Part shown: positions 1 through 64,000 of the stretch, one piece after another
Layout of the letters: every line of letters begins with the position of its first letter
How positions within the stretch are numbered: the stretch's first letter is position 1
Virus record (IMG/VR): IMGVR_UViG_3300017792_000001
Location: 168,697-232,696 of that record
Length of the DNA: 64,000 bases
From: a virus
Lineage: Duplodnaviria; Heunggongvirae; Uroviricota; Caudoviricetes
Reading direction: 5' to 3' (one strand)
Translations under genes and position numbers: made by a program
Notes under the pieces: generated by a model
Told to the model about the DNA's origin: nothing
Database searches by the model: none
The model's input: only the letters and a program-made list of their open reading frames with translations

Positions 1-956
1 GCGGCCTTGGCGGCTGCTGGCTTAGCTGCTTTCTTCGCTGCTGGCTTGGCTGCTTTAGCGGCGGCCGGCTTTGCAGCTTTCTTCGCGGCAGGTTTAGCTG
101 CCTTGGTAGCGGCGGCCTTGGCCGGAGCTTTTACTGCTTTCTTGGCTTCGGTCTTGACGGCTTTCTTGACCGCTGGGGTCTTGACTGCCTTCTTAACTTC
201 GGCTTTGATCGCTTTCTTCACGGCCGGGGTTTTCACAGCAGTTTTAACTGCTTTCTTCGCGGCTGGCTTGACGGCCTTGGTGGTAGCTGCTTTCGAAGCG
301 CGTGGCTTCTTGGCAACAGTACCGCCGGATGCAGCAGGCGCTTTACGAGCCGACTGATGCGGGCCTTTACCTGGGTGCTTGGCGCCCAGCTTGGCGCGAA
401 TACCGGCCAGCTTGTTCTTGCGAGCAGTGGTCAGCTTGGAGCGGGTTGCGCCCAATTTGGCCAGCGAAGCTTTGTGCTTGTCACGCAGAGCAGCGCCCTT
501 GGCTTTACGCTGGGCAACTGGCAGGCCTTTCAGCTTGGCGCGAGCAGCTTTGTACGACGCGCTCAGGCCTTTGCGCTTGGCGCTCAGGGCTGCACGTTGC
601 TTGGCTGCGGCTTCGCGGATTTTCTTGGTCTGCTCGACAGTCTTCGACTTCAACTTGCCGTGCGACTGATGCTTCTTCCACCAGGCCTTGTATTCTTTCA
701 CCGCAGCGCGCGGATCCTGACCAGCCTTCTGAGCACGACGGATCACACGCTTCTCGCCGGCTGCATACTTCTCAGCAGGAGTGCGGGTGCGACGCGCGGT
801 CTTGGCTTTGGCGTTGGTGGCCGACTTGGTTTTCTTTGCAGCGACGCGAGCGGCTTTACGCTTCGCTTTCGCTTCTGGACTCATGTCCATTTTCACTTTC
901 ACGGGTTTGGCGAATTTGCCTGCGCCCTTTTTCTGTACGAGACGGGTAGTCGCCAT
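1..956 (-). CDS. Histone H1/AlgP-like Lys/Ala-rich DNA-binding protein (partial, runs off left edge, >=318 aa)
   Basis: Missing from the ORF track. ATG at 956 with CAGGAG RBS; reads MATTRLVQKKGAGKFAKPVK...AATTKAVKPAAKKAVKT with repeated KPAAKK. The + strand ORFs here are its antisense shadows. Confidence 0.85.
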   Translation of the reverse strand, partial: MATTRLVQKKGAGKFAKPVKVKMDMSPEAKAKRKAARVAAKKTKSATNAKAKTARRTRTPAEKYAAGEKRVIRRAQKAGQDPRAAVKEYKAWWKKHQSHGKLKSKTVEQTKKIREAAAKQRAALSAKRKGLSASYKAARAKLKGLPVAQRKAKGAALRDKHKASLAKLGATRSKLTTARKNKLAGIRAKLGAKHPGKGPHQSARKAPAASGGTVAKKPRASKAATTKAVKPAAKKAVKTAVKTPAVKKAIKAEVKKAVKTPAVKKAVKTEAKKAVKAPAKAAATKAAKPAAKKAAKPAAAKAAKPAAKKAAKPAAAKA

Positions 957-1125
957 GATTGGCAATCTCCTGGGTTTGGGTTGTAATAGGCATCGAGGAC
1001 TTTCTTACAACCTTAGCGCCAAGGTCTAACGTCTCTCGATGTACAAAAAATTAGTATTATCCAATACGTGCAACGGAAGTCTCGCTCTATGATCAGTCAA
1101 ATCCTGCCAATTCTGCCAGACGCCT

Positions 1126-2184
1126 TTAGGAAATACCTAACTCGTTCATGGCTTCGCGGACAATTGACTTGGCTATGCTGATGTCCTTCTTGTTGTAGCC
1201 TTCACCGACAAGGAACTTGGTAAGTCCGGTAGTTGGTTTGATACGAGACACTTGGCTAACCAAACCCAGTTGTTCAGGACTGGTTGGACTATCCGTGGAA
1301 TCGTTCTTCTTTTTCGTCTCACTGTTGAAGATGCCACCAGTGATGTTCGGATACTGGATGCGCAGATCAGCTGGGATCAGGACATCCGGTGCAACCAGCA
1401 ACTTGTATCGCAGGTTGTTATTGTCCTTCAACTTGGAGAAGTCAGAAGGGCTTTCGATCACGACCGTATGCAGTTCGAAGTTCGGATGATTGTCGATGAA
1501 CCGATGCTTCATCTGGACTTCATTCTTCTGCGTCTGGGTCTTGAAGTGGATAAACCCTTTCGGCAGCGACTCACCGAAGTTCTTCTGGTACGGGTTGCCA
1601 TTGAAGATCAGGCGCTGATTCTTCATGTGCTGGTACTGGTGGATGTGGCCCGAGATTGTGTAGTCTCGTTTGTGGCTACCGAAGTCATGGCTAACCTTCA
1701 TCGGTCGACCGTTATCTCCGATTGCACCGTTCGCGGCGATGTGAGCGAAGTTCAAGCTACCTTCTTTCTCAGTCAACGACGCATTACACGGCCACGCACA
1801 GAAGTTGACCAGTGTTCCATCAATGCGATCCTGTTCGGGCGCAAGGAAGATACGGAACGATTTGAAGAACCCATGTTCCGTCAGGAGCTTCAACAGGTCA
1901 CAGCTGGTACTCGTACTATCACTACGATCGTGGTTGCCACCAACGTAGTAGATATTCAGGATGCCGTCGTACTTCTTCAGGAACATAACCAGCTTCAAGT
2001 AGGTACTGAACGGCATCGACGGATGATCAGACAGGTCACCAGGCCAGAACACATGGCGAATACCTTTCGACATGGCGTACTGGTTAACCTTGTCCACTTC
2101 CTTGAGTTGACGATCAGTCGCATCAATGAAGTGTTTGTTCATACCGTCAAGATGGAAGTCACTGGTAGAAAGGGCTTCGAGCAT
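1126..2184 (-). CDS. sbcD: SbcD/Mre11-like metallophosphoesterase nuclease
   Basis: Motifs SDFH, GDLSD, GNHD, AH, SGHIH, GNP; start probably 2184 (TAATG overlap with the upstream gene); near SbcC. Confidence 0.9.
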   Translation of the reverse strand: MLEALSTSDFHLDGMNKHFIDATDRQLKEVDKVNQYAMSKGIRHVFWPGDLSDHPSMPFSTYLKLVMFLKKYDGILNIYYVGGNHDRSDSTSTSCDLLKLLTEHGFFKSFRIFLAPEQDRIDGTLVNFCAWPCNASLTEKEGSLNFAHIAANGAIGDNGRPMKVSHDFGSHKRDYTISGHIHQYQHMKNQRLIFNGNPYQKNFGESLPKGFIHFKTQTQKNEVQMKHRFIDNHPNFELHTVVIESPSDFSKLKDNNNLRYKLLVAPDVLIPADLRIQYPNITGGIFNSETKKKNDSTDSPTSPEQLGLVSQVSRIKPTTGLTKFLVGEGYNKKDISIAKSIVREAMNELGIS

Positions 2185-3044
2185 TACATATTTTCCACTA
2201 ACGGCGGGAGCCACGTTGCGTCAGTCACAAAGCCAGCAGCGTTCAAATGTCCACTGCCACCGTATTCCATCGCGAGACGCTGGGCTGCACCTTGAGTTTG
2301 AGGTAGAGAGCGTACACTCCATTTACGCTTTCCGTTACCCAGATCCTCGTAAGCCATTGCAACCATCGGCAGCTTGCACAACTCGTCCAGTACCAAGCTT
2401 TGCAGAACACGGTTCACGTTGACGACTGGAATGGAATAACCCTGCCATGCCATGTACATCAACTTGAGACGCGCTTGCGGTAGCACGGTGTTGTGGATGA
2501 AGTTGTAGACATTACGACCGGAGAAGATCAAGGCGTTCACCTTGTCGTCGTCTTCGATCAGCGAATGCCAGAACGAGATGGTTTGAATTTCGGTCAACGC
2601 ACCATAGAAGAAGTAATCGTCCTCAATGGTCTTGCCCACATGCAGGTCGTGATTGCGCACAAGCTGCACTGCCTTCGGCAAATCCGTCGGCGAGTAGGAC
2701 TTCCAGGCCAAGCTTGCACCAGACTCATGGTCGTCGTAATAGACGGTGAGTTTGTTGGTGAGCTTATCTGCGGCTTGCAGTGCCTTGATGTTGGCGACAG
2801 CACCGTCATGGTGGTCGATGATCCGCATCGTGTTGCACGAATCGAGCAGGCCGAGCATCAGGCCCAACTGGTTGTGGCAGAAGTCAACGAAGATGATGTC
2901 AGAGCCGACTGGGAGGTCTGGCATCGGTGAGCTGTACCTACACGGGTAATACGTTATTGTTGGATCTTTTTCGAAATGCGCGACTACGGCTGCAGCCATA
3001 ATCCCGTCATTGCATTCAGCATGGTACAACACTACCTTTGCCAT
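2184..3044 (-). CDS. DHH/DHHA1 family phosphoesterase
   Basis: YHAECNDG, VDF, IIDHH, SGASLAW, SVRS, GGSGHLNAAG motifs. Confidence 0.85.
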   Translation of the reverse strand: MAKVVLYHAECNDGIMAAAVVAHFEKDPTITYYPCRYSSPMPDLPVGSDIIFVDFCHNQLGLMLGLLDSCNTMRIIDHHDGAVANIKALQAADKLTNKLTVYYDDHESGASLAWKSYSPTDLPKAVQLVRNHDLHVGKTIEDDYFFYGALTEIQTISFWHSLIEDDDKVNALIFSGRNVYNFIHNTVLPQARLKLMYMAWQGYSIPVVNVNRVLQSLVLDELCKLPMVAMAYEDLGNGKRKWSVRSLPQTQGAAQRLAMEYGGSGHLNAAGFVTDATWLPPLVENM

Positions 3045-3052
3045 AGAGCACC

Positions 3053-3784
3053 TCAGCTTTTAGCCGCAATGGCGCGCATGTAGTTGATTTCATACGCGCT
3101 GATTCCATAACGACGTGCTAGGGCTTCGGAATCCCCACCTTCGCGCATAGCTTCGCGATAAATCAAAGCCGTCTCAGAGGACAGGATATCATTCAGCCTT
3201 GCACGCTGTTTGTCGTTTAACGGACTACCCTTCAACTTGGCCAGGTCGGCGTTCAACTTCACCAGTGTGTTGCGGCTCGCCATCCAATTGCAGATGCGCT
3301 CCTTGATCACAGATTGGTGGGTCGCACGCGGCAACTGGTAGATGAAGGTCATCAGTTGATTTAGCAAGGTACGCTGGGCTTTGACTTCATCCACTGACAT
3401 TTGAACAATGTCGAATCCCGTGCGGGTTAAGGCCTGGAACTCTAGTTCCTCAAAGTCGAGTTTAAGCGGCAAGCACTTGAACCCGTCAATGTGGAGGTCT
3501 GCACCGATTTTGAAATCCATGTGCTTGAAGTTATAGCCCGACAATGCGATTGGCGTATCGAACACCAAGAAGATCACATTGTCGAAGCTCTTGTCATAGC
3601 TCACGTTTCGGCGCAAGTCCTTAACGCTGAAAAACACCACAAACTCAACCTGCTTTGGCTTTCTTTTTGGCAGGAGCGCGTCTGGCGTTAGCATCAGCAC
3701 TTGGCTTCGCTTTACCTTTCTTTCCTTGTTTAGCCTCACCAGAACTTCGTCCGGGGCGTGGCAACCGAAACTTGCTACTTTCAT
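3053..3784 (-). CDS. Hypothetical protein, possibly HolA(delta)-like clamp-loader accessory subunit
   Basis: 243 aa ORF with GGAG RBS; the function is suggested only by context and the C-terminal LARRYGISAY motif. Confidence 0.55.
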   Translation of the reverse strand: MKVASFGCHAPDEVLVRLNKERKVKRSQVLMLTPDALLPKRKPKQVEFVVFFSVKDLRRNVSYDKSFDNVIFLVFDTPIALSGYNFKHMDFKIGADLHIDGFKCLPLKLDFEELEFQALTRTGFDIVQMSVDEVKAQRTLLNQLMTFIYQLPRATHQSVIKERICNWMASRNTLVKLNADLAKLKGSPLNDKQRARLNDILSSETALIYREAMREGGDSEALARRYGISAYEINYMRAIAAKS

Positions 3785-6083
3785 CGTCGCTCTCCACTAC
3801 TTTAGACACGCCACCTTTCTTCGTCACCGTGATGTAATGGCACTCGCTGTACAAATGCTTGCTCAGCGGAGTTACCAGAAACACGTGTGGCACTAGAGTG
3901 CGCAATGCTGGAATAAACCGTTCAACGAACAGGGAGCGAGTGGTATCGTCCATGTGGCTGTCTGGTTCATCAAGCACGCAGAAGTTGGTACGGCGATCAT
4001 CTTCAACCATGACTAGCATCACCCACATCCAGAGTAGGCGGAAGCAGTCAGACTCAGCACCAGACAACAGGCGCACGTCAGATTCTTTGCCGTTCCCTCG
4101 ATCAACTCGGCAATGCACACCATCTTCTTTGGCGAACAGAGTGAACTTGAAAGGTTCGGCGAATATCAGGTTGGAGTAGCGGTTCATGAGTTGTTCGATC
4201 TGGAACAACACACCGTTTGCAGCCGTGATCTTCAAACCCTTGGCGCTGTAGCCTTTCTCCAGGGACTTGAACATATCACGTTGAGCGATGATTGGCTTAA
4301 TGAGCTCCAGTTTCTCCAGTGCGTCCTTACGTTCGCGTCGGAGTACCTTATACTCACTGGCCTTTGAGCCAAGATTGGAACAGATGTCTTGCGCCTTCGT
4401 GTAACGGCGTTCGATTTTCTTGTACCGAGCTTGAGCGTCACTCAGTTTATTAGACAACGAAACAGCATCAATGGTTCCGTGCTGATTTTCGAGTGATTCC
4501 AAAACGCTATCAATGCGCTGAATCTCGGAATGCGCTTCGAAGATTTCCTCCAGTTGATCCAGTGAATACTTCGGCTCGACGATAACCTTCTCGGGAGCTT
4601 TCAACTTGGACAAACGGGTGGTCAGCTTTTCAACCTGTGTTGCGGCTTCAAACTGGCTTTCGAGTTTGTCGAAGGTGTCACTGTCAGCCGCGTACTGCTT
4701 ACGGCGCTCAACAAAGGCAGCATCGTCAAACTTGATCTTCTTGTCACGCACGCGCACGTAGGCTAACGCCGCATCAAACTGCTCAATGTGGGTTTCCAGC
4801 TTGTCGATGGCTTTCTCTGCCTTCTTGATGTGCTTGCGGATCTTGTCAATCTCGACCTGCTGCATACAAGTTGGGCATTCACCATCGGTGCAGTCATGCA
4901 GAATGGACTTGAGTTGCAGTACGGCTTTATGCTGCACCAGCTCCTCTTCCTGACGACCCTTACCGAACGCAACGGCTACCGGTGCATCTTTACGCTTGAG
5001 ACCAACAGCTTCACACGCGAGTGCCAGTTCTTCCTTGCGCTTCTCCAGAGACTTCCACTCTTGACGGACTTCGTGCAACTCCGTGAGGGCCTTTTCTTCT
5101 GCCTTCAGGTGAGCATTCAGCGCCTTGAGTTTCTTCTTGAGTACAGCGATAGGCTTGGTCTTGCCGAGTTCTTCAACCTGCTGCTCCAGTTGTTTCTTCT
5201 GGGCTTTGTAGGTCTTGAGTTCGGACTGGTATTCTTCCATGTCGCGATGCCACTTGCGTTCTTCCTTTGCACGCTTCAGGTCGATCGGTGGCTTGAGCTT
5301 CTTGCGCTTCGCTTTCAGCTTGTCGTACTGCTCGACAATTGCCAATGCAGCCTTGTATTTCTGGATCTTCGATTGCAGGGTCTTGCTGTCACCACCGAGA
5401 GTCTTGATGACCTCACGGGCTTCGTCCAGCTCTGCCGCACTTTCTTTAGACCAAGCGAGACGTTCCAACAAGCCGTTGATCTTCACCAACTGTTGGTTGA
5501 GGACGTCAAACTCTACCTGCTTGTTCTTAATCTCACCGAGCTTCTTGGTGAAATACTTCTTGAGCTGGTCGTATACGTCCAGACGGAAGATGGAGGTGAT
5601 GTACTGTAGTCGCGCTGCTGGCTTGTCGATCTGGAAGTTCAGAGGACGTTGGCTTTGCAGGTAGACGTAGGAGTAAAATTCTTCTTCGGTGATAGGAAAA
5701 ATCTCGGCAATCTTCGTCTTTTGTAACGGGATCGTCCGAGATTCTATGTCTTTGCCATCTTCTTCAATAACGAACTTGGAACTTGTTTGAGTGATGCTGT
5801 ACGGAACATTGTTGTTCCCCACAAACGCCATCTTAATGCGCGCGGCCGCAGACGTGAGCATATCTTTCTTGCTCTTGGTCTGCGCGAGCGGAGTCGCTTC
5901 ATAACGAAGGTTCGGAATGGACGACAGCAACAGACTTTTACCAGCACCGTTGCTCGTCTCACTCGAAATGCGGCTGTCCTCATTGTGACCACTGATCACG
6001 GTAAAAGGATGCCGGTCTACTGCAAGTCGCACTTTCTTGAAGAGGACGACATTATCCAGCTCAATGTCGGTCACTCTCAGCAT
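3645..6083 (-). CDS. sbcC: SbcC/Rad50-like SMC ATPase
   Basis: Walker A SNGAGKS, coiled coils, zinc hook CPTC, signature LSGAE, Walker B VLDEP. Confidence 0.93.
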   Translation of the reverse strand: MLRVTDIELDNVVLFKKVRLAVDRHPFTVISGHNEDSRISSETSNGAGKSLLLSSIPNLRYEATPLAQTKSKKDMLTSAAARIKMAFVGNNNVPYSITQTSSKFVIEEDGKDIESRTIPLQKTKIAEIFPITEEEFYSYVYLQSQRPLNFQIDKPAARLQYITSIFRLDVYDQLKKYFTKKLGEIKNKQVEFDVLNQQLVKINGLLERLAWSKESAAELDEAREVIKTLGGDSKTLQSKIQKYKAALAIVEQYDKLKAKRKKLKPPIDLKRAKEERKWHRDMEEYQSELKTYKAQKKQLEQQVEELGKTKPIAVLKKKLKALNAHLKAEEKALTELHEVRQEWKSLEKRKEELALACEAVGLKRKDAPVAVAFGKGRQEEELVQHKAVLQLKSILHDCTDGECPTCMQQVEIDKIRKHIKKAEKAIDKLETHIEQFDAALAYVRVRDKKIKFDDAAFVERRKQYAADSDTFDKLESQFEAATQVEKLTTRLSKLKAPEKVIVEPKYSLDQLEEIFEAHSEIQRIDSVLESLENQHGTIDAVSLSNKLSDAQARYKKIERRYTKAQDICSNLGSKASEYKVLRRERKDALEKLELIKPIIAQRDMFKSLEKGYSAKGLKITAANGVLFQIEQLMNRYSNLIFAEPFKFTLFAKEDGVHCRVDRGNGKESDVRLLSGAESDCFRLLWMWVMLVMVEDDRRTNFCVLDEPDSHMDDTTRSLFVERFIPALRTLVPHVFLVTPLSKHLYSECHYITVTKKGGVSKVVESDDESSKFRLPRPGRSSGEAKQGKKGKAKPSADANARRAPAKKKAKAG

Positions 6084-6089
6084 GTTTGA

Positions 6090-7238
6090 TTATTCCGAAT
6101 GGTCGATGATGAACTTGCCCATGTGGGTTTGCAGCAAGACGGCTTCGTCAATTGCGCAACTGTTCATGGCGAGCTCCACGTTGTTGACTACTTCCTGGAG
6201 CAGGATCAGGACTTTCAAGTTGAACTTGATTTCCATCTTCTGTGCAACCGATTCGAACACACGACCGGCGTACGGCGTGAACTTGGCGGTCTTGGTCTTC
6301 GAACCAATGAGGTAGTCGAGCAACATGCGGCTCTTGTACACGATGCCGCGCGGGTTCTGCGCTTTGCGGATGATCGAGATACAGCCCGGCAGGTCACGAT
6401 TGAGTGCGGCTGCAATAACGCTGGCGCAGGCTTTGTCCAGATCAACGGCAGCAGACTCGACGTAGTGCGCGAGTGCGCCCTTCTCTTTCAGGTTCAGTTC
6501 ACCAGACGCTGCGGCGTACATCAGCTTTTCGAGGATCGCCAGGCCGCCACGAACACTACCGTCAGAGAACTGGGCGATCAGCTTGATGGCTTTGGCGCCG
6601 TCTTTACTGTCGATGAACTTCATGCCTTCCAGTTCTGCAACCTGCGTCAGGCGCTTAGCAATCTGTTCTGGTTCGACAGTCTTGAGCGTGATGGTTGTGC
6701 AACGGTCGACGATGGTCTTGAGCAACTTCTCTGGGTTGGTGGTACCAAGAATCCAGATTGTGTGCGGGCTGGGTTCTTCCAGTGGAACCAGAAGCGCCTC
6801 GGCCGACGCACCTGTGAGCTTGTGGGCTTCGTCAACGAAGATGATCCGGTAGTTGGTCATCGGCGCAGAACGACTGCCTTTGATCACGGTACGGATATCT
6901 TCGACTTTACCCTGGGTTGCAGCGTTGATCGTCGTGATGTCCGGGTGCTTTTCGCCCAGCTTGTACGCCATGGAGTCCTTGACGTTCTTGGGATCATCGG
7001 CGTTCATGTACGCAGCAAGAATCCTGGCGAGTGTGGTCTTACCGCAACCAGTGGCACCGCTGAGTAGGATCGCACCAGGGAACTTGCGAGTCTTGATCAT
7101 GCCTTTGATTACGGCGACTTCTTGCTCGTTACCGACCACGTCTTTCAGAGTACGCGGTCGATACTTAACGGCGAGTGACAGCGTTGCAGATGCTGTCTCC
7201 TCAACCTTCTCCTTTTTCGGTTTATCTTTCTTCGCCAC
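6090..7238 (-). CDS. dnaX: DNA polymerase III gamma-like clamp loader ATPase
   Basis: KYRPRTLKDVVG, GATGCGKTT, IIFVDEAHKL, LEEP, TTNPEKL, DGSVR. Confidence 0.92.
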   Translation of the reverse strand: MAKKDKPKKEKVEETASATLSLAVKYRPRTLKDVVGNEQEVAVIKGMIKTRKFPGAILLSGATGCGKTTLARILAAYMNADDPKNVKDSMAYKLGEKHPDITTINAATQGKVEDIRTVIKGSRSAPMTNYRIIFVDEAHKLTGASAEALLVPLEEPSPHTIWILGTTNPEKLLKTIVDRCTTITLKTVEPEQIAKRLTQVAELEGMKFIDSKDGAKAIKLIAQFSDGSVRGGLAILEKLMYAAASGELNLKEKGALAHYVESAAVDLDKACASVIAAALNRDLPGCISIIRKAQNPRGIVYKSRMLLDYLIGSKTKTAKFTPYAGRVFESVAQKMEIKFNLKVLILLQEVVNNVELAMNSCAIDEAVLLQTHMGKFIIDHSE

Positions 7239-7240
7239 GA

Positions 7241-7786
7241 TTAGAGCTCCGTGTCATCTTTAAAGAAGTGGTAGGCCATCGGATACAGAGTGGCCTCGAT
7301 CTGGTGCAGACTGGTATATTCGAACTTTACAGTACCAATGCTCAACGGGAAGCACATGATACCGTGACCGCCAACTTCTTTGGCAGCATTGTAGACGCGA
7401 CGCAGATCGTTGAAGAACTTCTGGAGCGCTTCAATCGGATACGCACGACCATCAAGCCGAGCGTATTGGAAATTCATTGCACAGATGGTGTCAGTGAGCG
7501 CAACGACACGGTTAGCCTGTCTGCGAGACTTGACTAGCAGTGCGTCACGGTCAGCCTGATCAAACTCACCGCGTACCAGCACACGACCACGCGGTTGAAT
7601 ATCAAACTGCTCGATGATGTGCGGCGTGGTATTCACAGAGAGCACGATGCCTGTCTTCTGTGTGCCGAATGCTTCAACGCGTTCCAAGTAAAACTTATCG
7701 AAACGCACCTGCTTTTGTGGATAAGTGCCGAGAGTGGCGATTGGTCGGATTGCGGACATTGCTTTCAGCGTGGACAGGTCAAACAT
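7241..7786 (-). CDS. Hypothetical protein
   Basis: 181 aa ORF packed in the operon. Confidence 0.7.
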   Translation of the reverse strand: MFDLSTLKAMSAIRPIATLGTYPQKQVRFDKFYLERVEAFGTQKTGIVLSVNTTPHIIEQFDIQPRGRVLVRGEFDQADRDALLVKSRRQANRVVALTDTICAMNFQYARLDGRAYPIEALQKFFNDLRRVYNAAKEVGGHGIMCFPLSIGTVKFEYTSLHQIEATLYPMAYHFFKDDTEL

Positions 7787-7797
7787 GATGTTCTCTC

Positions 7798-8436
7798 TTA
7801 GAGCGGTCGTCGCATGTGCGGACCGTTATCGTAGGCGTTGATGCCGTAGACCTCGAAGCCCAGCTCAGTCGCGTAGTTGAACACGGCCTGGGATTCGGCG
7901 GCAATCATTGGTGTCTCGTTGTCGAGTGGACGTGACAGGCTGATCAGCCCGAAGATGTAGTACGGCTTCTGGCGCCAGCTACCTGCGTTTGCGCCTTCAA
8001 CAACAGGCTTACCGTTTTCGTCGTATGGTGCACGCACTTCAATCGACACCCACTTCGCGTCGGTATCAACGTCGGCAAGCCACGCGAGTCTGTAGTCGAG
8101 CAAGGCTTTATAGATTCCCTGCTTCTGGTGACTCGGGTTAACGAACGCGCCGCAGAGTTCCCAGTTCTTCTCCAGGAGTTCAACACGGTGCGTGGTAGTG
8201 CTGTAGTACGGGCTGTCTTCGTGCAGCACCAATGAGCCCATGCCCACGATCACGTCATCGACTACAGCAACCCAGGTACGGCGCTTCTCGTGGTTGAGCG
8301 CTTTGCCCAGAAGGTACAACTGGTGTTCGAGGTTGTGCTGCATACTCGACAGGCCGTCTGCTTCCCGCATCATGTGCAGGAGAGCGCGCAGTCCAGGTGC
8401 TTCGAGGTCTTGAGGCTTGAGTTCGCGAATGTCCAT
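7798..8436 (-). CDS. GNAT family acetyltransferase
   Basis: WVAVVDDVIVGMG; acetyl-CoA motif A FVNPSHQKQGIYKALL; LGFEVYG. Confidence 0.8.
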   Translation of the reverse strand: MDIRELKPQDLEAPGLRALLHMMREADGLSSMQHNLEHQLYLLGKALNHEKRRTWVAVVDDVIVGMGSLVLHEDSPYYSTTTHRVELLEKNWELCGAFVNPSHQKQGIYKALLDYRLAWLADVDTDAKWVSIEVRAPYDENGKPVVEGANAGSWRQKPYYIFGLISLSRPLDNETPMIAAESQAVFNYATELGFEVYGINAYDNGPHMRRPL

Positions 8437-8438
8437 GA

Positions 8439-9296
8439 TTACTTCCGTTTTTTCTTGGGCAACGGCGGCGCTTCGAGCTGGCCGCTGATCACACGGTTGT
8501 AGATACCGACGACAGACTTGCCGCCATGTGCGTTCCAGACTGGGTCTTCGAGCAGTGCTTCAAAGTGCCCAGCAATACCGCTGTCACCCTTGTGCATGTC
8601 GGTGTGATTGAAAATCTTCACCTGCTCCAAGTAGTCAGCGAACTGGGTACGAATCGGCTGCTTCTGCTTCGGCTTGTTCACGTCATCCCAGCTTGTGCCG
8701 ATGAATTCGTTGAGCATGCCACGAGTGACCCACGGGCTGATCCATTCACGACCCAGGCTGCGGCAATACTTCTTCAACTTGGAAGTCTGGGAAGTAGGGC
8801 CGATCACCTTGTTGAACTTCGGAATGCGGTAGTCGTCGATGCAGTCGCGGTAGTGCATACAGCCAGTCTTCGACAGAGCGAAGTAGATGTCGGCTGCAAG
8901 GCCGCCAGTCATCGAATGCTCTTTGCCTTGGTCGATGCAACGGCGAATAGCCCAGAACGCTTCGACTTCAACCTTGCTGCGGGTCTGGAGCAGATCAACG
9001 TTCGCTACCATGTCGCGCTTGAGCGTATCAAGGCAGCGAGGCAGCAGCACAGGCGAGAACGGAATGCCGAAGACTTGAGCGGTGTTGCGCGCTGATTTGA
9101 AGTCACGGCTCTCGTGGTCTTCCATCGTCACACTGTAGATCGTGATGTCTTTCGGCTTGTGCCCAAGTTCCAGCAGGGAGAACAGTACGGCATGGCTGTC
9201 GAGTCCGCCGGACATCAGGACCCCAAAGGGCCCGTCATGTTTCTCCAGGTTCTTCATCAAAGCCATCTTGATGTTGGGTTTAATGATCTTTCCCAC
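8439..9296 (-). CDS. Asparagine-synthetase-like ATP pyrophosphatase (synthetase domain only)
   Basis: PP-loop SGGLDS; GGLAADIYF resembles GEGADE; SPW resembles the xPF motif; no N-terminal glutaminase domain. Confidence 0.75.
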   Translation of the reverse strand: MGKIIKPNIKMALMKNLEKHDGPFGVLMSGGLDSHAVLFSLLELGHKPKDITIYSVTMEDHESRDFKSARNTAQVFGIPFSPVLLPRCLDTLKRDMVANVDLLQTRSKVEVEAFWAIRRCIDQGKEHSMTGGLAADIYFALSKTGCMHYRDCIDDYRIPKFNKVIGPTSQTSKLKKYCRSLGREWISPWVTRGMLNEFIGTSWDDVNKPKQKQPIRTQFADYLEQVKIFNHTDMHKGDSGIAGHFEALLEDPVWNAHGGKSVVGIYNRVISGQLEAPPLPKKKRK

Positions 9297-9297
9297 G

Positions 9298-10371
9298 TTA
9301 CTGTCCTTTGATCTGGGTGAGTGTCTTGTCCATCAGCTTCACGATGTCACCGGTCATCTTGCGACCAGTCATGTGGAAGGCAAAACACTCGGCGAAGAAT
9401 TCTTCTGGCTTGGTGAGCGCGTACTCGGACGGGTCAGCTTTCGACTCGACGATCGTGGAGCGCTTCGGCCACATGCTGGCAAACTTCTCGCTGTCCTCAG
9501 AGAACAGAATGGCGAGTGACTTGCCGTCGAGCTTGTGGTACTTCTTGTAGTGCGCCAGAACTTCTTTGAACACGCTCTTGGACTCGTCGTCCAGTTCTTT
9601 CTGGAAGTCGCGCATATCGCCGTCTTGATAGCCCAGCAATTCGTCAAGCAGAGACTCCAGGCGCTCTTTCAGGAAGTTGGTCAGTTCGATGCGCTTGTGA
9701 AACATCTTGATCCAGCGCGCCTTGGTACGCGACTCGACCATCTTGTACCAGACAGCATGACCGTATTCGTGATACAGCAGGTACTCGTTCCACTGTGCGT
9801 CTTCAAACGTCTCAGGGAACAGGTCAACCTTGTCGCTGATTTCAGAACCCTTGCGGCGAATCTCGTACATGCCCGCGTACTTGCCACGCTTCGGATAGAC
9901 GCGCATAGCAGTGAACGGGAACACGTCGAGACTGGTTTCGATCATCTGCGCGTAGGTAGACTTCAAGGCTTTCTTGAAGGACTTCATTTCGCGTTCATTC
10001 AGTTCGCGATAGAAGTGGATCGGGCCGTACTTGGTTTCCACCGAGCTGATGTACGGGTTGATCTTCACACCGTATGCAGAGCCAGGCTTTGGCTTGGTGC
10101 CGAGAACTGCAACGAGGTTCTGTTCGTCGAACTCGATGGTCTTCGGTTCGTCGTCGATCAGCGTTGAGTCAATGACTGCACGGCCGCGTTCTGGGTTGAT
10201 CGCCAGACACAGGAAGTTCTTGGTGCCGACCTTGACAATGATGTAGCTGTCTTTCTCGACAGGCATACCACGACCGATCTCGCGGGTCTTCTGCTTCTTG
10301 AGTTTCGGAGCATCGCCGCTTACGTCGATCTTGGCCTTGTCTTTCTTCTTGAGTTTCTTTTCCTTAGCCAT
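9298..10371 (-). CDS. Zincin-like metallopeptidase-domain protein
   Basis: HEYGH plus downstream SEYALTKPEEFFAECF (anthrax-LF-like third-ligand motif). Confidence 0.7.
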   Translation of the reverse strand: MAKEKKLKKKDKAKIDVSGDAPKLKKQKTREIGRGMPVEKDSYIIVKVGTKNFLCLAINPERGRAVIDSTLIDDEPKTIEFDEQNLVAVLGTKPKPGSAYGVKINPYISSVETKYGPIHFYRELNEREMKSFKKALKSTYAQMIETSLDVFPFTAMRVYPKRGKYAGMYEIRRKGSEISDKVDLFPETFEDAQWNEYLLYHEYGHAVWYKMVESRTKARWIKMFHKRIELTNFLKERLESLLDELLGYQDGDMRDFQKELDDESKSVFKEVLAHYKKYHKLDGKSLAILFSEDSEKFASMWPKRSTIVESKADPSEYALTKPEEFFAECFAFHMTGRKMTGDIVKLMDKTLTQIKGQ

Positions 10372-11009
10372 CAGTCACGCGCTCCGCCGACACTGACAAT
10401 ACCGTAGTAACCCAGGCTGCCCGGGATGAACATTTGGTTGTCGAATTTAGGATAGTCAGGCAGTGGGTTCTGACTGTAGATGACATCGACGCCGTTGCCA
10501 GCAGGCATGCGCAGGGTTTTGATGCCCCACTTGTACGACTCAAACTCCAGCTTCAACACGGCGAAACGTGGATCAACCGTGGTCTGCTGAATGGCCTTGT
10601 TGATGATGTAATCACGGATGCCACGACCGCGACTGACAAACTCGTCGAACATATCGTCAGCCTTGATGCAGCCAGATGCGAAGCCTTCTTCTGGCATAGA
10701 CTCCCAGGCGAGATACACACAGACTGCCATCTGGTCTACCATGGTGCCTTCGAAGTAGGTCTCGGTAGCAGTGGCGACCATATCGCAGAAGGTCTTTTCG
10801 TCTTCGGTGAGTTCACGGCCTTCCGGCGGACGCTCATAGCCCATCGCCTTGCATTCGAATGCTTGCTCGTCGAACACCTTACGCAGGTTGTCCTTGTACG
10901 GATTGGTCTTCTGCGGGAACAGTTCGTTCCAGGCTTGACGCACGTACCAGTCCGGATCATCTTTGACAACGAACTGGGTGTATTTTGGAATAGTCATGGT
11001 CATGTTCAT
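10371..11009 (-). CDS. Hypothetical protein
   Basis: 212 aa ORF overlapping both neighbours. Confidence 0.7.
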   Translation of the reverse strand: MNMTMTIPKYTQFVVKDDPDWYVRQAWNELFPQKTNPYKDNLRKVFDEQAFECKAMGYERPPEGRELTEDEKTFCDMVATATETYFEGTMVDQMAVCVYLAWESMPEEGFASGCIKADDMFDEFVSRGRGIRDYIINKAIQQTTVDPRFAVLKLEFESYKWGIKTLRMPAGNGVDVIYSQNPLPDYPKFDNQMFIPGSLGYYGIVSVGGARD

Positions 11010-12526
11010 TTACCTTTGAGCAGGCCTAGGCCCTTCGATGGTTTGCGTTTACAGTTGGCGAACCCGTGCTTGAGATAATCTTCAAGCGTCCAAGTGCCAC
11101 CCTTTGCCCACAACCAGATCGGTTCAATCGAAGCGCCTTCTTTGCCTTCGAGAGCACCCGACTGTGGGCGTTTGGCGAGACGCAACCCAATGCAACCAAG
11201 ATAGCGAGCACCCTTGAGCGTGCCGATATAGTCGTTCATTGGGTCGCAGATTTCACCACGCTCCATCGTGTCGTTGTTGTAGATGTCGGCGATGTTCATG
11301 GCGAGAATACCACCACGATCGCCCTCGTCTGTCAGCGCATCCCACGAGTTCTTCAGGGACGGGAACAGGAAGCCTTCGAGCCACGCGTCAATCTCACCGA
11401 ACTTGCGGAACGATTGGCCTGGGTCGTCGCTGTACTGCTCAGCGTTGAAGTACGGCGGGCTGGTGAACACGGTATCGACCTTGTACCCGTAGCGCTTGCG
11501 CATACCCTTCGGCAGTTCAGAGCCGTGGCAGTGCATTTCAATCTCTTGGCCCTTCTGACGATAGCGCTTGACCTCGGCAGCATAGCCCTCGTACAGGCTG
11601 CTGTTAGGGTCAGTCGAGCAATAGAACTCGGCGCCTTTGGTTGCCATGAAGCCAGCAACACGGTCGCCCCACCCAGAAGAAGGATCGTACACCCGTTTCG
11701 CGTTGAACAGTTCGTAGAAGCAACGTGCGGCAAGTGGCTTGAACTGACTGGCGATGTACTTGCGCATCGACAACGTGGTACGGAATTCAGGGTTACCGAT
11801 GACCTTGTACTTGAGAGTCCACAATGCGTTGAGCATGGACATCATGTACTTGTCACCGTGCCAAACTCGATACGGCGAAGGGATGCCTTTGTAGTCGCAC
11901 TTCCACCGGTTCTCTTGGTGGTAGTAGTTCGATGCCTCGTTGCCAGTACGCGGTGCGTCGATCACGATGTCGCTGATTGCATAGCGGTAATCCCAACGAG
12001 TGACAGTCGGCATCCGCTTGATCAGCTTCGATACGTCAAACTCCTGAATCTGTTTGAACGCAGCATCGGCTTCACGCAGACTGATTGGCTGCATCGGCGC
12101 AGGCATTTCGTAATGACGAATCGCCTTGATGATCGCTTCTTTGATCGTGCCCTTGTCGAAGTGCTCATTCAAGTCACGCCAGAGTTTGGCATTGATCTTG
12201 ATTTCACCATTCTTCACCAGCTCGTGGATATTGATTTCACCACTTGCTGCTTTGGCCTTCGACTTCACAAGACCCAGGCCGGCCGGCATTGCTTTGACGT
12301 GCTGTGCAGGTTTCAGATCAGACCAGCGCTTCGACATCACAATCCAGCGAATGGTCTTGGGGTGCACGCCGTAGTGGGCGCCAGCTTTCTTGCAAAACTT
12401 CTTGTGCTGCTCTGGGTCTTTCTGGCAGCCGCCTTCTTTCCAACGCTTGCGCAGTTTCATGGCGAGCGTGTGGTCGAACTTGGATAGCTCAGGGCGCAAA
12501 ACTTCTTCGAGAGTAGGGACGGTCAT
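11006..12526 (-). CDS. SAM-dependent DNA amino-methyltransferase-fold protein
   Basis: SAM motif YDPSSGWGDR and catalytic FTSPPYF. Confidence 0.8.
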   Translation of the reverse strand: MTVPTLEEVLRPELSKFDHTLAMKLRKRWKEGGCQKDPEQHKKFCKKAGAHYGVHPKTIRWIVMSKRWSDLKPAQHVKAMPAGLGLVKSKAKAASGEINIHELVKNGEIKINAKLWRDLNEHFDKGTIKEAIIKAIRHYEMPAPMQPISLREADAAFKQIQEFDVSKLIKRMPTVTRWDYRYAISDIVIDAPRTGNEASNYYHQENRWKCDYKGIPSPYRVWHGDKYMMSMLNALWTLKYKVIGNPEFRTTLSMRKYIASQFKPLAARCFYELFNAKRVYDPSSGWGDRVAGFMATKGAEFYCSTDPNSSLYEGYAAEVKRYRQKGQEIEMHCHGSELPKGMRKRYGYKVDTVFTSPPYFNAEQYSDDPGQSFRKFGEIDAWLEGFLFPSLKNSWDALTDEGDRGGILAMNIADIYNNDTMERGEICDPMNDYIGTLKGARYLGCIGLRLAKRPQSGALEGKEGASIEPIWLWAKGGTWTLEDYLKHGFANCKRKPSKGLGLLKGK

Positions 12527-12534
12527 GTTGTTTC

Positions 12535-13341
12535 CTACAGGAACGTATATTCGCCGCCGAGATTCCAGAACAGAGTCTTCTTGCGGCGCATAATGTCGGT
12601 GTTTTCAGTCAACCAGTGCCAGGCTTTCATATCCCAGAATTGGTTGCACGGGAAAGGCGCAGGGTCAACCTTCGGCATCACGTCGCTGAATTCATACGGC
12701 GAGTGGACGATGGTGACGTTATCGAGTGGGATCTTCCACTGCGTCATGGTCTTGGTGATCGCGCCCTCAGAGGACACACAGATCGTGTATACTTTACCCT
12801 TTGGGTTTAGCGACAGGAAAGCCTTGGCAAGTCCAGAGACTGTCACGCCAGCACCGCTACTGATCACCAGGTTGTCGATGTGCCCGAGTTCTGCAAACGT
12901 TTCACGAAAGCGGCGGGCCATCGGGTTCAGATACCATGGAGTACCGAACGCATACGGCAGCATCTGGAACCCACGCTCGTCACCCATGTTCTTCGCTTGC
13001 GCATATAGCACGCGCATCATGTTGTGACGAATGGGGATCAGCTCGCCACCATTCTTGGTGATGTTGTGCAGGTATTCTTCTTTGATCTTCTTGGTGATCG
13101 GATGCACGATGTGGACTTCGTGCTTCTTCGCGAGCTTCGACAGCGCCCAACCGGACCACGAACCGAAGACGTTCAAGTGAATGATCGGCTTGTTCGGATC
13201 CATCTTGGTGAGCACTTCTTTGATGGCGTGCAGCTTTGCCCATGGCGGCAGCGTCTTGTTGTCACCCATCAGGTCGTCACGCTTCACCAGAACTTCGTGG
13301 CGGCCAATCTTGTACGTTTCAATCGGAGTGTCGAGTCTCAT
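12535..13341 (-). CDS. PLP-dependent fold-type II enzyme (ACC deaminase/D-Cys desulfhydrase-like)
   Basis: VKRDDL...WAK (PLP lysine), SSGAGVTVSG phosphate loop, C-terminal LFWNLG. Confidence 0.8.
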   Translation of the reverse strand: MRLDTPIETYKIGRHEVLVKRDDLMGDNKTLPPWAKLHAIKEVLTKMDPNKPIIHLNVFGSWSGWALSKLAKKHEVHIVHPITKKIKEEYLHNITKNGGELIPIRHNMMRVLYAQAKNMGDERGFQMLPYAFGTPWYLNPMARRFRETFAELGHIDNLVISSGAGVTVSGLAKAFLSLNPKGKVYTICVSSEGAITKTMTQWKIPLDNVTIVHSPYEFSDVMPKVDPAPFPCNQFWDMKAWHWLTENTDIMRRKKTLFWNLGGEYTFL

Positions 13342-14078
13342 TTCTTTTCCTTGCGTGCGTATGCGGTCATGTACGACAGCAGTTCGTTACCCTGTTGGGC
13401 TTCTTCACCGCTGTAGAAGTTGTGCGCTGACGTGGCATGCAAGGTCAACGTACCCATTTTCATACCGCTGCGCTCTGCGATATAGGTACCAAGGTCACAC
13501 AGAGCTTTGATGTCCGCATATCCCGCTTTGCCGAAACGCATTGAGCGGAAGAACGCGGTAACGTCGAGCTCCTTGTTGCGCGGCTTGATGTCTACTGACG
13601 ACAAGCACGGCACACCGCCCATGACTTTCTTTGAGTCACTGGTCGGGTCGTACACGGCAATGGAAATCATCTTGGTGTTCTTGCCGTTGCTCAGCTTCTT
13701 GATGGCTGCTTCGATCTGGTTGACTTCACCACCGAACGCGATCATGCGCCCCCAGTAGCTGTTCGTCCACTTCGCTTTCGGATCGTTCTGCTCATACGAC
13801 CAGACACCGAGCATGTTCTTCTTGGGCTGCACGAACGTCACGGATGCGGCGTAGTCGATACGCTCGTCGCCGTAGACATTGCGGAACTCACTGTCGAAGA
13901 ACTTGTTGGTCTTGCCGGTCATTGCGAAGTTGTCACGCAGCACCATGATCAGGTTTGGAATCTCTTGGATCCCGCTGATCTTGATACCGTCGCGTTTGAT
14001 CTTGCCATACGTCTTGCACCACAGGGATGCAATCGAGTTGGCTTCAATGATTGTCGCCATTGTTCTTTTCCTGTTCAT
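13338..14078 (-). CDS. Thymidylate synthase/dCMP hydroxymethylase family protein
   Basis: YWGR, catalytic PC, FRS, Asp at the Asn177-equivalent position, SAHNFY. Confidence 0.78.
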   Translation of the reverse strand: MNRKRTMATIIEANSIASLWCKTYGKIKRDGIKISGIQEIPNLIMVLRDNFAMTGKTNKFFDSEFRNVYGDERIDYAASVTFVQPKKNMLGVWSYEQNDPKAKWTNSYWGRMIAFGGEVNQIEAAIKKLSNGKNTKMISIAVYDPTSDSKKVMGGVPCLSSVDIKPRNKELDVTAFFRSMRFGKAGYADIKALCDLGTYIAERSGMKMGTLTLHATSAHNFYSGEEAQQGNELLSYMTAYARKEKK

Positions 14079-14499
14079 GCTTCATTACGGGAGACTCTGG
14101 CGAATACTTCTTCTTACCGTAGTCGAAGCCAATTTCCTTGAAGAAGGCAGGCATCCCGTCGATGCGAATGATTGGGTGCAGATTCTTGTAGACAAGCATC
14201 TGGCTGCCGTCTTCTGGTTCCGCAGGCAGTGTCTTGCCAGCCTCTTTCATCTGCTCGACGAAGATGGTCTGGACGCAACCGAAGTCGTCGTCAAACAAAT
14301 GCACCTTGTACCAGATCTTGTCGTTACAATTGCGGATCTTGTTACCTGGAGCAAACGCGCGGTGAATCTCGTGGTGGCGAAACCCTTCGCGATGCTGAAT
14401 TGACCTGCGTGCACCAGTGTCGCACATTTCGGCGACGGTAACTTTGAAGACGCGCTTCACCACATGCCCATGCTGTTCGAAGATAAGGATGTCTCTCAT
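14044..14499 (-). CDS. Hypothetical protein
   Basis: 151 aa ORF in the operon. Confidence 0.6.
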   Translation of the reverse strand: MRDILIFEQHGHVVKRVFKVTVAEMCDTGARRSIQHREGFRHHEIHRAFAPGNKIRNCNDKIWYKVHLFDDDFGCVQTIFVEQMKEAGKTLPAEPEDGSQMLVYKNLHPIIRIDGMPAFFKEIGFDYGKKKYSPESPVMKHEQEKNNGDNH

Positions 14500-14909
14500 T
14501 AGCGCGGCTCCAGATCGTCGATGTCAATGTCGAAGACGTGCGAGCACAACGGCGCCAGCTTCTTCACCATCTTCGCGTGTCGCTTTTCGAGGTAGCGATT
14601 GCGGCTTTCGAGTTCGCCTTCACCTGTTTCGTAGATGCGCAAAGCTGTCTGCTGCATTTCTTCGGTGACGTGCTGTTGATTACCCGTGGCATGCCACGAA
14701 TGACCGATCAACTGCCAGAACTGAGCCACGTCATCTTTTGTGACTTCTGGTACAGTTGAGAGAAAGGTAAATGGATCGACACCCATAGACAGGAGTTTCT
14801 GATACAGTGCTTCGACAGCATTGTTCTGACTGTAGCGCAACGTGCCGTGTTCGTCTTTGCACAGACGCTGCATCGGATGCTTCGGGATCGGATCGGCTTT
14901 GCTTTTCAT
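14499..14909 (-). CDS. Hypothetical phage protein
   Basis: Start probably 14909 (GGAG RBS, ATGA overlap); HPMQR...FWQLIG. Confidence 0.65.
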   Translation of the reverse strand: MKSKADPIPKHPMQRLCKDEHGTLRYSQNNAVEALYQKLLSMGVDPFTFLSTVPEVTKDDVAQFWQLIGHSWHATGNQQHVTEEMQQTALRIYETGEGELESRNRYLEKRHAKMVKKLAPLCSHVFDIDIDDLEPR

Positions 14910-15133
14910 TTGCCTGCTCCAGGAATCTGGTAGCACGACACGCCGACACCATCACTTGCAGAGACGACGAGGCACTCGATGCCAGCACGCGGAGAGACGA
15001 CACGATCCTGCACCGATGCAGCACTCAGCCAGCGTACCATAAAACCGATGGCAACAACGACTGCGATGCAGATGGCGATCAGACCTGCGTAGATCAGCAG
15101 ATCCTGAAACTTGCTCTTGGATTTAAGTGCCAT
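14906..15133 (-). CDS. Small membrane protein
   Basis: 75 aa with one hydrophobic helix. Confidence 0.65.
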   Translation of the reverse strand: MALKSKSKFQDLLIYAGLIAICIAVVVAIGFMVRWLSAASVQDRVVSPRAGIECLVVSASDGVGVSCYQIPGAGK

Positions 15134-15175
15134 GGGTATGCCCTACCTATGTGAGTATATACGTAGGGTTTACAG

Positions 15176-15679
15176 TTATATGCTCACACCCAGATCCTCA
15201 CGCATCCGTCGCAGGCACTCCTCTTTCTTCATAAATGCCCAGTTCTTCGGCAGAGGGATGCGCTTACCAGAACCAGTCATCAGCAGAATGCAGAACTTGA
15301 AACCACGATCGTGGCACGCTCTCGCTTTCGCTTGGTTCATCGACCAGCCGCGCTTCTTGCGACCCTTGAGTCCCATGGTCACGACAGACTTCACCTCCAC
15401 GATGATGTTCTCACCGCGAATGAAGATGTCGGGCATGTAGGTTCGCATACGCTTGCGGTACTTGTACCTGATCTTGAGTGCATCACCGAATTCACCCTCT
15501 GTTAGGATGTCCTCGGGCTTGAACCCTGCTTCCACCAGATAGTCGAGTCCCTGACGCTCGTAACCCTGCACCAGCAATTGACGTCCGTAGAACTGGTAGT
15601 GGTACTGCTTGTACTTCTTGAATACGGCTTTCCTGCGAGTACGCTTGACCACGGGTTTGTTTCCGAATAGACCTAGCAT
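15176..15679 (-). CDS. PD-(D/E)XK (TnsA-N-like) endonuclease
   Basis: YMPDIF...IVEVKS; GGAG RBS before ATG 15679. Confidence 0.7.
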   Translation of the reverse strand: MLGLFGNKPVVKRTRRKAVFKKYKQYHYQFYGRQLLVQGYERQGLDYLVEAGFKPEDILTEGEFGDALKIRYKYRKRMRTYMPDIFIRGENIIVEVKSVVTMGLKGRKKRGWSMNQAKARACHDRGFKFCILLMTGSGKRIPLPKNWAFMKKEECLRRMREDLGVSI

Positions 15680-15721
15680 GGCAATTCTCCATCCATTTAG
15701 TTGGAGGAAAATTAGGCCAAA

Positions 15722-15749
15722 TAAAAACGGGAACCCTAAGGCTCCCGTT
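15722..15749 (-). terminator. Intrinsic terminator
   Basis: AACGGGAGCC-TTAG-GGTTCCCGTT-TTTA. Confidence 0.7.
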
Positions 15750-16026
15750 GGACTTTCTTGCACGTCGATTTATGACATCTGGCGAGTAGGGTAATCAGCG
15801 CACTGGCGCGTCCCTTGTCTTTCAACTCAAACCCACCAAGATGGTCTTCTTCACCTGTGCGCGTATGCAGACGTACCTGATACACGATGCGTTTGTCGAT
15901 GATCTGCACCTTGGCGTACGGCGATTCGAACGAGGTGCCACGTTGATTGAACGTGCCTATCTCTTTGCCGCGTTCCTCTGCTTTCTCGCGGAGTTGCTTG
16001 AACACGGATAGTGCATGGTTAGGCAT
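15736..16026 (-). CDS. Hypothetical protein
   Basis: About 96 aa, starts MPNHAL, coupled to the upstream gene. Confidence 0.55.
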   Translation of the reverse strand: MPNHALSVFKQLREKAEERGKEIGTFNQRGTSFESPYAKVQIIDKRIVYQVRLHTRTGEEDHLGGFELKDKGRASALITLLARCHKSTCKKVQREP

Positions 16027-16399
16027 GGAGCTCTCCACGCATCTTGTCGAATACTTTACCGCCAACCAGCGGATCGAAGAACATCAGATCCGGGAATACG
16101 GCCAGCAGACGCTCAGACCATTCGTGATATTCCTCTTGGCTGACGCCTTGAATATCTACCGCGATGTAGGTAAGACTTGGGCATTCCGCCTTCATGCGCG
16201 AAACATCACCTGCGCCCTTAGCGTCAATATTGACGCCCAACACCAGCAGTTCGTTGTCTACCTTGTTACGATACTTCGGCTGCAGAAACATAACCAGCTG
16301 GGAAGTATTTGCAGGTGCGAAGTTGCGCTGCACCATAACGTTGTTCATGTTCACCCGGACCTTCGGGTCAGACCAAACAAACACCAGTTTCTTTGCCAT
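16019..16399 (-). CDS. Hypothetical protein
   Basis: 126 aa, CAGGAG RBS. Confidence 0.7.
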   Translation of the reverse strand: MAKKLVFVWSDPKVRVNMNNVMVQRNFAPANTSQLVMFLQPKYRNKVDNELLVLGVNIDAKGAGDVSRMKAECPSLTYIAVDIQGVSQEEYHEWSERLLAVFPDLMFFDPLVGGKVFDKMRGELHA

Positions 16400-16434
16400 G
16401 ATGTATCTCCTGTTTGGGCTTGTTTACAGATACC

Positions 16435-16457
16435 AAAAGAGCGACCAGAGGCCGCTC
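16435..16457 (-). terminator. Intrinsic terminator (near-identical to 18116-18138)
   Basis: GAGCGGCC-TCT-GGTCGCTC-TTTT. Confidence 0.65.
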
Positions 16458-16473
16458 AATTGGGTGTTTCATG

Positions 16474-16908
16474 TCAGTCCTGCTTCGGCGAAACGTAGAT
16501 CCCTTCTTGCTGCACAGCACCGATCAGGATATCAGGCTGCTTCACAGGATCGAACGGCATCAACTGAGTGTAGTCAGACAGCTTGGACATCCAATCATCC
16601 ATGATATCTGGATCTACTGAATCTTCCAAGATAGCCAGTTGAACGTCAGGAGCTTCCATGTCGGCGAGTTCGATTGCCTTGATCAGAGCGGCGACATCGC
16701 TGTTCGCCTGCACGTTCTCATTGGCAATATCGTAGGCGATCACTACCAGAGACTTCTTCTCTGCCTGGATATATTCCGCGAACGGAGTTTCCACGATAGT
16801 GACTTTCAGGTTGTTCTTGTGAGCAACGTCCGCGATAGCACTGCGCACTACCTGCGTTACGCGCTCTCCATGCGATACGATACGAATGTCAACATGCTGC
16901 TGGTTCAT
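16474..16908 (-). CDS. Hypothetical protein
   Basis: 144 aa from MNQQHV, AGGTGG RBS. Confidence 0.65.
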   Translation of the reverse strand: MNQQHVDIRIVSHGERVTQVVRSAIADVAHKNNLKVTIVETPFAEYIQAEKKSLVVIAYDIANENVQANSDVAALIKAIELADMEAPDVQLAILEDSVDPDIMDDWMSKLSDYTQLMPFDPVKQPDILIGAVQQEGIYVSPKQD

Positions 16909-16921
16909 AGGTCCACCTTGT

Positions 16922-16948
16922 AAAAAGGGAGCCCACGTTCGGGCTCCC
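16922..16948 (-). terminator. Intrinsic terminator
   Basis: GGGAGCCC-GAACGT-GGGCTCCC-TTTTT. Confidence 0.75.
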
Positions 16949-16960
16949 ATTGCTGCTGCT

Positions 16961-17143
16961 CTAGCCCAATCGCAGGGCCGGCGCATAACCACCCAACATA
17001 CCCAGGAGGTAGAGGATGAAGATCACGATCACGATCACTTGAATGATCTGCATCAACTTCGGATCCAACGGGAGCATACGCACCAGGTAAAGGATCAGAG
17101 CGCCGATGATGATCAAGATCAACAAGCTGATTAGCGTACCCAT
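16961..17143 (-). CDS. Small two-TM membrane protein
   Basis: 60 aa, two hydrophobic helices, AGGAGG RBS. Confidence 0.75.
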   Translation of the reverse strand: MGTLISLLILIIIGALILYLVRMLPLDPKLMQIIQVIVIVIFILYLLGMLGGYAPALRLG

Positions 17144-17175
17144 AGTCTTACCTCCTTACAGGTGGAAGGTCTGAG

Positions 17176-17910
17176 TTACAGGGTGCCGGTCAGCACGCGC
17201 AGGTTGTAACTGTTCAGCACTTCGGCTTCGTCGTCGCTGATCGAACCGTCTTCTGGTTTCAGTTCGATGTGCTTCTGGCCCTTGCCGTCTTGGGCACCGG
17301 AGGCAGCGAAGGTCACGAAGCGCTTGCCTTTGCGGTGGATGATCGGCGAGGTGCTGCCACGAACCATGTGCTCGACAGCCTTGTCACCGGCTTCACGCAG
17401 GGTCAGTTCGTCGGTGGTTTCGCCATCGACTTCCAGGCTGTAGTCGGCCGGAGCTTTCTTCTCGGCTTCTTTCTTTTCAGCCTTTACTTTGGACGGTTGC
17501 AGATCGCGCACGTCTTTGCGTTCCGGTACGTTCGACGAACCAGCTTCGACATTCGGCTTTACCGGTTGATCGCTGCCCATGTTGCCGGTGCTCGAAACAC
17601 GCGGGTCAGCAGAACCAGCCTGGATACCTTGCACGCCGCCAGTACCGGCAGTGTGTTGGGCCAGAGGGATTTCCTTGGAAGGATCCTTGTCGGCTTCGTT
17701 GGTGGTATCGACGTGGATGGTCACTTCATCGCCTTTCTTGGCGGTGGTGGTGCCTTCGCCTTTGTCCGACTTGTCATCAGCTTTGTCGGTCAGAGTGGAA
17801 TTGCCCTTCTCGTCGATCTTCGAAGTGGTCTTCGGATCAACGGTGGTGGTGTCCTTGTTTTCCACGCCTTCGGTAGAGCCAGCTTTGGTATCGTCTTTTT
17901 TGGCAGTCAT
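17176..17910 (-). CDS. Hypothetical protein with hydrophilic low-complexity N-terminus
   Basis: 244 aa, GAGG RBS, phage-like codon usage. Confidence 0.75.
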   Translation of the reverse strand: MTAKKDDTKAGSTEGVENKDTTTVDPKTTSKIDEKGNSTLTDKADDKSDKGEGTTTAKKGDEVTIHVDTTNEADKDPSKEIPLAQHTAGTGGVQGIQAGSADPRVSSTGNMGSDQPVKPNVEAGSSNVPERKDVRDLQPSKVKAEKKEAEKKAPADYSLEVDGETTDELTLREAGDKAVEHMVRGSTSPIIHRKGKRFVTFAASGAQDGKGQKHIELKPEDGSISDDEAEVLNSYNLRVLTGTL

Positions 17911-18115
17911 GGCATATTCCTCGATAGGTTACGAAAGAGAGTAAGAGTTCTCACCCTCTACTCCATTAGACAAGATGAAGTTCCCCTGCGTTCAAAAGAA
18001 TTTTTAGCGTTCAGACGGACGGTCATCCAGCCTTTACCATAACGGGTGCCATGCGGGTGCCAATACAATCGCACTGGGCATACAAGATACAGGATGGTTA
18101 TGGCAACACAAACGG

Positions 18116-18138
18116 AAAGAGCGACCCGAAGGCCGCTC
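18116..18138 (-). terminator. Intrinsic terminator
   Basis: GAGCGGCC-TTCG-GGTCGCTC-TTT. Confidence 0.7.
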
Positions 18139-18154
18139 AATCAGTGAAACGCGA

Positions 18155-18523
18155 TCACACTTGTCGTGGAATAAGCCAGATGGTGTGCGGTGCTGGATCT
18201 TTGGCAACTGGTTCACAGAAGGCGTCAGTCACCAGCTTACAACCACAGGCAGTACCGACACTACCGTCAAGCACTTCATCGTATCGGGTATTTGGGTCGA
18301 GGCAGTTGATGAAGGCATTGGAGCCGATCAGGTCTGCCCAGTGAGAATTGCGGATGAAAGCAACCTCGGACTTGCCAAGCTGTTCGATGAAAGCCTGTTC
18401 GTTGCCGTTGATGGTGTGCGGCCATTCGACTGCGCGAGTGCGATCAATGGTGTAGTAAGCACAGCGCTTGTGTTCATGTTCGATGATCTGTTCGTCAGTC
18501 GGTTCTACTTTAACTTCTGTCAT
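18155..18523 (-). CDS. Hypothetical protein, possibly a capsid-like fragment
   Basis: 122 aa; LDP...GSVGTACGCKLVTDAF. Confidence 0.65.
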   Translation of the reverse strand: MTEVKVEPTDEQIIEHEHKRCAYYTIDRTRAVEWPHTINGNEQAFIEQLGKSEVAFIRNSHWADLIGSNAFINCLDPNTRYDEVLDGSVGTACGCKLVTDAFCEPVAKDPAPHTIWLIPRQV

Positions 18524-18553
18524 GTTCGTAATTCCCGCAGGTTATTGAAATAG

Positions 18554-18577
18554 AAAAGGGAACCCGAAGGCTCCCTT
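18554..18577 (-). terminator. Terminator of the tRNA transcript
   Basis: AAGGGAGCC-TTCG-GGTTCCCTTTT. Confidence 0.75.
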
Positions 18578-18762
18578 AGCACATCTTCTGCTTTGCCACC
18601 AAGCCGTGAAAGGGTGAAGCGGCATTACAGCGCTGCCGGTCAAGCAAGTGACCAAACGAGATTTCCCGGCAGTGTATGGTTCTATGTCTGCAAGTCTCGC
18701 CTGCACTTCTCCCGACTTGCACCTTCCACTTAAGGGCGTGTGCCAACGGCTGACATAGAATT

Positions 18763-18838
18763 TGGTGGGTCGTGCAGGATTCGAACCTGCGACCAATTGG
18801 TTAAAAGCCAACTGCTCTACCAACTGAGCTAACGACCC
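18763..18838 (-). tRNA. tRNA-Lys(UUU)
   Basis: GGGTCGTTAGCTCAGTTGGTAGAGCAGTTGGCTTTTAACCAATTGGTCGCAGGTTCGAATCCTGCACGACCCACCA; full cloverleaf with CCA. Confidence 0.96.
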
Positions 18839-18847
18839 GAACGAGCA

Positions 18848-18919
18848 GGGTCCGTACAAGTTTCCCTGTCAATGCTAAGCAGTCTCACGCACGAAGGCTT
18901 GCTGCTCAACACCGGACCC
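18848..18919 (-). ncRNA. Structured three-way-junction RNA between tRNAs
   Basis: GGGTCCG/CGGACCC closing stem, an 11-bp helix with G-U pairs, and ACAGG-GAAA-CTTGT. Confidence 0.5.
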
Positions 18920-18925
18920 ACAAAA

Positions 18926-19002
18926 TGGCGACACCGAAGGGACTCGAACCCTCGACCCCTAGCGTGACAGGCTAGTGCTCTAACCAACTGAGCTACGGCG
19001 TC
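18926..19002 (-). tRNA. tRNA-Asp(GUC)
   Basis: GACGCCGTAGCTCAGTTGGTTAGAGCACTAGCCTGTCACGCTAGGGGTCGAGGGTTCGAGTCCCTTCGGTGTCGCCA. Confidence 0.95.
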
Positions 19003-19006
19003 TAAA

Positions 19007-19083
19007 TGGTAGGACGTCTGGGATTCGAACCCAGGACCAATGGCTTAAAAGGCCACTGCTCTGACCAACTGAGCTAACGTCCT
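19007..19083 (-). tRNA. tRNA-Lys(UUU), second divergent copy
   Basis: AGGACGTTAGCTCAGTTGGTCAGAGCAGTGGCCTTTTAAGCCATTGGTCCTGGGTTCGAATCCCAGACGTCCTACCA. Confidence 0.95.
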
Positions 19084-19089
19084 ATGAAA

Positions 19090-19166
19090 GGTGGGAACAA
19101 GAGGAATCGAACCTCCATCAGAATGCGACGCGCGCAAACTGCTCTGCCAATATGAGCTACGTTCCC
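19090..19166 (-). tRNA. tRNA-like gene with aberrant anticodon arm (pseudo-tRNA)
   Basis: Good acceptor (GGGAACG/TGTTCCC), D and T arms; anticodon arm non-canonical; ends ACCT. Confidence 0.6.
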
Positions 19167-19294
19167 AAATGCGTCTCGCCGACTCCAGTAAAGCCACGAG
19201 GGTAAATCAATCGCTGCCACCAGTTACGGCGAACACGAACTCGGATACCAGGACTGTCTTGATGCCAGACTTCTAACTCGATTGTCTTAAACAT

Positions 19295-19585
19295 TCACAG
19301 TTTCCTGGCTTTGAGTGGGCGCTCTACCGAGTTGTTGTACTCGACGTGAGCAACTGATGGCCCATCAACGAAGTCAAACAGTTCGACCTTCACTGTGATC
19401 GTGCCAGCTTGGTTCAAGGTAACAACGGCAGTCGCGTGTCGATACGTGGTGCGCTTCTTGACCAGTTCGACAACGCAGTCAGCAATCTGCTTTTCCAGAA
19501 ACGCGGTGCTCGCATCCTTTGGATACGTGGCGACCGTGATTACATCTTCAATGACTTTGTGGATTACTGACATGCCGATACCCAT
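19295..19585 (-). CDS. Hypothetical protein
   Basis: About 92-96 aa ORF. Confidence 0.6.
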   Translation of the reverse strand: MGIGMSVIHKVIEDVITVATYPKDASTAFLEKQIADCVVELVKKRTTYRHATAVVTLNQAGTITVKVELFDFVDGPSVAHVEYNNSVERPLKARKL

Positions 19586-19592
19586 GAGTGCC

Positions 19593-19829
19593 TCACGCCG
19601 TAAATAGTCGGCCAGTGATTCGAAGTTCTTCTAAACGCGGCTTTGATAGCCAACGTCGTAATGGTTTGCAGAATCCCGGGGCGCACAGCATGATACTCAG
19701 GAACATCTGTGCTGCGAATGTCGTATCCGCATTCAGGTTGCCGGTGAGATATGCGATGCAACCAAACAGGAGATACGAACACCATACAGCGCGAACCCAG
19801 AGGTTGAGTCGTGGGACGAGCTTGAACAT
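19593..19829 (-). CDS. Small membrane protein
   Basis: 78 aa, two hydrophobic segments, AAGGA RBS. Confidence 0.6.
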   Translation of the reverse strand: MFKLVPRLNLWVRAVWCSYLLFGCIAYLTGNLNADTTFAAQMFLSIMLCAPGFCKPLRRWLSKPRLEELRITGRLFTA

Positions 19830-19849
19830 AATGGTATCCTTGGAGAGTA

Positions 19850-19936
19850 TGGAGCGGAATTCAGGATTCGAACCTGACGGCGATCAACCGCCTATACCCT
19901 GCGCAGGGTTGTCCACCGAGAGGACAGGTCTTCCGC
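19850..19936 (-). ncRNA. tRNA-like RNA with Gly-type acceptor end and no anticodon loop
   Basis: GCGGAA/TTCCGC-T-CCA; T arm TCAGG-TTCGAAT-CCTGA; long variable arm; ACCCT-GCGC-AGGGT in place of the anticodon arm. Confidence 0.6.
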
Positions 19937-20099
19937 ATGAGGTCTGTGACGTAGACCAATCGACCAGATCACGCACACCACATTGAGTACACAGGCAGCG
20001 CTTCGGTTTATTCCGATTAACCGCAATGACAAGAATGGTTTGGTGCCCCTCAGAGGATGTCGCATGTCGCTCGTGATGGTTAAGGGGAACGCTCTGGTT

Positions 20100-21045
20100 G
20101 CTACGATTATATCCCATCGTCTGCCAGGGTCAGGACGCAGCGGGCGGGCTGTGTTCGGAAATAGGGACCGAAAGTGGACTGTCGAGAAGACCCAGGTAGG
20201 GCGACCAGGTCTGTCGAGCCGTGCAGGCGGCACCACCTTATCAACGCTCTCGTATCTGCCGGGACCAAGAGTCGTCTATCAAGTCGCTGCATTCACCCGA
20301 CAAACGCCGGGGATAATAAAGGTGCTTCACACTCGTTACCGCGTCAGAACCAGAAGGACAATACGGGAGGACGTTTCCGCCGAGTCGAAATCGCGTTCGC
20401 GTTCTCTATCTGCTGGTTAGAGGCCCTCACTCTGGATTCTCTCTTAAATTCTCAGGAAGAAGTCGAGTGTGAAGCGAAAATTGAAACCCACCTATAAGGG
20501 CTAGTAAGACTCGATGTTTAGGTTCGCTAGCGGAATTCCTACTTTCACTACCCACATCTGAAGGGCTTGATCCGGTCGGCTCGTGGCTGCGTGTGTCGGC
20601 ATTCTTTTCTTCTTTACACAAATAGGTGGGAGTGGTTGCGGCTCTCACTTCAAGAGAGCCGAGTGAGCAACTGCTTTCGGGGTTAGAGGCTCAAAACCGC
20701 ATCCCGTCTACAGAAGGCAACCATGCGCTTGATGGGCGACCACTCTAGTATCTTGTACGTAAGGCGAGGCAAACAACCCGACGGCACGCAAACGCAATAC
20801 TCACGCTGCCTATGCTCCGCAATTCACCCATTAACCGAAGCAGGAGTTTCCTCGGTGACGATCCTTTGGACCGCTGGATCAGGCGCGCCGACCTATCAAG
20901 TCAGTACCTGTCGCATACCCAATTGGGTTTCACGGATTAACCGATCATCAGTGCGACTGTGCGAAAGCCCTCTGTATGCGCAAAGGGCTTTCTATCTCTG
21001 TGGTTTCTTGGCGGGAAATCTCTGCTGCTGGAACAACAGGACACC
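20100..21045. ncRNA. Candidate large structured non-coding RNA or RNA array
   Basis: No credible CDS; tandem long-range helices (see findings). Confidence 0.45.
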
Positions 21046-21051
21046 CGAGCT

Positions 21052-21291
21052 TCACATTCGCTCTACCCGACCGATCCTCACGGGCAATTCGCTTCTCAGG
21101 GCGGTTGCATCACTCACCAAGAATTCCAGCTTGATGGTGTTTGTCGGTGCGTACTCCCGATTTGCAGGAGGCACCCAATTCCGTAAGATGACCTTCTCGG
21201 ACTCAGTGGCGTAATGCACCTTGTCTACGATCTGGTCGGCGGCCGATACTTGCACAGACAAACTCAGAACGAGCAATGCCATTGACAACAT
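21052..21291 (-). CDS. Small secreted protein
   Basis: AAGGAG RBS; signal-peptide-like N-terminus. Confidence 0.6.
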   Translation of the reverse strand: MLSMALLVLSLSVQVSAADQIVDKVHYATESEKVILRNWVPPANREYAPTNTIKLEFLVSDATALRSELPVRIGRVERM

Positions 21292-21483
21292 ATCGAACTC
21301 CTTGAATGGGCTCGGTTACTATTCCACCGAGAAGTCAAGACAGGCTGACACTGAACCGTAACAGCATCATCCGCGAGGCAGTGTGGCGGCTGATGAACCC
21401 GCGCACTGACCGGCTAACGTACCCTTATCTAAGGGGCAGCACCTGTATTCCCGAGCGAGCTTCGCGGAAACCGACGAAAGTAC

Positions 21484-22455
21484 CTAAAGCTCTCCAGGGA
21501 ACTCTTTGCGTTCAGTCATGGACATGAACAACCAGGACGCGGTGCGACGTGCAACAGCGCATCCGGTGGCGTTATGTTGAATATTCACAGTTTCTGGTCT
21601 GAGGTCAGACAGTACCAGGTAACGTGCAACAGAACCATCCATCTTGAACTGACGAATCACCAACTGCGACAGCTTGCTGGAAACGAGGGCTGCGCGAGCA
21701 TCAAGCTGCTCTTGGTCGAAGTCCAGGTCGTGGAAACCCGCTTCAAGTCTGTACGCAGGTAGTTTGAGCCCTGCGAGTTCGTACAGGTCGCGCTTACCAA
21801 AGTCCAGAGTGAGTTTGAACTCAACCAGTGCCATGAACTGCGGGTTCTTTGCAGTCATGAGGCCTATTGCGCGAGCCACGGATTCTTCGGCACTGACGGA
21901 ACAGATGTCGAAGTTGTCTTCGATCATTGGGTCTGGCTGGTCCATCAATTCTTTCAGGCTTGCTTGCCCTGCAGCAAAAGTCGTGGGATGAACAACGACG
22001 TTGTTGAGGCCGTCGTTATACGGAGTGATGAAACGACCGACTGCACTCACCAGCACATCATCGCGTATCAGGACGCACATGAACATATCGGGGAAGATGA
22101 ACCCTGTATCATCGGCGATCACATCATAACCACAGAGCATGCCGAGGTAACCGGTGTCGCGCAGGGCAAGCTCAGTGGCGTGATCGTAGAAACTTACGAC
22201 AGGGTGTGTCCACTCTCCACGACTTTCACGAAAGGCTTCATCGAGTTCAGCAGCAACGCTCTTGCCTGCGATCCAGACAACCGCATCACCGGGTTGGCGC
22301 TTGCCAACTTCCTTCATCAGTTCGCCACGAATAATGCCGAGACTCGCAGGAGTCAGCGCTGTGGTTTCCCAATGAGGTTTGCTGACGAGGATGTAACGCA
22401 GCTCGTTGAGAACCTTTTCTTTCACGCCTAGGATTTTAGAAGTGATGACTTCCAT
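21484..22455 (-). CDS. Hypothetical protein
   Basis: 323 aa ORF; contains TGYLGMLCGYDVIAD. Confidence 0.75.
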   Translation of the reverse strand: MEVITSKILGVKEKVLNELRYILVSKPHWETTALTPASLGIIRGELMKEVGKRQPGDAVVWIAGKSVAAELDEAFRESRGEWTHPVVSFYDHATELALRDTGYLGMLCGYDVIADDTGFIFPDMFMCVLIRDDVLVSAVGRFITPYNDGLNNVVVHPTTFAAGQASLKELMDQPDPMIEDNFDICSVSAEESVARAIGLMTAKNPQFMALVEFKLTLDFGKRDLYELAGLKLPAYRLEAGFHDLDFDQEQLDARAALVSSKLSQLVIRQFKMDGSVARYLVLSDLRPETVNIQHNATGCAVARRTASWLFMSMTERKEFPGEL

Positions 22456-22506
22456 TCTTCATTCCCTTGTGAAGCTCGTTCACAGTCTATGAATTAGCAT
22501 TCTGCC

Positions 22507-22845
22507 TTACGACAAAACGGCCTGGGTAAACACGACGCGCAGGGTATTGACGAACGCCACGCCTTCATCGTCCATGATGTCGGACAGGTTCAGTTCGACG
22601 TGCGAGATACGCACCACGTTATCGACAGTCAGGCCAACCGTGGGAATCGTTACCTGACGCAGCGATTCTTCTTCGGGCTCAGTGCCCGGCATCGGCATCA
22701 GGGCAAGCAGGTCATCGTGCAATTCGCGCAGAGACTTCGAACGAGCTACAGCCAACACCGCGTTGTCTTCGGTGAGTGCGACGCCGCGAAAGGTCACGGA
22801 CTGTTCGAGAGTACCGAGTACGTTTTCAGGAAGTGCCATGATCAC
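22507..22845 (-). CDS. Hypothetical protein
   Basis: 112 aa, GGAGG RBS, GTGA overlap. Confidence 0.65.
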   Translation of the reverse strand: MIMALPENVLGTLEQSVTFRGVALTEDNAVLAVARSKSLRELHDDLLALMPMPGTEPEEESLRQVTIPTVGLTVDNVVRISHVELNLSDIMDDEGVAFVNTLRVVFTQAVLS

Positions 22846-23504
22846 GCCTCCAGTTTACGTGGCAGGATGACCCAGTCTTTCGCGAGTGCATCGCTCTGGC
22901 TGATAGTCCAGACAACGACTTGGCCGTCGGCAGTGAACATATCAATGTGCGGGCGGAATTCGATCTGGCGGCCAGCGTCGAAGATGCCGAGCAACGGAGC
23001 ACGGTTGACTTCGAACTCGGAACCTGGAACGAGATAGACGAACATACCCTTGCCGTTCCAACCTTCACGCGCAGCACGATAACCGTTTTCCAGGGCTTCG
23101 AGCACAGCGCCGAAACTAACACCGGTGTCACCAGCCTTCGGTTGCTTGGCGAGTTCGGCTACGTCGTTCGCTTCGCTGCTGAACGCAACGGCAATCTCGA
23201 AATAGGTTTCTGGGCCTGTGTCTGGCGATTCGATTGCGGCTTCCGAACCAGTCTGCGTGCGATAGAACACCGACACGTTGTCAGCCTTGTCAGCAGCCAT
23301 TTCGGCTTGCAGCTTGGAGATTGCAGTGCGACGATCACCAGCGATAGTCACGGCCTTGTAGATTTTGAACAACGGCGTGATGTACTCACCCCAATTGTCC
23401 ATGTGACCGCCGACATCACCTTGTTGCAGGATGTGGATCTTGCAGCCCAGGCCGCCGAGAATTTCATTTGCAACGCTGTCATTCATTACGGTTGGAACGA
23501 TCAT
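22842..23504 (-). CDS. Fusion protein with C-terminal DUF2829/Tad2-like domain
   Basis: SFGAVLEALENG-YRAAREGWNGKGMFVYL...W-TISQSDALAKDW, characteristic of DUF2829. Confidence 0.75.
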   Translation of the reverse strand: MIVPTVMNDSVANEILGGLGCKIHILQQGDVGGHMDNWGEYITPLFKIYKAVTIAGDRRTAISKLQAEMAADKADNVSVFYRTQTGSEAAIESPDTGPETYFEIAVAFSSEANDVAELAKQPKAGDTGVSFGAVLEALENGYRAAREGWNGKGMFVYLVPGSEFEVNRAPLLGIFDAGRQIEFRPHIDMFTADGQVVVWTISQSDALAKDWVILPRKLEA

Positions 23505-23532
23505 GACGTACCTCCATTGAGTTGTGAGTATA

Positions 23533-23874
23533 TTAGAATTCAGCGGCGTCGAAATCAGGCCACTGAACTGTCATAACTGCAGCCGAGTATTCAGCAACGA
23601 TCTGGCGGCCGATGAAGTCGAACAACCAAATCTCGTACCACCAGTTCGGCGTGCGGCTCAAGTCAATGAACGGCAGGTCGAATTCAGGTTCCCCGTCAAC
23701 CGCTTCAACGTCAAGCGGAGGATTGTCAATCTGGTCGAGAATCATCATGCAACGACTCGCATCGACCGCAGCTTGCGCCGTGTTGATGTAGGTATCGACC
23801 GTCAGGTAACGCCACGCGGTGCTGACGCAAGTTGCTGCGCCGCACAAACCCATGATCATCAGGACTTCGTTCAT
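23533..23874 (-). CDS. Hypothetical protein
   Basis: 113 aa, ATGA overlap. Confidence 0.6.
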   Translation of the reverse strand: MNEVLMIMGLCGAATCVSTAWRYLTVDTYINTAQAAVDASRCMMILDQIDNPPLDVEAVDGEPEFDLPFIDLSRTPNWWYEIWLFDFIGRQIVAEYSAAVMTVQWPDFDAAEF

Positions 23875-24689
23875 GCTTCGATACCGTAGAAGGCGTGCAT
23901 GATCGCGACAAGGCTGGCATAGATGTACACCAGTTCGCGTTCGAGCAGGATATGCGGAATGTAATAGCCAACATCTTTGGGTTCGGTGATCACCCGTTGG
24001 TAGATGTCAGTCATCAGTTGGTTAATGATCTTGTACGGCAGTGGTAGGAATGGATCGAGCGCTTTCTGTGCGCGGATAACCAGTGTGTCGTCATCTGCGA
24101 ACATCAGATCAGCGCTGTGCACCTGTGCGATCTTCACCGCAGTTCGGTATTCATCACGGCAGATCAGTTCGACGCCAGTGCCAGTGTCGTAGGCTCGACG
24201 TTCAATGCTGACACCAGTGAGCGCAACATACACAGCACCGTTGACGAAATGAACACGGGCGTTCGCTTTGTAGTCGAACCCGAATTCATCCAGTGAGAGT
24301 TTCGAACGAATGCGCGGACCAATGAGGTCGAGCGCGTATGCTGAAACCGCAATGCCCTGTTTCAAGGCATCCAGGTGATCAGCAAGATCCTTGCCGAGTG
24401 TCGTCCGGCGGTTCGGTTCAAACAAGCCGTAGCTCTTACCGAAGCGAACGATGTGTGGATCAACGAGGCGCAGGCCACCAAACTTTTCAGTGTGAGTGAG
24501 CGCGCAACTCTCGGCTTCTGCAGCCATGTCGACCAACAACCCAACTGGCTCGCCGCCATGAAAATGGATCGAATGTGCGATAGGGCACATGGCGAGTAGG
24601 GTTTTATTCGTTACAGCGTTGACGGGTCCCCGCTTGCTCGATATAGCATCGACCATGGCGCGGTCTGTGACCTTGATATAGATGCTCAT
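23871..24689 (-). CDS. Hypothetical protein
   Basis: 272 aa ORF. Confidence 0.7.
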   Translation of the reverse strand: MSIYIKVTDRAMVDAISSKRGPVNAVTNKTLLAMCPIAHSIHFHGGEPVGLLVDMAAEAESCALTHTEKFGGLRLVDPHIVRFGKSYGLFEPNRRTTLGKDLADHLDALKQGIAVSAYALDLIGPRIRSKLSLDEFGFDYKANARVHFVNGAVYVALTGVSIERRAYDTGTGVELICRDEYRTAVKIAQVHSADLMFADDDTLVIRAQKALDPFLPLPYKIINQLMTDIYQRVITEPKDVGYYIPHILLERELVYIYASLVAIMHAFYGIEA

Positions 24690-24769
24690 GTGTGAAAGTG
24701 CCCCAGCGATTATTATACAAACTTTTCACAGTATCCGCGAAACCGCCGGCGCGCGCAACAGTGCTTTTT

Positions 24770-26100
24770 AACCCCTGACCCGAAGGGTCGAGTGAACCAA
24801 ATCCATGAAACGGTTTCCAAAGATCCGTGAGCGGAGCGAACCTAGCCGAAGGCCAGAGAAGAACCATTGAGCGAAGCTCAAGCAGGAGCGTAAGCGACTG
24901 CCAAAGAACGTGACACGGATACCAGCTTCCTCAGCACCTGGTAAAAAGCATCCTCTCCTGTTCATCCTCGTTTCTACCCTAGAGAACGCTTCGCTCTTAT
25001 GGGCTCGCCTGTTTGCTCCGCAAAATCAGGGACCATAGTTCGGGCTTTTGAAAAAGGCTGTCAGAGGACATTGGGAAGTAGAGACTTACTTTCCGATATT
25101 CTCTAGCAGGAGCGTAGGAACACAAGCCGTGTCGGATGCTAGTTCGCGTCGCGGCTTTGCCGCTCGCTTTCGCCTTCGGCGAGGCTTCTATCGCTTCGCT
25201 CTCTCAAGCATCCCTTCCACGTCGTCTCTTTCGAGACAGTATTGCTGGCGGGCCAACGAATTACAGAGAGGAAAATTCTGAAAAGGTTCGGAGAACCGAA
25301 GGTGGAGAATTATCTGGTCAGCGAGCGACTTAAGGACAGAGGACGTAGTAGCGAAGATGCGAAGTAACTTCGTGAGTGTTGACAGTATCCATTTTCGTGA
25401 TTTTCGACACTTTTGCCTGTTTTTTGATCAGATCGTTCAAAAAATGAACAACATCGCTGGAGGTCGCGCCCTGTCTAGCTTCCAGAGGTGGCACTAGGTC
25501 CAGAAAAACATGGCACCCAGAATCGCTCCGTATACGTCTGGAGTTTCTGGATATATGCGGAGACACGTCGATTTTTCGCGCACTGCACCCCTACTTGTCT
25601 GATCGTCTTGCGTCGAACTTTTCACGACTACCTGCGAAAAACGCAAAACGGAGAAACGCTTCATAGACACTGCTTTTGGTATTTCCAGAATCGTTCAATG
25701 CACGAAAGTTGCGAAACGCAATTACTGTCATCAGTCGTCAAAACAGGCGACTTGCGGATTTGGGTATATAAAGCCATGGCTTTTGGTATTTCCAGAATCA
25801 CCTAATGCGCAAAACTCAAAATTCAGGCTCGAAAAACGCTGTACAAAATTTGATCAATCGCACAAATATATTTTCAAACGCTCGTTTGAATCATGTTTCT
25901 GACACGCTGTCACGATGCAACTTTTGCGAGAAACGATACTACACGCACGCGCAGCGATTCTCCGCATATAGAAACGGCCCGTTTTCTGGAGTGCAGGTTC
26001 AGCGGCGACTTTGGAGATTCGCATATTGGCTGCAGCCACGCATGACCTCCGCTTCAAGATTAACTAGGGCCTCAGATACGACAAAACCTACACTCAAAAC
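24770..26100. other. Non-coding region: mini-hairpin cluster, A-tracts and direct repeats (origin candidate)
   Basis: No convincing ORF; see findings. Confidence 0.45.
25672..25799. repeat. 21-bp perfect direct repeat GCTTTTGGTATTTCCAGAATC x2
   Basis: Copies at 25672-25692 and 25779-25799. Confidence 0.9.
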
Positions 26101-26166
26101 GGAGTGTAGGCTTCGCGTGTCGAGTGGCACTGCGATCAGTAGTACAGGACGACCACCGAAAACAGC

Positions 26167-26499
26167 TTAAATCAGCGGCTCACCTGCCAACCACCGGCCG
26201 AAATTCTCATGCAGATTGTAGATCCAGGTAGCGTCTGGCTTCTCGCCGTCGACCGAGGCGTGACTGCGATGATGTCCGATCTTGCCCGCGATTTCATCAC
26301 GCACTTTGTTCCAGACCTGGGTGAACTGGTGCGAGTTACCTTTGCTGATTGCATCGGCGAGTGCATCACCGGATTCACGACTCAGGTGCGGCATGATCAT
26401 GCGCAACATCTGACTGCGCTTCTTGGCGCTCGGGCTTTTACCGCGAGCAACTGCCATGATCATGACGTTGTTCAGGATCTTGATGTCACGCTGGTTCAT
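26167..26499 (-). CDS. Hypothetical protein
   Basis: 110 aa, AGGAG RBS. Confidence 0.7.
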   Translation of the reverse strand: MNQRDIKILNNVMIMAVARGKSPSAKKRSQMLRMIMPHLSRESGDALADAISKGNSHQFTQVWNKVRDEIAGKIGHHRSHASVDGEKPDATWIYNLHENFGRWLAGEPLI

Positions 26500-26508
26500 T
26501 TACTTCTC

Positions 26509-27633
26509 CTAGTACAGTTTGAAACCGTTCGCGATATTGCGCAGAGTTTCTGTGGGTTGCAGCACACGGGTAGACACGCTCCATTCCAAGCGGCGTTTGT
26601 CTGCCGTAGCATTCTTGTCTTTGTCTCGCACCTTGAGCGCGAGGTTACGCGACTTCATAATGATGATGTCACCCGGCTCAATCTCGGAAAGAGTAGGCGG
26701 CAGGATCATCGTGATGTCACCGATAGTCACCAGACGTTCATAGTCCAGTGCAGCCTGTTCAGGACTCATGTTCGCACGCAGCTTCGGAATGTCCAGATCA
26801 AACTCAATTACGACGTGAGTGAAGCAATTGGCTTGGATGATGAACTCAACCTCACGACCAGCGCGATCACGGAAGTCGGAGGTTGTCATGCGTTCGCCGT
26901 CGGTGCGCAGCAGATGGTCCTCAACCAGATACACGAGGTTGTCACGCACGCTCACGGTTACCGTCTTGAAATACTTTGGCACGGTAGTCCTGAACTTCAC
27001 GAACCCAGGAACTTTCGGATCGTGCTTCTCAATGGTGTGCGGCGCCTTCTGCGTGTTGACACGGAAGCCATTGCTTTCTTCGATGTCATAGTTGGTGAAC
27101 AGGTAGCGCTGCTTGCCGTATGCCTTGTACGGGGGTTGAAAGCCCGTGCGATAGCAGATGCCGCAGTCGATACCACCACCGCCGAGAAACCCATCACCGT
27201 ATGCAGAGTCACCGTCAGCTGGTTCTTCAATCTCATGGAAGATGTGCGCCTTGTCACCGCTGACATCCAACACATGATCGTTGTCGTCGTTGTAAATCTT
27301 CTCGGCAAGACTCTCACCGAAGATGTCTGTCTCCTGAAAGCGCACCTTGCCACCTTTCGTGGTGCTGTCTTTCGTGGGGATCACTGGTGCGATGTTGCTG
27401 TCCTGCTCGTCGAGCATTACAGGTTCCACCGCCGTCTTCTCGCAAGTGCAGGGAATGCCTACCTTGGTCTGAATGTGGTAGTAGTCAATCTCCACAGAGT
27501 CCACGTACAGGCTGTTCATCACCTGTTGGTTGAACGGCTCTACTGCTTCGTCCAGACGTTTCTGGGCCGACTCTTGCGTGAAGTTGCGGGCATGCCGCCG
27601 TTGAATCGTATTGCCACCGCGTTTGAGTGCCAT
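26509..27633 (-). CDS. Hypothetical protein with CxC...CxxC motif (possibly virion-associated)
   Basis: 374 aa, GGGAG RBS; PCTC and CGICYRTGF. Confidence 0.75.
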   Translation of the reverse strand: MALKRGGNTIQRRHARNFTQESAQKRLDEAVEPFNQQVMNSLYVDSVEIDYYHIQTKVGIPCTCEKTAVEPVMLDEQDSNIAPVIPTKDSTTKGGKVRFQETDIFGESLAEKIYNDDNDHVLDVSGDKAHIFHEIEEPADGDSAYGDGFLGGGGIDCGICYRTGFQPPYKAYGKQRYLFTNYDIEESNGFRVNTQKAPHTIEKHDPKVPGFVKFRTTVPKYFKTVTVSVRDNLVYLVEDHLLRTDGERMTTSDFRDRAGREVEFIIQANCFTHVVIEFDLDIPKLRANMSPEQAALDYERLVTIGDITMILPPTLSEIEPGDIIIMKSRNLALKVRDKDKNATADKRRLEWSVSTRVLQPTETLRNIANGFKLY

Positions 27634-27722
27634 GATTATCTCTCCCAGTATGAAGGTAAATTACTGCCGTAACATCGAACCTTGATATGCTTATTTCGAT
27701 TGCATATTAAAGGAGTAGTGCT

Positions 27723-28388
27723 ATGCAACTACGAATACTTACAATGGATCCAGGCACTGCGAACTTCGCGGTCGCCATCATGTTGATCAGTTACGTTGAC
27801 GGTGTGTTTCGTTTCAAGTGCGAAGGCACTGCGATGCTGGACAAGCGCCGTCTCCTCAAAGATATGAAGACCATGCGCGCCTCACTCCTTATTTTCGAGG
27901 AGTATGTGCAACCGCTGTTCAGCAACGGCAAGTTTGATGCGTTCGTGGCTGAGCGCTTTCAAGCACGGGGCGGCAAAGGCCCTACAATCGAATCCGTGAA
28001 CTGCATGTTGGGCCGCATGGCTGGCATGAGTACAGACGCCGAGATTCCAGATGCGGACTTCGTGACTGCTGGTGTGTGGAAGAACGAGTTCAACCGCAAC
28101 GGCGACCTCAAGGAAATGTACGAGGATCACAAGGAACTGCGTCGCGACAAGACCAGACCGCACATCCAGATCCACCAACTGGATGCGTGCCTGCTTGGTA
28201 TCTACCGTGCTTGCAAGATACTTGGCATCAAGCCATTCTCGTTCATCACGTCGCGAGATAAGGAAGCCAAACTGCTCAAGATTCTGGACAGCGCACCAGA
28301 ACTCCGTTGCTTGGCCGAACCTCTGCCTACACTTCGCCGAGCTCCAAAGAAGAAGCGGAAGACAAAAGCCAAAAAGTGTGCGGCGTGA
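27723..28388 (+). CDS. RuvC-like Holliday junction resolvase
   Basis: RNase H-fold motifs TMDPGTANFA, VAERFQ, WK, HQLDA; AAGGAG RBS. Confidence 0.75.
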   Translation: MQLRILTMDPGTANFAVAIMLISYVDGVFRFKCEGTAMLDKRRLLKDMKTMRASLLIFEEYVQPLFSNGKFDAFVAERFQARGGKGPTIESVNCMLGRMAGMSTDAEIPDADFVTAGVWKNEFNRNGDLKEMYEDHKELRRDKTRPHIQIHQLDACLLGIYRACKILGIKPFSFITSRDKEAKLLKILDSAPELRCLAEPLPTLRRAPKKKRKTKAKKCAA

Positions 28389-28444
28389 TTGCAGGAAACT
28401 GTTAATACCCACTAAGGAGATTTAGGTCTTCGCAGGAGGTGTGT

Positions 28445-29017
28445 ATGAAGCAGCAGTTGATTCCGTTGAAACAATGTCCGTTAGAAGAAGCCTATCAGTT
28501 CCGCACCAAATGTCGTATCACCAACTGCAAGATGTATAACGAACAAACGGTATGCAACTGTTTGGGTTTAGATACGACATTCGCGTCGAACGACAAAACC
28601 TTGAGTGACGCCGAGCTGGTGATCTACAAGTTCCCCGGCAAGAACCAACGAGAGGTTGCGTCGATCCGGAAGCGCGCAGTGAATCGGGTAAGTGCTGTGC
28701 TGGCGCTCAACCAGATTGTACAGCATGTACGAAACAAGGAAGTCCCAGAGAATGGTCTCAATAGCAGTTTCATGCGGCGATTGCCGGGTGACGCAAAGCA
28801 GTTGCTAAAGAAATCCTTCCGCTCCAAAATCTTCAAAATCAAACACCTTGACCTTGAGGTCTGGATGTTACCGTTCGTGCTCGACCGAGAGTACGCCAGC
28901 AAGATCGTGCCAGACTACGACCGCTTCGCCATTCACCTGTTGTTCAGATGGGCGCCGAAGGAGTTGGAAATCGTGACACGTTCAATCACCGAAGCGAGGA
29001 AACACCATCGTGGCTAA
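28445..29017 (+). CDS. Hypothetical Cys-rich protein
   Basis: AGGAGG RBS; several Cys in the N-terminus. Confidence 0.7.
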   Translation: MKQQLIPLKQCPLEEAYQFRTKCRITNCKMYNEQTVCNCLGLDTTFASNDKTLSDAELVIYKFPGKNQREVASIRKRAVNRVSAVLALNQIVQHVRNKEVPENGLNSSFMRRLPGDAKQLLKKSFRSKIFKIKHLDLEVWMLPFVLDREYASKIVPDYDRFAIHLLFRWAPKELEIVTRSITEARKHHRG

Positions 29018-29687
29018 GAAAGAATTTACCCTGCTTACCGTCTCCCAAGCCGAGAAGCTGAAAGATGAATCGCGCCTGTTCTGCCTGAACCGCGCCGAAG
29101 GCAACCTGAACTTCAACATCACCGACAGCGCTGGCGAACGCAAAGTCATCACCATGCCGATGACCTTCTGCCCGATCGACCTGTCGAACTTCGCCGAGCG
29201 TCCTTCGATCCTGCGTAACAGCGACTTCCGCCGTCTGGTGGCCAAGCAAGCAATCCTGCTGATCGACAACGACGAAGGCGAAGACTTCATCACCAACGAT
29301 CCGCGCGGCCGCAGCGAAACCGCCAAGATTTACGAAGTGCTGGTTGAAGGCGAAGACCCAGAGCTGGGCTACAACGACGGTCACATCGACGCTGCTGACC
29401 TGGCTTCGAAAATGGGCCTGGAATACTCCAACCCGTTCGTCAACAACATCGTTGTGCGCTCCGGCAGCGACGAAGACGGCGCCGACCTGATCAGCGAAGT
29501 AGACGGCAAGTCCCACATCCTGGTACTGGCTGACTTCGAGTACATCGCGAACCACGCGAAGAACGCCGATCTGAAAGCCTGGGCTTCGACTCAGGTTGAA
29601 GAAATGCGCCTGGAAGAAGAAACCAAGCCAGAAAGCGAAAAGACCAAGCCTGCCAAGGGCGCGGCCAAGAAGACCATCGCGGTCTAA
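29010..29687 (+). CDS. Hypothetical protein
   Basis: 225 aa, GAGG RBS, strong codon bias. Confidence 0.8.
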   Translation: MAKKEFTLLTVSQAEKLKDESRLFCLNRAEGNLNFNITDSAGERKVITMPMTFCPIDLSNFAERPSILRNSDFRRLVAKQAILLIDNDEGEDFITNDPRGRSETAKIYEVLVEGEDPELGYNDGHIDAADLASKMGLEYSNPFVNNIVVRSGSDEDGADLISEVDGKSHILVLADFEYIANHAKNADLKAWASTQVEEMRLEEETKPESEKTKPAKGAAKKTIAV

Positions 29688-29706
29688 GCTGTCTGCAAGC
29701 CAAAAG

Positions 29707-29739
29707 AAAGGGAGAGCACGTAATATGCTCTCCCTTTTT
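29707..29739. terminator. Bidirectional terminator between convergent genes
   Basis: AAAGGGAGAGCA-CGTAATA-TGCTCTCCCTTTTT. Confidence 0.8.
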
Positions 29740-29792
29740 CAGGTCTGTCATCGGTGAAAGTTTGCAGAAAAAGACCAAAAGAAAGGGAGCAC

Positions 29793-30074
29793 TTAGCTCC
29801 CGTTAATTGGATAGAGAAACATATCTAGCCTGTCATTCTTGGTGTTGAACATGATGCCGAATACCCTGCCCAATATTCGGTGGTAGTTGTGTTCCAGGTA
29901 GTCAACCCTTGTCCGTATTTCGTCGTAGTCTGCGTCAGTGACCTTCAGGCGATATTCCCAAAACAGTTCGCTCATATCCTCAAGCAGATAGTTGTGGTAG
30001 TTGCGACGTATCTCTGCTGGCGTCCGCGAACCAATGTGCAGACGCTCCATTCCTTTCAGTTCGATCTGCATCAC
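29793..30074 (-). CDS. Hypothetical protein
   Basis: 93 aa, coupled to primase. Confidence 0.6.
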   Translation of the reverse strand: MMQIELKGMERLHIGSRTPAEIRRNYHNYLLEDMSELFWEYRLKVTDADYDEIRTRVDYLEHNYHRILGRVFGIMFNTKNDRLDMFLYPINGS

Positions 30075-31105
30075 TTCACCTTGAAGACAATTTTCTTCAC
30101 CTGATCAATGATCTTCTGATCACAATTGTCCGGGTCGATCTTGATCACCTTCCCGTTCTTGTCCAGTGGCTTCGGCAGTTTGAGGTATTCACACGGCACG
30201 CCAGCAGCTTCACTGTGACGCTTGACTCGCATTGCCATGCCTTTACCTGCGGTGTCGTTATCCGGCAGTACAAACAATTTCTTGATGCCGAGTGCAATGA
30301 GCAACTGCATCTTCTTGTCGTCAAACATACCGGAACCAAGAATCGCCATGCACGGGATCTTGTTCTTCACAAGGCGCAGCCAGTCACGCGGACCTTCGAC
30401 AAGCACGATGGCCTTGGCATCATACAGGTCACGCTTGCGCATGTAGTCATAACCTAGCAGCCCGTAGCTCTTTACCCAGTCACCAGCAGTAGTCAGGTAC
30501 GACAGTCCGTTCTTTTGCTTCTCGAAGAAGGCACGCACGCCTCCACGATAGCGGCCGTTAGTGTAAACAGGAAGCACCAACATCAGTTCACCGTCTCGCT
30601 GGTTGCCGTCCATCGCACCACGACCCGCATCGTTGTAGCAGTAACCACCAACACGATGAATCAACTTCCCGCTGTACGAACGCCACTCCTGGGTTTTAGG
30701 CCAAGGGATTACTGCGTTACCCACTTCGTCAAATAGTCGCTGAATCGTCAGGTTGTTCTGGCCCATCATTTCGATGGCTTTCTTCCTGAACCGCGCTGCT
30801 TGCCCACTTGCATCGCTTTCAAACGCTTGCCACTTCTTGACCGTTTGCAGTCCAGTCTTTTCTGCAAACTTGTTCCACGATCCGCTCTCTTGACAACCGA
30901 AGCAGTAGAACGTACCGATGGGAACGTCCTGCTCTCGACTCAAGTTCACGGAGCATGATGGTGTGTTTTCATCGTGGAACGGACACTGCACATGAACGGC
31001 TGTACCCATCTGTTTGACGCGGCCGCCGTACTTGCTCAGTTCCTCCATTACCACCGTTAGATCGTCTTGAACAATGTCCGGATCGCGCTTCTGTTTCTTT
31101 GCCAT
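30071..31105 (-). CDS. dnaG: DnaG-type DNA primase (CHC2 zinc finger + TOPRIM)
   Basis: CPFHDENTPS...FYCFGC; VLVEGPRD; PDNDTAG. Confidence 0.9.
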   Translation of the reverse strand: MAKKQKRDPDIVQDDLTVVMEELSKYGGRVKQMGTAVHVQCPFHDENTPSCSVNLSREQDVPIGTFYCFGCQESGSWNKFAEKTGLQTVKKWQAFESDASGQAARFRKKAIEMMGQNNLTIQRLFDEVGNAVIPWPKTQEWRSYSGKLIHRVGGYCYNDAGRGAMDGNQRDGELMLVLPVYTNGRYRGGVRAFFEKQKNGLSYLTTAGDWVKSYGLLGYDYMRKRDLYDAKAIVLVEGPRDWLRLVKNKIPCMAILGSGMFDDKKMQLLIALGIKKLFVLPDNDTAGKGMAMRVKRHSEAAGVPCEYLKLPKPLDKNGKVIKIDPDNCDQKIIDQVKKIVFKVK

Positions 31106-31159
31106 AACCGTAGCCGAATTCGTCTAATTTCTCTTTGTTTACAGTATGGAACGAAGACA

Positions 31160-32200
31160 ATGTTTGGTGACTTGAACCCGGTAAAGTATGGTTTCAACAA
31201 CCGCGTAAAGAGCGTGAAGACTTCGCTGTTCGGTACGCTGTATGAAAAGACCATGGATGATGCCATTACAACGAAGTACGGGCGCGGGCCGGAGTACAGA
31301 CCATCTTCATTCCCGACCTGTCCCATCTTGCACATGCTGCGTTTTGCGAAAGCTGCGCATCTTGGTTACAACGAAAGCACGATGACTGCATCTGGTGGAT
31401 ACTTCACCAGCGTCGGCACCGCTGCGCATGAGAACATTCAGTATTACATCGGTCAGACCGGAAAGATCTGGGGTGACTGGAAATGCAAGAACCCAACCTG
31501 TCAAAAGCGGCATGATGCCCAGGACTTGTTTGGGGAAGACGGGAAATGCTGGCGCAAAGGCAAGCTGACCCGCAAGAACACCACGAACAACAAGTGCATG
31601 AAGTGCAAGCACCCAATGGAGTACGTGGAAAAGGAAATCATCTACAAGGGCTTGAAAGGGCACATCGACGCAATCGTCAAACTCGACGGTGGTGGCTGGT
31701 GGGTTGCCGACTACAAGACCTGCACCAAGAACAAGATCATGAAGAAGGGTAAGGATGCCCTGCCGTTCAAGGCTCACTTGAAACAAATCCCGTCGTACTG
31801 CTACGTGCTGGAGAAACGATACGGCATGGAGATTATGGGATTCTCGCTGCTCTACCTGAGTCGCGACAACCCGTTCCAGTTCTTCGAATACAGTGAGCCA
31901 TGGACTGACCGCTGGCGTGAGAAGGTCAGAAAAGTTCTCAAGGATGAAAAGCGGAAGTACCGCAGTGGCGTCAAGTCGTTCGCAACCCGTGACGTCAAGC
32001 ACGCTATTGCCAACAAACCATGCAGTTGCCTTGCCCAGTACGAGAGCGAAATCAACTTCTATGAGGAGTGCCCGCTACTCGGTATTTGCTTCAAGCCGGG
32101 ACTCGACAAGAAGCTCAAGGCGATGCTCAAAGAAACTCCATACACTGACGCGGCGCGTGACAATATCATCGCACGCCTCCCAATAGAGGTTCAACCATGA
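31160..32200 (+). CDS. Cas4-like PD-(D/E)XK exonuclease
   Basis: RPSS..CP, GTAAHE, GHID, ADYKT, QIPSY, C-terminal Cys cluster. Confidence 0.75.
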   Translation: MFGDLNPVKYGFNNRVKSVKTSLFGTLYEKTMDDAITTKYGRGPEYRPSSFPTCPILHMLRFAKAAHLGYNESTMTASGGYFTSVGTAAHENIQYYIGQTGKIWGDWKCKNPTCQKRHDAQDLFGEDGKCWRKGKLTRKNTTNNKCMKCKHPMEYVEKEIIYKGLKGHIDAIVKLDGGGWWVADYKTCTKNKIMKKGKDALPFKAHLKQIPSYCYVLEKRYGMEIMGFSLLYLSRDNPFQFFEYSEPWTDRWREKVRKVLKDEKRKYRSGVKSFATRDVKHAIANKPCSCLAQYESEINFYEECPLLGICFKPGLDKKLKAMLKETPYTDAARDNIIARLPIEVQP

Positions 32201-33024
32201 CGAAGATCAGTTTCCCACTCAAGTCCGAAGCCAACGTCAATATGTACGGGGATGGCGGTCACGGCTCGGTGCCGCAACTCCTGCCTTCTGACGAAGAACT
32301 GGCGAACATCGAGAAGCAGCGCCGCGCAGAGGAACTGGAGCTCGAAAAGAACAAGGTCAAGCAGAAGCCTGACAACAAGAAGACCAAGGACTCGGACGAA
32401 GATGGCGGTGATGTCGGCGACGAAGATGAAGACGCTGATGACGATGCCGATTCCGAAGAAGACGACGGTGAAGACGGCGATGATGCCGGTGATGAATCGG
32501 ACGATGACGAGGAAGAAGATGAAGATGACGAAGCTACGGCTAGCGCTACGGCTGGCTCACGCAAGATCCGTCGGGTCGCTATCGCAGCAGACGGTGGCTA
32601 CAACAATGTGTTCAGTGGCTTCCCTGGCGTCGGCAAATCCACTGTCTTCCGAAAAGCTGACGGCCTCGTTGTCGCAGACAGTGACAGCAGCACCTTCGAC
32701 AAGTCCGAGTTCCCTGACAACTACCTGATGCATATCCAGGAAACCCGTCCAAACGTTGACGTGCTGCTGGTGTCGAGTCACAACGTGGTGCGCGACGAAC
32801 TGGAAGAACGCGGCATCCCGTTCCATCTGGTCTATCCGACTGTTGATCAGAAAGAAGACTACATGAAGCGCTACCGTGAGCGTGGCAGCCCGCAACCTTT
32901 CCTCGATCTGATGGATCAGAACTGGGAGAAGTTTATCGGCGAATGCGCTCAGCAAGTTGGCTGCACGCACGTTGTTCTCAAGCCCGGTCAGTTCTTGGGT
33001 GACGTGATCCAAGACTACCTGTAA
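32197..33024 (+). CDS. Acidic-linker protein with C-terminal P-loop kinase-like domain
   Basis: Long D/E tract followed by SGFPGVGKST. Confidence 0.7.
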   Translation: MTKISFPLKSEANVNMYGDGGHGSVPQLLPSDEELANIEKQRRAEELELEKNKVKQKPDNKKTKDSDEDGGDVGDEDEDADDDADSEEDDGEDGDDAGDESDDDEEEDEDDEATASATAGSRKIRRVAIAADGGYNNVFSGFPGVGKSTVFRKADGLVVADSDSSTFDKSEFPDNYLMHIQETRPNVDVLLVSSHNVVRDELEERGIPFHLVYPTVDQKEDYMKRYRERGSPQPFLDLMDQNWEKFIGECAQQVGCTHVVLKPGQFLGDVIQDYL

Positions 33025-33029
33025 TCGAC

Positions 33030-33055
33030 AAGCCCTCCACTGCGAGGGCTTTGTT
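33030..33055 (+). terminator. Intrinsic terminator
   Basis: AAGCCCTC-CACTGC-GAGGGCTT-TGTT. Confidence 0.65.
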
Positions 33056-33069
33056 CGTTCGGAGGCAAC

Positions 33070-33345
33070 ATGACCAGTGAAGAACGGTTACGCGCAATTC
33101 TCGACCGATATCCGAACATCGAAGACGCTCTGCAATTCCGCCCAATGGAATCAGCACCGCTCGACCATAAGATCTGGATCATCGTCTGCACGACGCATGG
33201 TAATATAGAGCCAGCACATTACATGGCAGACGGCGACTTCAAAGATCGCTGGGGACGGGAGAACGTCCGCTTTCAATGTCTGGGCTGGCTACCATTCACC
33301 GCTGTAGCACCACAGCTTGACCATCGGTTACCTGGTCGAACGTGA
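33070..33345 (+). CDS. Hypothetical protein
   Basis: 91 aa, GGAGG RBS. Confidence 0.65.
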   Translation: MTSEERLRAILDRYPNIEDALQFRPMESAPLDHKIWIIVCTTHGNIEPAHYMADGDFKDRWGRENVRFQCLGWLPFTAVAPQLDHRLPGRT

Positions 33346-33390
33346 TACTGTAAACAGCATTCATACGAACACAACCAACGGAATACGAAC

Positions 33391-35436
33391 ATGGCGAAGA
33401 AGGCCAAGAAATCTCCGGTTGATGAAGCCGAGGTTGGCACAAAGAAACGCAAGAAGTCAGCGAGTCAAGACGGGTTCATTATTGCGGAAGGTTTGCAGGG
33501 TATCCGACTGAACCCAACCGTCTATCTCGGATCGCTCGGCCATGACATGGCATACCGCGTCGTCAAGGAAGAAGTTGACAACAGTTACGACGAAGCCGTT
33601 GCAGGTCGGAACAAGTTGATCGAGGTGATCCTCGACTATGACAATGACCGTCACATCGTGGCTGACGCCGCCGGCGGTATTCCGACCGACTACAAAAAGC
33701 TCGAAGATGGCAGCAAAGAAACGATCATGACCGCAGCGTTCACCCGAGCGCACGCCGGTGGCAAGTTCAACAACGAAGCGTACAAGACCTCGGCCGGTAC
33801 TCACGGTATCGGGGTCGCTGCCGTTAACGCTGTGTGTGAAGAACTCCGCGTCTGGTCCATGTACAACGGTCGGTGCGCTTTCCAATCGTTCGCGAAAGGC
33901 AAGATCACCACCGAAGGCAAAGACCCGATCAAGGTCAAAGCTGTGGACAAGGACGTGATGTCCCTGCTCACCATGAAGCAATCGAAGTACGGTACGATCA
34001 TCTGCGGCAAGCTCGACCAGACCATCGTGTCTGAGTCCGTGATGCGCGGGCAGAAGCTGCCGAAGGATTATGTTCACGCGATCCCACAAGCGAAGCCAAT
34101 CGCCAAGTGGTTGAAGAACATGGCGAACCTGAACCCTGGTCTGGAGATTCGTTTCTCCCTGATCAAGAAGGGCAAGCGCAAAGACTACGTGTTCATCAAC
34201 AAGAAGGACCTGTCGTGGGTTCCTCGCGCCATGTGCGAAGACCGCGAACTGGGTATGCTCGGCAAGCCACTTACTCACAAGTCGGAGCACATCAGCCTGA
34301 CCGTTGTGTGGGCAGAGCACCCGGACGCCGAGAACTTCCTGACGTTCGTGAACACCAGCCCGACTGTCGATGGCGGCTGGCACGTCAACGGCTTCGCGTC
34401 TGCCTTGATGTCTGCAATCAAGCCGTACCTGCCTGCCCCAAAGGGCAAGAAGAAAAGCACAGGCTTCTCGCAGAACGACCTGTTGATCGGCCTCACCGGC
34501 ATGTTCGACTATCGTATGCACGGTGCGCAGTACACGTCCCAGGTGAAAGACAAGCTCGCCAGCCGTGTTGACAAGTTGGTCTATGACGAACTGTTCCCCG
34601 TGATGGAGGAATACTTCAAGAACAACAAGAAGGTTGCAAACACGATCATCAAGCGCGCTCTGGTAATGACCAAAGGCCGTGAAGATCTGGCTGCAGTCGT
34701 CAAGTCCATGGCTGACGTGAAGAAGACCACGAAGGGTTCTGCCCTGCCATCGTCTCTGGCAGTCGCACCTAACTGCAAACCACATGAGCGCGAAATGTTC
34801 ATCGTGGAAGGTGACTCTGCGGCAGGTCCAGCAATCGACGCCCGTGACGCGACGTACCAAGAAGTGATGTGCGCGGGTGGTAAGCCGCTGAACAGCCTGA
34901 AAGCCACGTTGGCCAAAGTGCTGGGTCACGAAGAAGTCCAGAACATGCTGATTGGCCTTGGTGCTGACATCAAGACTCTGGATCCGAAGTCCGAGAACCC
35001 GATTCTCTCGACTGCGAACCTGCGTGTTGCGAACATCATCTTCCTCGTCGACCCGGACCCTGACGGTGGACACATCGCCGTACTGTTCCTCGCAGCGATC
35101 TACCGCTTGCTGCCAGATATGTTCAAAGAGGGTCGCGTCTGGTGTGTTCGTGCACCGCTGTATGCTGTGCTGCACCAAGGCGAACTCTACGGTGGCATGA
35201 CATTCAACGAGTGTCGCGCCAAAGCTCCGAAGGCTGTAAAAGACAAAGAGATTATTCGAATCAAAGGTTGGGGTGAAGTTGATGAAACGTACCTCGAACC
35301 AATCGCCTTCGATCCAGACAAGCGCAAACTGATTCGTCTCAACCCATTCGAGAACGCAGAACAGGCTGCCTGGTTCCGCGGCGTTGTTGCAGAAGATGCC
35401 GTGTACCGCCGTCGTTTGCTAGGGCTGGAGGACTAA
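33391..35436 (+). CDS. gyrB: Type IIA topoisomerase subunit B (GyrB/ParE-like)
   Basis: EEVDNSYDE, HAGGKF, GTHGIG, EGDSA, DPDPDGGHI, KGWGE. Confidence 0.93.
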   Translation: MAKKAKKSPVDEAEVGTKKRKKSASQDGFIIAEGLQGIRLNPTVYLGSLGHDMAYRVVKEEVDNSYDEAVAGRNKLIEVILDYDNDRHIVADAAGGIPTDYKKLEDGSKETIMTAAFTRAHAGGKFNNEAYKTSAGTHGIGVAAVNAVCEELRVWSMYNGRCAFQSFAKGKITTEGKDPIKVKAVDKDVMSLLTMKQSKYGTIICGKLDQTIVSESVMRGQKLPKDYVHAIPQAKPIAKWLKNMANLNPGLEIRFSLIKKGKRKDYVFINKKDLSWVPRAMCEDRELGMLGKPLTHKSEHISLTVVWAEHPDAENFLTFVNTSPTVDGGWHVNGFASALMSAIKPYLPAPKGKKKSTGFSQNDLLIGLTGMFDYRMHGAQYTSQVKDKLASRVDKLVYDELFPVMEEYFKNNKKVANTIIKRALVMTKGREDLAAVVKSMADVKKTTKGSALPSSLAVAPNCKPHEREMFIVEGDSAAGPAIDARDATYQEVMCAGGKPLNSLKATLAKVLGHEEVQNMLIGLGADIKTLDPKSENPILSTANLRVANIIFLVDPDPDGGHIAVLFLAAIYRLLPDMFKEGRVWCVRAPLYAVLHQGELYGGMTFNECRAKAPKAVKDKEIIRIKGWGEVDETYLEPIAFDPDKRKLIRLNPFENAEQAAWFRGVVAEDAVYRRRLLGLED

Positions 35437-37025
35437 TGGCCGCCAAGAAGAAGGTCAGCAAGAAAGCTGGCAAAGTGAAAGAAAAGAACCGCGACAGAAC
35501 GATTGCCAAGGACAGCAAGTCGCTGTACCCGATGCTCGGTCAGCGCGAAGACACAATCGAAGACATCGGCCTCCAGGAATACACCGAAGAATGTCTGCGC
35601 ATCTACGGCAGCTACGTCGTTGAAGACCGGGCAGTCCCTGACTTCCGTGACGGGTGCAAGCCTGTTCACCGTGCGCTGCTCTGGTCGTTGTCTGAACTGG
35701 GTCTGACCCCGGACAAGGGCTACAAGAAAGCGGCGCGTACTGTCGGTGACACCATCGGTAAGTTTCACCCTCACGGTGACGGTGCTGCTTATGGTGCGAT
35801 GGTCACGATTGCCAACACGATGCCGCCTGTGGTCGATGGTCAAGGTAACTGGGGCACGCCGATCAACCCGGCTGCTGCACAGCGATACACCGAAGCCAAG
35901 ATGTCGAAGTTTGCGCATCTGTTCATGCTCGACAGCAAGTACCTGTCGGTCGTGCCGAAGGTGCCGAACTTCTCTGGCGATGACGTGATCCCGCTGTACC
36001 TGCCAGCGCTGCTGCCGTACGTGTTGTTCAACGGTAACGTCCCGGCTCCGGCCTACGGCGTTCGTGCTGGTAACCCGAGCTTTAAGTTCACCGACGTTGC
36101 CAAGATCGTGATCGCCATGCTCAAGGGCAAAGCTGTCACTGCGAAGATGCTCGCGAAGCACATGGCGATTCACCACCCGTACGGTTGTGAGAACATCACC
36201 AGCGACGCCGAATATCTGAACATGATGGCAACCGGCAAAGGCAGCATTACCTATGCCCCGCTGATGGGTGTTGACTTCAAGACCCGCAAGATCAACATCC
36301 GGTCGTTCGTACCTGCCGGTCTGGCGAGTAAGGGCACCATCGACAAAACCCTGGCGAAGCTGAGCACGTTCAACGGTGTCAAGAAGGTGTTCTCGCAGCA
36401 AGGCAAGAAGACCAAAGGCTCCGGCCCGTACGGTGCGATCTTCGTTGTTGAAGTGGCTCGCAACGTCGGTGAAGATGCGTTCGCTGATCTGGTCGAGAAG
36501 GTCGAAGCACAGGTAACCAACAGCGTCGGCTATCGTCTCGGTATCACCATCCGTAAAGACGGCGAGCAGAACAAGTTCAAGTACCTGAGCTACGTCACGT
36601 TCTTCGAACAGTGGATCAAGTACCGCATTGCCCTTGAAATCAAACTGATCAAGTCCCTGATCGTCAAGGCTGAGCGCGACCTGCACGTCAACGAGGTGTA
36701 CCTGTTCGCTGTCGAGAACATGGACAAGATCCTCAAAGCCTTGCCGAAGGTGCTCACCAGCACTGACCCGGACAAGACGCTCGCGAAGATCCTGAGCATC
36801 CCGGTTGAAGACGCTGTGATCATCCTCGACCGGAAAGTTCGTCAGTTGGCTAAGATGGAAGCCGACGCACTGAAAGCCAAGATCAAGGACCTCAAGTCTG
36901 AAATCAAGACCCTGAACGCAGACCTGAAAGCTCCAGGTGAACGTGCAGCCCGTGACACGACTGAGCGCGTGAAGAAGTACCTGAAGAAACCTGACCTCAA
37001 CAAATCGGGGTTGACCTTCGAGTAA
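35436..37025 (+). CDS. gyrA: Type IIA topoisomerase subunit A (GyrA/ParC-like, no CTD)
   Basis: RAVPDFRDGCKPVHR, FHPHGD, GQGNWG, AAQRYT catalytic Tyr. Confidence 0.93.
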   Translation: MAAKKKVSKKAGKVKEKNRDRTIAKDSKSLYPMLGQREDTIEDIGLQEYTEECLRIYGSYVVEDRAVPDFRDGCKPVHRALLWSLSELGLTPDKGYKKAARTVGDTIGKFHPHGDGAAYGAMVTIANTMPPVVDGQGNWGTPINPAAAQRYTEAKMSKFAHLFMLDSKYLSVVPKVPNFSGDDVIPLYLPALLPYVLFNGNVPAPAYGVRAGNPSFKFTDVAKIVIAMLKGKAVTAKMLAKHMAIHHPYGCENITSDAEYLNMMATGKGSITYAPLMGVDFKTRKINIRSFVPAGLASKGTIDKTLAKLSTFNGVKKVFSQQGKKTKGSGPYGAIFVVEVARNVGEDAFADLVEKVEAQVTNSVGYRLGITIRKDGEQNKFKYLSYVTFFEQWIKYRIALEIKLIKSLIVKAERDLHVNEVYLFAVENMDKILKALPKVLTSTDPDKTLAKILSIPVEDAVIILDRKVRQLAKMEADALKAKIKDLKSEIKTLNADLKAPGERAARDTTERVKKYLKKPDLNKSGLTFE

Positions 37026-37030
37026 TCGCC

Positions 37031-37540
37031 ATGCCATTTGATCCGAACAAGGCTCAACCAATCAAGGTTGGGTCGCTGCGTCCTCCACCGCTGAGCTATC
37101 ACAGTGTCAGTGGGTTCACTTGGGTTCTGCGCGAATCTGGACAACCAGTGCGCGTGCATGAACTCGTTTCTGCTGCATCGCCCGACCACCGCTACCGTCT
37201 TCTCGGTCCAGAAGGTGTCGTCGAGGTACGAATTCAAATCGGCGGCTTTCAGGACAAGATGAATGTCACCGTGTTCTCCACGGCCGACGGTGAGACTGAC
37301 ATCAGTTTCGCCACGTCGATAACGCATCTGCGGCTCAACCGTGAAGCGCTTATGGATATGACCAAAGGCGTGTTCAATGGATTCCGCATGGTCAACGGTC
37401 AGCGTGAGTATGTTGCACTTCAGGCAACAGACATCATGCGCAACAAGTGCATCGAGCACTACGCCTACACAATCACGCCGTGCGCTCTCTTTCTGGGCGC
37501 AGGACGCAAGCCAATCTTTCTACCATTCGAGGTGAAGTGA
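37031..37540 (+). CDS. Hypothetical protein
   Basis: 169 aa ORF. Confidence 0.65.
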   Translation: MPFDPNKAQPIKVGSLRPPPLSYHSVSGFTWVLRESGQPVRVHELVSAASPDHRYRLLGPEGVVEVRIQIGGFQDKMNVTVFSTADGETDISFATSITHLRLNREALMDMTKGVFNGFRMVNGQREYVALQATDIMRNKCIEHYAYTITPCALFLGAGRKPIFLPFEVK

Positions 37541-38061
37541 TGATCTACGTCCACCCTGACAACAATCCGAGTGCGCTCGAATACAACTCGGTGATGTACT
37601 GTTTCATGCGGAGTTGGAACTGCCCGGACATCGAGGGCTTCGACTTCAAGGGCGACACGTGGTTCGCTGTGCCTGCACTGCGCCGTGAAACCCAGCGTGA
37701 CGTGACGTTCACCATCATCAATAGCAAGATCGAAATGACTGCCATGATGATCGTCGCGGACAACGGCATGCTGCTGAAAGCCACGCGTGTGAATCTCCAG
37801 CAGAAGGTCGCGCAGCACCAGATCGAGCAAATCACCCAGCAGGCGTTCGACATCGGCAAGTGGGAGAAGCTGCACAGCAAGCCATTCCCCTACGAGAATA
37901 TGTTTGACGGCAAGCTGGTGCAGAAGCGCTATCAAGCCAAGAACGGCACGAACAGCGAGGCTTACTTCTCCATCGCGAGTGAGAACGCCCTGTTCACCGA
38001 AATCAAGAAGAAGGTTTCTCCGAAGCCTTGCAACTGCGGTAAGCCGCAATACGTGGGGTGA
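37540..38061 (+). CDS. Hypothetical protein
   Basis: 173 aa from MIYVHP, GAGGTG RBS. Confidence 0.65.
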   Translation: MIYVHPDNNPSALEYNSVMYCFMRSWNCPDIEGFDFKGDTWFAVPALRRETQRDVTFTIINSKIEMTAMMIVADNGMLLKATRVNLQQKVAQHQIEQITQQAFDIGKWEKLHSKPFPYENMFDGKLVQKRYQAKNGTNSEAYFSIASENALFTEIKKKVSPKPCNCGKPQYVG

Positions 38062-38064
38062 CCT

Positions 38065-38292
38065 ATGCCACACATGCTGCAACTTGAACACCACCTGCCT
38101 TTCGCAATCATGGGCGACGCAGAACTCAAGCGTCTTGACGAGTTGGTTGCAGCAGGTGAGGATTTCATTATCCAGGTATACAAACCCTCAGATGACATCG
38201 CACGCCAGCTCCCAGGGCAAGGCTACATCGCGTATGTCAAAGCAGCACCAAAGGAAACCGACGATGATCAAAGTATTCAAACGGTGGATTAA
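38065..38292 (+). CDS. Hypothetical protein
   Basis: 75 aa ORF. Confidence 0.55.
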   Translation: MPHMLQLEHHLPFAIMGDAELKRLDELVAAGEDFIIQVYKPSDDIARQLPGQGYIAYVKAAPKETDDDQSIQTVD

Positions 38293-38935
38293 CCACCACA
38301 CGAACCGCCAGATCGGCACTTACATGGATCGCTGGTACATTATTCCGCCTGCGTGGAATCTGCCGATCTGTGTGCGTCTGCAACACATCAAACGTGCTGA
38401 CGCCGAGCGCATTCCGCACAATCACCCGTACGCCTTCAAATCTGTCGTGCTCAAGGGCTGGTACGTCGAAGATCAGGTTCAGGACTTCACTGAGCTTGCT
38501 CCGGGCAGCGACCAGAAAGTATTCGACGTGCGTGCCATACACCACACGCCGTTCAAGGTGTTCCAGATTGCGCAAGAGAAGTATCACCGTCTGGTCAATA
38601 TGTCCGAAGGTGGTGTCTGGACTCTGATCTGGCATCCACGCAAAGCGAAGGAAAGCGCTTGGGGTTATCTCGACGAAGACGGCACGCACATCCCGCATGA
38701 TGAATACGTGCGCCCACCAGGATACGATCTGCCGTACAAAGCGAGCGCGTATCGTCGTGACGGTCCGAAGAACAACGATGGTCCTGGTCCCTACGGCCCT
38801 CGCGGTCCCGGCGGTCCAAAGGGTAGCGCGACCAACTCGTTTGACGTTGAGCTTCGTGGCAGCCTTGAGGTTGAAGTGATGAACGCCGCAATCTACAACC
38901 CCAAAGCCGTACAGAAGGGTGACTTGCCGAAATGA
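38264..38935 (+). CDS. Cupin-like phage protein
   Basis: PHNHPY..S.VLKGWY.E...YHR...VWTL; AAGGA RBS. Confidence 0.6.
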   Translation: MIKVFKRWINHHTNRQIGTYMDRWYIIPPAWNLPICVRLQHIKRADAERIPHNHPYAFKSVVLKGWYVEDQVQDFTELAPGSDQKVFDVRAIHHTPFKVFQIAQEKYHRLVNMSEGGVWTLIWHPRKAKESAWGYLDEDGTHIPHDEYVRPPGYDLPYKASAYRRDGPKNNDGPGPYGPRGPGGPKGSATNSFDVELRGSLEVEVMNAAIYNPKAVQKGDLPK

Positions 38936-38995
38936 AAATGCCTGTGTATCAACTCGACTTCCGAATGCGATTATCCCGCATATCGGAGAAACATC

Positions 38996-39157
38996 ATGGC
39001 ACGTACAAAGAAAGGCAGCAAAGGTCCTGGGTATGAATACTGGAGTCGTCGCCCTTACAATGGGCACAACCCCGGCAAAGTAACCAAGCGCATCTGCCAT
39101 CAAATGGAACGAGCAATCGCGAAGCGCGACATCCAGAGCGAACTCGACCACCTGTGA
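38996..39157 (+). CDS. Small basic protein (53 aa)
   Basis: Below the ORF-track cutoff; GGAG RBS; MARTKKGSKGPGYEYWSRRP...; followed by a terminator-like hairpin. Confidence 0.65.
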   Translation: MARTKKGSKGPGYEYWSRRPYNGHNPGKVTKRICHQMERAIAKRDIQSELDHL

Positions 39158-39241
39158 CACTGAGCCCGGCCATTGCGTCGGGCTTTGTCGTTCTGAGCAC
39201 CGCACAGACAACCTGATCTATGAGCGTCACCGCTAAACGGC

Positions 39242-39327
39242 TTGTACTACTGATGACAGTCGTGATATAATGATCTAGCTGATCGAACAGCAGCGTGATC
39301 AATAGTGGTTACGCAAATAGGTTAGGA
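39242..39327 (+). promoter_or_regulatory. Sigma70-type early promoter plus conserved downstream box
   Basis: TTGTAC-N18-TATAAT with TGn extension; TGGTT-N7-TAGGT-T-AGG 35 nt after the -10. Confidence 0.7.
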
Positions 39328-39335
39328 AAACGAAC

Positions 39336-40268
39336 ATGAGCAATTCAACTGCGAAGATCGCGGCGGTAGAAACCCTGTCAGATGCACTCATTGCCTTCGG
39401 CTACCAGAAGGACATCGAAGGCATGTGGGAGCGCAAGGCCAAAGCCACCGTGAAAGCGCATGAAATGGAATTTGGAATTCTCAACAAGGTCCTCGTTGCC
39501 GACGATCTGGTTTCAATCGAGGGTATGTCCCGGGTTTGTTTGTACAACCAGCTGAACAATAGCAGTCAGGTACGCTGGTTGATGCAGACTGATACGCCGA
39601 TGGCTGGCGTCAAGTTCCCTACAGACTACCGTGAGTTCGACGAGTGGAAGTTTGAAACGATCGGCAAGTTCTCGGACGTCATGTACGTTGGGCACAAACA
39701 AAACGAAGGCTGGATGTGTGTTGATATCCAAGACGAAATCGTGGTGGGCTTCACGACCGGTACGTTCAAGCAAATGTTTGAGCGGTTCTGCAACGCTTCG
39801 ATGGTGCAACTGGAGCTGAGCTTCCGCAACTGGATGTGCCAGAAGGGAACAGCCACCCTGAACGACTTGTACACCCAACAAGTTGATCGGCATAAGGCGT
39901 ATGTGAATGAGGAGCGTCGCAAACTGGAGCGTCGTCTCGCTGCCCGCACCAAGCTTGTTGTCGCAGGCTCCGTCCGCATTCACGACAGCATCGAAATGAT
40001 CGCTGAGGCCTGCACCGAAAACCCGCAGAATGTTGCACTGGGTGAGGGCGTCAACTACTACCTCGTGTACATGATCGACCACACGGCTAATCATGCCCAT
40101 GAGGAGAATGCAAACTCGCTCAACGCCAAGAACTGGGAGAACTTCTGCATCGGCCACACCAAGCAGAAGCGCACCAATGAAATCGCCTGGGCGTATCGTA
40201 CTGTAAACAAACACAAAGTGCCGTATGCAATCTGGAACCCGAGCGCAATGCTCTGGGAACTGCTCTAA
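39336..40268 (+). CDS. Hypothetical early protein
   Basis: 310 aa ORF. Confidence 0.75.
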   Translation: MSNSTAKIAAVETLSDALIAFGYQKDIEGMWERKAKATVKAHEMEFGILNKVLVADDLVSIEGMSRVCLYNQLNNSSQVRWLMQTDTPMAGVKFPTDYREFDEWKFETIGKFSDVMYVGHKQNEGWMCVDIQDEIVVGFTTGTFKQMFERFCNASMVQLELSFRNWMCQKGTATLNDLYTQQVDRHKAYVNEERRKLERRLAARTKLVVAGSVRIHDSIEMIAEACTENPQNVALGEGVNYYLVYMIDHTANHAHEENANSLNAKNWENFCIGHTKQKRTNEIAWAYRTVNKHKVPYAIWNPSAMLWELL

Positions 40269-40316
40269 CTCAAACACGGGGTGGGCGCACAAGCGCCTGC
40301 CTCTCTGGGGATACAA

Positions 40317-41186
40317 ATGACCCGCAAGAAGATCACCCACCCGCCGCGAAATGAAAAGTTGCTGCTGGACCAAATCGCAGCGTGCAAGACACCCGTGCAG
40401 GTCATGAAGCTGTTCGGGTACGGCGTTGAACATCTGCGTGACGATGTTGACTGGGGTTTCAACCCGGTGCAGTCGCCGTGGACGTTCGTGAGCCGTGATT
40501 GGGAAATGCGCTTCGACACCTGCCTCGATGCGACAAACAAACGCCTGCCAGTGTTTCACTGCATCAGCGTGGTCGAGTCGTCGAACAGTGGCTCGATGTT
40601 CACCCTGTTCAAGGCGACCAGCAATCTGCCCAACTTCAACTTCCCGGTGGACAAGAAGTATGCCGCCTCCTGGATCGTTGCAGAGTTTAGCCGGGCAGAC
40701 GGGCGCTTCCAGAACTCGATGATCATCGGCACGTTTGCTGAGGCTCTCAAGGCATTCGTGAAGATCGACCGCAAGAAGATGTCCGCAAGCTACGCTGAGT
40801 TGGTGACTGGCCTTGACCCGAGCAACCTGGGCAAACTGCGCACCAGCCTGCAAGATGCAATGCTGGACGAGATTGACGAGGCTGAGCAACAACACGCAAT
40901 GGTGATCGCGAGCATTCGCAACCGCCACCGCAACCAGCTCAACTACTTCACGGCATTGTTTGACGAGGCTCAGGCAGCAATTGATGCCAAGCAGAAAGCC
41001 CAGTACGCTTTCGAGTTGAACGGCTACCCGCCGAGCAAGATGTACACCACGTACAAGGAAGCACGTCGCTCCCACAGTCGTCGCAACACGCCGAACGTGG
41101 ACTGCGTGATCTACCGCTACGTGAAGAAACAACCCCAAAAGTTTGCGCGGTGGTCTGTCGATGACCGCGTGTGGATTATCCTCTGA
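40317..41186 (+). CDS. Hypothetical protein
   Basis: 289 aa from MTRKK. Confidence 0.7.
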   Translation: MTRKKITHPPRNEKLLLDQIAACKTPVQVMKLFGYGVEHLRDDVDWGFNPVQSPWTFVSRDWEMRFDTCLDATNKRLPVFHCISVVESSNSGSMFTLFKATSNLPNFNFPVDKKYAASWIVAEFSRADGRFQNSMIIGTFAEALKAFVKIDRKKMSASYAELVTGLDPSNLGKLRTSLQDAMLDEIDEAEQQHAMVIASIRNRHRNQLNYFTALFDEAQAAIDAKQKAQYAFELNGYPPSKMYTTYKEARRSHSRRNTPNVDCVIYRYVKKQPQKFARWSVDDRVWIIL

Positions 41187-41194
41187 GCACGAAC

Positions 41195-41509
41195 ATGACC
41201 AGCAAGAAAGAAGTATCGAACGACGAACAAGATTGGGGTGACTGCAACACAACCAGTATCGACGATCAGGCGACAACGCTTGGTGAGCAAAAGTTTTGCT
41301 GCCACCGCATGTTCTTCCTGGCGTACCTGATGATCACCCTGATAGTTTTTGGTTACATCACGCAACGCACCGAACATCTGAGCGGCGACGCTCTGTCTGC
41401 ATACTGGACTGGCGGCCTGCTGTGCTACGTCGCTGTCATGGCTTGCGGTATGTTACTCCACGCACTTGCAATCTTCGACCTAACCGTCAATCATTATACC
41501 AAGGACTGA
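41195..41509 (+). CDS. Membrane protein (2 TM)
   Basis: Two hydrophobic helices. Confidence 0.6.
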   Translation: MTSKKEVSNDEQDWGDCNTTSIDDQATTLGEQKFCCHRMFFLAYLMITLIVFGYITQRTEHLSGDALSAYWTGGLLCYVAVMACGMLLHALAIFDLTVNHYTKD

Positions 41510-41511
41510 AC

Positions 41512-41961
41512 ATGAAACGCATTCTGCTCGCTCTCGCTGTGATCGCATCCACTGGCTGCCACGCTGCTATCTCGAAGCCAGTGCCGATGCAAACCTCAGG
41601 TCCCGTATCGTATCAAGATTCGGGCATCGAAGAGGCTGTCGTCTGCAAGTCGAAGTCGGACGCCATGACGTATGTGAAGTACGCTGGCGACAATGACACC
41701 GAAGGGTATGTCAAGTTTACCAAGACTCAGATGGCCAAAGGCGCCTGCCAGTTTCTGGGTAACAGCGACGCTATGACCGTGGTTGACCACCAGGTCGTGC
41801 TGACTGATAACGGGCCACTGTTCATCATCAAGTTCACTCAAGGCAAAGCTGTCTGGTGGGCCAGCGCAAACTACTTCCCAGCTTCGTACCCAATGAGCGG
41901 CATGTGGGAAGACGAACTGTCAGGTGAGCCGATTGAGGGCTTACTCGGAGAAGACGAGTGA
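41512..41961 (+). CDS. Secreted protein or lipoprotein
   Basis: MKRILLALAVIASTGC signal peptide/lipobox-like; AAGGA RBS. Confidence 0.65.
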   Translation: MKRILLALAVIASTGCHAAISKPVPMQTSGPVSYQDSGIEEAVVCKSKSDAMTYVKYAGDNDTEGYVKFTKTQMAKGACQFLGNSDAMTVVDHQVVLTDNGPLFIIKFTQGKAVWWASANYFPASYPMSGMWEDELSGEPIEGLLGEDE

Positions 41962-42248
41962 GGTTTGTGTGGGTGCTTGTCTTGATGTCGCTTGTTTGCC
42001 AAGCCCCGGCTGCCACATACGTTAAACACAATGGCTTCGCGTGCAAGACTCCAGAAATTTGGATGCAGTACGCGACCGCCATTGATAAGAGCGATGCGAA
42101 GACGATCCGTAATGTCCGTCTCTCGCAGCGCTGTGTTGACCTAGTACCCGGTGAAGTCGAAGTCCTTGAGCGCGTGGAGGACTTCTTGCGGATCAAGGCG
42201 AATGATGGTCGCAAACTCTACATTCCCAAGGTGTACATTCGAGAATGA
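41958..42248 (+). CDS. Small secreted protein
   Basis: Signal peptide; GGAG RBS. Confidence 0.6.
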   Translation: MRFVWVLVLMSLVCQAPAATYVKHNGFACKTPEIWMQYATAIDKSDAKTIRNVRLSQRCVDLVPGEVEVLERVEDFLRIKANDGRKLYIPKVYIRE

Positions 42249-43150
42249 AGACCAAGAAGAAAGAGGAGTTGCTGCTGATATTTGATGGCAGCAACTGCAT
42301 GGCGCGGGCTTTCTTCGCCGTGCCGCAGATGACCACCAGCAAAGGCTTTCACACGAACGCCATCAAGGGTACGATCAACATTGTCACTGCCGTGATTCGT
42401 GAGGCAGCACCCACGCACATTGCGCTGACGATGGACCGGAAGTACCCGACGCACCGTCACAACATCTTCGCGGACTACAAGGGCAATCGCGTCCGTGATC
42501 CCGAGGAACAGGCTCGTCTCGTTCCTCAGCGCAAGCCGCTGTATGACTTGCTCCGGGCCATGGGCATTCGCGTAGTTCACAAAGCAGGCGTGGAGGCTGA
42601 CGACATCGTTGGCACTCTCGCCCGCAAGGCTGCACGTAAAGGCATGCGAGTCATCATCGTGTCGAACGACAAAGACTTTGGCCAGTTGCTGGATGATCCG
42701 CTGATCGAACAGTGGAAGTACATCGACAAGGTTGTTGGCTACAAGAAGGTCAACGTCACGAACTGCGAGGAAGTCTACGGTGTGCCGCCTGCCAGAGTGA
42801 TCGACAAGCTGATGATGGAGGGTGACAAGGTTGACAACATCCCCGGCGTCAAAGGAATTGGCCTTGCCGCAATTCGGAAGCTGATCGCGACGCATAAGCG
42901 GATCGAGAAGGCCGACCTGTCTGTGTTGAACAAGACCCAGCGCGCCACGTTTGAGGCGAGTCGCAAACAACTCAAGCTGACCCGCGAGCTGGTGACCATC
43001 AACTGCGACATCATGCAGATCAACGTGGCGAATCTCAAACCCACAGAGCCGGACGTCAAGTTGATCAACCGTATCTGTAAAGCGTTAGAAGCCCAGCAGA
43101 TCAGAAACACCGTTCTGCGGTATGTGGCAGATCGTCAGAACCGTATCTAA
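42245..43150 (+). CDS. 5'-3' exonuclease / flap endonuclease (Pol I N-terminal-like)
   Basis: FDGSN, YKGNR, EADD, SNDKD, GDKVDNIPGVKGIG. Confidence 0.92.
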   Translation: MKTKKKEELLLIFDGSNCMARAFFAVPQMTTSKGFHTNAIKGTINIVTAVIREAAPTHIALTMDRKYPTHRHNIFADYKGNRVRDPEEQARLVPQRKPLYDLLRAMGIRVVHKAGVEADDIVGTLARKAARKGMRVIIVSNDKDFGQLLDDPLIEQWKYIDKVVGYKKVNVTNCEEVYGVPPARVIDKLMMEGDKVDNIPGVKGIGLAAIRKLIATHKRIEKADLSVLNKTQRATFEASRKQLKLTRELVTINCDIMQINVANLKPTEPDVKLINRICKALEAQQIRNTVLRYVADRQNRI

Positions 43151-43170
43151 AAACATATCCATTAGCGCTA

Positions 43171-43254
43171 TAGACGTGCCCGCTGCGATGTGATATACTA
43201 GCCACGTGTAGCGACCCGAGCTACAACACTATTGGTTACGAACTTAGATAAGGT
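43171..43254 (+). promoter_or_regulatory. Sigma70-type promoter plus conserved downstream box
   Basis: TAGACG-N17-TATACT with TGn; TGGTT-N7-TAGAT-A-AGG 34 nt downstream. Confidence 0.7.
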
Positions 43255-43264
43255 TAATACGAAC

Positions 43265-43480
43265 ATGACTACTACCTCCGCTTTCGACCTGAACGACATC
43301 CAGCTTTTCATCAACCTGCGCACCAACGAAGTCACCGCGCAGTACGGCGACATTCGTGGCTCTTACGCTCTGGCAGAGTTTGCAAATGACCACGATGCAC
43401 CGCTCGGCGAAATCTCCATCGTCAGCCTGATGCTTTCGGTGCGTGTGAAGTTTGCACAAGAAGCCATCAAAGTTTCCTGA
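43265..43480 (+). CDS. Hypothetical protein
   Basis: 71 aa after the promoter. Confidence 0.6.
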   Translation: MTTTSAFDLNDIQLFINLRTNEVTAQYGDIRGSYALAEFANDHDAPLGEISIVSLMLSVRVKFAQEAIKVS

Positions 43481-43568
43481 TTGCCCAAATTCAGTAGCTC
43501 CTAACCCGAGCTACTCTGTGTGGACAAACTCGTACCACAACTTAATCACCAACATGGAAATACTGAAC

Positions 43569-44018
43569 ATGACCAAGAAAATCGAAGCTGCCCTGTCGTC
43601 TGTTAAAGTCGTTCGTCAGGAGCTGGGTGCTGCTACTCGTTCCGTGGTCAAGGCCGCCAAGAACGTTGCAACGCTGGAAGCCAAGCTGCTGGCCGCTCAG
43701 CAAGAACTCGACACCGCCGCTACCCGTGCCGAAGACGCCTTGAAGAAAGCACTGGCGACCACCAAGGCTCTCGACACTTCGAAGCTCAAGAAGGTCCCGG
43801 CCGTCAAGCCAGCCACCAAGACCACCGCGAAGCCGCTGCCGAAGCCTGCTGCCAAGGCAACTGCAAAGCCAGTCGCGAAGAAGCCTACCCGTGCTGAAAC
43901 CCGCGCTGCAAACAAACCAGCGGCCAAGCCTGCTGCGAAGCCAGCGGTCAAGAAAGCCCCGGTGAAAGCTGCTGGCAAGAAGTCCGTAGTTGCGATCAAG
44001 AACAGCGCCGCTATCTAA
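43569..44018 (+). CDS. Second histone H1-like protein (coiled coil plus KPAAK tail)
   Basis: KPAAKPAAKPAVKKAPVKAAGKK; followed by a terminator hairpin at about 44039-44064. Confidence 0.75.
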   Translation: MTKKIEAALSSVKVVRQELGAATRSVVKAAKNVATLEAKLLAAQQELDTAATRAEDALKKALATTKALDTSKLKKVPAVKPATKTTAKPLPKPAAKATAKPVAKKPTRAETRAANKPAAKPAAKPAVKKAPVKAAGKKSVVAIKNSAAI

Positions 44019-44082
44019 CAGCGCCGCGTAGTTTGCATGGGCGGTGGGAGCACTGCCGCCCTTTGTCTAAGGGGTTAAGAAG

Positions 44083-44334
44083 ATGGTCAAGGAATTTATA
44101 CCGGAGGGTTTCAAGCCGGATGAAGAAGCGGAAGAACTCGCCAGACAGATCCGTCTGCTAGAAGCGAGTCTGTCCCGAACGACCACAAAGCCGACTCGCA
44201 GTCGTGCAGTGCAGCCGGAGCCAGTTGAAGCACCGGAGCCCTACGCAAACAAAGCCAGCATCTTCCTTGACGAAGACGAAGGTGCTCGCAGATTGAACGG
44301 TGGCCCGCGCGGTCGCGTCCATTCTCGTTTCTGA
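44083..44334 (+). CDS. Hypothetical protein
   Basis: 83 aa ORF. Confidence 0.55.
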   Translation: MVKEFIPEGFKPDEEAEELARQIRLLEASLSRTTTKPTRSRAVQPEPVEAPEPYANKASIFLDEDEGARRLNGGPRGRVHSRF

Positions 44335-44392
44335 CAATCACATGCGCAATTAACGGACCTCAGGGTCCGTTAGCCATTTCTCGGGTCTAAAA

Positions 44393-44641
44393 ATGAACGC
44401 ATTGATAATCTGGTGGTGCAGCGTCAAGCCCAAAGCGAAGTGGTTGATCGTGTGGGCGTTCCTGTATTTCAACGTCTGTATGCTCCTCCTGTTCTTCGAC
44501 TTGTTTGAAGACTGGAACTGGCTGAACCAGTTTGTGTGGATCTTCATCAGCTCCATTCCGCTGTGGAACAAACGCCTCGCTACGTGGCTCAACATGAACC
44601 CGAAGTTATCCGACTGGTTCAAACGCAAACTAACCAAGTAA
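44393..44641 (+). CDS. Trp-rich membrane protein
   Basis: 82 aa, hydrophobic. Confidence 0.6.
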   Translation: MNALIIWWCSVKPKAKWLIVWAFLYFNVCMLLLFFDLFEDWNWLNQFVWIFISSIPLWNKRLATWLNMNPKLSDWFKRKLTK

Positions 44642-44658
44642 CAAAAGGAACCTCGAAC

Positions 44659-44976
44659 ATGCGCAAGTTACTCATTGCACTGGCAGTTGTGGCACAGCCT
44701 GCATTTGCCGACAGCTACCTGATGTCGTTTACCCCGGAAGGCCACGCTCAGTTGATCATGGAGCACGACCTGGCCCTCCCGCCGAATCCCCTTATGCGTG
44801 GCCCGCTTTTCTGGTCGTTGATCGACGACGAGAACCCGCATGTTTCTGAGTACATCGGAGCCGCAGAGACGGTCGTTGTTATGTCCGATGCCAAGCGTGA
44901 GAAACTCCGAGCGCAGTGCGAACATATCGACGATGCCTGCGTTGATTCCATCCTCAGTGAACAAGGCCATGACTAA
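44659..44976 (+). CDS. Small secreted protein
   Basis: MRKLLIALAVVAQPAFA signal peptide. Confidence 0.65.
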   Translation: MRKLLIALAVVAQPAFADSYLMSFTPEGHAQLIMEHDLALPPNPLMRGPLFWSLIDDENPHVSEYIGAAETVVVMSDAKREKLRAQCEHIDDACVDSILSEQGHD

Positions 44977-45343
44977 GCAAAGATTGACCAAGAAGCAGCA
45001 AACGGCTTTGCGTCAAGCGAAGCTACAAGAACAGGCCGCACTCCAGAAGGCTTTGAAGCAGCGACCAAAGATCGACAACCGAGAGATATCGGTGAATGCC
45101 ATACCACGTTATGATTACGAAGATCGAGTAGGCATCCGTAGCTTGCCCTCAGCGCCAGAAGCGCCGGAAGTATTGCACGCGAAGCCTGTCTACGAGAAAG
45201 GTTCTGAGTTGGCTGTGAGGGAGCAGTTGGCTCAGGAAGAAAAGGACAGAAAGCGAAAACGCCTTGCCCCGCTGTACAACAAGGGCCCGGTGCAGTACAT
45301 CACCGACGACGCCGACCCGAAAGAACTCGGTCGCAAACTCTGA
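44969..45343 (+). CDS. Hypothetical phage protein
   Basis: APLYNKGPVQYI motif. Confidence 0.65.
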   Translation: MTKQRLTKKQQTALRQAKLQEQAALQKALKQRPKIDNREISVNAIPRYDYEDRVGIRSLPSAPEAPEVLHAKPVYEKGSELAVREQLAQEEKDRKRKRLAPLYNKGPVQYITDDADPKELGRKL

Positions 45344-45352
45344 GAGGCAAAC

Positions 45353-46216
45353 ATGAACGCCATCATCCGCAGTAACGAGCACTTGATGCCCGCGCTGACC
45401 TTCGCAAACAAACAGATCGACCAATTCGGTGCGCGCAAGCGGCTTACCTTCTCCGAACTGGCGCTGATCGTGGAAGCGATCTACACCATGTGCAACCTCA
45501 GCGGCAGCCTCGTGCTGTCGTATGCGTTGCTCTCCCGTGCCAAGTGCCTGGTGCTGGACGAACACGGTTACTTCACGCTGCATGACGTGAACGACACCAA
45601 GTTCGACCACATCATCCCAAACTTCTTGCGTGACCTGCCGTTCTACATGGACAACAAGGTCAAGTACGAGCAGCTTGACACGTTCGTTCCCCTATTCACG
45701 CTTGGCCTTGGCGCAAACACCGTTGTGTTGAAGAACACGATCTGGGTACGCAGCCGCGAGCGTAACGATATTCACCTGCCGATTCTCCTGGGGAGTCAGA
45801 TGGTGGATGCTTCACAAGTGGATAACAAGCACGCCAGCGTTGTGGTGCCGATTGTTCACTTGGTCAAAGATGCGCCTGTTTGTTCCTTGTTGCAACTTCC
45901 TGCTGCGACGTTCGACAAGGTGTACGCATCGACGGTACGGGCACAGCGCACAAGCCATAGCGGCTTCGCGTTGAGTCTGCGTAAAGCGAGTGGCCGCCAC
46001 AGCCATCCGGATGTGTTTATCAAACCTCTGGATCAACGACTGTCGCGGGACAATGTGCATAACGTTGTCGGTCAGTTCTGGCCAAACTATGAGGCATATG
46101 CCAAGAAGATTGCGGCGCAGAATGCAAACATGCCCAAGCATGTGATCGAAGCGGTGACGCACACGCTGATCAACACTCAAAAGAAGCCGGGCGAGTTGTC
46201 TGCGCTGATCTTTTGA
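45353..46216 (+). CDS. Hypothetical protein
   Basis: 287 aa, GAGG RBS. Confidence 0.7.
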   Translation: MNAIIRSNEHLMPALTFANKQIDQFGARKRLTFSELALIVEAIYTMCNLSGSLVLSYALLSRAKCLVLDEHGYFTLHDVNDTKFDHIIPNFLRDLPFYMDNKVKYEQLDTFVPLFTLGLGANTVVLKNTIWVRSRERNDIHLPILLGSQMVDASQVDNKHASVVVPIVHLVKDAPVCSLLQLPAATFDKVYASTVRAQRTSHSGFALSLRKASGRHSHPDVFIKPLDQRLSRDNVHNVVGQFWPNYEAYAKKIAAQNANMPKHVIEAVTHTLINTQKKPGELSALIF

Positions 46217-46223
46217 CTACCAC

Positions 46224-46308
46224 TTGTGCTCATTTAGCAGCATGTGATATGATGCCGTCGTGAGCGACAAGCAGCTTCAAACATAATGGTTCTAAACTTA
46301 GATCAGGT
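46224..46308 (+). promoter_or_regulatory. Sigma70-type promoter plus conserved downstream box
   Basis: TTGTGC-N18-TATGAT with TGn; TGGTT-N7-TAGAT-C-AGG 34 nt downstream. Confidence 0.65.
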
Positions 46309-46327
46309 TAATTGAGGAAGTACGAAA

Positions 46328-47692
46328 ATGGCTATCGACAAAGCGACGTTGAAAGAAATGGTTGGCAAGCGTATCACCATCGACGGTACCAAACACCGTG
46401 TGGAAAAAGTGGTCATGAAGACCGGCCTGATCGTCACACGCGATGGCGCAGAGGCTCTGGCGGAGGGCGTCTACAAGAAAGGTCCTGGGTTCTTCTATGA
46501 CTCGCCGAAGGGCAGCAAGAAGAAGGCTGCAGCCGCTGCCGAACCCGTGAAAGAAACTGCGCGTGCTCGCCGTGCCCGTGAGAAGGCAGAGGCTGAGCCA
46601 GTAGAGACAGCCCGCGAGAAACGTGCGCGTCTCAAGCGTGAAGCCGAGGAAGAGGAGGAACCAGCCAAGCCTGCGCGTGCTCGCCGTCGTTCCTCTGACA
46701 AGACTCCTGGCGCCAAGGGTGACGGTGCCAAAGTCCCTGGCAAGAAAAAGAAATTGTTTGAAGCGTTCACCCAGGCCATTGCCGAGCGTGTCAGTCAAGA
46801 GTCCTACGATCTGCTGGCCGAAGCGTACGGTGATCGTGGTGACTACGCCATCACGCCTGTTGCTGTCGGCGCCGCGTTCGACAATGACGCGCTCAAAATC
46901 ACCATCACCGTGATGTCGGCGGGCAAGTCGGCGAAGGAAATCAAAGCCTACATCCGCGACCATCGCGAGGCTACAGACATCGCCAGTGACGACGAGGAAG
47001 ATGATGACCTCGACGATGATGATCTGGAAGACGATGACAGCGAAGACGAGGACCTGGAGGATGACGACAGCCTCGAAGACGAGGAAGATGACGAGGAGGA
47101 CGATGATGACTCCGAAGACGCCTTCGAGGCTGCGTTGAACGAACTCTCCTTGAAGGATCTGCGCAAGATCGCCAAGGACATGGAAATCGACGACTACAAG
47201 GACTTCTCCAAGGAAGACCTGGCACAAGAACTGTCCGAGTACGAAGAATCGGATGTCCGTGAATCGGCAGCCACTGCCGGCGTAACACTTGGCGATGGCG
47301 ACGAGGAAGACGATGATGCAGAAGATGACGATGACGATGGATCGGAAGACGATGCCGACGACGAAGAACAGGAAGAAGCGGCTACTGTCGAAGACCTGGT
47401 GGGCGAGGTACTGGAAGTAGCACCAGACCTGAAAGCCAAGTCGGTCACCAAGTTTGTTGAAGCGTTCCTCGCCAACGACGAGTGCCAAGAGAAGTTTGAC
47501 GGCGAACTCGTACCTGGCCGTACCCAGCTGCAAGAGAAGGGCAACAAGGGCCCTGAAATGTTGCTGCTCGGTTACGACGAAGCCAACGAAGTGATCAAGC
47601 TGCTGAACATCAGCACCGGCAAGACTCGCAGCAAGACCATCAGCGAAGTCGTCCACATGGAAATCCTGGAAGCGGCTGACGACGCCGAGTAA
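46328..47692 (+). CDS. Multi-domain protein with basic and long acidic low-complexity tracts
   Basis: 454 aa; D/E tracts; LSLKDLRKIAKDMEI...SKEDL resembles a HeH/Rho-N-like motif. Confidence 0.8.
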   Translation: MAIDKATLKEMVGKRITIDGTKHRVEKVVMKTGLIVTRDGAEALAEGVYKKGPGFFYDSPKGSKKKAAAAAEPVKETARARRAREKAEAEPVETAREKRARLKREAEEEEEPAKPARARRRSSDKTPGAKGDGAKVPGKKKKLFEAFTQAIAERVSQESYDLLAEAYGDRGDYAITPVAVGAAFDNDALKITITVMSAGKSAKEIKAYIRDHREATDIASDDEEDDDLDDDDLEDDDSEDEDLEDDDSLEDEEDDEEDDDDSEDAFEAALNELSLKDLRKIAKDMEIDDYKDFSKEDLAQELSEYEESDVRESAATAGVTLGDGDEEDDDAEDDDDDGSEDDADDEEQEEAATVEDLVGEVLEVAPDLKAKSVTKFVEAFLANDECQEKFDGELVPGRTQLQEKGNKGPEMLLLGYDEANEVIKLLNISTGKTRSKTISEVVHMEILEAADDAE

Positions 47693-47748
47693 CACCACCG
47701 GGGCCTCCGGGCCCCAACCCCTACGAACATGATGCCGAGATAACTACC

Positions 47749-48222
47749 ATGCTTGATTCAATTGCTGAGCTTTTCCGTTTAGCGACGTTCTTTCCGAAAC
47801 TGACGGGCCTACGCAAACACGTAGAGCCAAACACTGGTGATTGCACCAACATCGAGTCGATCGGCATCGTCGTGCGTTCTGTAAATGTAGAGTTCGTTCG
47901 CTATAAACAATGTGGTGATCCGCAGGTGCTGGTTATGATTCACAGCACCGAACGTGGTTCTGCCATGTTCATGTGCAACAGCAAGATTCTGGCTGACAGC
48001 GAACAGGCAGGCAAACTCCTGTACAAGCTGATCGACTCGGATCTAAAGGATCTGGTGGACGAAGCCAACGATAAGGTGTTTCGTGAAGGCATGCGTCAAT
48101 TGGAGCTAAACAGCGCCATCCGCCGTGCCACGCCTGTAGTGAGTGACGCTCAGGCTGACGACTTCATCAACAAAACTTCCGACGGTGAGTTTGCCACCGT
48201 ATCCGAATTCTATAAAGGCTGA
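47749..48222 (+). CDS. Hypothetical protein
   Basis: 157 aa ORF. Confidence 0.65.
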   Translation: MLDSIAELFRLATFFPKLTGLRKHVEPNTGDCTNIESIGIVVRSVNVEFVRYKQCGDPQVLVMIHSTERGSAMFMCNSKILADSEQAGKLLYKLIDSDLKDLVDEANDKVFREGMRQLELNSAIRRATPVVSDAQADDFINKTSDGEFATVSEFYKG

Positions 48223-48227
48223 TTGTC

Positions 48228-48575
48228 ATGAGTGAGTCTCTGCAAGTAATCCTAGCTGACTTCATTGGTGACGATGAAATCAACTGCTCCGTATTTCCCG
48301 AGGACCAATTCGGCCTGCCTGAAGTTGACGGCAAGATCACCGAAGAAGCTCTCACCGTGCTGGGCGAGTTTAACCTGCTCGCGGCTGATCGCAACGTCGT
48401 TGCCATCCCTTGCGCCATTCAAGGCGTAACCGGTGTGTTCATGGCTAAGCTGGATGTGGAGCTGTCCGACAACGACTTGCAGGTATATGCGATGTTTGCA
48501 GAGCCTGTGATCGCAGGCAACCACGTCGAGGCACTCAACTGCCAACGCTTTATCGCCCTGCTGAAAAAAGTGTGA
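48228..48575 (+). CDS. Hypothetical protein
   Basis: 115 aa ORF. Confidence 0.65.
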   Translation: MSESLQVILADFIGDDEINCSVFPEDQFGLPEVDGKITEEALTVLGEFNLLAADRNVVAIPCAIQGVTGVFMAKLDVELSDNDLQVYAMFAEPVIAGNHVEALNCQRFIALLKKV

Positions 48576-48595
48576 ACAGTAAGCAGGAGGTGCCT

Positions 48596-49984
48596 ATGAA
48601 AGCAGAAGCATTACAAACCTGTCTGAATGACCTGTATGAGCGCAACTTTCTGGTGCGTACTACGGACAAGAAGGCTAACCACCTTGAATACGAAAAGCGG
48701 TTCGATACCGTGTTCCATCATCGGTTCGTGTTCAAAGGTCGGCTGATCGACGAGGAGATTGACATCGTGCCTGCGCTGCCGAAAGCTGCACTCTCGGGTA
48801 TTGTGCTGGGCGCCATCAATGGCAACCTCCCCGACATGGCAACCGTCGCTATGATGTACAGCGCCGGCTTTGCACTGCCGCACGATTTGGTCAAAGCAGA
48901 AGCATGGGGCTGTTTCGCCTGTATGCAGCCAGCGCCAAACGCAACGTATGTGCAAGCCATAGCAAGTTTGAAAGCCGATCACAAGCAGGCACAAGCGCGA
49001 GCGCGTGACGAAATGATCTGGCCCGAGGAGTTCGAGGAAACAATCGAGACCGTCCTCACCAAATGCAATGCGTTGCGCCCGTACAAGAACCAGCCGCTCC
49101 CTCGTGGCGCACTGATCACACCACGCCTCGCTGGCGTGAAGATCAATCTGGTGTACCGCGCATACAAGATCGGCGACAAGTTCCACGCTCACCTGTACGG
49201 TGCGTTCATGCACATCGGCGGCAAGATCGTGTATACGTTGGATCAACTGCGCTATCTGGACATTCCGATTGAACTCGGCATGCACGGTCCGCGCAAGATC
49301 ATCAACAACTATACACCGTTTGGTGAGACTGCAAAGTTGTACGTGGTTCAAGGCACTCTGGTTGCGCCGAAGGGATTGCGTGAAGATATGCGCAAGCACT
49401 TCCCTGACGTGCGAACTGTGAAAGACTTGTTAGACCACTATATGGCAAGCCTGAAGCGCGTTCGTATTGACGACTTCGGGTTTGTTATTGCGGACCTGCG
49501 AGAGAAGCTGCGTGAGTGTACGTCGCGCCTTGCACGGTACGCTGGCAAGAAGAAGTATGCTGATGAATACAGCAAACTCCAAAAGCGTAAAGCCAAGTTA
49601 GAAAAGCGCATCGAGAACGAGTCTGCCGAGTTGGAAGCGGCAAGGGCGGAATATGTAAAGACACTGCCTGAGCACTACGTTCGATTCGTGGCGACTGGAA
49701 TGTTTGTATACCAGAACGGCAAGCTGATGGGCCCGCAAGTGCGTATCCGTACTCCCGTTCACCTGCAATCGCTGGGTTTCCGAACCCTGTATCATCCAGT
49801 CGTTGAGTTTGTTGGCTATGAAGTCGAGAAGGATGGGTCACTATCTGGATTTGATAATATCATCGCCAAGTTTGAATCAGCATTCGATGACCAGTACACC
49901 GTGACAGGTTTGACTATCAGACCTGGTGCGCAAAGTGTAAACATTAACCGTTGCTACTCGTATACGAAGTCAAAAGGAGAATAA
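48596..49984 (+). CDS. Degenerate NAD-dependent DNA-ligase-like protein
   Basis: TPRLAGVKINLVY ~ EPKLDG.A.SL.Y; VQGTL ~ VRGEV; LQSLGF; YTVTGLTIR ~ YEIDGVVIK; AGGAGG RBS. Confidence 0.55.
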   Translation: MKAEALQTCLNDLYERNFLVRTTDKKANHLEYEKRFDTVFHHRFVFKGRLIDEEIDIVPALPKAALSGIVLGAINGNLPDMATVAMMYSAGFALPHDLVKAEAWGCFACMQPAPNATYVQAIASLKADHKQAQARARDEMIWPEEFEETIETVLTKCNALRPYKNQPLPRGALITPRLAGVKINLVYRAYKIGDKFHAHLYGAFMHIGGKIVYTLDQLRYLDIPIELGMHGPRKIINNYTPFGETAKLYVVQGTLVAPKGLREDMRKHFPDVRTVKDLLDHYMASLKRVRIDDFGFVIADLREKLRECTSRLARYAGKKKYADEYSKLQKRKAKLEKRIENESAELEAARAEYVKTLPEHYVRFVATGMFVYQNGKLMGPQVRIRTPVHLQSLGFRTLYHPVVEFVGYEVEKDGSLSGFDNIIAKFESAFDDQYTVTGLTIRPGAQSVNINRCYSYTKSKGE

Positions 49985-49987
49985 CCC

Positions 49988-51043
49988 ATGACCACTATCG
50001 CCTCCGAAGCTGATCGCCTCGCCCAACAAATCGTGAGCGAGCAAGACAGCACCGAGCCCCTGACCGCAGTTGCTACTGCCGCTACCCGCGCCGACCTGGG
50101 CGAAATCAACATCCCGGACGTCGATGACGGTGTTGACAGCGAAGACGAGTTCCAACCACGACTGCTGAGCCAAATGCTTTCGCAAGCTGCTGGTGAAGTC
50201 GGCATGGTTCGTCTGAGCATCAAGCCGAACCTCGCATTCGTGCTGAACCTGTTCAACGACCAGATCCACGAAGAACTGGTTACCGTCGGCAACTTCGAGA
50301 ACGAGGGTGATTCGTTCAACATCATCCAGCCGCTCGCGAAGAAGAACGAGCGCTCCGGCCGCGTCGGCGTGCTGCGTGAACCGATGCGTGAGTTCGTCAA
50401 GGTGTTGAACACCATGCTCGACTACACCGACACCATCGTGACCAGCCCTGAATCGGGTACCACGATCGTCGATGCGCTGGTGACTGAATTCACCACCCTG
50501 GCCGAGAACACCCTGTTTGCAAACTTCCCGCTGATCGACGGCCGCCGTGCAATTCCTGTGCTGTCCGGCGACGAAGAAGCTCCGGGCTACCTGCTCGACG
50601 TGAACCACTTCCTGCGCGTTCACACCCTGATCGAAGCGCAGCAAGACGTTGCCGAAACCGGCCTGGTTACCGACGTTACGGTAACTGTGAAATTCGTTGT
50701 ACATCTGCGCGTTCCGTTGTTGCTGCGTGAATCGAGCGACAAGTTCGAGAAGACCCTGAAGGGCCACTTCAAGTACCTGGAAAACGCTGGCACCAAAGCT
50801 GGTATCCCGACCACGATCTACGCTGGCTTCAACTCTACCGACCTGGCAGCGCCTGCGGTCGTCAACGCTCTCAACTGGATTCGCGAAACCGATCCAGGCA
50901 TGGAAGTGCTGTCGTACCGCAATGCTGATCAAGGCGGTGATTTCCTGGGCGTCCCGGGCTTTGAGTCCGAAGACTACGCCGACACCCTGTTCAACGGCGG
51001 CGATTTCATCGTCGCTTTCAATCTCGAAAATGAAGGTGAGTAA
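49988..51043 (+). CDS. Hypothetical acidic protein
   Basis: 351 aa, AAGGAG RBS, strong codon bias. Confidence 0.8.
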   Translation: MTTIASEADRLAQQIVSEQDSTEPLTAVATAATRADLGEINIPDVDDGVDSEDEFQPRLLSQMLSQAAGEVGMVRLSIKPNLAFVLNLFNDQIHEELVTVGNFENEGDSFNIIQPLAKKNERSGRVGVLREPMREFVKVLNTMLDYTDTIVTSPESGTTIVDALVTEFTTLAENTLFANFPLIDGRRAIPVLSGDEEAPGYLLDVNHFLRVHTLIEAQQDVAETGLVTDVTVTVKFVVHLRVPLLLRESSDKFEKTLKGHFKYLENAGTKAGIPTTIYAGFNSTDLAAPAVVNALNWIRETDPGMEVLSYRNADQGGDFLGVPGFESEDYADTLFNGGDFIVAFNLENEGE

Positions 51044-51048
51044 GTAAC

Positions 51049-51651
51049 ATGGCTAAGAAAGAAAAAGCTGCCAAAGGCGATAAGAAAGTTCGCAACACTG
51101 CGAATCGCCTGACCCGTGCCGACAAGATCGAAAAGCGCCTGCGTGGCGTCAGCGCCAAGACCTCGTTCAAATCGAAGTCTGCTCTGTTCACCTTCCGTGT
51201 TTTCCGCCTGGCCCCGGTTGCTGTTCACGGCTTCATCCTCGCCGAAAACGCCGACAGCATCCTGCTGCGTCACAAGCGCACCAACGCTTCGAAGCGCATG
51301 GTCGTGAGCCGCATCAGCCACAGCGACATCATCGAGCTTTACGGCACCGTCGGTGAAACTTCCAGCGCGCTGGTCGTGAAAGAAACCCAGATCCACGAAG
51401 TCGTCGGCAAGATCGTCGAAGACAAGGGCGGTGTTATCACCATCCAGACCGCATCCGGCGAAACTGTGAAGTTGTTCCAGAACGCACAGTCGCGCATCGA
51501 AGTCTCCGTTGAAGACGAAGGCGGCAGCGAAGAAGGCGGCGGCAAGAAGTCCAAGAAGTCGAAGGCCGACAAGCCTGAGAAGTCTGGCAAGAAAAAGAAG
51601 AAGGCCAAGCCTGCGGAAGATGATGACGAAGACGACGACCTCGACGACTGA
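51049..51651 (+). CDS. Hypothetical protein with basic N-terminus and K/D-rich tail
   Basis: 200 aa ORF. Confidence 0.8.
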   Translation: MAKKEKAAKGDKKVRNTANRLTRADKIEKRLRGVSAKTSFKSKSALFTFRVFRLAPVAVHGFILAENADSILLRHKRTNASKRMVVSRISHSDIIELYGTVGETSSALVVKETQIHEVVGKIVEDKGGVITIQTASGETVKLFQNAQSRIEVSVEDEGGSEEGGGKKSKKSKADKPEKSGKKKKKAKPAEDDDEDDDLDD

Positions 51652-51766
51652 TCATCCGGCCTGGTAACTGTAAACTGCTAACACACAGTACACGTTAGCA
51701 GTTTACTGCGGTAAGTGTAAAATCAATTCGTATTAGTTCACAACTCAAACAAGTGGAGATTCACAC

Positions 51767-52285
51767 ATGGCTAAGGCAAAAGCAAGCGCGAAGAAGAAAG
51801 TCGGCAAGAAAGGTAGCAAGAAGGACCTGCCGAAGTTCGACCTGACCGGTATGCTCGCCGTTACCCTGCTGTCCTGGCTGCAACAGCTTCAGGAAGCGGG
51901 CGCTGAAACCATCGAAGACGCTATCGACCTGGTCGGTGAAGGCGTCCCGGACACCGACGTCGATGATGACGCGGACGAAGACGACGACGCCGATGAAGAT
52001 GACGGCGACGACGAAGATGACGAAGAAGAGGAGGACGACGAGGAAGACGACGACTCCGACGAAGATGACGACGACGAGGACGATGAGGACTCGGACGACG
52101 ACGAAGATGATGACGAAGACGACGAGGAGGAAGATGATGACTCCGAAGACGACGACGATGACGAGGACGATGAAGAGGAGGACGACGAGGAAGACGACGA
52201 CTCCGATGATGACGATGATGAAGAAGAGGAAGATGACGACGACGAGGATGATGAAGACGACGAAGACGAAGAAGACTTCGACTGA
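51767..52285 (+). CDS. Hyper-acidic protein (about 110-residue D/E tract)
   Basis: GGAG RBS; K-rich N-terminus then poly-D/E with internal repeats. Confidence 0.8.
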   Translation: MAKAKASAKKKVGKKGSKKDLPKFDLTGMLAVTLLSWLQQLQEAGAETIEDAIDLVGEGVPDTDVDDDADEDDDADEDDGDDEDDEEEEDDEEDDDSDEDDDDEDDEDSDDDEDDDEDDEEEDDDSEDDDDDEDDEEEDDEEDDDSDDDDDEEEEDDDDEDDEDDEDEEDFD

Positions 52286-52483
52286 TTCCTGATCCCCGGT
52301 CGGCGCGTGGGCTAGGTTGCGACTGAGCGCCCACACTCGATTCATCATGCTGCATCCAGGAGGTGAGAGTTGAGTTTGCCTCCTGTCACAAAAGTTTGAG
52401 CATCATAATTCTTTAGCTGCTCTAAAAGTCTGGCGACACATTGAAGCTGCCGCCGCTTACCACTCAAACAGGAATACCGAACA

Positions 52484-53089
52484 ATGGCTAAGTCCGACGT
52501 TACCATCAACAAGAAATCCGAACTGGGTCGCCTGCGCAAAGAAGAACGCGCGCTGAAAGGCACCGTTGGCCAACTGGAAAAAGCGCTCAAGTCCGCGCAA
52601 GACGCGCTGAAAGGCGTTTCGACCCAGATCACCGCAGTAGACAAACTGTCCGCTGACGGCGCCCCGGCCAAGGCCGAGAAAGGCAGCAAGAAGTCCAAGA
52701 AAGCCGACAAAGCTGAAAAGCCGGCCAAGGGCGACAAGAAGTCGAAGAAAGCTGACAAGGCTGAAAAAGCCGAGAAGCCTTCCAAGAAGGACAAGAAAGC
52801 CAAGGCAGACAAAGCTGAAAAGCCTGCCAAAGAAGGCAAGAAGTCCAAGAAAGTGAAAGAAGAAAAGGCTGAAAAGCCGTCGAAGAAGGACAAGAAGGCC
52901 AAGGCTGAAAAAGCTGAAAAGCCTTCGAAAAAGGACAAGAAAGCAGCCAAGGCCGACAAAGCCGAAAAAGGCGGCAAGAAGTCCAAAGCTGAAAAGCCTG
53001 CCAAAGAAGGCAAGAAGTCCAAGAAAGAAGGCAAGAAGTCGAAAGCCAAAGACGATGACTTCGATGACTTCGACGACCTCGAAGACTGA
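52484..53089 (+). CDS. Lys-rich repeat protein (coiled coil plus AEKPAK/SKKDKK repeats)
   Basis: AGGA RBS; tandem KAEKP repeats; short acidic C-terminus. Confidence 0.8.
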   Translation: MAKSDVTINKKSELGRLRKEERALKGTVGQLEKALKSAQDALKGVSTQITAVDKLSADGAPAKAEKGSKKSKKADKAEKPAKGDKKSKKADKAEKAEKPSKKDKKAKADKAEKPAKEGKKSKKVKEEKAEKPSKKDKKAKAEKAEKPSKKDKKAAKADKAEKGGKKSKAEKPAKEGKKSKKEGKKSKAKDDDFDDFDDLED

Positions 53090-53201
53090 TCATTCTGCGG
53101 CATCGGCCAGGGGCTTCCCGGACTACGTCTGGGTAGCCTAAAGAAAGCGCGCCCAAAACTTAATTGTGAGTAGGCGCGCTTTTTCCGTTTTGGAGTCCGT
53201 C

Positions 53202-53963
53202 ATGAATTGGAAACACTCGTTCTACGAACTATACGCAATGACCTTCGGTCAGGCGTTCACCATTGACGAAGCACACCGCTTGTTGAACGAGCACCGTGAA
53301 GATCGTCTATTCTCCATTGCCTCAGCGGGCGCCGAAAGCAAACGCGCACAGGCAAAAGTCATTGATGCCAAAATGAGTATCAACGACTACAATGCAGTCC
53401 CTCCCCGAGAAACGAAGTCCAACTTCCGGCGTTCAGAGGCATTCCTTCTGGAGACCGAGGCTCGTTTCATCATTGCGCGCCCATGTCTCGAAATGGCCCG
53501 TGCAGAACTCTCCTTCCTAGAATTGTTGATCAAGTACATCGACGACAACAAGCTGCGGATCCATGCGCGTGTTGAAGTCGGCTACCAGTACGTGCAAGAA
53601 ATGGAGATTGCCTTCGACCTGCTCTGGCAGCTTTGCTACGACGGTGCTCACTCGGCGTTGATGCGCAACATCTTCGCACACCCGAAGGGTGAACAGTTGA
53701 TCGAAATCCGCAAGGAGTGGAAAGAGGCGCTGCCTACCCGTAAGGCCATCAGCGAGAGCCTTGCCAAGGTCTACAATCTGGCACCTGCGCAACTAGCCAT
53801 TACTGTAAACGTATTCGAGAAGCTACAGAGTGCGATACAGTCCAATGAGTTGAACACGTACCGCATTGCGTCTGAAAAGGCCATGATCAAACTAGAGGAG
53901 ACTGCACTTGCTCAGTCATCAAGAAGTCCTGAAACAGGCCCTGGAGTTACGAGCGTCGATTGA
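53202..53963 (+). CDS. Hypothetical protein
   Basis: 253 aa from MNWKH, GGAG RBS. Confidence 0.7.
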   Translation: MNWKHSFYELYAMTFGQAFTIDEAHRLLNEHREDRLFSIASAGAESKRAQAKVIDAKMSINDYNAVPPRETKSNFRRSEAFLLETEARFIIARPCLEMARAELSFLELLIKYIDDNKLRIHARVEVGYQYVQEMEIAFDLLWQLCYDGAHSALMRNIFAHPKGEQLIEIRKEWKEALPTRKAISESLAKVYNLAPAQLAITVNVFEKLQSAIQSNELNTYRIASEKAMIKLEETALAQSSRSPETGPGVTSVD

Positions 53964-54306
53964 CGACCTTCGCTCCTCGACGTACATCGTTGTCAACTTT
54001 ACCGACGACAACCAGACGCCGTATATGTTCATTGCGTCGTTTGATATGGACGCCATGGAGTATGCGTACAACGTCACCGATGCCAACTTCATCGAAATCA
54101 AAGGCATCAGCCAGACCAGTCCAGAGACGATCGTGGCTTTCGGTGAGTTCATAAAGAACATGCGCGAATACATTGCTGGCGGGCCGCACCCGTACACCGA
54201 CAAACTCGCGGCACATCAACCGAATATCATCAACCCGATGGACGAACTGAAAAACACCCAGTTTGAATCCGACCGGGACGTTGACGATTCCGAAGCCCAG
54301 TTGTGA
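53908..54306 (+). CDS. Hypothetical protein
   Basis: TTG start after GAGGAG; 132 aa. Confidence 0.6.
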   Translation: MLSHQEVLKQALELRASIDDLRSSTYIVVNFTDDNQTPYMFIASFDMDAMEYAYNVTDANFIEIKGISQTSPETIVAFGEFIKNMREYIAGGPHPYTDKLAAHQPNIINPMDELKNTQFESDRDVDDSEAQL

Positions 54307-54312
54307 CGTAAC

Positions 54313-55029
54313 ATGGATATCTACCCAATGCGAAATTTCTACAGCTGCGGCTGCTACGTCGCAGATGATGTGCCGGTCATCAGTCGCTGCGGGGAACACA
54401 ACGGCTTCGTGATCTGCCGAACCAACTGTCGCGTTACAAACCCACGTCAGTTGATCATTGGTAAGCGCAAGCGGTTGAAGATCATCCATCACAACCTGTA
54501 TGACGTGCTGTCGATGTTGAAGCAACCCGTGGATCTGGTGTTCGCATACCCAGAGCACGACCTGTTCATGATGCCGCACATGCTCACACCGTTCGGTTTC
54601 AGGAATAGCCGTGTCGAGGTGTTCAAACACGTTGCACGCCTGCTCAAGCCCGATGGCAAGGCAGTTTTCTTGATCGACCCAATCGACCTAGCGACTGTGT
54701 TGTACCAGGCCAAGCTGCGCAAGTTTGAAGTGCATACGCGCTTCTTTCCAGTGGTCATTCGACCTGAGCCACTTCGGTGGAGTAAGTCGCTTGAGAAACA
54801 CAAGGTCTATAAAATTGCCGTGGGGTTAAACACTGGACCCCTTCCTCAGCTCCGTCTTGACGACCTCACGCCGTTCTTTGATGCGCTGAACGTTCCAGAC
54901 GCGGGCAGGATATTGGACCTTTCCTGTATTCACATCGGTGCTGTCAAGAAGGCAAGACCGAATTCGAAAATTGTAGGGATATGCGAAGATGCAAACCGTT
55001 ACCGAAAATTCATTGAAGCCAACAGTTGA
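54313..55029 (+). CDS. Degenerate DNA methyltransferase-like protein
   Basis: VDLVFAYPEH ~ DLIFTDPPY; RLLKPDG; ILDLSC ~ VLDPF.G. Confidence 0.5.
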   Translation: MDIYPMRNFYSCGCYVADDVPVISRCGEHNGFVICRTNCRVTNPRQLIIGKRKRLKIIHHNLYDVLSMLKQPVDLVFAYPEHDLFMMPHMLTPFGFRNSRVEVFKHVARLLKPDGKAVFLIDPIDLATVLYQAKLRKFEVHTRFFPVVIRPEPLRWSKSLEKHKVYKIAVGLNTGPLPQLRLDDLTPFFDALNVPDAGRILDLSCIHIGAVKKARPNSKIVGICEDANRYRKFIEANS

Positions 55030-55810
55030 ACAGACAGCCCTGTTGTGGGAATTGGTGCTACCCGATCCAGCTTTCGACGAAGCTGTAGAGCGCTGCATCG
55101 CCAAAGGCCGTGAAGACCTGGCGCTGTACGAAGGCACCAAGACCTACGCATACCAGATGACGCTGTGCGTGATCACCTCGATTTTCAACGAAGCCATCAA
55201 GCTCGTTCACTTCGACGGTGAGTTGCTGCACATCTTCATGAAGAACAAACTGCCGCCGAACCACATCATGTTGCTCAAGCGCCTGTTTGACTCCAAGATG
55301 TGGCTGCCTGACAAGGTGCTGCACGACATTCTCGGTGGCGAGCAAGCCCTGTTCTCTGTGCGCGAACAAGTAGGTGACGACGTACTCGAAACGACCTACA
55401 CAGGGCTCACGTCCTACGAAGGTCCAACCGACTACACCGAAATCAAGGATCTGCTGATCGCTGCCAACGTCCTGGACAACCACAACACGGTTGCTCTTGT
55501 GTACGAAGTCGGCGGTCTGCGTGAAACACCGTACGAAAATGCTCGGTACGACAACCTGACCTCGCGGTTCATTGGCGGTACAGAACGGTTGATCGACACC
55601 TTGATGTTTGCCCGTGAACTCCAGGGTGATCCCTTAAAGCGTAAAGCAGTTGTAGCAGAGGCTGAACGTTACTTCGCCGCGACGAAGTTTAAGGTAGTCC
55701 CAAAGCAAACTACCCAGATGAAGCTCGACGATGCGCGTAAAGAGGCGAAAGAAGCCGCGAAGCCATTCAAGACGCTCAAGAAGATGAAGAAGGCTGCCAA
55801 GGCCAAGTAG
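54989..55810 (+). CDS. Hypothetical protein
   Basis: 273 aa, K-rich C-terminus. Confidence 0.7.
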   Translation: MQTVTENSLKPTVEQTALLWELVLPDPAFDEAVERCIAKGREDLALYEGTKTYAYQMTLCVITSIFNEAIKLVHFDGELLHIFMKNKLPPNHIMLLKRLFDSKMWLPDKVLHDILGGEQALFSVREQVGDDVLETTYTGLTSYEGPTDYTEIKDLLIAANVLDNHNTVALVYEVGGLRETPYENARYDNLTSRFIGGTERLIDTLMFARELQGDPLKRKAVVAEAERYFAATKFKVVPKQTTQMKLDDARKEAKEAAKPFKTLKKMKKAAKAK

Positions 55811-55819
55811 AGGATCCCA

Positions 55820-56476
55820 ATGGCGAAGAAGCCCTACAAAGGCATCACAAAAAGCCGCAGCAACACCAGCGGCCGTAAGTCTGCTGCAAAGCGTGAAGCT
55901 GAGAAAACGAAGGAACGCATGACGGAGCGCAAAGCCGTTCTGCATACGTCGAAGCGTAGCGGCAAGGAGCGACTCGCCAAAGGTGTTCCCTACAAACTGA
56001 AACGTCTGGAGGCAATGCCTGTACGGCAGCTTCCAGCGACAGCAGCCAATCAGAAAGGGCGCACGCTGCGTCAACTCATTCGTGGCACACCGAAGCTGTT
56101 CATCAACAACGCGGTGGACGTTGAAGCCAAGAAGATTGAGCGCAAGAAGACCAAGACCGGACGCCCCGTCATTATGGGGCAGATGGTTACTTGGGACCCG
56201 TGGCGTAAAGACCGTGTGCGCCGTGTGCATGATGCGTACATCATCGGTCTCGACGATGACCCAGACAAGCCGATCAACCGCCACCAGAAAGTCTTGGTGC
56301 AATGTTCGTGCGAGAACTTCGTCTACGTCTGGGAGTATGCGAATGCCACGGTTGGTGCGAGTCGCCTGATCTACTCGAACGGTGAGCCACCAAACTTCAC
56401 GAACCCGAAGCTCGCTGTTGGTCTATGCAAGCACTTGATCGCGCTCGCCAAGATCATCATGGAGAAAGACGTATGA
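55820..56476 (+). CDS. SWIM zinc-finger protein
   Basis: CSCENF...LCKHL; basic N-terminus. Confidence 0.75.
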   Translation: MAKKPYKGITKSRSNTSGRKSAAKREAEKTKERMTERKAVLHTSKRSGKERLAKGVPYKLKRLEAMPVRQLPATAANQKGRTLRQLIRGTPKLFINNAVDVEAKKIERKKTKTGRPVIMGQMVTWDPWRKDRVRRVHDAYIIGLDDDPDKPINRHQKVLVQCSCENFVYVWEYANATVGASRLIYSNGEPPNFTNPKLAVGLCKHLIALAKIIMEKDV

Positions 56477-57078
56477 GAACCAACGGTTGTTTGCAGCTGG
56501 ATGTTAGCCAGCAAAGCATCGTGTTCTTTCCGCACTACCAGATCGGCGACTACAGCGACCCTGTGATAATCAGTCATTCGCTGAGCGGCCCGAACGACAA
56601 GGTGATTCTGCTCACAAGCATGGCTCAAGCCCATGAGACATACGGACCCGGATCGTATGAGTACCCACTTGCATTCTGCCTGCGTGAGGCGTTGCGAGCT
56701 GGTGCTCCTGCAATCTGGGCTTTTTCGTCTAGCGAGCCTGACCTGTTTGACGCAATCCGAAGTCTGATCAAAGAGGGAGTCTACCCATTCGCGGCTGACC
56801 TCAAGATCATCTTCGAAGAATTGAATCTGGCTGCGATGAAGTACGTGCCCATTCCGTATGAGCCAGAACCAGAAGTCAACTACAGGTCTGTCTTCGCAAA
56901 CGCGAATGAGAGCCAGCGTCTTGACGCGCAGACAATGTTCACGGCATATCCTGACATTCATCTGCGCAACTACGGTACACCTGGACCCATCGGTCACTCC
57001 CCAGGTCCGAGCAATCCCAAACAAACCAAAGACTACCGCAATATCGGTAAGTCGTCGAACGCAAAGAAGCGGTGGTGA
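56473..57078 (+). CDS. Hypothetical protein
   Basis: 201 aa from MRTNG, ATGA overlap. Confidence 0.65.
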   Translation: MRTNGCLQLDVSQQSIVFFPHYQIGDYSDPVIISHSLSGPNDKVILLTSMAQAHETYGPGSYEYPLAFCLREALRAGAPAIWAFSSSEPDLFDAIRSLIKEGVYPFAADLKIIFEELNLAAMKYVPIPYEPEPEVNYRSVFANANESQRLDAQTMFTAYPDIHLRNYGTPGPIGHSPGPSNPKQTKDYRNIGKSSNAKKRW

Positions 57079-57081
57079 AGT

Positions 57082-57585
57082 ATGAGCGAACACGTCCAGT
57101 TGCTTGCAAAGAACATCGAAATCGACACGCTGCAAAAGACGGTGGTCAAGCTGAGTCTCGACCTCGCCACCGTTACGCACGAACAAGGGCTGCTCAAGAA
57201 TGCCTACAACCAGCTCAATGAAAACGCCGTGCAGCAAGCGGATCAAATGAGCAAAGCCAACGTTGCTCTGGTGCTGGAGAAGAACGCGGTTGAAGAAGCC
57301 CGCGGCCGTCAGCAAGAACGCATCCAGGAAATGGAAGACGACCTCACTGGGGTGCGCCACGAGAAAGACCGGCACGAAATCATCTACACCCACATCTTCT
57401 CCGAAATCAAGAACGGCAGTTCGATCATCATGCTGCCAGGCCATAAGTCTCTCGGCAAGGTCAAGAAAACCGACCTGCGGATTGAACTGAACTCAGGGCA
57501 CACGCTCTCTGGTATCGTCACGTACATCGACAACCTGTACCAGCAGATCGACAATCCAGAACTTCGGAGATTACTGCGCGCATGA
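57082..57585 (+). CDS. Coiled-coil hypothetical protein
   Basis: 167 aa ORF. Confidence 0.7.
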   Translation: MSEHVQLLAKNIEIDTLQKTVVKLSLDLATVTHEQGLLKNAYNQLNENAVQQADQMSKANVALVLEKNAVEEARGRQQERIQEMEDDLTGVRHEKDRHEIIYTHIFSEIKNGSSIIMLPGHKSLGKVKKTDLRIELNSGHTLSGIVTYIDNLYQQIDNPELRRLLRA

Positions 57586-58601
57586 GCATAGACAAGAACC
57601 TCACTGGAGAACAAATCCAGAAGGTCATGGATATGCTGCTGTACAAAGCGCTTGAACCTATCATGCTTCACTCGAATGTGTTTGATGCACAGGTGTCCCA
57701 CATCCTCACGACAGTAACGACAAACCGTAAGCGCAAGTTGTCCAGCGTGCCGCGGGAGTTGCTGACTGAGAACTTGGCCGCTGTGCTCGCACGCAATGAC
57801 GGTGCAACCAAGTTCAAGACGTTTCGTGAATGCCGCATTGAACGCTCCTTCATTCACTGCTTCATCAAGCGGTTTCTGGAGGTCAACCATGAATTTCTGG
57901 ACGTGTATCGTGCGTGGCTGATTGATCCGACCAGCGAGCGCAAGAACCACGTAGACAATCTGGCGTATGTCCACGGCGGGTGTCACAAGCGGGCAGATAT
58001 GTACCGCATCATGACGCACAGCGCAGACTACCTGGACAAGTTCTACGCATTCCGCGCCAGCGTACTCGACAACTACCTGCGTCATTCATCGACCCAGGCC
58101 AAGTCGCACGTCGCTGCAAACTCACACAACCAACTGAGCTTCTCCGACCTCAAGCAATCAATTTTGAAGGCTATGGTCGTCGCTCTCGATAAGTACGACA
58201 GCAGTAAGGGCGCACTCACCACGTACATCAACTGGTGGGTTCTAAATGCCCAGACGTGCAGTGCTGATCACGAATATGGTGTCGCATATACCGTACCTCA
58301 AAGCCAGCGCCGCCGGCTCGCCGAAGGCAAAAGCAATGAGGTTAATTTCAGCGTCTCGCTTGATGCGTTGAAGAAACCGGGTGATGAAGATGACCGCTCG
58401 TTGTACTCGTCCTTGTCGGACGGGCATTTCATGGATGAAGATTTCGAGCGGCTGGAAAGTCAGCAACTGGTGCAGTTGTTAGCCAAGGAAGTCGATAGAG
58501 GTGGAGTCGCCCGATTGACTCTGGACATCGGAGAATTTTTCACCAAAGAAGAACGTGAACTCATGCGCCGTCACACGCAAGAGGAAACTGTTAATAACTA
58601 A
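57582..58601 (+). CDS. Phage sigma-70-family factor
   Basis: Region-2-like DLKQ...ALDKYDSSKGALTTYINWWV; region-3-like VSLD. Confidence 0.7.
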   Translation: MSIDKNLTGEQIQKVMDMLLYKALEPIMLHSNVFDAQVSHILTTVTTNRKRKLSSVPRELLTENLAAVLARNDGATKFKTFRECRIERSFIHCFIKRFLEVNHEFLDVYRAWLIDPTSERKNHVDNLAYVHGGCHKRADMYRIMTHSADYLDKFYAFRASVLDNYLRHSSTQAKSHVAANSHNQLSFSDLKQSILKAMVVALDKYDSSKGALTTYINWWVLNAQTCSADHEYGVAYTVPQSQRRRLAEGKSNEVNFSVSLDALKKPGDEDDRSLYSSLSDGHFMDEDFERLESQQLVQLLAKEVDRGGVARLTLDIGEFFTKEERELMRRHTQEETVNN

Positions 58602-58627
58602 CATATACAAACCAGGAGTCATCAAAC

Positions 58628-59902
58628 ATGAGTGGATTTGGAAACATCCAGCCACGCACAGGTAACAAGGATTCTGTTCGTCTGGAAGAAGTCATTAAGA
58701 TGCACAAATGGCCCGCCGACGAATGGAGCCAAGTGCGTTTCATGCCAGGCAAGATTCTGCCAGTTAAGCGTCACTGGATCAGCATCATCGCAGGCAAAGA
58801 CAAGAAAGAAATCACGATCCCTCGTTATTGCCTGGCGTTCGACAACAACAACGAGAACGAGCCGCGTAAAGACGCGAAGGGCAAGCCGATCAAATGCCCG
58901 TACTGCGACCTGGCTCACGGCCAAGACGCAAGCGCTCGTTACGAGTTCTTCTACCTGGCCAACGCGATCATCCGTGAAGTGCAGGAAGATATGCCTGCTC
59001 GCGCCAAGAAGATCGAGCGCACCAAGGAAGAAAAGAAGACTGGCTTCAAGGACATCAGATCGAAGTCCTGGACCCCGGTAGAAGTTTGTCGTATCACCTC
59101 GACGGTCGCGAACCGCATCAAAGAGCTGGGCGACGGCAACTTCGTCAAGAAGGGTGGCGAGAAGAAAGCCTTCGACGTTACTCACCCGAAATACGGTATC
59201 GACATCCGCGTCAAGTACAAGCCGAAAGCATCCGGCACCGAGAAGTACAGCGCTGACAAAGACGACCGCACTCCGCTGACCGACGACGAGTTGAAGTACC
59301 TGATCTGGCGCCTCGACGAAACCCTGATCGACGTGACCGGCCGCATGGAACCTGCGCAGGCTCTCGAAGACTTCAAGCGCATGGAAGTTGTCGGTGCTGA
59401 CGAAGTTGACGACGACAGCGAAGGCTACAGCCTGGGCGACGACGACGGCAAGAAGAAAAAGAAGAAGGGCGACAAGAAGAAAAAGTCGGCCGCCTTCGAT
59501 GATGACGATGACGATGACGAGCCTAAGAAAGGCAAGAAATCATCCAAGTCCTCGAAGTCTTCCAAGAAGTCGAAAGAAGATGATGCTCCGAAGAAAAAGA
59601 AAAAGGCCAAGCCTGCTTTCTCTGACGACGATGATGACGACGATGACGAGCCGAAGAAAAGCAAGAAATCTTCCGGCGACAAGAAGTCCAAGTCGAAAGA
59701 CAAGGTGAAGTCGAAGAAATCTTCTTCTGACGACGCACCGAAGAAGAAAAAGAAGGCCAAGAAAGAGGAAGACGAGCCGAAGAAGAAAAAGAAATCTTCT
59801 GACAGCAAGAAGTCCTCGAAGTCTTCCAAGGACAAGAAGGCCGACAAGCCAAGCTCCAAGAAAGGCAAGAAGAAATCTGCCTGGGACGATGACGACGAAT
59901 AA
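58628..59902 (+). CDS. Single-stranded DNA-binding protein (gp32-like) with long K/D-block tail
   Basis: VRFMP, CPYC, FDVTHPKYGID; directly upstream of RecA. Confidence 0.6.
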   Translation: MSGFGNIQPRTGNKDSVRLEEVIKMHKWPADEWSQVRFMPGKILPVKRHWISIIAGKDKKEITIPRYCLAFDNNNENEPRKDAKGKPIKCPYCDLAHGQDASARYEFFYLANAIIREVQEDMPARAKKIERTKEEKKTGFKDIRSKSWTPVEVCRITSTVANRIKELGDGNFVKKGGEKKAFDVTHPKYGIDIRVKYKPKASGTEKYSADKDDRTPLTDDELKYLIWRLDETLIDVTGRMEPAQALEDFKRMEVVGADEVDDDSEGYSLGDDDGKKKKKKGDKKKKSAAFDDDDDDDEPKKGKKSSKSSKSSKKSKEDDAPKKKKKAKPAFSDDDDDDDDEPKKSKKSSGDKKSKSKDKVKSKKSSSDDAPKKKKKAKKEEDEPKKKKKSSDSKKSSKSSKDKKADKPSSKKGKKKSAWDDDDE

Positions 59903-59951
59903 GTAGGGAGGGTGGGCTTCGGCTCACCCATTCTCGTTTCTGGAGATACGC

Positions 59952-61433
59952 ATGGCTAAGTCGAAAAAGAAGGACGTCGCTGTTATTGACGTCTCGGGAG
60001 ATTCAGTCCCGTCGAAGAAGAAAGGCAAGAAGGGTAAAGCCCTTGCCGAGGTTGCACCGTTCAATCCCTATGCTCACTTGGGCACTGAGATTGACGCGAT
60101 GGAAAAGAAGTTCGGCCTGACGTCGATGGCAGTGAGCGAATCGGAAGATCGCCTGTCCACCGGCCTCCTGTCGATTGACGTGAACCTCGCTGGTGGTCTG
60201 CTGCCGGGTGGCTGGTACACGTTCTTCGGTGGTGAACAGTCGTGTAAGTCCACGCTCGCCACCACAGCAATGGGTTCGATTGCAACTAACGCCACGTTCC
60301 AAGGCATTGGTGCAATGTTCGACTACGAAGGTTCGTTCCAGGCTGACTACGCCGAGAACATCTTCAAGTACATGAACCACGGCAAGCGCATTTCGGTTGA
60401 TAACGTCTTCGGCGTGAAAGACCAGAAGGGTTGGGTTATCCCACCGCGCGTTCGCTACTACGCACCGTCTGTTGGTGAAGACTTCTACAACTGGCTCGCC
60501 AAGCTTGAGAAGACTCTGCCAGACCTGATTCAAGAAGATGGCAAGTTCTACTACATCTTCGAGAACACCAAGGTCAACCAGAAGGCGCTGTCCGGCAAGT
60601 ACGACAAGGACTTCTTCCGTCGTGAAGGTAAGTTCCGTCTGCCTGCCCCGAACGGTATGCCGCAAGCGGTCGTACTCGTTGACTCGTATCCTGCGATGGT
60701 CCCTAAACAGACCGACGACAAGGACGAGGGCGACAAGTCCCTGGGTTCACAAGCCCGTATGCACGCTGCAAACTTGCCGCGTGTGAAAGGCGCAATGCGT
60801 TCGAAGCGGATCATCGTGCTGGGTATCAACCAGTTGCGTGACATCCCGATGGCCATGTACGGCCCGACCGAACAAGAACCTGGCGGTAAAGCGCTGCGCT
60901 TCTACTCCGACTGTCGTTTGAAGATGACTTCGGTCAGCGTTCCCCACGCCAAAGGCCAGTTCGAGGAAGAAGACACAATCTCCGGTGAAGGTGCTGACAA
61001 GTACCGCTACCTGAAGTGCAAGGTGCAGAAGAACAAACTCGGTGGCCCACAAGCCGCTGAAATCTCGCTGCGCATTCGCGTTTCGGACGCCGATGGTAAC
61101 GCCTCCGGTTTCTGCCGGTGCTGGGACGCATACCAGTACCTGAAGATGACTGGGCAACTCGGTGGCAATCGCAAGAAGCTCAAGTTCCTGACTGGCCCGC
61201 TCGAAGGCATCACTGTCTCCTGGCTCCAGTTCAAGGCCCTGATCGACGGCGATGCAGCGATGATCAAGAAAGGCTGCGAGAAGCTGAAAGTGAAACCGTT
61301 CCGCTTGTACGAATGGTGTCGCAAACAGGTTGTCGAGAAGCAAGCCTATCCTCTGCTCAAGGCTGCCATCAAAGCCGAGAACACCAAGTCCAAGCAGCCT
61401 GCGGAAATCGCTGAGGGTGCTGACGAGGAGTGA
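59952..61433 (+). CDS. recA: RecA/UvsX-like recombinase
   Basis: LSTGLLSIDVNLAGG, GGEQSCKST, DYEGS, LVDS, INQLR, PGGKALRFYS, KNK. Confidence 0.92.
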   Translation: MAKSKKKDVAVIDVSGDSVPSKKKGKKGKALAEVAPFNPYAHLGTEIDAMEKKFGLTSMAVSESEDRLSTGLLSIDVNLAGGLLPGGWYTFFGGEQSCKSTLATTAMGSIATNATFQGIGAMFDYEGSFQADYAENIFKYMNHGKRISVDNVFGVKDQKGWVIPPRVRYYAPSVGEDFYNWLAKLEKTLPDLIQEDGKFYYIFENTKVNQKALSGKYDKDFFRREGKFRLPAPNGMPQAVVLVDSYPAMVPKQTDDKDEGDKSLGSQARMHAANLPRVKGAMRSKRIIVLGINQLRDIPMAMYGPTEQEPGGKALRFYSDCRLKMTSVSVPHAKGQFEEEDTISGEGADKYRYLKCKVQKNKLGGPQAAEISLRIRVSDADGNASGFCRCWDAYQYLKMTGQLGGNRKKLKFLTGPLEGITVSWLQFKALIDGDAAMIKKGCEKLKVKPFRLYEWCRKQVVEKQAYPLLKAAIKAENTKSKQPAEIAEGADEE

Positions 61434-61461
61434 TCTGCTCGCTGCCTGATTTTTGATCAAC

Positions 61462-61545
61462 TTGACTTCGATTTTGTGATGTGATACAATGACTTGCTGA
61501 TCGAAGTCGAGCTTGATTCATATTGGTTACGCGATTAGGTTAGGT
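61462..61545 (+). promoter_or_regulatory. Sigma70-type promoter plus conserved downstream box
   Basis: TTGACT-N17-TACAAT with TGn; TGGTT-N7-TAGGT-T-AGG 34 nt downstream. Confidence 0.7.
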
Positions 61546-61699
61546 TTATGCGACATAAAAAGTTTGCAAGGTATATTGCAACTCCAGTCACCGAGCATGA
61601 TGCTTTGTGCCTGCAAATCCAGCGCTCATATTCGGCGCTGCAACCTGATGGGCGAGTAAGTAATTTACTCACTTGTCACTTTGGCTACAGGGGATTGCC

Positions 61700-62854
61700 A
61701 TGTTAGACTCTTACATCAAAGAGTTGGATAAGAAACACGCAGACAAAACCAACACCGACACCACTCCACAGGAAGTGCCGCAAACGTTGGTCATCTTGTA
61801 TAAGCTGGCATCGAAGTTGAATCAGTTCATCACTGTGGAACTGCTCAAGCCAGAAACCAAGATGTATCCCAGGTCTTTGAAGGCCGTCTTGGTTCCACTT
61901 ATCGAAGGTATCGACGCATCCGACCAGCAGTTGAAAACGCTGCGCGTTGGTGCTGACACTCGGGCTACCGTGCCTGAAGGCTTCAACAAAATCCTCAGCC
62001 GCCTGAATCGGGTGTCTGTCGAGATTGCGAACGCCACGATCTACGCCGATAAGGAAGAACGTCTCACCCGCCGGGAACTCATGCAGATTTACCATGATTC
62101 GTTCCCGTTCGCCGACTTGAAACAGGCGCTCGAAAAGCACATCGAACTCGTCCGTGCCAATCGCTTGAAAGAGCGTATGCACCTGACTCACACTGACCGC
62201 GACAACATCGTTGCTGATGGCAAGCCGTACACGCCACCTGCAAACGAAAGTGAAGCGAACAAGGTGCTGCGTCAACAGGCTGAACTGCGCCGGAAATCGG
62301 CAATGGGTACAGCACTGGGTCAGAAGATCGACAGCTACAAGCGCGCTTACTCCAAACTGCCCACCTCGCTGAAAGGCCTGCCATTCGCAGCACTCCGGAT
62401 GCCGATTGTCCCTGACTTCAAGGACATGGGGTTGCAGATTGAACCAGAGAAGAAGTTGAAGTCCCTGGGTTTCAAAGTCACCGTACTGTCCGATGCGTTC
62501 GTCGTACTCGAAGACCAATTCCTCCTCGCGTTCGACCACAAGCAACTCGACATCGATACAGGCGTGCGCAAGAACAAGGCAGGCGCTTTCGTCGTCGTTC
62601 GCAAGACCGGCCCGAAAGAAACCCTTGAACACAACGAGACAACCGACAAGTTGCTCAAGTTCATTGACAGCATCAACGAGAAAAGCCACGAACGTTACGC
62701 TCTAGGCTCGACGGTGTTTGTTCCAAACCCACGTAACTCAAAGCTGTGGCTGGCTTGGGTAGTGCGTGAGAATCAGCGCAAAGGTATTGCGCAGATGGCA
62801 TCAACGGTAGAAGCAGGCTGGGGCTTGCCCCTCAGTATCCTCGAAAATGAGTAA
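61700..62854 (+). CDS. Hypothetical protein
   Basis: About 384 aa from MLDSY. Confidence 0.75.
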   Translation: MLDSYIKELDKKHADKTNTDTTPQEVPQTLVILYKLASKLNQFITVELLKPETKMYPRSLKAVLVPLIEGIDASDQQLKTLRVGADTRATVPEGFNKILSRLNRVSVEIANATIYADKEERLTRRELMQIYHDSFPFADLKQALEKHIELVRANRLKERMHLTHTDRDNIVADGKPYTPPANESEANKVLRQQAELRRKSAMGTALGQKIDSYKRAYSKLPTSLKGLPFAALRMPIVPDFKDMGLQIEPEKKLKSLGFKVTVLSDAFVVLEDQFLLAFDHKQLDIDTGVRKNKAGAFVVVRKTGPKETLEHNETTDKLLKFIDSINEKSHERYALGSTVFVPNPRNSKLWLAWVVRENQRKGIAQMASTVEAGWGLPLSILENE

Positions 62855-63362
62855 GCAGGAGAAGTATCAGGAAGGGTTGTGTTTGATCTGCACCCGACAC
62901 TTCTCTACGCTGCACTGGCACCACACAGTACCGCAAGCACTTGGCGGCAAGGACAGTTTGCAGATTCCACTCTGCGGTTCTTGTCACACGCAACTCCATG
63001 CGCATGCGGAGGGAATCGTTGCCCAACAACGTGGTGGCCGGAAGATAGGTCGCAACTACTGGACCGATCACACGCAAGAAGAAAATGCAAAACCCTACTT
63101 AGAAATACTCGTGACATCCATCATGAACGCTCCAGCTTCTCTCGCAGGGAAGATGTACATGATCCAGTCGCGCATTCCAGCTGAGGTGCATCGTGCGCTT
63201 CATCTGTACAAGATGGATTCAGGGCTTCGGAACCTAGACCAAGCTCTGCTACTATGTCTCTCAGAGACACTCAAGAAAAAGGGTTATCTAAATGGAAATG
63301 ACAAACCGGACTCGTCGTCAAGTAAAGGCGAGCCTAAAAAGCCAGCAGCCCCTCTGTGGTGA
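62847..63362 (+). CDS. HNH endonuclease-like protein
   Basis: CLIC...HHTVP..LGG...LCGSCH. Confidence 0.75.
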   Translation: MSKQEKYQEGLCLICTRHFSTLHWHHTVPQALGGKDSLQIPLCGSCHTQLHAHAEGIVAQQRGGRKIGRNYWTDHTQEENAKPYLEILVTSIMNAPASLAGKMYMIQSRIPAEVHRALHLYKMDSGLRNLDQALLLCLSETLKKKGYLNGNDKPDSSSSKGEPKKPAAPLW

Positions 63363-64000
63363 CTGCGTAGGACTCAAATGCGAAAAGTTGATTGGTGACA
63401 ACAAGCAGGTTTGCTCCAAGTTAGGTAAGACAGCGACGTCCAAAACGTGCCCGCATTTCATCGCCGACACGAAACCCCTCCAGCCGTTGCTCAAGCGCGA
63501 TGCCTTCGACGCTTTGTCACGACTGCTCCAGGAAATTCCCAAAGACGCACTCCGCAATGTCGCCTCGTTGTTGTACAATGAGAAGAAGACACGGGCTGCC
63601 GGGTATTTCTTCGGCCAGAAAGTTTACGTGCGTTATCGCGGTGCAGCAAACGCCGACTACCTGAGCAACTTCATGATCGCTCGGGTCATGTCCGTAAACA
63701 GCGAATTCATTCGCCTCACCTCGCAAGACGGTAAGTGCAACCTCACCTTCATGAAGAAGACCTGTCAGGAGATTATCCTGTCGGTTGACGAGTTCGACGA
63801 ACTCCGGAAGAAGATGGTTGCCAAGGGTCGTCTCGTTGACCCTGACGTCAAGAAGCTCATTGCCAAGAAGTACCGAGCCGAGGAGGAGTACGAACTGAAC
63901 ATGAACAGCGAGAGCGCTGGTGGTCAAGTCACGACCATCGACTCCGTGTTCAAAGAAAACAACCTCCCACGTCGCAAGCCCAAGAAGACCGTCGATCTGG
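63292..64000 (+). CDS. Hypothetical Cys-rich protein (partial, runs off right edge)
   Basis: Missing from the ORF track; open frame MEMTNRTRRQ...LCGDCVGLKC...CPHF; frame read without stops over the part translated by hand. Confidence 0.7.
   Translation, partial: MEMTNRTRRQVKASLKSQQPLCGDCVGLKCEKLIGDNKQVCSKLGKTATSKTCPHFIADTKPLQPLLKRDAFDALSRLLQEIPKDALRNVASLLYNEKKTRAAGYFFGQKVYVRYRGAANADYLSNFMIARVMSVNSEFIRLTSQDGKCNLTFMKKTCQEIILSVDEFDELRKKMVAKGRLVDPDVKKLIAKKYRAEEEYELNMNSESAGGQVTTIDSVFKENNLPRRKPKKTVDL

What the first reader, a model, noticed from the sequence alone, without database searches (positions are those of the whole stretch)
3645..61433. Systematic Lys-rich, NLS-like terminal tags on DNA-metabolism proteins
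Seen N-terminal tags: DnaX MAKKDKPKKEK, zincin MAKEKKLKKKDKAK, primase MAKKQKR, GyrB MAKKAKK...TKKRKK, GyrA MAAKKKVSKKAGK, exonuclease MKTKKK, RecA MAKSKKK...SKKKGKKGK, SWIM MAKKPYK. Seen C-terminal tags: SbcC PAKKKAKAG, Asn-synthetase-like PKKKRK, RuvC PKKKRKTKAKK, MTase KRKPSK...KGK, TS RKEKK. PKKKRK, the SV40 NLS core, appears twice. Typical bacterial orthologues lack such tails, and most accessory and membrane genes here lack them too. Inference: a charge-based address tag that partitions enzymes into a phage DNA compartment or condensate.
Basis: partly seen in the sequence, partly recalled or inferred. Interest (0 to 1): 0.78.

Follow-up and report, generated by a model that had tools for sequence, protein, structure and literature searches.

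The report
Lysine tails on phage DNA enzymes
A giant Pseudomonas phage related to PaBG has bolted short, floppy, positively charged lysine tails onto about half of its DNA-handling enzymes and none of its virion proteins; the tails most likely hold the enzymes on DNA, and a true address code for a replication droplet is possible but unproven.

Summary
The window lies in a complete 277.6-kb PaBG-like jumbo phage.

- **Enrichment:** 14 of 32 nucleic-acid enzymes are tagged, against 0 of 39 virion or lysis proteins, 3 of 29 other enzymes and 28 of 253 unknowns (Fisher p = 3.7e-6). PaBG repeats the pattern (16 of 36; p = 1.7e-8).
- **Control:** in T4, 0 of 20 DNA proteins reach 5 Lys per 10-mer.
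- **Extra appendages:** the tags extend beyond the cores of solved bacterial GyrB and DnaX. They are kept in place and charge while sequence and length drift, and Lys and Arg interchange.
- **Modular:** tags switch ends between orthologues (RuvC, primase).

Best reading: modular polybasic tethers to DNA. They sit beside proteins with polyacidic tails, a blocky polyampholyte SSB tail and an H1-like protein. A condensate or address function is not excluded and not shown.

New here: a peptide motif, IDVSGD, embedded in tags of unrelated proteins.

This scan noted similar tags before on four other genomes (AI notes). I found nothing in print.

The parts
1..956 (-). Gene 224 (346 aa; starts 84 nt before the window): very basic protein with a C-terminal stretch of about 130 aa made of Lys-Ala-Pro repeats, like a histone H1 tail
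   Evidence: Sequence printed. Its PaBG orthologue is 56% identical. It has no Pfam hit at E<=1e-5.
3645..6083 (-). SbcC-like ATPase (812 aa) with a C-terminal Lys tag (...APAKKKAKAG; low-coordinate end of the gene)
   Evidence: PaBG annotates the orthologue as SbcC and it also carries a basic tail. Lu11 lacks this tail.
6090..7238 (-). DnaX-type clamp loader (382 aa, GTG start) with the N-terminal tag MAKKDKPKKEK
   Evidence: Pfam DNA_pol3_delta2 matches from residue 37. Query residue 22 aligns to residue 6 of E. coli gamma/tau. The tag is kept in PaBG and Lu11.
8439..9296 (-). Asn-synthase-like enzyme (285 aa) with the C-terminal tag ...LPKKKRK
   Evidence: Pfam Asn_synthase at E 1.2e-7. The nearest PaBG protein, 34% identical, does not keep the tag.
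9298..10371 (-). Zn-peptidase (357 aa). N-terminal module of Lys block, IDVSGD, Lys block, followed by a conserved Met at the start of the core
   Evidence: The PHROG 'peptidase' profile matches from residue 36. Of 29 relatives, 22 are tagged, 15 carry the motif and 7 are short forms without the extension. A Met just before the core is kept in 19 of 22 tagged relatives.
18763..19166 (-). The genome's only tRNA genes: Lys(UUU) x2, Asp(GUC), Ala(CGC)
   Evidence: PaBG carries Lys x2, Asp, Ala and Thr. Lys codon use inside tags does not differ from elsewhere.
27744..28388 (+). RuvC-like resolvase (214 aa as called) with the C-terminal tag ...APKKKRKTKAKKCAA
   Evidence: AF2 model has pLDDT 89.5. 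The last 25 or so residues have no secondary structure and pLDDT 65 and 57. Of 32 relatives, 21 have a C-terminal basic tag, 1 an N-terminal tag and 10 none.
30071..31105 (-). DnaG-type primase (344 aa) with the short N-terminal tag MAKKQKR, below my threshold
   Evidence: Pfam Zn_ribbon_DnaG and Toprim. PaBG has a longer basic N-end. Lu11 has no N-tag but a C-terminal ...PKKKKKPKQK.
33391..35436 (+). Topo II/GyrB-like subunit (681 aa) with N-terminal tag MAKKAKK...TKKRKK
   Evidence: Query residues 26-34 align to residues 6-14 of solved GyrB chains. The tag is kept in PaBG and longer in Lu11.
35436..37025 (+). Topo II/GyrA-like subunit (529 aa) with N-terminal tag MAAKKKVSKKAGKVKEK
   Evidence: The Pfam DNA_topoisoIV match starts at residue 65. 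PaBG and Lu11 keep a tag of different sequence.
42245..43150 (+). 5'-3' exonuclease (301 aa) with N-terminal MKTKKKEE
   Evidence: Pfam 5_3_exonuc_N matches from residue 10. The tag is absent in PaBG and Lu11.
51049..51651 (+). Gene 288 (200 aa): Lys N-tag, beta domain (residues 47-154), Lys-rich linker, acidic tip ...DDDEDDDLDD
   Evidence: There are 58 family representatives, and the 32 whose ends I printed mostly share this architecture. Fold searches were inconclusive.
51767..52285 (+). Gene 289 (172 aa): Lys N-tag, about 40 ordered-looking residues, then about 115 residues of almost pure Asp/Glu
   Evidence: The same layout is found in PaBG and Lu11.
52484..53089 (+). Gene 290 (201 aa): N-terminal helical part, about 130 aa of K/A/E/P/S/D repeats, acidic tip DDDFDDFDDLED
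   Evidence: Kept in PaBG and Lu11.
54989..55810 (+). Gene 294 (273 aa, unknown) with C-terminal tag ...KTLKKMKKAAKAK
   Evidence: The PaBG orthologue ends in a basic but different tail.
55820..56476 (+).
   Evidence: Here the sequence itself is conserved: the PaBG orthologue is 76% identical overall and the tag is 80% identical. Pfam gives no SWIM hit.
58628..59902 (+). SSB (424 aa): core of about 250 aa plus a tail of about 170 aa in which poly-Lys and poly-Asp blocks alternate, ending ...SAWDDDDE
   Evidence: PaBG annotates the orthologue as SSB. PaBG, Lu11 and Dickeya phage AD1 have the same kind of tail.
59952..61433 (+). RecA/UvsX-like recombinase (493 aa): N-terminal Lys block, IDVSGD, Lys block; acidic C-end
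   Evidence: Pfam RecA. In 120 relatives, the extension before the conserved core is 12-108 aa long in the 85 that could be anchored. At least 4 Lys per 10-mer occur in 93 of 120, and the motif in 16 of 120.
63292..64000 (+). Gene 302 (279 aa; runs 131 nt past the window end): ends in ...RIDVSGD at the very C-terminus
   Evidence: PHROG names it 'DNA topoisomerase'. PaBG and the IMG/VR locus L028 end in ISVSGD.

Best explanation
The tags are short, intrinsically disordered polybasic appendages that act as modular electrostatic tethers to DNA, or more generally to polyanions. Fused to either end of an enzyme, they raise its non-specific affinity for DNA. That would keep the phage's replication, recombination and topology enzymes concentrated and processive on the phage DNA pool.

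They work beside a second set of charged tails in the same gene block. These are the acidic tips and polyacidic tails of genes 288, 289 and 290, SSB, DnaB and RecA. Such tails could compete with DNA for the tags and so regulate or chaperone them.

Shown here: the tags exist, lie outside the cores, are enriched on DNA enzymes, are kept by selection for charge and not sequence, and are portable between ends. Inferred: DNA binding, concentration on phage DNA, and interplay with the acidic tails.
For: **Enrichment.**
- 14 of 32 nucleic-acid proteins are tagged, against 0 of 39 virion/lysis proteins. PaBG repeats this (16 of 36 against 0 of 41).
- 24 of 77 genes wholly inside the window are tagged, against 21 of 276 outside it.

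**Extra to the core.**
- GyrB and DnaX homology to solved bacterial chains starts after the tag.
- Pfam and PHROG matches start after the tags.
- The RuvC tail is unstructured in the AF2 model.

**Selected for composition.**
- Tag identity to PaBG is 0.45 against 0.69 for the rest of the protein. Gap fraction is 0.17 against 0.03 (16 tag/protein pairs).
- 93 of 120 RecA relatives keep a Lys-rich extension of 12-108 aa.
- Arg replaces Lys in some lineages.

**Modular.**
- The RuvC tag is C-terminal here, in PaBG and in 21 of 32 relatives. It is N-terminal in Lu11 and 1 relative, and absent in 10.
- The primase tag is N-terminal here and C-terminal in Lu11.
- 7 of 29 peptidase relatives lack the extension.

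**Not general to phage replisomes.** 0 of 20 T4 DNA proteins reach 5 Lys per 10-mer, although T4 has 9.5% Lys.

**Precedent.**
- Lysine repeats at the C-end of Streptomyces topoisomerase I stabilise the enzyme-DNA complex and give processivity (PMC5714199, abstract).
- The basic N-domain of the phi29 terminal protein binds DNA non-specifically and places the replication machinery on the nucleoid (PMC4974454, passages).
Against: - No DNA-binding or localisation data exist for any of these tags.
- 18 of 32 nucleic-acid proteins manage without a tag, including ligase, clamp, sigma factor and topo IB.
- Some tagged proteins are not obviously DNA enzymes: the Zn-peptidase, the Asn-synthase-like enzyme and a NADAR-domain protein.
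- 28 tagged proteins are of unknown function.
- A conserved peptide motif (IDVSGD) inside some tags is not needed for plain DNA binding and hints at a specific protein partner.
- A non-specific tether would not by itself distinguish phage DNA from host DNA.
- Tagged and untagged nucleic-acid proteins do not differ significantly in core charge (p = 0.13).
Confidence: 0.55

Rival explanations
1. Address code for a phase-separated replication zone. The Lys tags are client signals that partition enzymes into a coacervate. The coacervate would be built from phage DNA, the blocky polyampholyte SSB tail, the H1-like protein (gene 224) and the polyacidic or acid-tipped proteins (genes 288-290).
For: - Complementary polyelectrolyte tails are crowded into one module. 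The SSB tail alternates poly-Lys and poly-Asp blocks over about 170 aa. Gene 289 has about 115 aa of Asp/Glu. Gene 290 has about 130 aa of K/A/E/P repeats. Gene 224 has an H1-like repeat tail.
- A Lys N-tag and an acidic C-tail occur in the same protein 4 times, against 0.78 expected.
- The layouts are kept in PaBG, Lu11 and AD1.
- Tags also sit on proteins that are not obvious DNA enzymes.
- E. coli SSB is reported to phase-separate through its tail (PMC7584906, search listing and start of abstract only).
Against: - No call bears on localisation or phase behaviour.
- The review of jumbo phages that I searched has no occurrence of 'condensate' or 'phase separation' (PMC13282480).
- DNA tethering alone predicts the same sequence pattern.
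- There is no tubulin/PhuZ match, and Pfam scans gave no sign of a shell system.
Confidence: 0.22
2. Protein-protein docking. The tags are receptors for the acidic tips of SSB-like hub proteins (SSB, genes 288 and 290, DnaB), in the way partner proteins bind the acidic tip of bacterial SSB. The IDVSGD motif would dock on a further hub such as the sliding clamp.
For: - Most of the 32 members of the gene 288 family whose ends I printed end in an acidic tip that closes with a hydrophobic residue.
- SSB, gene 290 and DnaB end the same way.
- IDVSGD occurs 4 times at protein ends, against about 0.005 expected, with differing synonymous codons.
- It recurs in relatives of RecA (16 of 120), the peptidase (15 of 29) and gene 302.
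Against: - No partner was identified.
- The motif is missing from most tagged proteins.
- Fuzzy charge-charge contacts cannot be told apart from DNA binding by sequence.
Confidence: 0.12
3. Packaging signal. The basic tails load the proteins into the capsid with the DNA, for injection.
For: - In PaBG the 221-kDa helicase-like protein is a virion band (Table 1 of PMC7412058). By its size I take it to be the giant SNF2 helicase, whose orthologue here ends in ...APKKK.
- Gene 217 lies among late genes. It carries several Lys clusters and the IDVSGD motif.
Against: - The other 13 PaBG virion bands are tail, capsid or unknown proteins. None is named as RecA, gyrase, clamp loader, primase or SSB. 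Only Coomassie-visible bands were analysed.
- 0 of 39 structural proteins carry a tag.
Confidence: 0.05
4. By-product of expression or composition. Lys codons after the start codon would aid translation, or the tags would reflect chance in a Lys-rich proteome or wrong start codons.
For: - 19 of 353 proteins start with MAK.
- RefSeq annotates the PaBG peptidase from the internal Met, without the tag.
Against: - C-terminal tags cannot help initiation.
- The tags extend 10-45 residues.
- None of the 19 MAK starts is a structural protein.
- Lys codon choice in tags matches the rest of the genome (AAG 215, AAA 105 against 3848 and 1688).
- Independent gene calls in metagenomes include the tags.
- A peptide motif with varied codons lies inside the tags.
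- T4, with more Lys, has no such tags.
Confidence: 0.03

Closest known systems
Lysine-repeat C-terminal domain of Streptomyces/actinobacterial topoisomerase I (PMC5714199, abstract read)
   Same: A terminal run of lysine repeats on a DNA enzyme, absent from E. coli homologues and ending in acidic residues. It was shown to stabilise the enzyme-DNA complex and give processivity.
   Different: That case is one enzyme in a bacterial lineage. Here about 15 unrelated enzymes of one phage carry such tails, at either end, with end-swapping between orthologues and with dedicated polyacidic partner proteins next door.
NLS-like basic N-terminal domain of the phi29-type terminal proteins (PMC4974454, passages)
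   Same: A phage replication protein with a basic region that resembles a eukaryotic NLS. It binds DNA non-specifically, places the replication machinery on the nucleoid and is needed for efficient replication.
   Different: That is a single folded, helical domain on one protein, which recruits the polymerase through protein contacts. Here each enzyme carries its own disordered tail.
Bacterial SSB architecture: DNA-binding core, disordered linker, acidic tip, with reported phase separation (PMC7293020 and PMC7584906; search listings and starts of abstracts only)
   Same: SSB and genes 288 and 290 here have a core, a low-complexity linker and an acidic tip.
   Different: The linkers here are strongly charged. 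In SSB they are blocky polyampholytes of poly-Lys and poly-Asp, and the clients carry polybasic tails.
Protein import into the chimallivirus phage nucleus (review PMC13282480, passages)
   Same: A jumbo phage sorts its DNA enzymes to the place where its DNA is.
   Different: Import there is said not to rely on terminal signals but on surface patches read by Imp1/PicA. This phage belongs to Baikalvirus-like phages and has a sigma factor. It has no tubulin match, and its Pfam scans listed no multisubunit RNA polymerase family.
Classical monopartite nuclear localisation signal (SV40 type)
   Same: PKKKRK occurs twice. The tags are short, terminal, portable and basic.
   Different: No importin system is known in bacteria (recalled). 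The likeness follows from composition. Most tags are longer and looser than an NLS.

Membership tests
Polybasic DNA-tethering tails (actinobacterial TopA type) | Run of Lys-rich low-complexity sequence at a protein terminus | tested here: met
   At least 4 Lys per 10-mer within 30 residues of an end in 14 of 32 nucleic-acid proteins.
Polybasic DNA-tethering tails (actinobacterial TopA type) | Tail lies outside the conserved catalytic core and is missing from standard homologues | tested here: met
   GyrB and DnaX alignments to solved chains start after the tag. T4 orthologues are untagged. Short untagged forms exist for RuvC (10 of 32) and the peptidase (7 of 29).
Polybasic DNA-tethering tails (actinobacterial TopA type) | Tail binds DNA and raises complex stability or processivity | not testable with these tools
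   This needs EMSA or single-molecule assays with and without the tail.
Classical NLS (importin-alpha dependent) | K-K/R-x-K/R core in an exposed region | tested here: met
   PKKKRK occurs twice and there are many KKKK runs. The RuvC tail is unstructured in the model.
Classical NLS (importin-alpha dependent) | A karyopherin receptor and a membrane-bound nucleus in the host | not tested
   The host is taken to be a Pseudomonas, because the nearest relative PaBG infects P. aeruginosa. No search for a receptor was run.
Chimalliviridae phage-nucleus system | PhuZ tubulin | tested here: not met
   A six-frame search of the whole genome with PF00091 gave 0 matches, while 13 of 14 control genomes matched.
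Chimalliviridae phage-nucleus system | Chimallin shell protein and Imp1/PicA import factor | not tested
   I had no profile or reference sequence to hand. The Pfam scans of all 353 proteins listed no such family.
Chimalliviridae phage-nucleus system | Cargo chosen by terminal signal peptides | tested here: not met
   [quoted passage not shown] Terminal tags are therefore not a feature of that system.
SSB-type hub architecture (core + disordered linker + acidic tip) | Folded core followed by a low-complexity linker and a short acidic C-terminal tip | tested here: met
   Seen in SSB and genes 288 and 290. AF2 of gene 288 gives a beta domain at residues 47-154 with residues 160-185 below pLDDT 50. 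Most of the 32 family members whose ends I printed share the tip.
SSB-type hub architecture (core + disordered linker + acidic tip) | OB-fold DNA-binding core (for gene 288) | tested here: inconclusive
   Foldseek gave no match at E<=0.001. VIA-align gave best Z 6.5, to Hfq/Sm/SH3-like small barrels, which is below the level the tool calls meaningful.

The most novel reading that the evidence does not exclude
The PaBG/Lu11 clade runs an electrostatic sorting system. Portable polybasic tags mark clients. In a subset, a specific peptide motif (hydrophobic-D-V-S-G-D) flanked by Lys blocks is added.

The other components would be:
- a blocky polyampholyte SSB tail and an H1-like DNA coat as scaffold;
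- a polyacidic protein (gene 289) as chaperone or gatekeeper.

Together they would form a membrane-less and shell-less replication compartment. This would be a second way, independent of the chimallin nucleus, for a jumbo phage to separate its DNA metabolism from the host.
Probability: 0.2. Interest if true: 0.85.

Novelty: new variant of a known kind. Interest (0 to 1): 0.6.

Why it matters
Lysine tails that hold single enzymes on DNA are known. A whole replisome carrying interchangeable charge tags, kept across a large clade of jumbo phages and paired with polyacidic partners, is not in the papers I could search.

It offers a simple, testable route to how phages without a protein shell organise replication in space. 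It also gives short portable peptides that might be used to send cargo to phage DNA.

The embedded IDVSGD motif gives a concrete handle, a peptide bait, for finding a specific receptor. That would decide between 'sticks to DNA' and 'is addressed'.

Tried and rejected
**Chance or composition.** Rejected by the class contrast, the PaBG replicate and the T4 control.

**Wrong start codons.**
- Most N-tagged genes have a GGAG-like site upstream.
- PaBG GenBank starts agree with mine for RecA, GyrA, GyrB, DnaX, primase, RuvC and SSB.
- The exception is the PaBG peptidase, annotated from the internal Met. Relatives and the conserved motif argue that the long form is real. An untagged isoform is possible, because the Met is kept in 19 of 22 tagged relatives.

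**Special Lys codons or tRNA-driven effect.** Lys codon use inside tags is the same as elsewhere. The Lys, Asp and Ala tRNAs fit the tails' composition but are weak evidence.

**Acidic cores compensated by tags.** No significant difference was found.

**Function of gene 288.** The ESM Atlas gave no lead. Foldseek and VIA-align found only weak likeness to small barrels.

**PHROGs on 16 tagged or neighbouring proteins.** Almost all were 'unknown function'.

**Clamp-docking test for the IDVSGD motif.** I tried to submit a complex-prediction job with two copies of the beta clamp plus RecA residues 1-45. The queue was full at every attempt, so the job never ran and says nothing.

**Paralogy of genes 224 and 41,** which share a similar C-end. 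There is none.

**Literature.**
- 'lysine-rich' with 'jumbo phage' gave 1 irrelevant paper.
- 'jumbo phage' with 'phase separation', 'replication' and 'condensate' gave 7 papers, 5 listed, none on this clade.
- 'Lu11', 'PaBG' and 'nucleus-forming' gave 16 papers; none of the 15 listed showed, by title or start of abstract, any cell biology of these phages.
- The PaBG paper has no occurrence of 'nuclear locali', 'histone', 'nucleus' or 'compartment'.
- The Iyer/Aravind-type survey has nothing on such tails.

I did not see the supplementary tables of the PaBG paper. They may hold annotation notes.


Full report
**What the DNA is.** The window is bases 168,697-232,696 of a single 277,601-bp virus record with direct terminal repeats, rated complete. 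Its G+C is 53.6%. The nearest named relative is Pseudomonas phage PaBG (genus Baikalvirus), at 77% nucleotide identity over the two topoisomerase II genes. A simple caller of my own gave 353 genes covering 93% of the genome. Of these, 224 have a PaBG protein match at a mean identity of 54%. More distant relatives by RecA are HRDY3, Lu11, NCTB and the Dickeya/Erwinia Alexandravirus-like phages. The window holds the replication and recombination block.

**The observation.** I defined a tag as at least 4 Lys in some 10-mer within the first or last 30 residues. By that rule 10 of the 13 quoted examples pass. The primase N-end, the 'MTase' C-end and the 'TS' C-end have only 3 Lys each. PKKKRK occurs twice.

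- Lys is 6.8% of all residues. Windows with at least 4 Lys make up 7.1% of first-15 stretches, 5.9% of last-15 stretches and 3.1% of 4804 internal 15-mers.
- Of 43 dense clusters (at least 5 Lys per 10-mer), 18 touch an end, against 8.6 expected (p = 8e-4). In PaBG it is 19 of 51 against 10.6.
- Ends are therefore favoured about twofold, but many Lys clusters are internal, chiefly inside long charged tails such as that of SSB.

**Which proteins carry them.** Classes were assigned from the PaBG GenBank annotation carried over by blastp, plus Pfam scans of all 353 proteins.

| Class | Tagged, this phage | Tagged, PaBG |
|---|---|---|
| Nucleic-acid-acting | 14 of 32 | 16 of 36 |
| Other enzymes | 3 of 29 | 2 of 20 |
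| Virion/lysis | 0 of 39 | 0 of 41 |
| Unknown | 28 of 253 | 16 of 217 |

- Fisher's test of the nucleic-acid class against the rest gives p = 3.7e-6 here and p = 1.7e-8 in PaBG.
- Inside the window 24 of 77 genes are tagged, against 21 of 276 outside it.
- Outside the window, DNA polymerase I (C-end) and DnaB (Lys run near the C-end) are tagged. The 2004-aa SNF2 helicase ends in ...APKKK but stays below my threshold.
- Untagged nucleic-acid proteins include ligase, beta clamp, sigma factor, topo IB, SbcD, the UvsW-like helicase and SprT-like. 'Systematic' is therefore too strong.

**Are they unusual?** The first 50 kb of T4 holds most of its replication genes and has 9.5% Lys. There, 0 of 20 DNA proteins reach 5 Lys per 10-mer and 5 of 20 reach 4, through scattered lysines rather than runs. 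Here 8 of 32 reach 5. Against solved structures, GyrB residues 26-34 align with residues 6-14 of bacterial GyrB, and DnaX residue 22 aligns with residue 6 of E. coli gamma/tau. The tags are thus extra N-terminal pieces. Pfam and PHROG matches likewise begin after the tags. An AlphaFold model of RuvC, built on 26 aligned sequences, has pLDDT 89.5. Its core is confident, and the last 25 or so residues have no secondary structure and pLDDT 65 and 57.

**Evolution of the tags.**
- DnaX, the Zn-peptidase, GyrB, GyrA, RecA, SSB, DnaB and genes 288-290 keep a tag in PaBG and in Lu11, which is 35-65% identical. The sequence and length of the tag differ.
- Over 16 tag/protein pairs, identity to PaBG is 0.45 in the tag against 0.69 in the rest. 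Gap fraction is 0.17 against 0.03.
- In 120 RecA relatives (93-42% identity), the extension before the conserved core is 12-108 residues long, median 37, in the 85 that could be anchored. Of the 120, 93 have at least 4 Lys per 10-mer and 59 at least 5. Some lineages use Arg instead.
- Tags move. RuvC carries its tag at the C-end here, in PaBG and in 21 of 32 relatives. It is at the N-end in Lu11 and 1 relative, and 10 relatives have none.
- Primase is tagged at the N-end here and in PaBG, but at the C-end in Lu11.
- Seven of 29 peptidase relatives start directly at the core.
- The SbcC and polymerase I tails are absent in Lu11. The exonuclease tag is absent in both PaBG and Lu11.

Together these features describe a portable appendage selected for positive charge.

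**The neighbourhood of opposite charge.**
- Genes 288, 289 and 290 each begin with MAK. Genes 288 and 289 carry a Lys N-tag, and all three end in acid.
- Gene 289 is about 115 residues of almost pure Asp/Glu after a short ordered-looking part.
- Gene 290 has about 130 residues of K/A/E/P/S/D repeats and a DDDFDDFDDLED tip.
- Gene 288 has a beta domain, a Lys-rich linker and an acidic tip. This layout recurs in most of the 32 family members whose ends I printed, out of 58 representatives.
- SSB has a tail of about 170 residues with alternating poly-Lys and poly-Asp blocks. DnaB and RecA end in acid.
- A Lys N-tag and an acidic C-tail coincide in 4 proteins, against 0.78 expected.
- At the window's left edge, gene 224 has a Lys-Ala-Pro repeat tail of about 130 residues, like histone H1.
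- The genome's only tRNAs are Lys x2, Asp and Ala. Lys codon choice in tags is ordinary, however.

**A motif inside the tags.** The exact peptide IDVSGD occurs four times at protein ends:
- after a basic stretch at the N-end of gene 217;
- between two Lys blocks at the N-ends of the Zn-peptidase and of RecA;
- as the very last residues of gene 302.

LDVSGD also occurs once internally. From the composition I expect about 0.005 occurrences. The synonymous codons differ between copies, so the peptide and not the DNA is conserved. Variants recur in PaBG and Lu11, in 16 of 120 RecA relatives, in 15 of 29 peptidase relatives, and at the C-end of a gene 302 relative. I could not find its partner. The one complex prediction I tried could not be queued.

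**How it most likely works.** The simplest mechanism that fits everything shown is a polybasic disordered tether. It adds non-specific affinity for DNA, and so local concentration and processivity, to whichever enzyme it is fused to, at either end.

- There is direct experimental precedent for lysine repeats on Streptomyces topoisomerase I (PMC5714199, abstract).
- There is also precedent for a basic, NLS-like domain that places phi29 replication on the nucleoid (PMC4974454, passages).
- The acidic tails next door could compete with DNA for the tags, acting as chaperones, regulators or hub contacts.

All of this beyond the sequence pattern is inference.

The blocky SSB tail, the polyacidic protein, the H1-like protein and the embedded motif are what one would expect of such a system, but no result here tests localisation.

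It is not the known phage nucleus. There is no tubulin match. The phage has a sigma factor, and the Pfam scans listed no multisubunit RNA polymerase family. Nuclear import in chimalliviruses is said not to use terminal signals (PMC13282480).

The packaging rival has little support. Of the 14 virion bands reported for PaBG, only the 221-kDa helicase-like protein, which by its size I take to be the giant SNF2 helicase, belongs to this group (PMC7412058, Table 1).

**Novelty.** My literature searches found no description of these tags. This scan has noted the same kind of tags on four other genomes, described in those notes as relatives of PaBG and Lu11 and an uncultured phage, with similar conclusions. 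Those are AI notes and not independent evidence.

Added here:
- the replicated class statistics and the T4 control;
- end-switching between orthologues;
- Lys/Arg exchange;
- the gain and loss counts;
- the IDVSGD motif;
- the possible tagged and untagged peptidase isoforms.

I rate it a new variant of a known kind.

Noticed in passing
window 9298-10371 (-), 59952-61433 (+), 63292-64000 (+, gene ends 131 nt past the window), 26509-27633 (-); L011:12078-12869 (-): The peptide IDVSGD (once LDVSGD) recurs in five unrelated proteins, four times at a protein end and usually between Lys blocks. Synonymous codons differ between copies. Variants occur in PaBG, Lu11 and metagenomic relatives. Its partner is unknown.
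   Followed up: partly
window 1-956 (-), gene continues 84 nt before the window: A 346-aa very basic protein whose last 130 or so residues are Lys-Ala-Pro repeats, like histone H1 or, from recall, Pseudomonas AlgP. It may coat phage DNA.
   Followed up: partly
window 58628-59902 (+): The SSB has a tail of about 170 residues with alternating poly-Lys and poly-Asp blocks (a blocky polyampholyte). PaBG, Lu11 and Dickeya phage AD1 have the same kind of tail.
   Followed up: partly
window 18763-19166 (-): The genome's only four tRNA genes are Lys(UUU) x2, Asp(GUC) and Ala(CGC). These are the residues that dominate the charged tails. PaBG has the same set plus Thr.
   Followed up: partly
window 9298-10371 (-): The peptidase tag is followed by a Met at the start of the core, kept in 19 of 22 tagged relatives. 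Short relatives and the RefSeq PaBG annotation start at that Met. Tagged and untagged isoforms from one gene are possible.
   Followed up: partly
window 7798-14909 (-): A run of genes includes a GNAT acetyltransferase, a PLP-enzyme-like protein, a thymidylate-synthase-like protein and a 506-aa unknown protein. Most have no PaBG match. They sit beside an Asn-synthase-like gene and may form a strain-specific DNA or nucleotide modification island.
   Followed up: no
window 18155-18523 (-): [quoted passage not shown] The real capsid gene lies elsewhere in the genome.
   Followed up: no
window 22842-23504 (-); L009:4560-5090 (-); L001:17755-18225 (+): Pfam matches to anti-defence families: Tad2-like (anti-Thoeris), Acb1 (anti-CBASS) and the Acb2/Tad1 hairpin domain.
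   Followed up: no
L008:13772-14485 (+) and L008:14567-14965 (+): Thymidylate synthase is split into two adjacent ORFs matching the N- and C-halves of the Pfam profile. This may reflect an intron or other intervening element.
   Followed up: no
L014:14664-16340 (+): A eukaryotic-type topoisomerase IB catalytic domain (Pfam Topoisom_I, E 1.3e-14), as already noted in print for PaBG and Lu11.
   Followed up: no

Follow-up and report, generated by a model that had tools for sequence, protein, structure and literature searches.

A tight row of co-directional genes in a 277.6-kb PaBG-like jumbo phage genome probably encodes a multi-enzyme pathway that hypermodifies cytosine in the DNA of the phage itself, with an amide-bearing side chain as its outcome. 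The row occupies the minus strand at 7798-14078 of the window, by which we mean the whole 64,000-nt stretch that was analysed (168,697-232,696 of IMGVR_UViG_3300017792_000001) and to which all positions refer. Its core comprises a thymidylate synthase (TS)-like enzyme, a PLP enzyme, MT506 (a protein with an SPPY methyltransferase fold) and a glutaminase-less Asn-synthetase-like ligase. We consider the module most likely to be a new cytosine hypermodification pathway in which parts of three known phage DNA-modification pathways are newly combined. In support of this reading, two of the components are, judging by their sequences, homologous to enzymes active in vitro on modified DNA bases. We found no description of this gene combination in the literature.

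The six proteins named in a preliminary description of this DNA are all encoded on the minus strand at the coordinates collected in Table 1. The overlapping or near-abutting arrangement that it reported was also confirmed: from the TS-like gene to SbcC, adjacent genes either share 1-4 nt or leave a gap of 1-11 nt, and the clamp loader and SbcC are neighbours of the row. The order of g181 (41% identical to PaBG gp303), clamp loader and SbcC matches that of PaBG gp303, gp301 and gp300. A megablast search of positions 7000-15000 against 50,697 phage records returned no match. The gene for g212 is a seventh member of the row, absent from the earlier list.

Table 1. Genes of the row and of its flank, with window positions
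Feature	Position	Strand	Basis	Standing
TS-like enzyme (246-aa ORF; called gene 240 aa from Met7)	13338..14078	-	PF00303	core
PLP fold-II enzyme, M6 gp52 / YuA gp11 family	12535..13341	-	phrog_7093	core
MT506, class I methyltransferase fold	11006..12526	-	FxSPPY	near-universal companion of the core
g212, 212-aa protein	10371..11009	-	likeness to PaBG gp305	lineage-specific companion
Zincin metallopeptidase (HEYGH)	9298..10371	-	phrog_17197	jumbo-phage backbone, outside the module
Asn-synthetase-like AMP-forming ligase, CmoY homologue, no glutaminase	8439..9296	-	PF00733	core
GNAT acetyltransferase	7798..8436	-	PF00583	lineage-specific add-on
Flanking backbone: g181 (= PaBG gp303), clamp loader, SbcC	3645..7786	-	PaBG gp303/gp301/gp300 order	
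Clamp loader	6090-7238	-	67% identity to PaBG gp301	
SbcC	3645-6083	-	63% identity to PaBG gp300	

The core is not confined to this genome. Scans of IMG/VR that used the PLP or the TS-like protein as a single sequence gave nothing, and the PLP matches required an alignment as the query. They showed 176 IMG/VR stretches encoding a PLP homologue; about 250 homologues were present in assemblies. Among the 45 well-flanked loci (at least 5 kb on each side), which span 15 clusters and PolB, PolA, T4-like and PaBG-like backbones, 44 have a member of the MT family no more than 6 kb from the PLP gene and 42 have the ligase. In each of the 45, either a TS-like gene or a 2-hydroxyacid-dehydrogenase-like gene is present and the other is missing. 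Overlapping gene ends are frequent across the module loci. Since the core recurs in dozens of unrelated uncultured-phage contigs, the arrangement is not due to chance, and the co-conservation on which the preliminary description had staked its proposal holds for the core. In type A loci the ligase and PLP genes overlap, and these loci sit among RNR, thioredoxin and polymerase genes. Type B loci, one of them in a complete 134-kb genome, have no TS-family gene whatever, and a C5 handle is thus not common to all of the wider family. Their set consists of the MT and PLP genes, the 2-hydroxyacid-dehydrogenase-like gene and a ligase that does bear a glutaminase domain. The TS-like subfamily was encountered only beside module genes. 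We also considered the TS-like enzyme and the 2-hydroxyacid dehydrogenase acting in series, and rejected it as the two never co-occur. When ten accessory proteins of related loci were compared with Pfam, only GH6 and an SMC-like ATPase were named.

The TS-like protein matched PF00303 above the Pfam cut-off (26.6 bits). Across 21 homologues its Pro-Cys, Arg-Ser and Asp183 are invariant, and the column of ThyA N177 is Asp in 21 of 21 family members; the same column is Asn in PhiF1 TS and in the separate, canonical ThyA encoded by the phage. In the alignments Asp183 falls opposite an Asp in 9iqu and MilA and opposite the Asn in ThyA and PhiF1 TS. The family thus lacks the Asn of dUMP-specific TSs and carries the N177D change of flavin-dependent 5-hydroxy-dCMP synthases. 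The D169 column is Arg in the window's enzyme and R/A/P across the family, and the L143 column is an invariant Gly, so the D169N + L143E/D signature of the proven 5-hydroxy-dCMP synthases is absent. An AF2 model (pLDDT 91.4) matched best the dCMP/FAD monooxygenase 9iqc (Z 20.0, rmsd 2.8 over 203 residues), followed by MilA (Z 17.9), ThyA (17.1) and T4 dCH (13.2). Searches of PDB sequences with phmmer, using either the TS-like protein or MT506, gave chance matches only (e.g., ribosomal protein S3 and PsbU). Residues and model make C5 of dCMP the probable site of action of the TS-like enzyme, and the cytosine-type Asp in the N177 column agrees with the cytosine basis put forward earlier. Two other assignments were discarded: the phage's ordinary thymidylate synthase, given the separate Asn-type ThyA and the Asp at the specificity site, and a plain methanogen-type TS, given a TIGR03283 score of 88.8 bits, below the cut-off of 174.55, and the retention of Asn177 and Asp169 in PhiF1 TS.

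The PLP enzyme scored 27 bits against PF00291, below the cut-off, and matched phrog_7093 with an E-value of 9e-28. It is 27% identical to YuA gp11 over its full length (E 1e-20), and the two have a C-terminal PFPCNxF(W/Y)DxKAWxWL motif in common. Its Lys36, invariant in 25 homologues, corresponds to the Lys36 proposed for M6 gp52, a PLP decarboxylase shown in vitro to work on amino acids attached to DNA (PMC8989533). In the PDB we found distant matches only, to cysteine synthase and ACC deaminase, and the enzyme groups with gp52, apart from cellular enzymes. YuA gp11 identity, Lys36 and the C-terminal motif together mark it as the gp52/gp226-type PLP enzyme of thymidine hypermodification. Complex prediction with the TS-like enzyme gave a score of 0.00, which speaks neither for nor against pairing.

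The ligase matched PF00733 (E 1.2e-07) and consists of the synthetase domain alone, with the PP-loop SGGLDS. It is 33% identical to PaBG gp306 and, nearly over its full length, 27% identical to CmoY of the Synechococcus phage S-B43 (E 3e-26), and so represents the AMP-forming Asn-synthetase-like ligase of the CmoA/CmoX/CmoY system. CmoY amidates 5-carboxymethylcytosine in DNA in vitro (PMC12783734). In our tree the window's ligase falls within the glutaminase-less CmoY clade, where the glutaminase-less ligases of TS/PLP/MT loci are mixed with CmoY of CmoA/CmoX phages: the ligase of locus L007 is sister to PaBG gp306 (100/99) and that of L098 to S-B43 CmoY (96/99). This intermixing argues that their DNA-bound carboxylate substrates are alike.

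MT506 itself had no Pfam match; most of its 954 homologues carry PF01555. Its invariant motifs are FxSPPY and the SAM loop D.S.GWG.R, and it has an N-terminal helical extension. The best structure matches of its AF2 model (pLDDT 85.8) were TrmN (Z 15.5) and aTrm11 (Z 14.9), both exocyclic-amine methyltransferases. It thus combines the features of N6/N4 amino-methyltransferases, a SAM-binding loop with (S/D/N)PP(Y/F) and a Rossmann methyltransferase fold; the SPPY motif is typical of N-directed rather than O-directed transfer. Stand-alone relatives, 41-45% identical, are interleaved in the tree with module-linked ones, and ordinary methyl transfer is therefore as arguable as an unusual transfer. 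By its sequence, MT506 may simply methylate N4-C or N6-A. Nothing that we observed speaks against the amino-acid-like, possibly SAM-derived adduct put forward in the preliminary description.

In PaBG, the corresponding site carries CmoX-CmoA-CmoY, in the order ParB-CmoX (GSPPC)-CmoA (TIGR00740, 130 bits)-gp307-CmoY-gp305-peptidase-gp303-clamp-SbcC. The TS-like, PLP and MT506 genes occupy the place of PaBG CmoX and CmoA. We regard this as the most informative comparison, and it had been overlooked in the preliminary description. Against the whole 277.6-kb genome, tblastn with PaBG gp308 (CmoA) gave no match at E 1e-3, and with PaBG gp309 (CmoX; GSPPC, TIGR00675 153 bits) no match. YuA gp12, gp13 and gp14 gave nothing at E 0.1, and no homologue of the 5hmU kinase or radical-SAM protein of the YuA/M6 cluster was found in this whole-genome search; YuA gp10 gave a marginal match (E 0.061), so that the genome contains no convincing match to aGPT-Pplase. 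The preliminary description had recognised neither kinase nor aGPT-Pplase, and at the genome scale this stands for the kinase, the aGPT-Pplase query being marginal. Neither MazG nor dCMP deaminase was found in the genome and a dUTPase/dCTP-deaminase-family match stayed below threshold (20.7 bits against a cut-off of 22); these results thus give no indication that C is replaced completely.

The module resembles several known systems in part. S-B43 CmoA/CmoX/CmoY produce 5-carboxymethylcytosine and its glycine amide (PMC12783734); the ligase is homologous, the target is likely also cytosine and the genomic site is that of the PaBG set, whereas CmoA and a C5-methyltransferase-type CmoX are replaced by TS-like, PLP and SPPY methyltransferase-fold proteins. 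With the thymidine hypermodifications of M6, ViI and PaMx11 (5-NedU, 5-NeOmdU and 5-AcNmdU; PMC8989533) the row has in common a pre-replication TS-family enzyme, the gp52/gp226-family PLP enzyme and, as in PaMx11, an acetyltransferase. It differs in the Asp, not Asn, at the base-specificity site, in lacking a 5-hmdU DNA kinase, a radical-SAM isomerase and a convincing aGPT-Pplase match, and in the addition of an amide ligase and a methyltransferase-fold protein. The flavin-dependent 5-hydroxy-dCMP synthases of RB69, DLP3 and HY126, which lead to arabinosyl-5-hydroxycytosine (PMC13326640; PDB 9iqc), are the closest in solved structure and share N177D and the loss of the folate-binding Asp169; unlike them, the TS-like enzyme has R/A/P, not Asn, at 169 and Gly, not Glu, at 143, and the module holds no glycosyltransferase or sugar-nucleotide genes. 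Like T4-type dCMP hydroxymethylase, the enzyme would be a cytosine-specific TS homologue acting on the mononucleotide, but the structural match is weaker, there is no acidic residue at 143 and no clear dCTPase, and the PLP enzyme, ligase and GNAT would do the tailoring that glycosyltransferases do there.

In the pathway that we propose, the TS-like enzyme would functionalise C5 of dCMP before replication, as its residues and fold suggest, an oxygen function being the most likely (5-hydroxy or 5-hydroxymethyl), and the nucleotide would then be phosphorylated and incorporated; the product of a thymidylate-kinase-family gene, at 252642-253193 of the whole genome sequence, could phosphorylate a modified dNMP. 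In the second step, the least secure of the three, a side chain bearing a free amino and a carboxyl group would be attached to the modified cytosine in the DNA polymer. As the donor we prefer, only tentatively, the 3-amino-3-carboxypropyl group of SAM, which MT506 might move; alternatively, the PLP enzyme would add serine by beta-replacement, or host carboxy-SAM would supply a carboxymethyl group. In the third step, modelled on tested homologues, the gp52-like PLP enzyme would act on the alpha-amino acid end, the CmoY-like ligase would adenylate the carboxylate to give an amide, and the GNAT would acetylate the free amine. The product would shield the DNA from host nucleases, and the module would functionally replace PaBG's handle-installing CmoA/CmoX pair, with the ligase and g212/gp305 retained. 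Against this proposal, if the side chain has a single carboxylate, the ligase would have to contend for it with the PLP enzyme, which is a decarboxylase in M6 and ViI; MT506 has, by sequence, the canonical amino-methyltransferase motif and interleaved stand-alone relatives; and the TS-like sequence lacks the D169N + L143E signature. It is possible, though rather doubtful, that an amino-acid-derived amide cytosine is built without carboxy-SAM, DNA kinase or aGPT-Pplase, via a reaction unprecedented on DNA, either transfer of the 3-amino-3-carboxypropyl group of SAM to a base by an amino-methyltransferase-fold enzyme or base alkylation by a fold-II PLP enzyme.

The competition for one carboxylate would disappear if the PLP enzyme itself attached the amino acid. 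It would turn serine, O-acetylserine or O-phosphoserine into an aminoacrylate, which it would add to the hydroxyl or hydroxymethyl left at C5 by the TS-like enzyme; the ligase would then amidate the alpha-carboxylate, the GNAT acetylate the amine and MT506 only methylate. Beta-replacement is typical fold-type II chemistry and the nearest solved relatives are cysteine synthases, PLP enzyme and ligase receive sequential roles, their genes overlap in type A loci, and neither kinase nor transferase is required. We nevertheless consider this unlikely: the sole characterised members of the PLP family are decarboxylases, type B loci and the near-constant presence of MT506 are left unexplained, and beta-replacement onto DNA is, to our knowledge, without precedent. 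A pathway analogous to tRNA cmo5U, but on DNA, appears somewhat less likely still. Here the TS-like enzyme would be a flavin-dependent dCMP 5-hydroxylase, as the 9iqc match and the loss of Asp169 allow, MT506 would methylate the 5-hydroxyl or carboxymethylate it with host carboxy-SAM, and the ligase, whose relatives work on 5-carboxymethylcytosine, would amidate 5-carboxymethoxycytosine. Host carboxy-SAM can suffice, because CmoX alone yielded 5cxmC in E. coli (PMC12783734). This scheme, however, leaves the near-universal PLP enzyme without a role and asks O-directed transfer of an SPPY protein, the D169N + L143E signature is missing, and the genome has no CmoA.

The most improbable reading, in our view, is that there is no joint pathway. 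The row would then be an island whose genes work independently: the TS would be a spare one for nucleotide metabolism, MT506 a DNA methyltransferase of the ordinary kind, and the Asn synthetase and cysteine-synthase-like PLP enzyme would be auxiliary to amino-acid metabolism. Type A ligases do pass the cut-off of the AsnB equivalog TIGR01536 (296 vs 267 bits), the surroundings of type A loci would suit such genes, and MT506 relatives are also found alone. On the other hand, the combination, its gene ends overlapping, turns up again in 15 clusters and on four types of replication backbone, the window's ligase lacks the glutaminase domain and groups with CmoY, the PLP enzyme sides with gp52 and not with cellular enzymes, and the phage has a separate canonical ThyA.

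Hypermodifications of phage DNA determine the access of restriction enzymes, CRISPR nucleases and sequencing or cloning enzymes to that DNA, and they have been a source of epigenomics and DNA-labelling tools. Since its enzymes come from three pathways that were discovered separately, the module gives direct access to a new cytosine derivative, and it may reveal new DNA-acting reactions (amidation, PLP chemistry or an unusual SAM-dependent transfer) in a setting common in uncultured phages with jumbo, T4-like and other backbones. The comparison with PaBG amounts to a natural experiment in which the handle-installing enzymes were exchanged and the ligase was kept. If the more doubtful route, which does without carboxy-SAM, DNA kinase and aGPT-Pplase, is true, dCMP-modifying TS homologues would gain a fourth functional class in the TS-like enzyme, and the strict choice between TS-like and 2-hydroxyacid-dehydrogenase-like genes would point to two versions of the pathway that differ in their chemistry.

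The single module of the preliminary description stands for the co-conserved core genes and does not extend to the zincin, a backbone gene, or to the GNAT, which is confined to the closest relatives. The zincin matched phrog_17197 (E 3.7e-119), is 66% identical to PaBG gp304 and was found in 89 phage records; it belongs to the backbone of jumbo phages of the PaBG, Lu11 and Erwinia types, and its gene lies ~160 kb from the ligase gene in Erwinia Y3/Yoloswag-type phages, so we rejected it as a pathway member. The GNAT (PF00583, E 1e-08) had no match among 50,697 phage records, and the sole homologue seen was the product of a 220-aa gene after the ligase in locus L006 (29% over 150 aa, E 3e-15). 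For g212, Pfam, PHROG and NCBIfam gave no match, and an Atlas structure search with a poor stored model gave no lead (scores <0.8, TM <0.4); only 16 representatives occur among 1.84 billion proteins. Both g212 and the GNAT are lineage-specific add-ons. g212 is 30% identical to PaBG gp305, whose gene comes after the PaBG CmoY homologue, and g212-like genes also follow TS-PLP-MT in locus L104 and the Asn-synthetase-like gene in L103.

A single unbroken row of minus-strand genes runs through the window from g145 down to SbcC, and from the thymidylate-synthase-like (TS-like) gene to SbcC adjacent ends overlap by 1–4 nt or lie 1–11 nt apart. Pfam, PHROG and NCBIfam bore out the enzyme families named in the preliminary description, whose coordinates proved exact; the genes it listed are all present, but it overlooked the one encoding the 212-aa protein g212. 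Its inclusion of the zincin in the operon did not hold, because many jumbo phages carry the zincin as part of their backbone, and Erwinia phages have it well away from the ligase gene. Two genes that precede and overlap the TS-like gene (g151 and g145, 14044-14936) were without homologues in all related loci and probably lie outside the module.

Genes of the minus-strand row around the module (window positions)
Gene	Position	Strand	Remark
g145	14499-14936	-	no family match
g151	14044-14499	-	no family match
TS-like	13338-14078	-	
PLP enzyme	12535-13341	-	
MT506	11006-12526	-	
g212	10371-11009	-	
zincin	9298-10371	-	
Asn-synthetase-like ligase	8439-9296	-	
GNAT	7798-8436	-	
g181	7241-7786	-	
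clamp loader	6090-7238	-	
SbcC	3645-6083	-	

Co-conservation in related phages, on which the original proposal had been staked, was found. Among close relatives, locus L006 (220-kb contig) reads MT-TS-PLP-ligase-GNAT-peptidase and L007 reads MT-TS-PLP-ATP-grasp-ligase, and the same core occurs in the distant phages L008 (285-kb contig), L009 (T4-like) and L097 (PolA backbone). A scan of IMG/VR with alignment of PLP homologues confirmed 176 stretches carrying one, and 80 loci were analysed alongside four others; co-occurrence was counted in the 45 loci (15 clusters at 80% PLP identity) where the PLP gene is flanked on each side by 5 kb or more. An MT506-family gene lies within 6 kb of the PLP gene in 44 of these loci and the ligase is present in 42, while a TS-like gene (31) or a 2-hydroxyacid-dehydrogenase-like gene (14) is found in every case, never both. 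The latter gene (269-292 aa; L009, L016, L028, L040, L044, L065 and others) is the alternative to the TS-like gene of L008, L030, L070 and others. The two swap within one backbone (L044 versus L061, L068, L070 and L080), and the ligase clade switches along with them. Type A loci are arranged MT-TS-ligase-PLP beside RNR and PolB, with a ligase of about 500 aa and an MCGI glutaminase start; type B loci, in T4-like phages, are arranged MT-PLP-dehydrogenase-like-ligase (about 477 aa, MCGF), and one type B genome, which is complete, lacks TS-family genes altogether; type C, in PaBG-like and other phages, follows the gene order of the window, and its ligase has no glutaminase domain. The GNAT has a single detectable homologue, the gene following the ligase in L006, and none in cultured phages. 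The g212 family (16 representatives) is placed after an MT506 homologue (L104) or after the ligase (PaBG, L103).

The virus record containing the window is complete (277,601 bp, terminal repeats) and has a backbone of the Pseudomonas phage PaBG type (identity 66% for the peptidase, 67% for the clamp loader and 63% for SbcC, in the same order). The proposed synteny comparison with PaBG revealed a shared site, which in PaBG carries a ParB-like gene, a C5-MTase homologue with a GSPPC motif, a CmoA homologue (TIGR00740, 130 bits), gp307, the Asn-synthase-like gp306, gp305, the peptidase, gp303, the clamp loader and SbcC. Judged by sequence, this set is the CmoX/CmoA/CmoY system of Synechococcus phage S-B43, in which CmoA synthesises carboxy-SAM, CmoX produces 5-carboxymethylcytosine in DNA and CmoY joins glycine to that base in an ATP-dependent step (PMC12783734). 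By tblastn, the window genome has homologues of gp306 (the ligase), gp305 (g212), gp304 and gp303, and none of CmoA, CmoX, ParB or gp307. This pattern indicates that the ligase and g212 were kept, that the handle-installing pair gave way to the TS-like enzyme, the PLP enzyme and MT506, and that a GNAT was gained. On the PaBG-like contig L103, two DUF723 genes (855-1805 and 3168-4097), possibly homing endonucleases, lie either side of a CmoY-like gene, and may help explain cassette exchange at the module site.

The ligase has a PP-loop (SGGLDS), no glutaminase domain and 27% identity to S-B43 CmoY over nearly the whole length (E 3e-26). When 21 synthetase domains were placed in a tree, glutaminase-less ligases from TS/PLP/MT loci were interspersed with CmoY proteins of CmoA/CmoX phages, that of L007 being sister to PaBG gp306 (support 100/99) and that of L098 to S-B43 CmoY (96/99). 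A point of caution is that NCBIfam scores the type A ligases as AsnB equivalogs. In L007, an R2K-type ATP-grasp gene (10849-11622; PF14243, PF18299) separates the PLP gene from the ligase gene, which suggests a second amide-forming step in this one close relative. The PLP enzyme, to which cellular fold-II enzymes are only distantly related, aligns end to end with YuA gp11 (27% identity, E 1e-20), encoded between aGPT-Pplase and radical-SAM genes in an M6-type cluster. The M6 counterpart, gp52, decarboxylates C-alpha-glycinylthymidine in DNA, with Lys36 as its proposed Schiff-base lysine (PMC8989533). Lys36 of the window enzyme, identically numbered, is invariant among homologues and lines up with the lysine of YuA gp11; the C-terminal motif PFPCNxF(W/Y)DxKAWxWL is common to both proteins.

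The nucleophilic Pro-Cys and the phosphate pair Arg-Ser are both retained in the TS-like enzyme, which has an invariant Asp in the column of E. coli ThyA Asn177; Asn also stands there in the TS of Methanobacterium virus PhiF1 and in the canonical ThyA that the phage encodes separately. Across its family the Asp169 column holds Arg, Ala or Pro and the Leu143 column an invariant Gly. The structure nearest to its AF2 model (pLDDT 91.4) is PDB 9iqc (Z 20.0), a riboflavin/FAD-dependent monooxygenase bound to dCMP, ahead of MilA (17.9), ThyA (at most 17.1) and T4 dCMP hydroxymethylase (13.2). Flavin-dependent 5-hydroxy-dCMP synthases, described in 2026, carry the signature N177D, L143E, D169N (PMC13326640), of which the TS-like enzyme has only N177D; it is thus a separate cytosine-type branch of the family, whose product is not readable from sequence. 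The canonical ThyA gene, outside the window in the whole-genome record (G000:C1:118772-119968, plus strand; PF00303, 245 bits; Asn at 177, Asp at 169), contains one in-frame TAG (119486-119488) inside a conserved stretch, which could be a sequencing error, a pseudogene mark or read-through; no suppressor is among the four tRNAs at window 18763-19166. The genome has a thymidylate-kinase-family gene. Neither MazG nor dCMP deaminase was found in it and its sole dUTPase-family match is sub-threshold, so the gene content does not point to full replacement of dC.

We consider it likely that the module forms a joint pathway hypermodifying phage DNA, and somewhat probable that its target is cytosine and its end product amide-bearing. 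The TS-like enzyme would, on a comparably favourable estimate, add an oxygen function to C5 of dCMP before replication. How a side chain with amino and carboxyl groups would then be attached in the DNA polymer is uncertain. Our tentative preference, in itself rather doubtful, is that MT506 moves the aminocarboxypropyl group of SAM, since this would provide substrates for the PLP enzyme, the ligase and the GNAT alike and dispense with both carboxy-SAM and a kinase. Tyw2 and the aminopropyl transferases are examples of class I MTase folds that move this part of SAM. Alternatively, the PLP enzyme could act by beta-replacement, or a carboxymethyl group could come from host carboxy-SAM. MT506 itself had no Pfam match; most of its 954 homologues match PF01555, D.S.GWG.R and FxSPPY are invariant in the family, and its model has a class I methyltransferase fold (pLDDT 85.8) and is nearest to the exocyclic-amine methylases TrmN and aTrm11. 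Relatives 41-45% identical stand alone in other phages, adjoining an AdoMet decarboxylase, a SAM-lyase-family gene or a tandem paralogue, and because they interleave with module-linked ones in the tree, MT506 may be an ordinary DNA N-methyltransferase travelling with the module. For the last step, homology gives even chances that the PLP enzyme works on the alpha-amino acid end, the ligase forms an amide and the GNAT caps the amine; these roles conflict in that decarboxylation and amidation would compete for the same carboxylate.

Three known systems each resemble the module in part, the first two through an enzyme family that others have tested. The CmoA/CmoX/CmoY system shares the ligase family (CmoY), but two of its three defining parts were tested and are missing. 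The kinase/aGPT-Pplase thymidine pathway shares the PLP enzyme family (gp52/gp11), but its defining parts gave no convincing match, in agreement with the preliminary description, which had recognised no such route. The 5-hydroxycytosine glycosylation pathway supplies the closest structure to the TS-like enzyme, but is ruled out by differing signature residues and absent sugar genes. Literature searches yielded no description of the TS-like/PLP/MTase-fold/ligase combination, and we class the module within phage DNA base hypermodification as a variant not described before. Elsewhere, MT506-family genes standing alone (L012/L013, at 10600-10950 in L012; L101, 9106-9774; L014, 9106-9345) occur near an AdoMet decarboxylase, immediately ahead of a SAM-lyase-family gene or next to small ferredoxins, neighbours that could be a sign that this MTase family carries out unusual SAM chemistry.

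What the first reader, a model, noticed from the sequence alone, without database searches (positions are those of the whole stretch)
19850..19936. tRNA mimic with glycine acceptor identity but no anticodon loop
Seen: GCGGAA...TTCCGC-T-CCA (G1-C72, C2-G71, G3-C70, U73), a perfect T arm, a 5-bp D-like stem and a long variable arm. The anticodon arm is ACCCT-GCGC-AGGGT with a loop of 4 nt or fewer. Known: these acceptor positions and U73 are bacterial tRNA-Gly identity elements. Inference: a non-decoding tRNA that could serve as an aminoacyl donor for non-ribosomal chemistry (possibly the nearby modification enzymes) or as a decoy for tRNA-targeting defences.
Basis: partly seen in the sequence, partly recalled or inferred. 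Interest (0 to 1): 0.7.

Follow-up and report, generated by a model that had tools for sequence, protein, structure and literature searches.

The report
Conserved anticodon-less phage tRNA mimic
Two unrelated kinds of Pseudomonas-type phage keep a tRNA-shaped RNA that has the amino-acid end of a glycine tRNA but cannot read codons; it is not a decayed gene, and my best (unproven) reading is that it is bait for host defence toxins that attack tRNA ends, rather than a glycine carrier.

Summary
Real, on the minus strand (19936 to 19850) of a complete 277.6-kb PaBG-like jumbo phage. I found 11 distinct copies: ten in the jumbo clade and one in an unrelated temperate phage. All keep G1-C72, C2-G71, U73, CCA and a 4-base self-complementary loop where the anticodon should be. 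Acceptor and T arm are 32-34/34 identical while silent sites next door are 31-67% identical, so simple decay is refuted. Compensatory changes favour a long D stem and a variable stem abutting a 4-bp T stem, like allo-tRNA/tRNA-Sec, not a plain 7/5 cloverleaf. The acceptor is Gly-type, but the GlyRS anticodon determinants C35/C36 are missing. The donor idea got no support: no Mom, Fem or synthetase gene was detected, the nearby GNAT folds like ordinary acetyltransferases, and the second phage shares no detected protein. Neighbouring slots hold other anticodon-dead tRNAs with different acceptor identities. Best reading (0.4): decoy for acceptor-end-reading defence toxins; rivals are glycine donor (0.25), processing signal and serine acceptor. 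Expression and function are untested. The scan noted anticodon-less Gly mimics before in other phages, mostly beside Mom; this one differs in fold and lacks that link.

The parts
19850..19936 (-). tRNA mimic, 87 nt, Gly-type acceptor end, no anticodon loop
19930..19936 (-). 5' strand of acceptor stem (GCGGAAG), invariant in 11 copies; pairs with 19854-19860, pair 7 is G-A
19910..19926 (-). D arm: 5-bp stem (6 in some relatives), loop containing GG, as in tRNA-Sec/allo-tRNA
19896..19909 (-). shrunken anticodon arm: 5 bp + loop GCGC (GUAC in L012/L013); a perfect 14-base palindrome
19877..19891 (-). long variable arm, 5-bp stem abutting the T stem, two compensated pairs
   Evidence: versus 62, 135
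19862..19876 (-). T arm: 4 bp supported in all copies (two compensated in L034), A51-U63 in jumbo copies, loop UUCGAAU
19850..19853 (-). discriminator U73 and encoded CCA, invariant
20106..20133 (-). sigma70-like promoter candidate (10/12), identical in 15 relative loci, 169-170 nt upstream of the element
   Evidence: consensus match only
19593..19829 (-). 78-aa hydrophobic ORF starting 21 nt after the CCA; always follows the element in the jumbo clade
19295..19585 (-). 96-aa ORF of the same operon, conserved in relatives
19157..19294 (-). 45-aa ORF whose stop codon lies inside the second tRNA-like gene
   Evidence: read; called as a gene in relatives
19090..19166 (-). second tRNA-like gene (ARAGORN 'Ala-CGC', 39 bits): intact acceptor, D and T arms with compensated changes, remodelled anticodon arm with 3-5-nt loop; ARAGORN calls it Ala, Thr, Ser, Met, Leu or ??? 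in relatives
19007..19083 (-). canonical tRNA-Lys(UUU)
18926..19002 (-). canonical tRNA-Asp(GUC)
18763..18838 (-). second canonical tRNA-Lys(UUU)
18556..18577 (-). terminator-like hairpin closing the tRNA cluster
   Evidence: consensus match only
18155..18523 (-). 122-aa ORF homologous to part of the phage's own major capsid protein (E 2.9e-14); context, link to the RNA not shown

Best explanation
The gene is transcribed with the tRNA cluster (inferred from a conserved promoter-like site) and cut out by the host tRNA-processing enzymes as a stable RNA ending in U-CCA (inferred). It folds like a tRNA at the acceptor end and elbow (shown by comparison) but has no anticodon (shown), so it cannot decode, is poorly glycylated, and offers no anticodon loop to nucleases (inferred). 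Its most likely job is to be an expendable, mostly uncharged copy of the tRNA-Gly acceptor end that binds or absorbs the activity of host defence toxins that select tRNAs by the first base pairs and the CCA end, such as toxSAS pyrophosphotransferases (FaRel2/PhRel2/CapRel type) or Gly-specific GNAT toxins, sparing the host tRNA-Gly that the phage needs (inferred, untested).
For: Purifying selection sits on the acceptor and T arm: 32-34 of 34 positions identical against 8/26 to 24/36 fourfold sites in the next ORF; 29/34 even in the unrelated temperate phage. The stem has all four published FaRel2 determinants, G1-C72, C2-G71, G4-C69, Pu5-Py68, and toxSAS act on deacylated tRNA and accept minihelices (bioRxiv 10.1101/2024.07.05.602228); U73 + G71 are the TacT determinants (PMC9976931). 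Accessory distribution: not found in PaBG; in lambdoid relatives the same early-operon slot holds this RNA (L034), another tRNA with Gly-type acceptor and a loop lacking U33/purine 37 (L144), or none (L145). The island holds further anticodon-dead tRNAs with other acceptor ends, two tRNA-Lys(UUU), the usual target of anticodon nucleases, a Tad2-like gene and a capsid-fragment paralogue.
Against: No toxin-RNA pair was tested and the host's defences are unknown. FaRel2 prefers type I tRNAs with a short variable loop, whereas this RNA has a long arm. A pure acceptor decoy does not explain why the long variable arm and the self-complementary loop are conserved. A weak EF-Tu pair (A51-U63) is the mark of charged non-proteogenic tRNAs (PMC7826273), although L034 has C51-G63. 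Neighbourhood is only suggestive.
Confidence: 0.4

Rival explanations
1. Private glycine donor: host GlyRS charges the RNA, EF-Tu ignores it, and a tRNA-dependent transferase (Mom-like DNA modifier or another GNAT-fold enzyme) uses the glycine.
For: Gly acceptor determinants G1-C72, C2-G71, U73 are invariant. A51-U63 and a G7-A66 mismatch would weaken EF-Tu binding (the mismatch effect is my inference). Mu Mom uses Gly-tRNA-Gly (PMC13219725), and a tRNA-Gly-like locus lies inside mom homologues of Dehalococcoides islands (PMC3146451). The GNAT at 7798-8436 occurs in the same clade (its homologue P0010 lies on a 170,002-base contig, the length of the contig behind L008) and was not found in PaBG.
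Against: C35 and C36, part of bacterial Gly identity, are absent; staphylococcal donors keep the UCC anticodon. No hit in this genome for Mom by protein, PF25680, phrog_1384 or unfiltered phmmer, nor for FemAB, PF13480, GlyRS alpha or PF00587. The GNAT keeps a QxxGx acyl-CoA-type motif, its nearest folds are acyl-CoA acetyltransferases, and its distant homologue sits with an Asn-synthase-like gene and methylases, no tRNA gene being found in that 12-kb locus. The temperate phage (95% complete) shares no detected protein with this genome. Amino acid:DNA transferases of thymidine hypermodification use free amino acids (PMC8989533).
Confidence: 0.25
2. Processing and stability signal: the tRNA shape recruits RNase P and 3'-trimming enzymes to punctuate the polycistron, releasing the upstream structured RNA and the downstream mRNA; identity is incidental.
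For: It lies between a conserved ORF-poor leader and a start codon 21 nt after the CCA; in L034 it directly follows a terminator-like hairpin. RNase P reads the acceptor and T arm and not the anticodon (general knowledge).
Against: Processing needs shape, not sequence, yet the six acceptor pairs and U73 never vary even between unrelated phages, while the second tRNA-like gene varies freely in its acceptor with compensation. The downstream genes differ between the two phage types.
Confidence: 0.13
3. Serine-accepting allo-tRNA derivative: SerRS, which ignores the anticodon, charges it through the long variable arm; it acts as a Ser donor or SerRS-binding RNA.
For: [quoted passage not shown]
Against: Most bacterial tRNA-Ser have G2-C71; here C2-G71 is invariant. 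The 8th acceptor pair forms in only 6 of 11 copies. No Ser-using transferase was detected.
Confidence: 0.12
4. Decaying tRNA-Gly pseudogene or attachment-site remnant.
For: Missed by ARAGORN and Rfam; partial tRNA genes are common in prokaryotic genomes (PMC9897764, abstract only).
Against: Strong conservation against diverged silent sites, compensated pairs in three stems, same short loop in unrelated phages; in the temperate phage it lies about 9 kb from the integrase.
Confidence: 0.04

Closest known systems
Allo-tRNAs with 8/4 or 9/3 acceptor branch and irregular polycistronic tRNAs (Mukai et al., PMC5389517)
   Same: tRNA-Sec-like long D stem with short loop, long variable arm, shortened T stem, U73 allowed, found in phages; some are thought non-translating and lie near toxin-antitoxin genes.
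   Different: Allo-tRNAs keep an anticodon loop and many decode; here the loop is 4 nt, the 8th acceptor pair is inconsistent, and the acceptor pairs are Gly-type.
Non-proteogenic tRNA-Gly NP1-NP3 of Staphylococcus (PMC7826273)
   Same: Gly acceptor end, weak A51-U63 pair, kept away from the ribosome.
   Different: They keep a UCC anticodon, a short variable loop and a known partner (FmhB/FemA/FemB); none of these here.
tRNA-Gly-like locus in mom homologues (PMC3146451) and Mu Mom, which uses Gly-tRNA-Gly (PMC13219725)
   Same: Mobile-element tRNA-Gly look-alike missed or called pseudo by annotation.
   Different: No mom homologue detected in either carrier; different fold (long V arm, no anticodon loop).
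Phage tRNAs that counter PARIS, retron Ec78, PrrC, Schlafen (PMC11464382, PMC11555353, PMC10264068, PMC13056530; abstracts and excerpts)
   Same: Phage tRNA genes in accessory regions tied to tRNA-targeting defence; the cluster's two tRNA-Lys(UUU) fit this.
   Different: Those are working tRNAs that replace cut host tRNAs; this RNA cannot decode, so it could only act as bait or carrier.

Membership tests
Canonical tRNA (RF00005) | 7-nt anticodon loop with U33 | tested here: not met
   4-nt loop in all 11 copies
Canonical tRNA (RF00005) | acceptor stem with NCCA end and T arm | tested here: met
Bacterial tRNA-Gly identity | G1-C72, C2-G71, U73 | tested here: met
   invariant; set from PMC9976931
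Bacterial tRNA-Gly identity | anticodon C35, C36 | tested here: not met
   loop is GCGC or GUAC
Bacterial tRNA-Gly identity | glycylation by GlyRS | not testable with these tools
   needs an assay
Allo-tRNA (8/4 or 9/3) | long variable arm and long D stem with short loop | tested here: met
Allo-tRNA (8/4 or 9/3) | 12-bp acceptor branch as 8/4 or 9/3 | tested here: inconclusive
   4-bp T stem holds in 11/11, but pair 8 forms in 6/11 and pair 7 in 1/11; a fifth T pair is possible in 10/11; 9/3 is contradicted by L034
Allo-tRNA (8/4 or 9/3) | anticodon loop | tested here: not met
tRNA-Sec (RF01852) | model score over 47 bits and UCA anticodon | tested here: not met
   21.8 bits, no anticodon
Mom-associated glycine carrier | Mom-family gene in the same genome | tested here: inconclusive
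   no hit in either carrier with working control; a very remote homologue is not excluded and the temperate record is 95% complete
Mom-associated glycine carrier | glycine-derived base in phage DNA | not testable with these tools
   needs nucleoside mass spectrometry
FaRel2-type toxSAS substrate | G1-C72, C2-G71, G4-C69, Pu5-Py68 and free CCA | tested here: met
FaRel2-type toxSAS substrate | type I tRNA (short variable loop) preferred | tested here: not met
   long variable arm; preference
FaRel2-type toxSAS substrate | binding or modification by the toxin | not testable with these tools
   needs an assay

The most novel reading that the evidence does not exclude
A mobile, RNA-only anti-defence gene: an uncharged tRNA-Gly acceptor decoy whose anticodon is replaced by a self-complementary loop that lets two copies pair, giving a two-headed sponge for tRNA-end-modifying toxins, and one of several interchangeable anticodon-dead tRNAs that phages swap to match host toxin specificity.
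Probability: 0.15. Interest if true: 0.85.

Novelty: new variant of a known kind. Interest (0 to 1): 0.56.

Why it matters
Known phage tRNAs beat tRNA-targeting immunity by replacing the damaged tRNA. A conserved tRNA that cannot decode at all points to a second use, bait or carrier, and standard annotation misses it. It is an 87-nt natural RNA with three cleanly separable predictions (glycylation, serylation, toxin binding), so the old question of why phages carry odd tRNA-like genes becomes directly testable. It is also a natural test of whether GlyRS or SerRS can charge a tRNA with no anticodon loop.

Tried and rejected
BLAST of the element against annotated phages and plasmids gave only chance or T-arm matches. 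An exact 27-base scan of viral contigs found nothing; looser patterns returned mostly ordinary or unrelated tRNAs; one 230-kb record was a chance match in coding sequence and was not followed. Relaxed ARAGORN was pure noise. The family model found only canonical tRNA-Gly (35-38 bits) in 151 genomes of the order of one Cellvibrionaceae genome, but just 29 candidates per genome were scored, so this is weak. I first read the fold as 9/3; the L034 copy compensates pair 50-64 in the T stem and rejects that. Mom was not among the 50 rows shown in either fold search of the GNAT model; that does not exclude kinship. DruA-like and HD_4 hydrolase searches were empty (the DruA search had no control over the cut-off). 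PaBG_00181 is not a detectable homologue of the GNAT. Two protein alignments failed on wrong coordinates, so the likeness of the small ORFs to PaBG's is by eye only. The script's automatic V-stem pick for L034 is wrong; I used the fold. Predicted dimer stability follows from any palindromic hairpin and is not evidence of dimers.

Full report
Setting. The window is part of a complete 277,601-base virus record with direct terminal repeats. A peptidase 66% identical to that of Pseudomonas phage PaBG, and shared gene order around the tRNA cluster, make it a PaBG-like jumbo phage; a Pseudomonas host is inferred from that. ARAGORN and Rfam see four tRNAs at 18763-19166 and nothing at the finding.

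The observation. On the minus strand, 19936 to 19850 folds as described: six Watson-Crick acceptor pairs, a G-A mismatch at pair 7, a 5-bp D stem, a 5-bp arm with a GCGC loop, a long variable arm, a T arm and U-CCA. The weak best Rfam match is tRNA-Sec (21.8 bits, E 0.51). The combination occurs once in the genome and never in 100 shuffles.

Conservation. Homologues of the downstream 78-aa ORF led to 19 loci. Every one carries the element just upstream, giving ten distinct sequences with the window's. A pattern scan added an eleventh in an unrelated 37-kb temperate phage whose integrase is 66% identical to that of Pseudomonas phage phi2. A model built from the eleven scores them 77-104 bits (by construction) and everything else under 38. 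All have a four-base loop, GCGC or GUAC, closed by U-A, and none has an anticodon. The acceptor plus T arm is identical at 32-34 of 34 positions among jumbo copies, while fourfold-degenerate sites in the adjacent ORF are identical at only 8/26 to 24/36. PaBG has no copy.

Fold. The temperate copy compensates two T-stem pairs and has only four. With the 5-6-bp D stem and short GG-containing loop, this is the layout of allo-tRNAs and tRNA-Sec (PMC5389517). It is not a clean 8/4 member: pair 8 forms in 6 of 11 copies and a fifth T pair is possible in 10 of 11. The copies are related, so these counts reflect a few events.

Identity. The closest canonical matches of the model in gammaproteobacterial genomes are tRNA-Gly(GCC), and G1-C72, C2-G71 and U73 are Gly determinants. 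But C35 and C36 belong to the same set (PMC9976931) and are gone. SerRS needs no anticodon and reads a long variable arm, but bacterial tRNA-Ser mostly has G2-C71. So the RNA shows a Gly end on a Ser-like body and is an imperfect substrate for both; which enzyme, if any, charges it cannot be told from sequence.

The donor hypothesis. Mu Mom takes glycine from Gly-tRNA-Gly to modify adenine (PMC13219725), and earlier notes of this scan tie Gly mimics in other phages to Mom (unchecked leads). I tested that here. Neither carrier has a detectable Mom (protein, Pfam, PHROG, unfiltered phmmer; Mu as positive control), and this genome has no detectable FemAB, PF13480, GlyRS or class IIa synthetase domain. 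The modification cluster at 7798-14078 holds a thymidylate-synthase-like protein, a PLP enzyme related to YuA gp11, a methyltransferase-fold protein, an Asn-synthase-like protein and one GNAT. The GNAT does travel with the clade, but it keeps an acyl-CoA-type motif, its nearest folds are ordinary acetyltransferases, and a distant homologue lies in a methylase/Asn-synthase cluster with no tRNA gene found nearby. The described thymidine pathways use free amino acids (PMC8989533). The temperate phage shares no detected protein with the jumbo phage. A remote or host-encoded transferase remains possible.

The decoy hypothesis. [quoted passage not shown] All are invariant here. The context is accessory: in lambdoid relatives the same slot holds this RNA, another Gly-acceptor tRNA with a spoiled loop, or nothing. 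The jumbo island holds a second conserved tRNA-like gene with a remodelled anticodon arm and freely varying acceptor; PaBG and a more distant relative each have yet another anticodon-altered tRNA. It also holds two tRNA-Lys(UUU), a Tad2-like gene and a fragment paralogue of the major capsid protein. Against: FaRel2 itself prefers short-armed tRNAs, nothing was assayed, and the conserved variable arm and palindromic loop stay unexplained. The loop change GCGC to GUAC keeps self-complementarity, which hints at pairing between two molecules, but it is a single event.

Likely working (shown versus inferred). Shown: sequence, conservation, fold elements, loss of the anticodon, presence in two unrelated phage types, no detected partner enzyme. 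Inferred: transcription from the conserved promoter-like site 169 nt upstream, excision by host tRNA processing, poor charging, exclusion from the ribosome, titration of a host toxin.

Verdict. A real, selected, non-decoding tRNA mimic; a new variant of the known kind 'irregular or non-proteogenic phage tRNA', not found in Rfam, the annotated phage collection or the papers searched. Decoy 0.40, glycine donor 0.25, processing signal 0.13, serine acceptor 0.12, decay 0.04. Interest 0.56.

Noticed in passing
window 19090-19166 (-); L008 8656-8732, L011 784-860, L015 1824-1898, L016 3664-3742, L026 1189-1265: Second conserved tRNA-like gene with a remodelled anticodon arm (3-5-nt loop, 10 nt in L016), compensated acceptor changes and no encoded terminal A; mis-called with five different anticodons by ARAGORN.
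   Followed up: partly
L001 7532-7625 (PaBG 'tRNA-Ala'): The annotated 94-nt tRNA-Ala has a hairpin inserted in its anticodon loop and U73; probably also non-decoding. It sits between the small membrane ORF and the Lys/Asp tRNAs.
   Followed up: no
L147 94-170 and L144 9599-9684: Two more phage tRNA genes whose anticodon loops lack U33 and purine 37; L144's has a Gly-type acceptor with U73 and occupies the same slot as the element in L034.
   Followed up: partly
L035 2210-2303, L036, L091, L092, L101, L102, L109 and others (mostly Bacteroidota genomes): tRNA with Gly acceptor, U73, anticodon UCA and a long extra arm whose loop holds CUCCA or UUCCA; a possible opal-reading or two-armed tRNA-Gly.
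   Followed up: no
L066 642-727 = L087 6944-7029 (Cellvibrionaceae genome): Clean 8/4 tRNA-like gene with Gly acceptor, U73, CCA, long variable arm abutting the T stem and an odd anticodon loop; missed by ARAGORN.
   Followed up: no
L150 about 723-820: Another possible 8/4 tRNA-like gene with 6-bp D stem, long variable arm and a 4-nt loop in the anticodon arm, G discriminator; not scored by my model, so analogy only.
   Followed up: no
window 18155-18523 (-): 122-aa ORF homologous to residues of the phage's own major capsid protein (genome 260978-262009).
   Followed up: partly
window 19940-20960 (-): About 1 kb of ORF-poor sequence upstream of the element is 77-85% identical in relatives, more than the adjacent ORF; candidate structured RNA. 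No Rfam match.
   Followed up: partly
window 18547-18680 and 18848-18919 (-): Structured non-tRNA segments between and after the tRNAs; the first is conserved in relatives (77-79%).
   Followed up: no
window 7798-14078 (-): DNA-modification-like cluster (TS-like, PLP enzyme, methyltransferase fold, peptidase, Asn-synthase-like, GNAT) that replaces PaBG's ParB/methylase genes; no aGPT-Pplase or kinase was recognised.
   Followed up: partly
window 22842-23504 (-): Protein whose relatives carry PF11195 (Tad2-like), upstream of the island.
   Followed up: no
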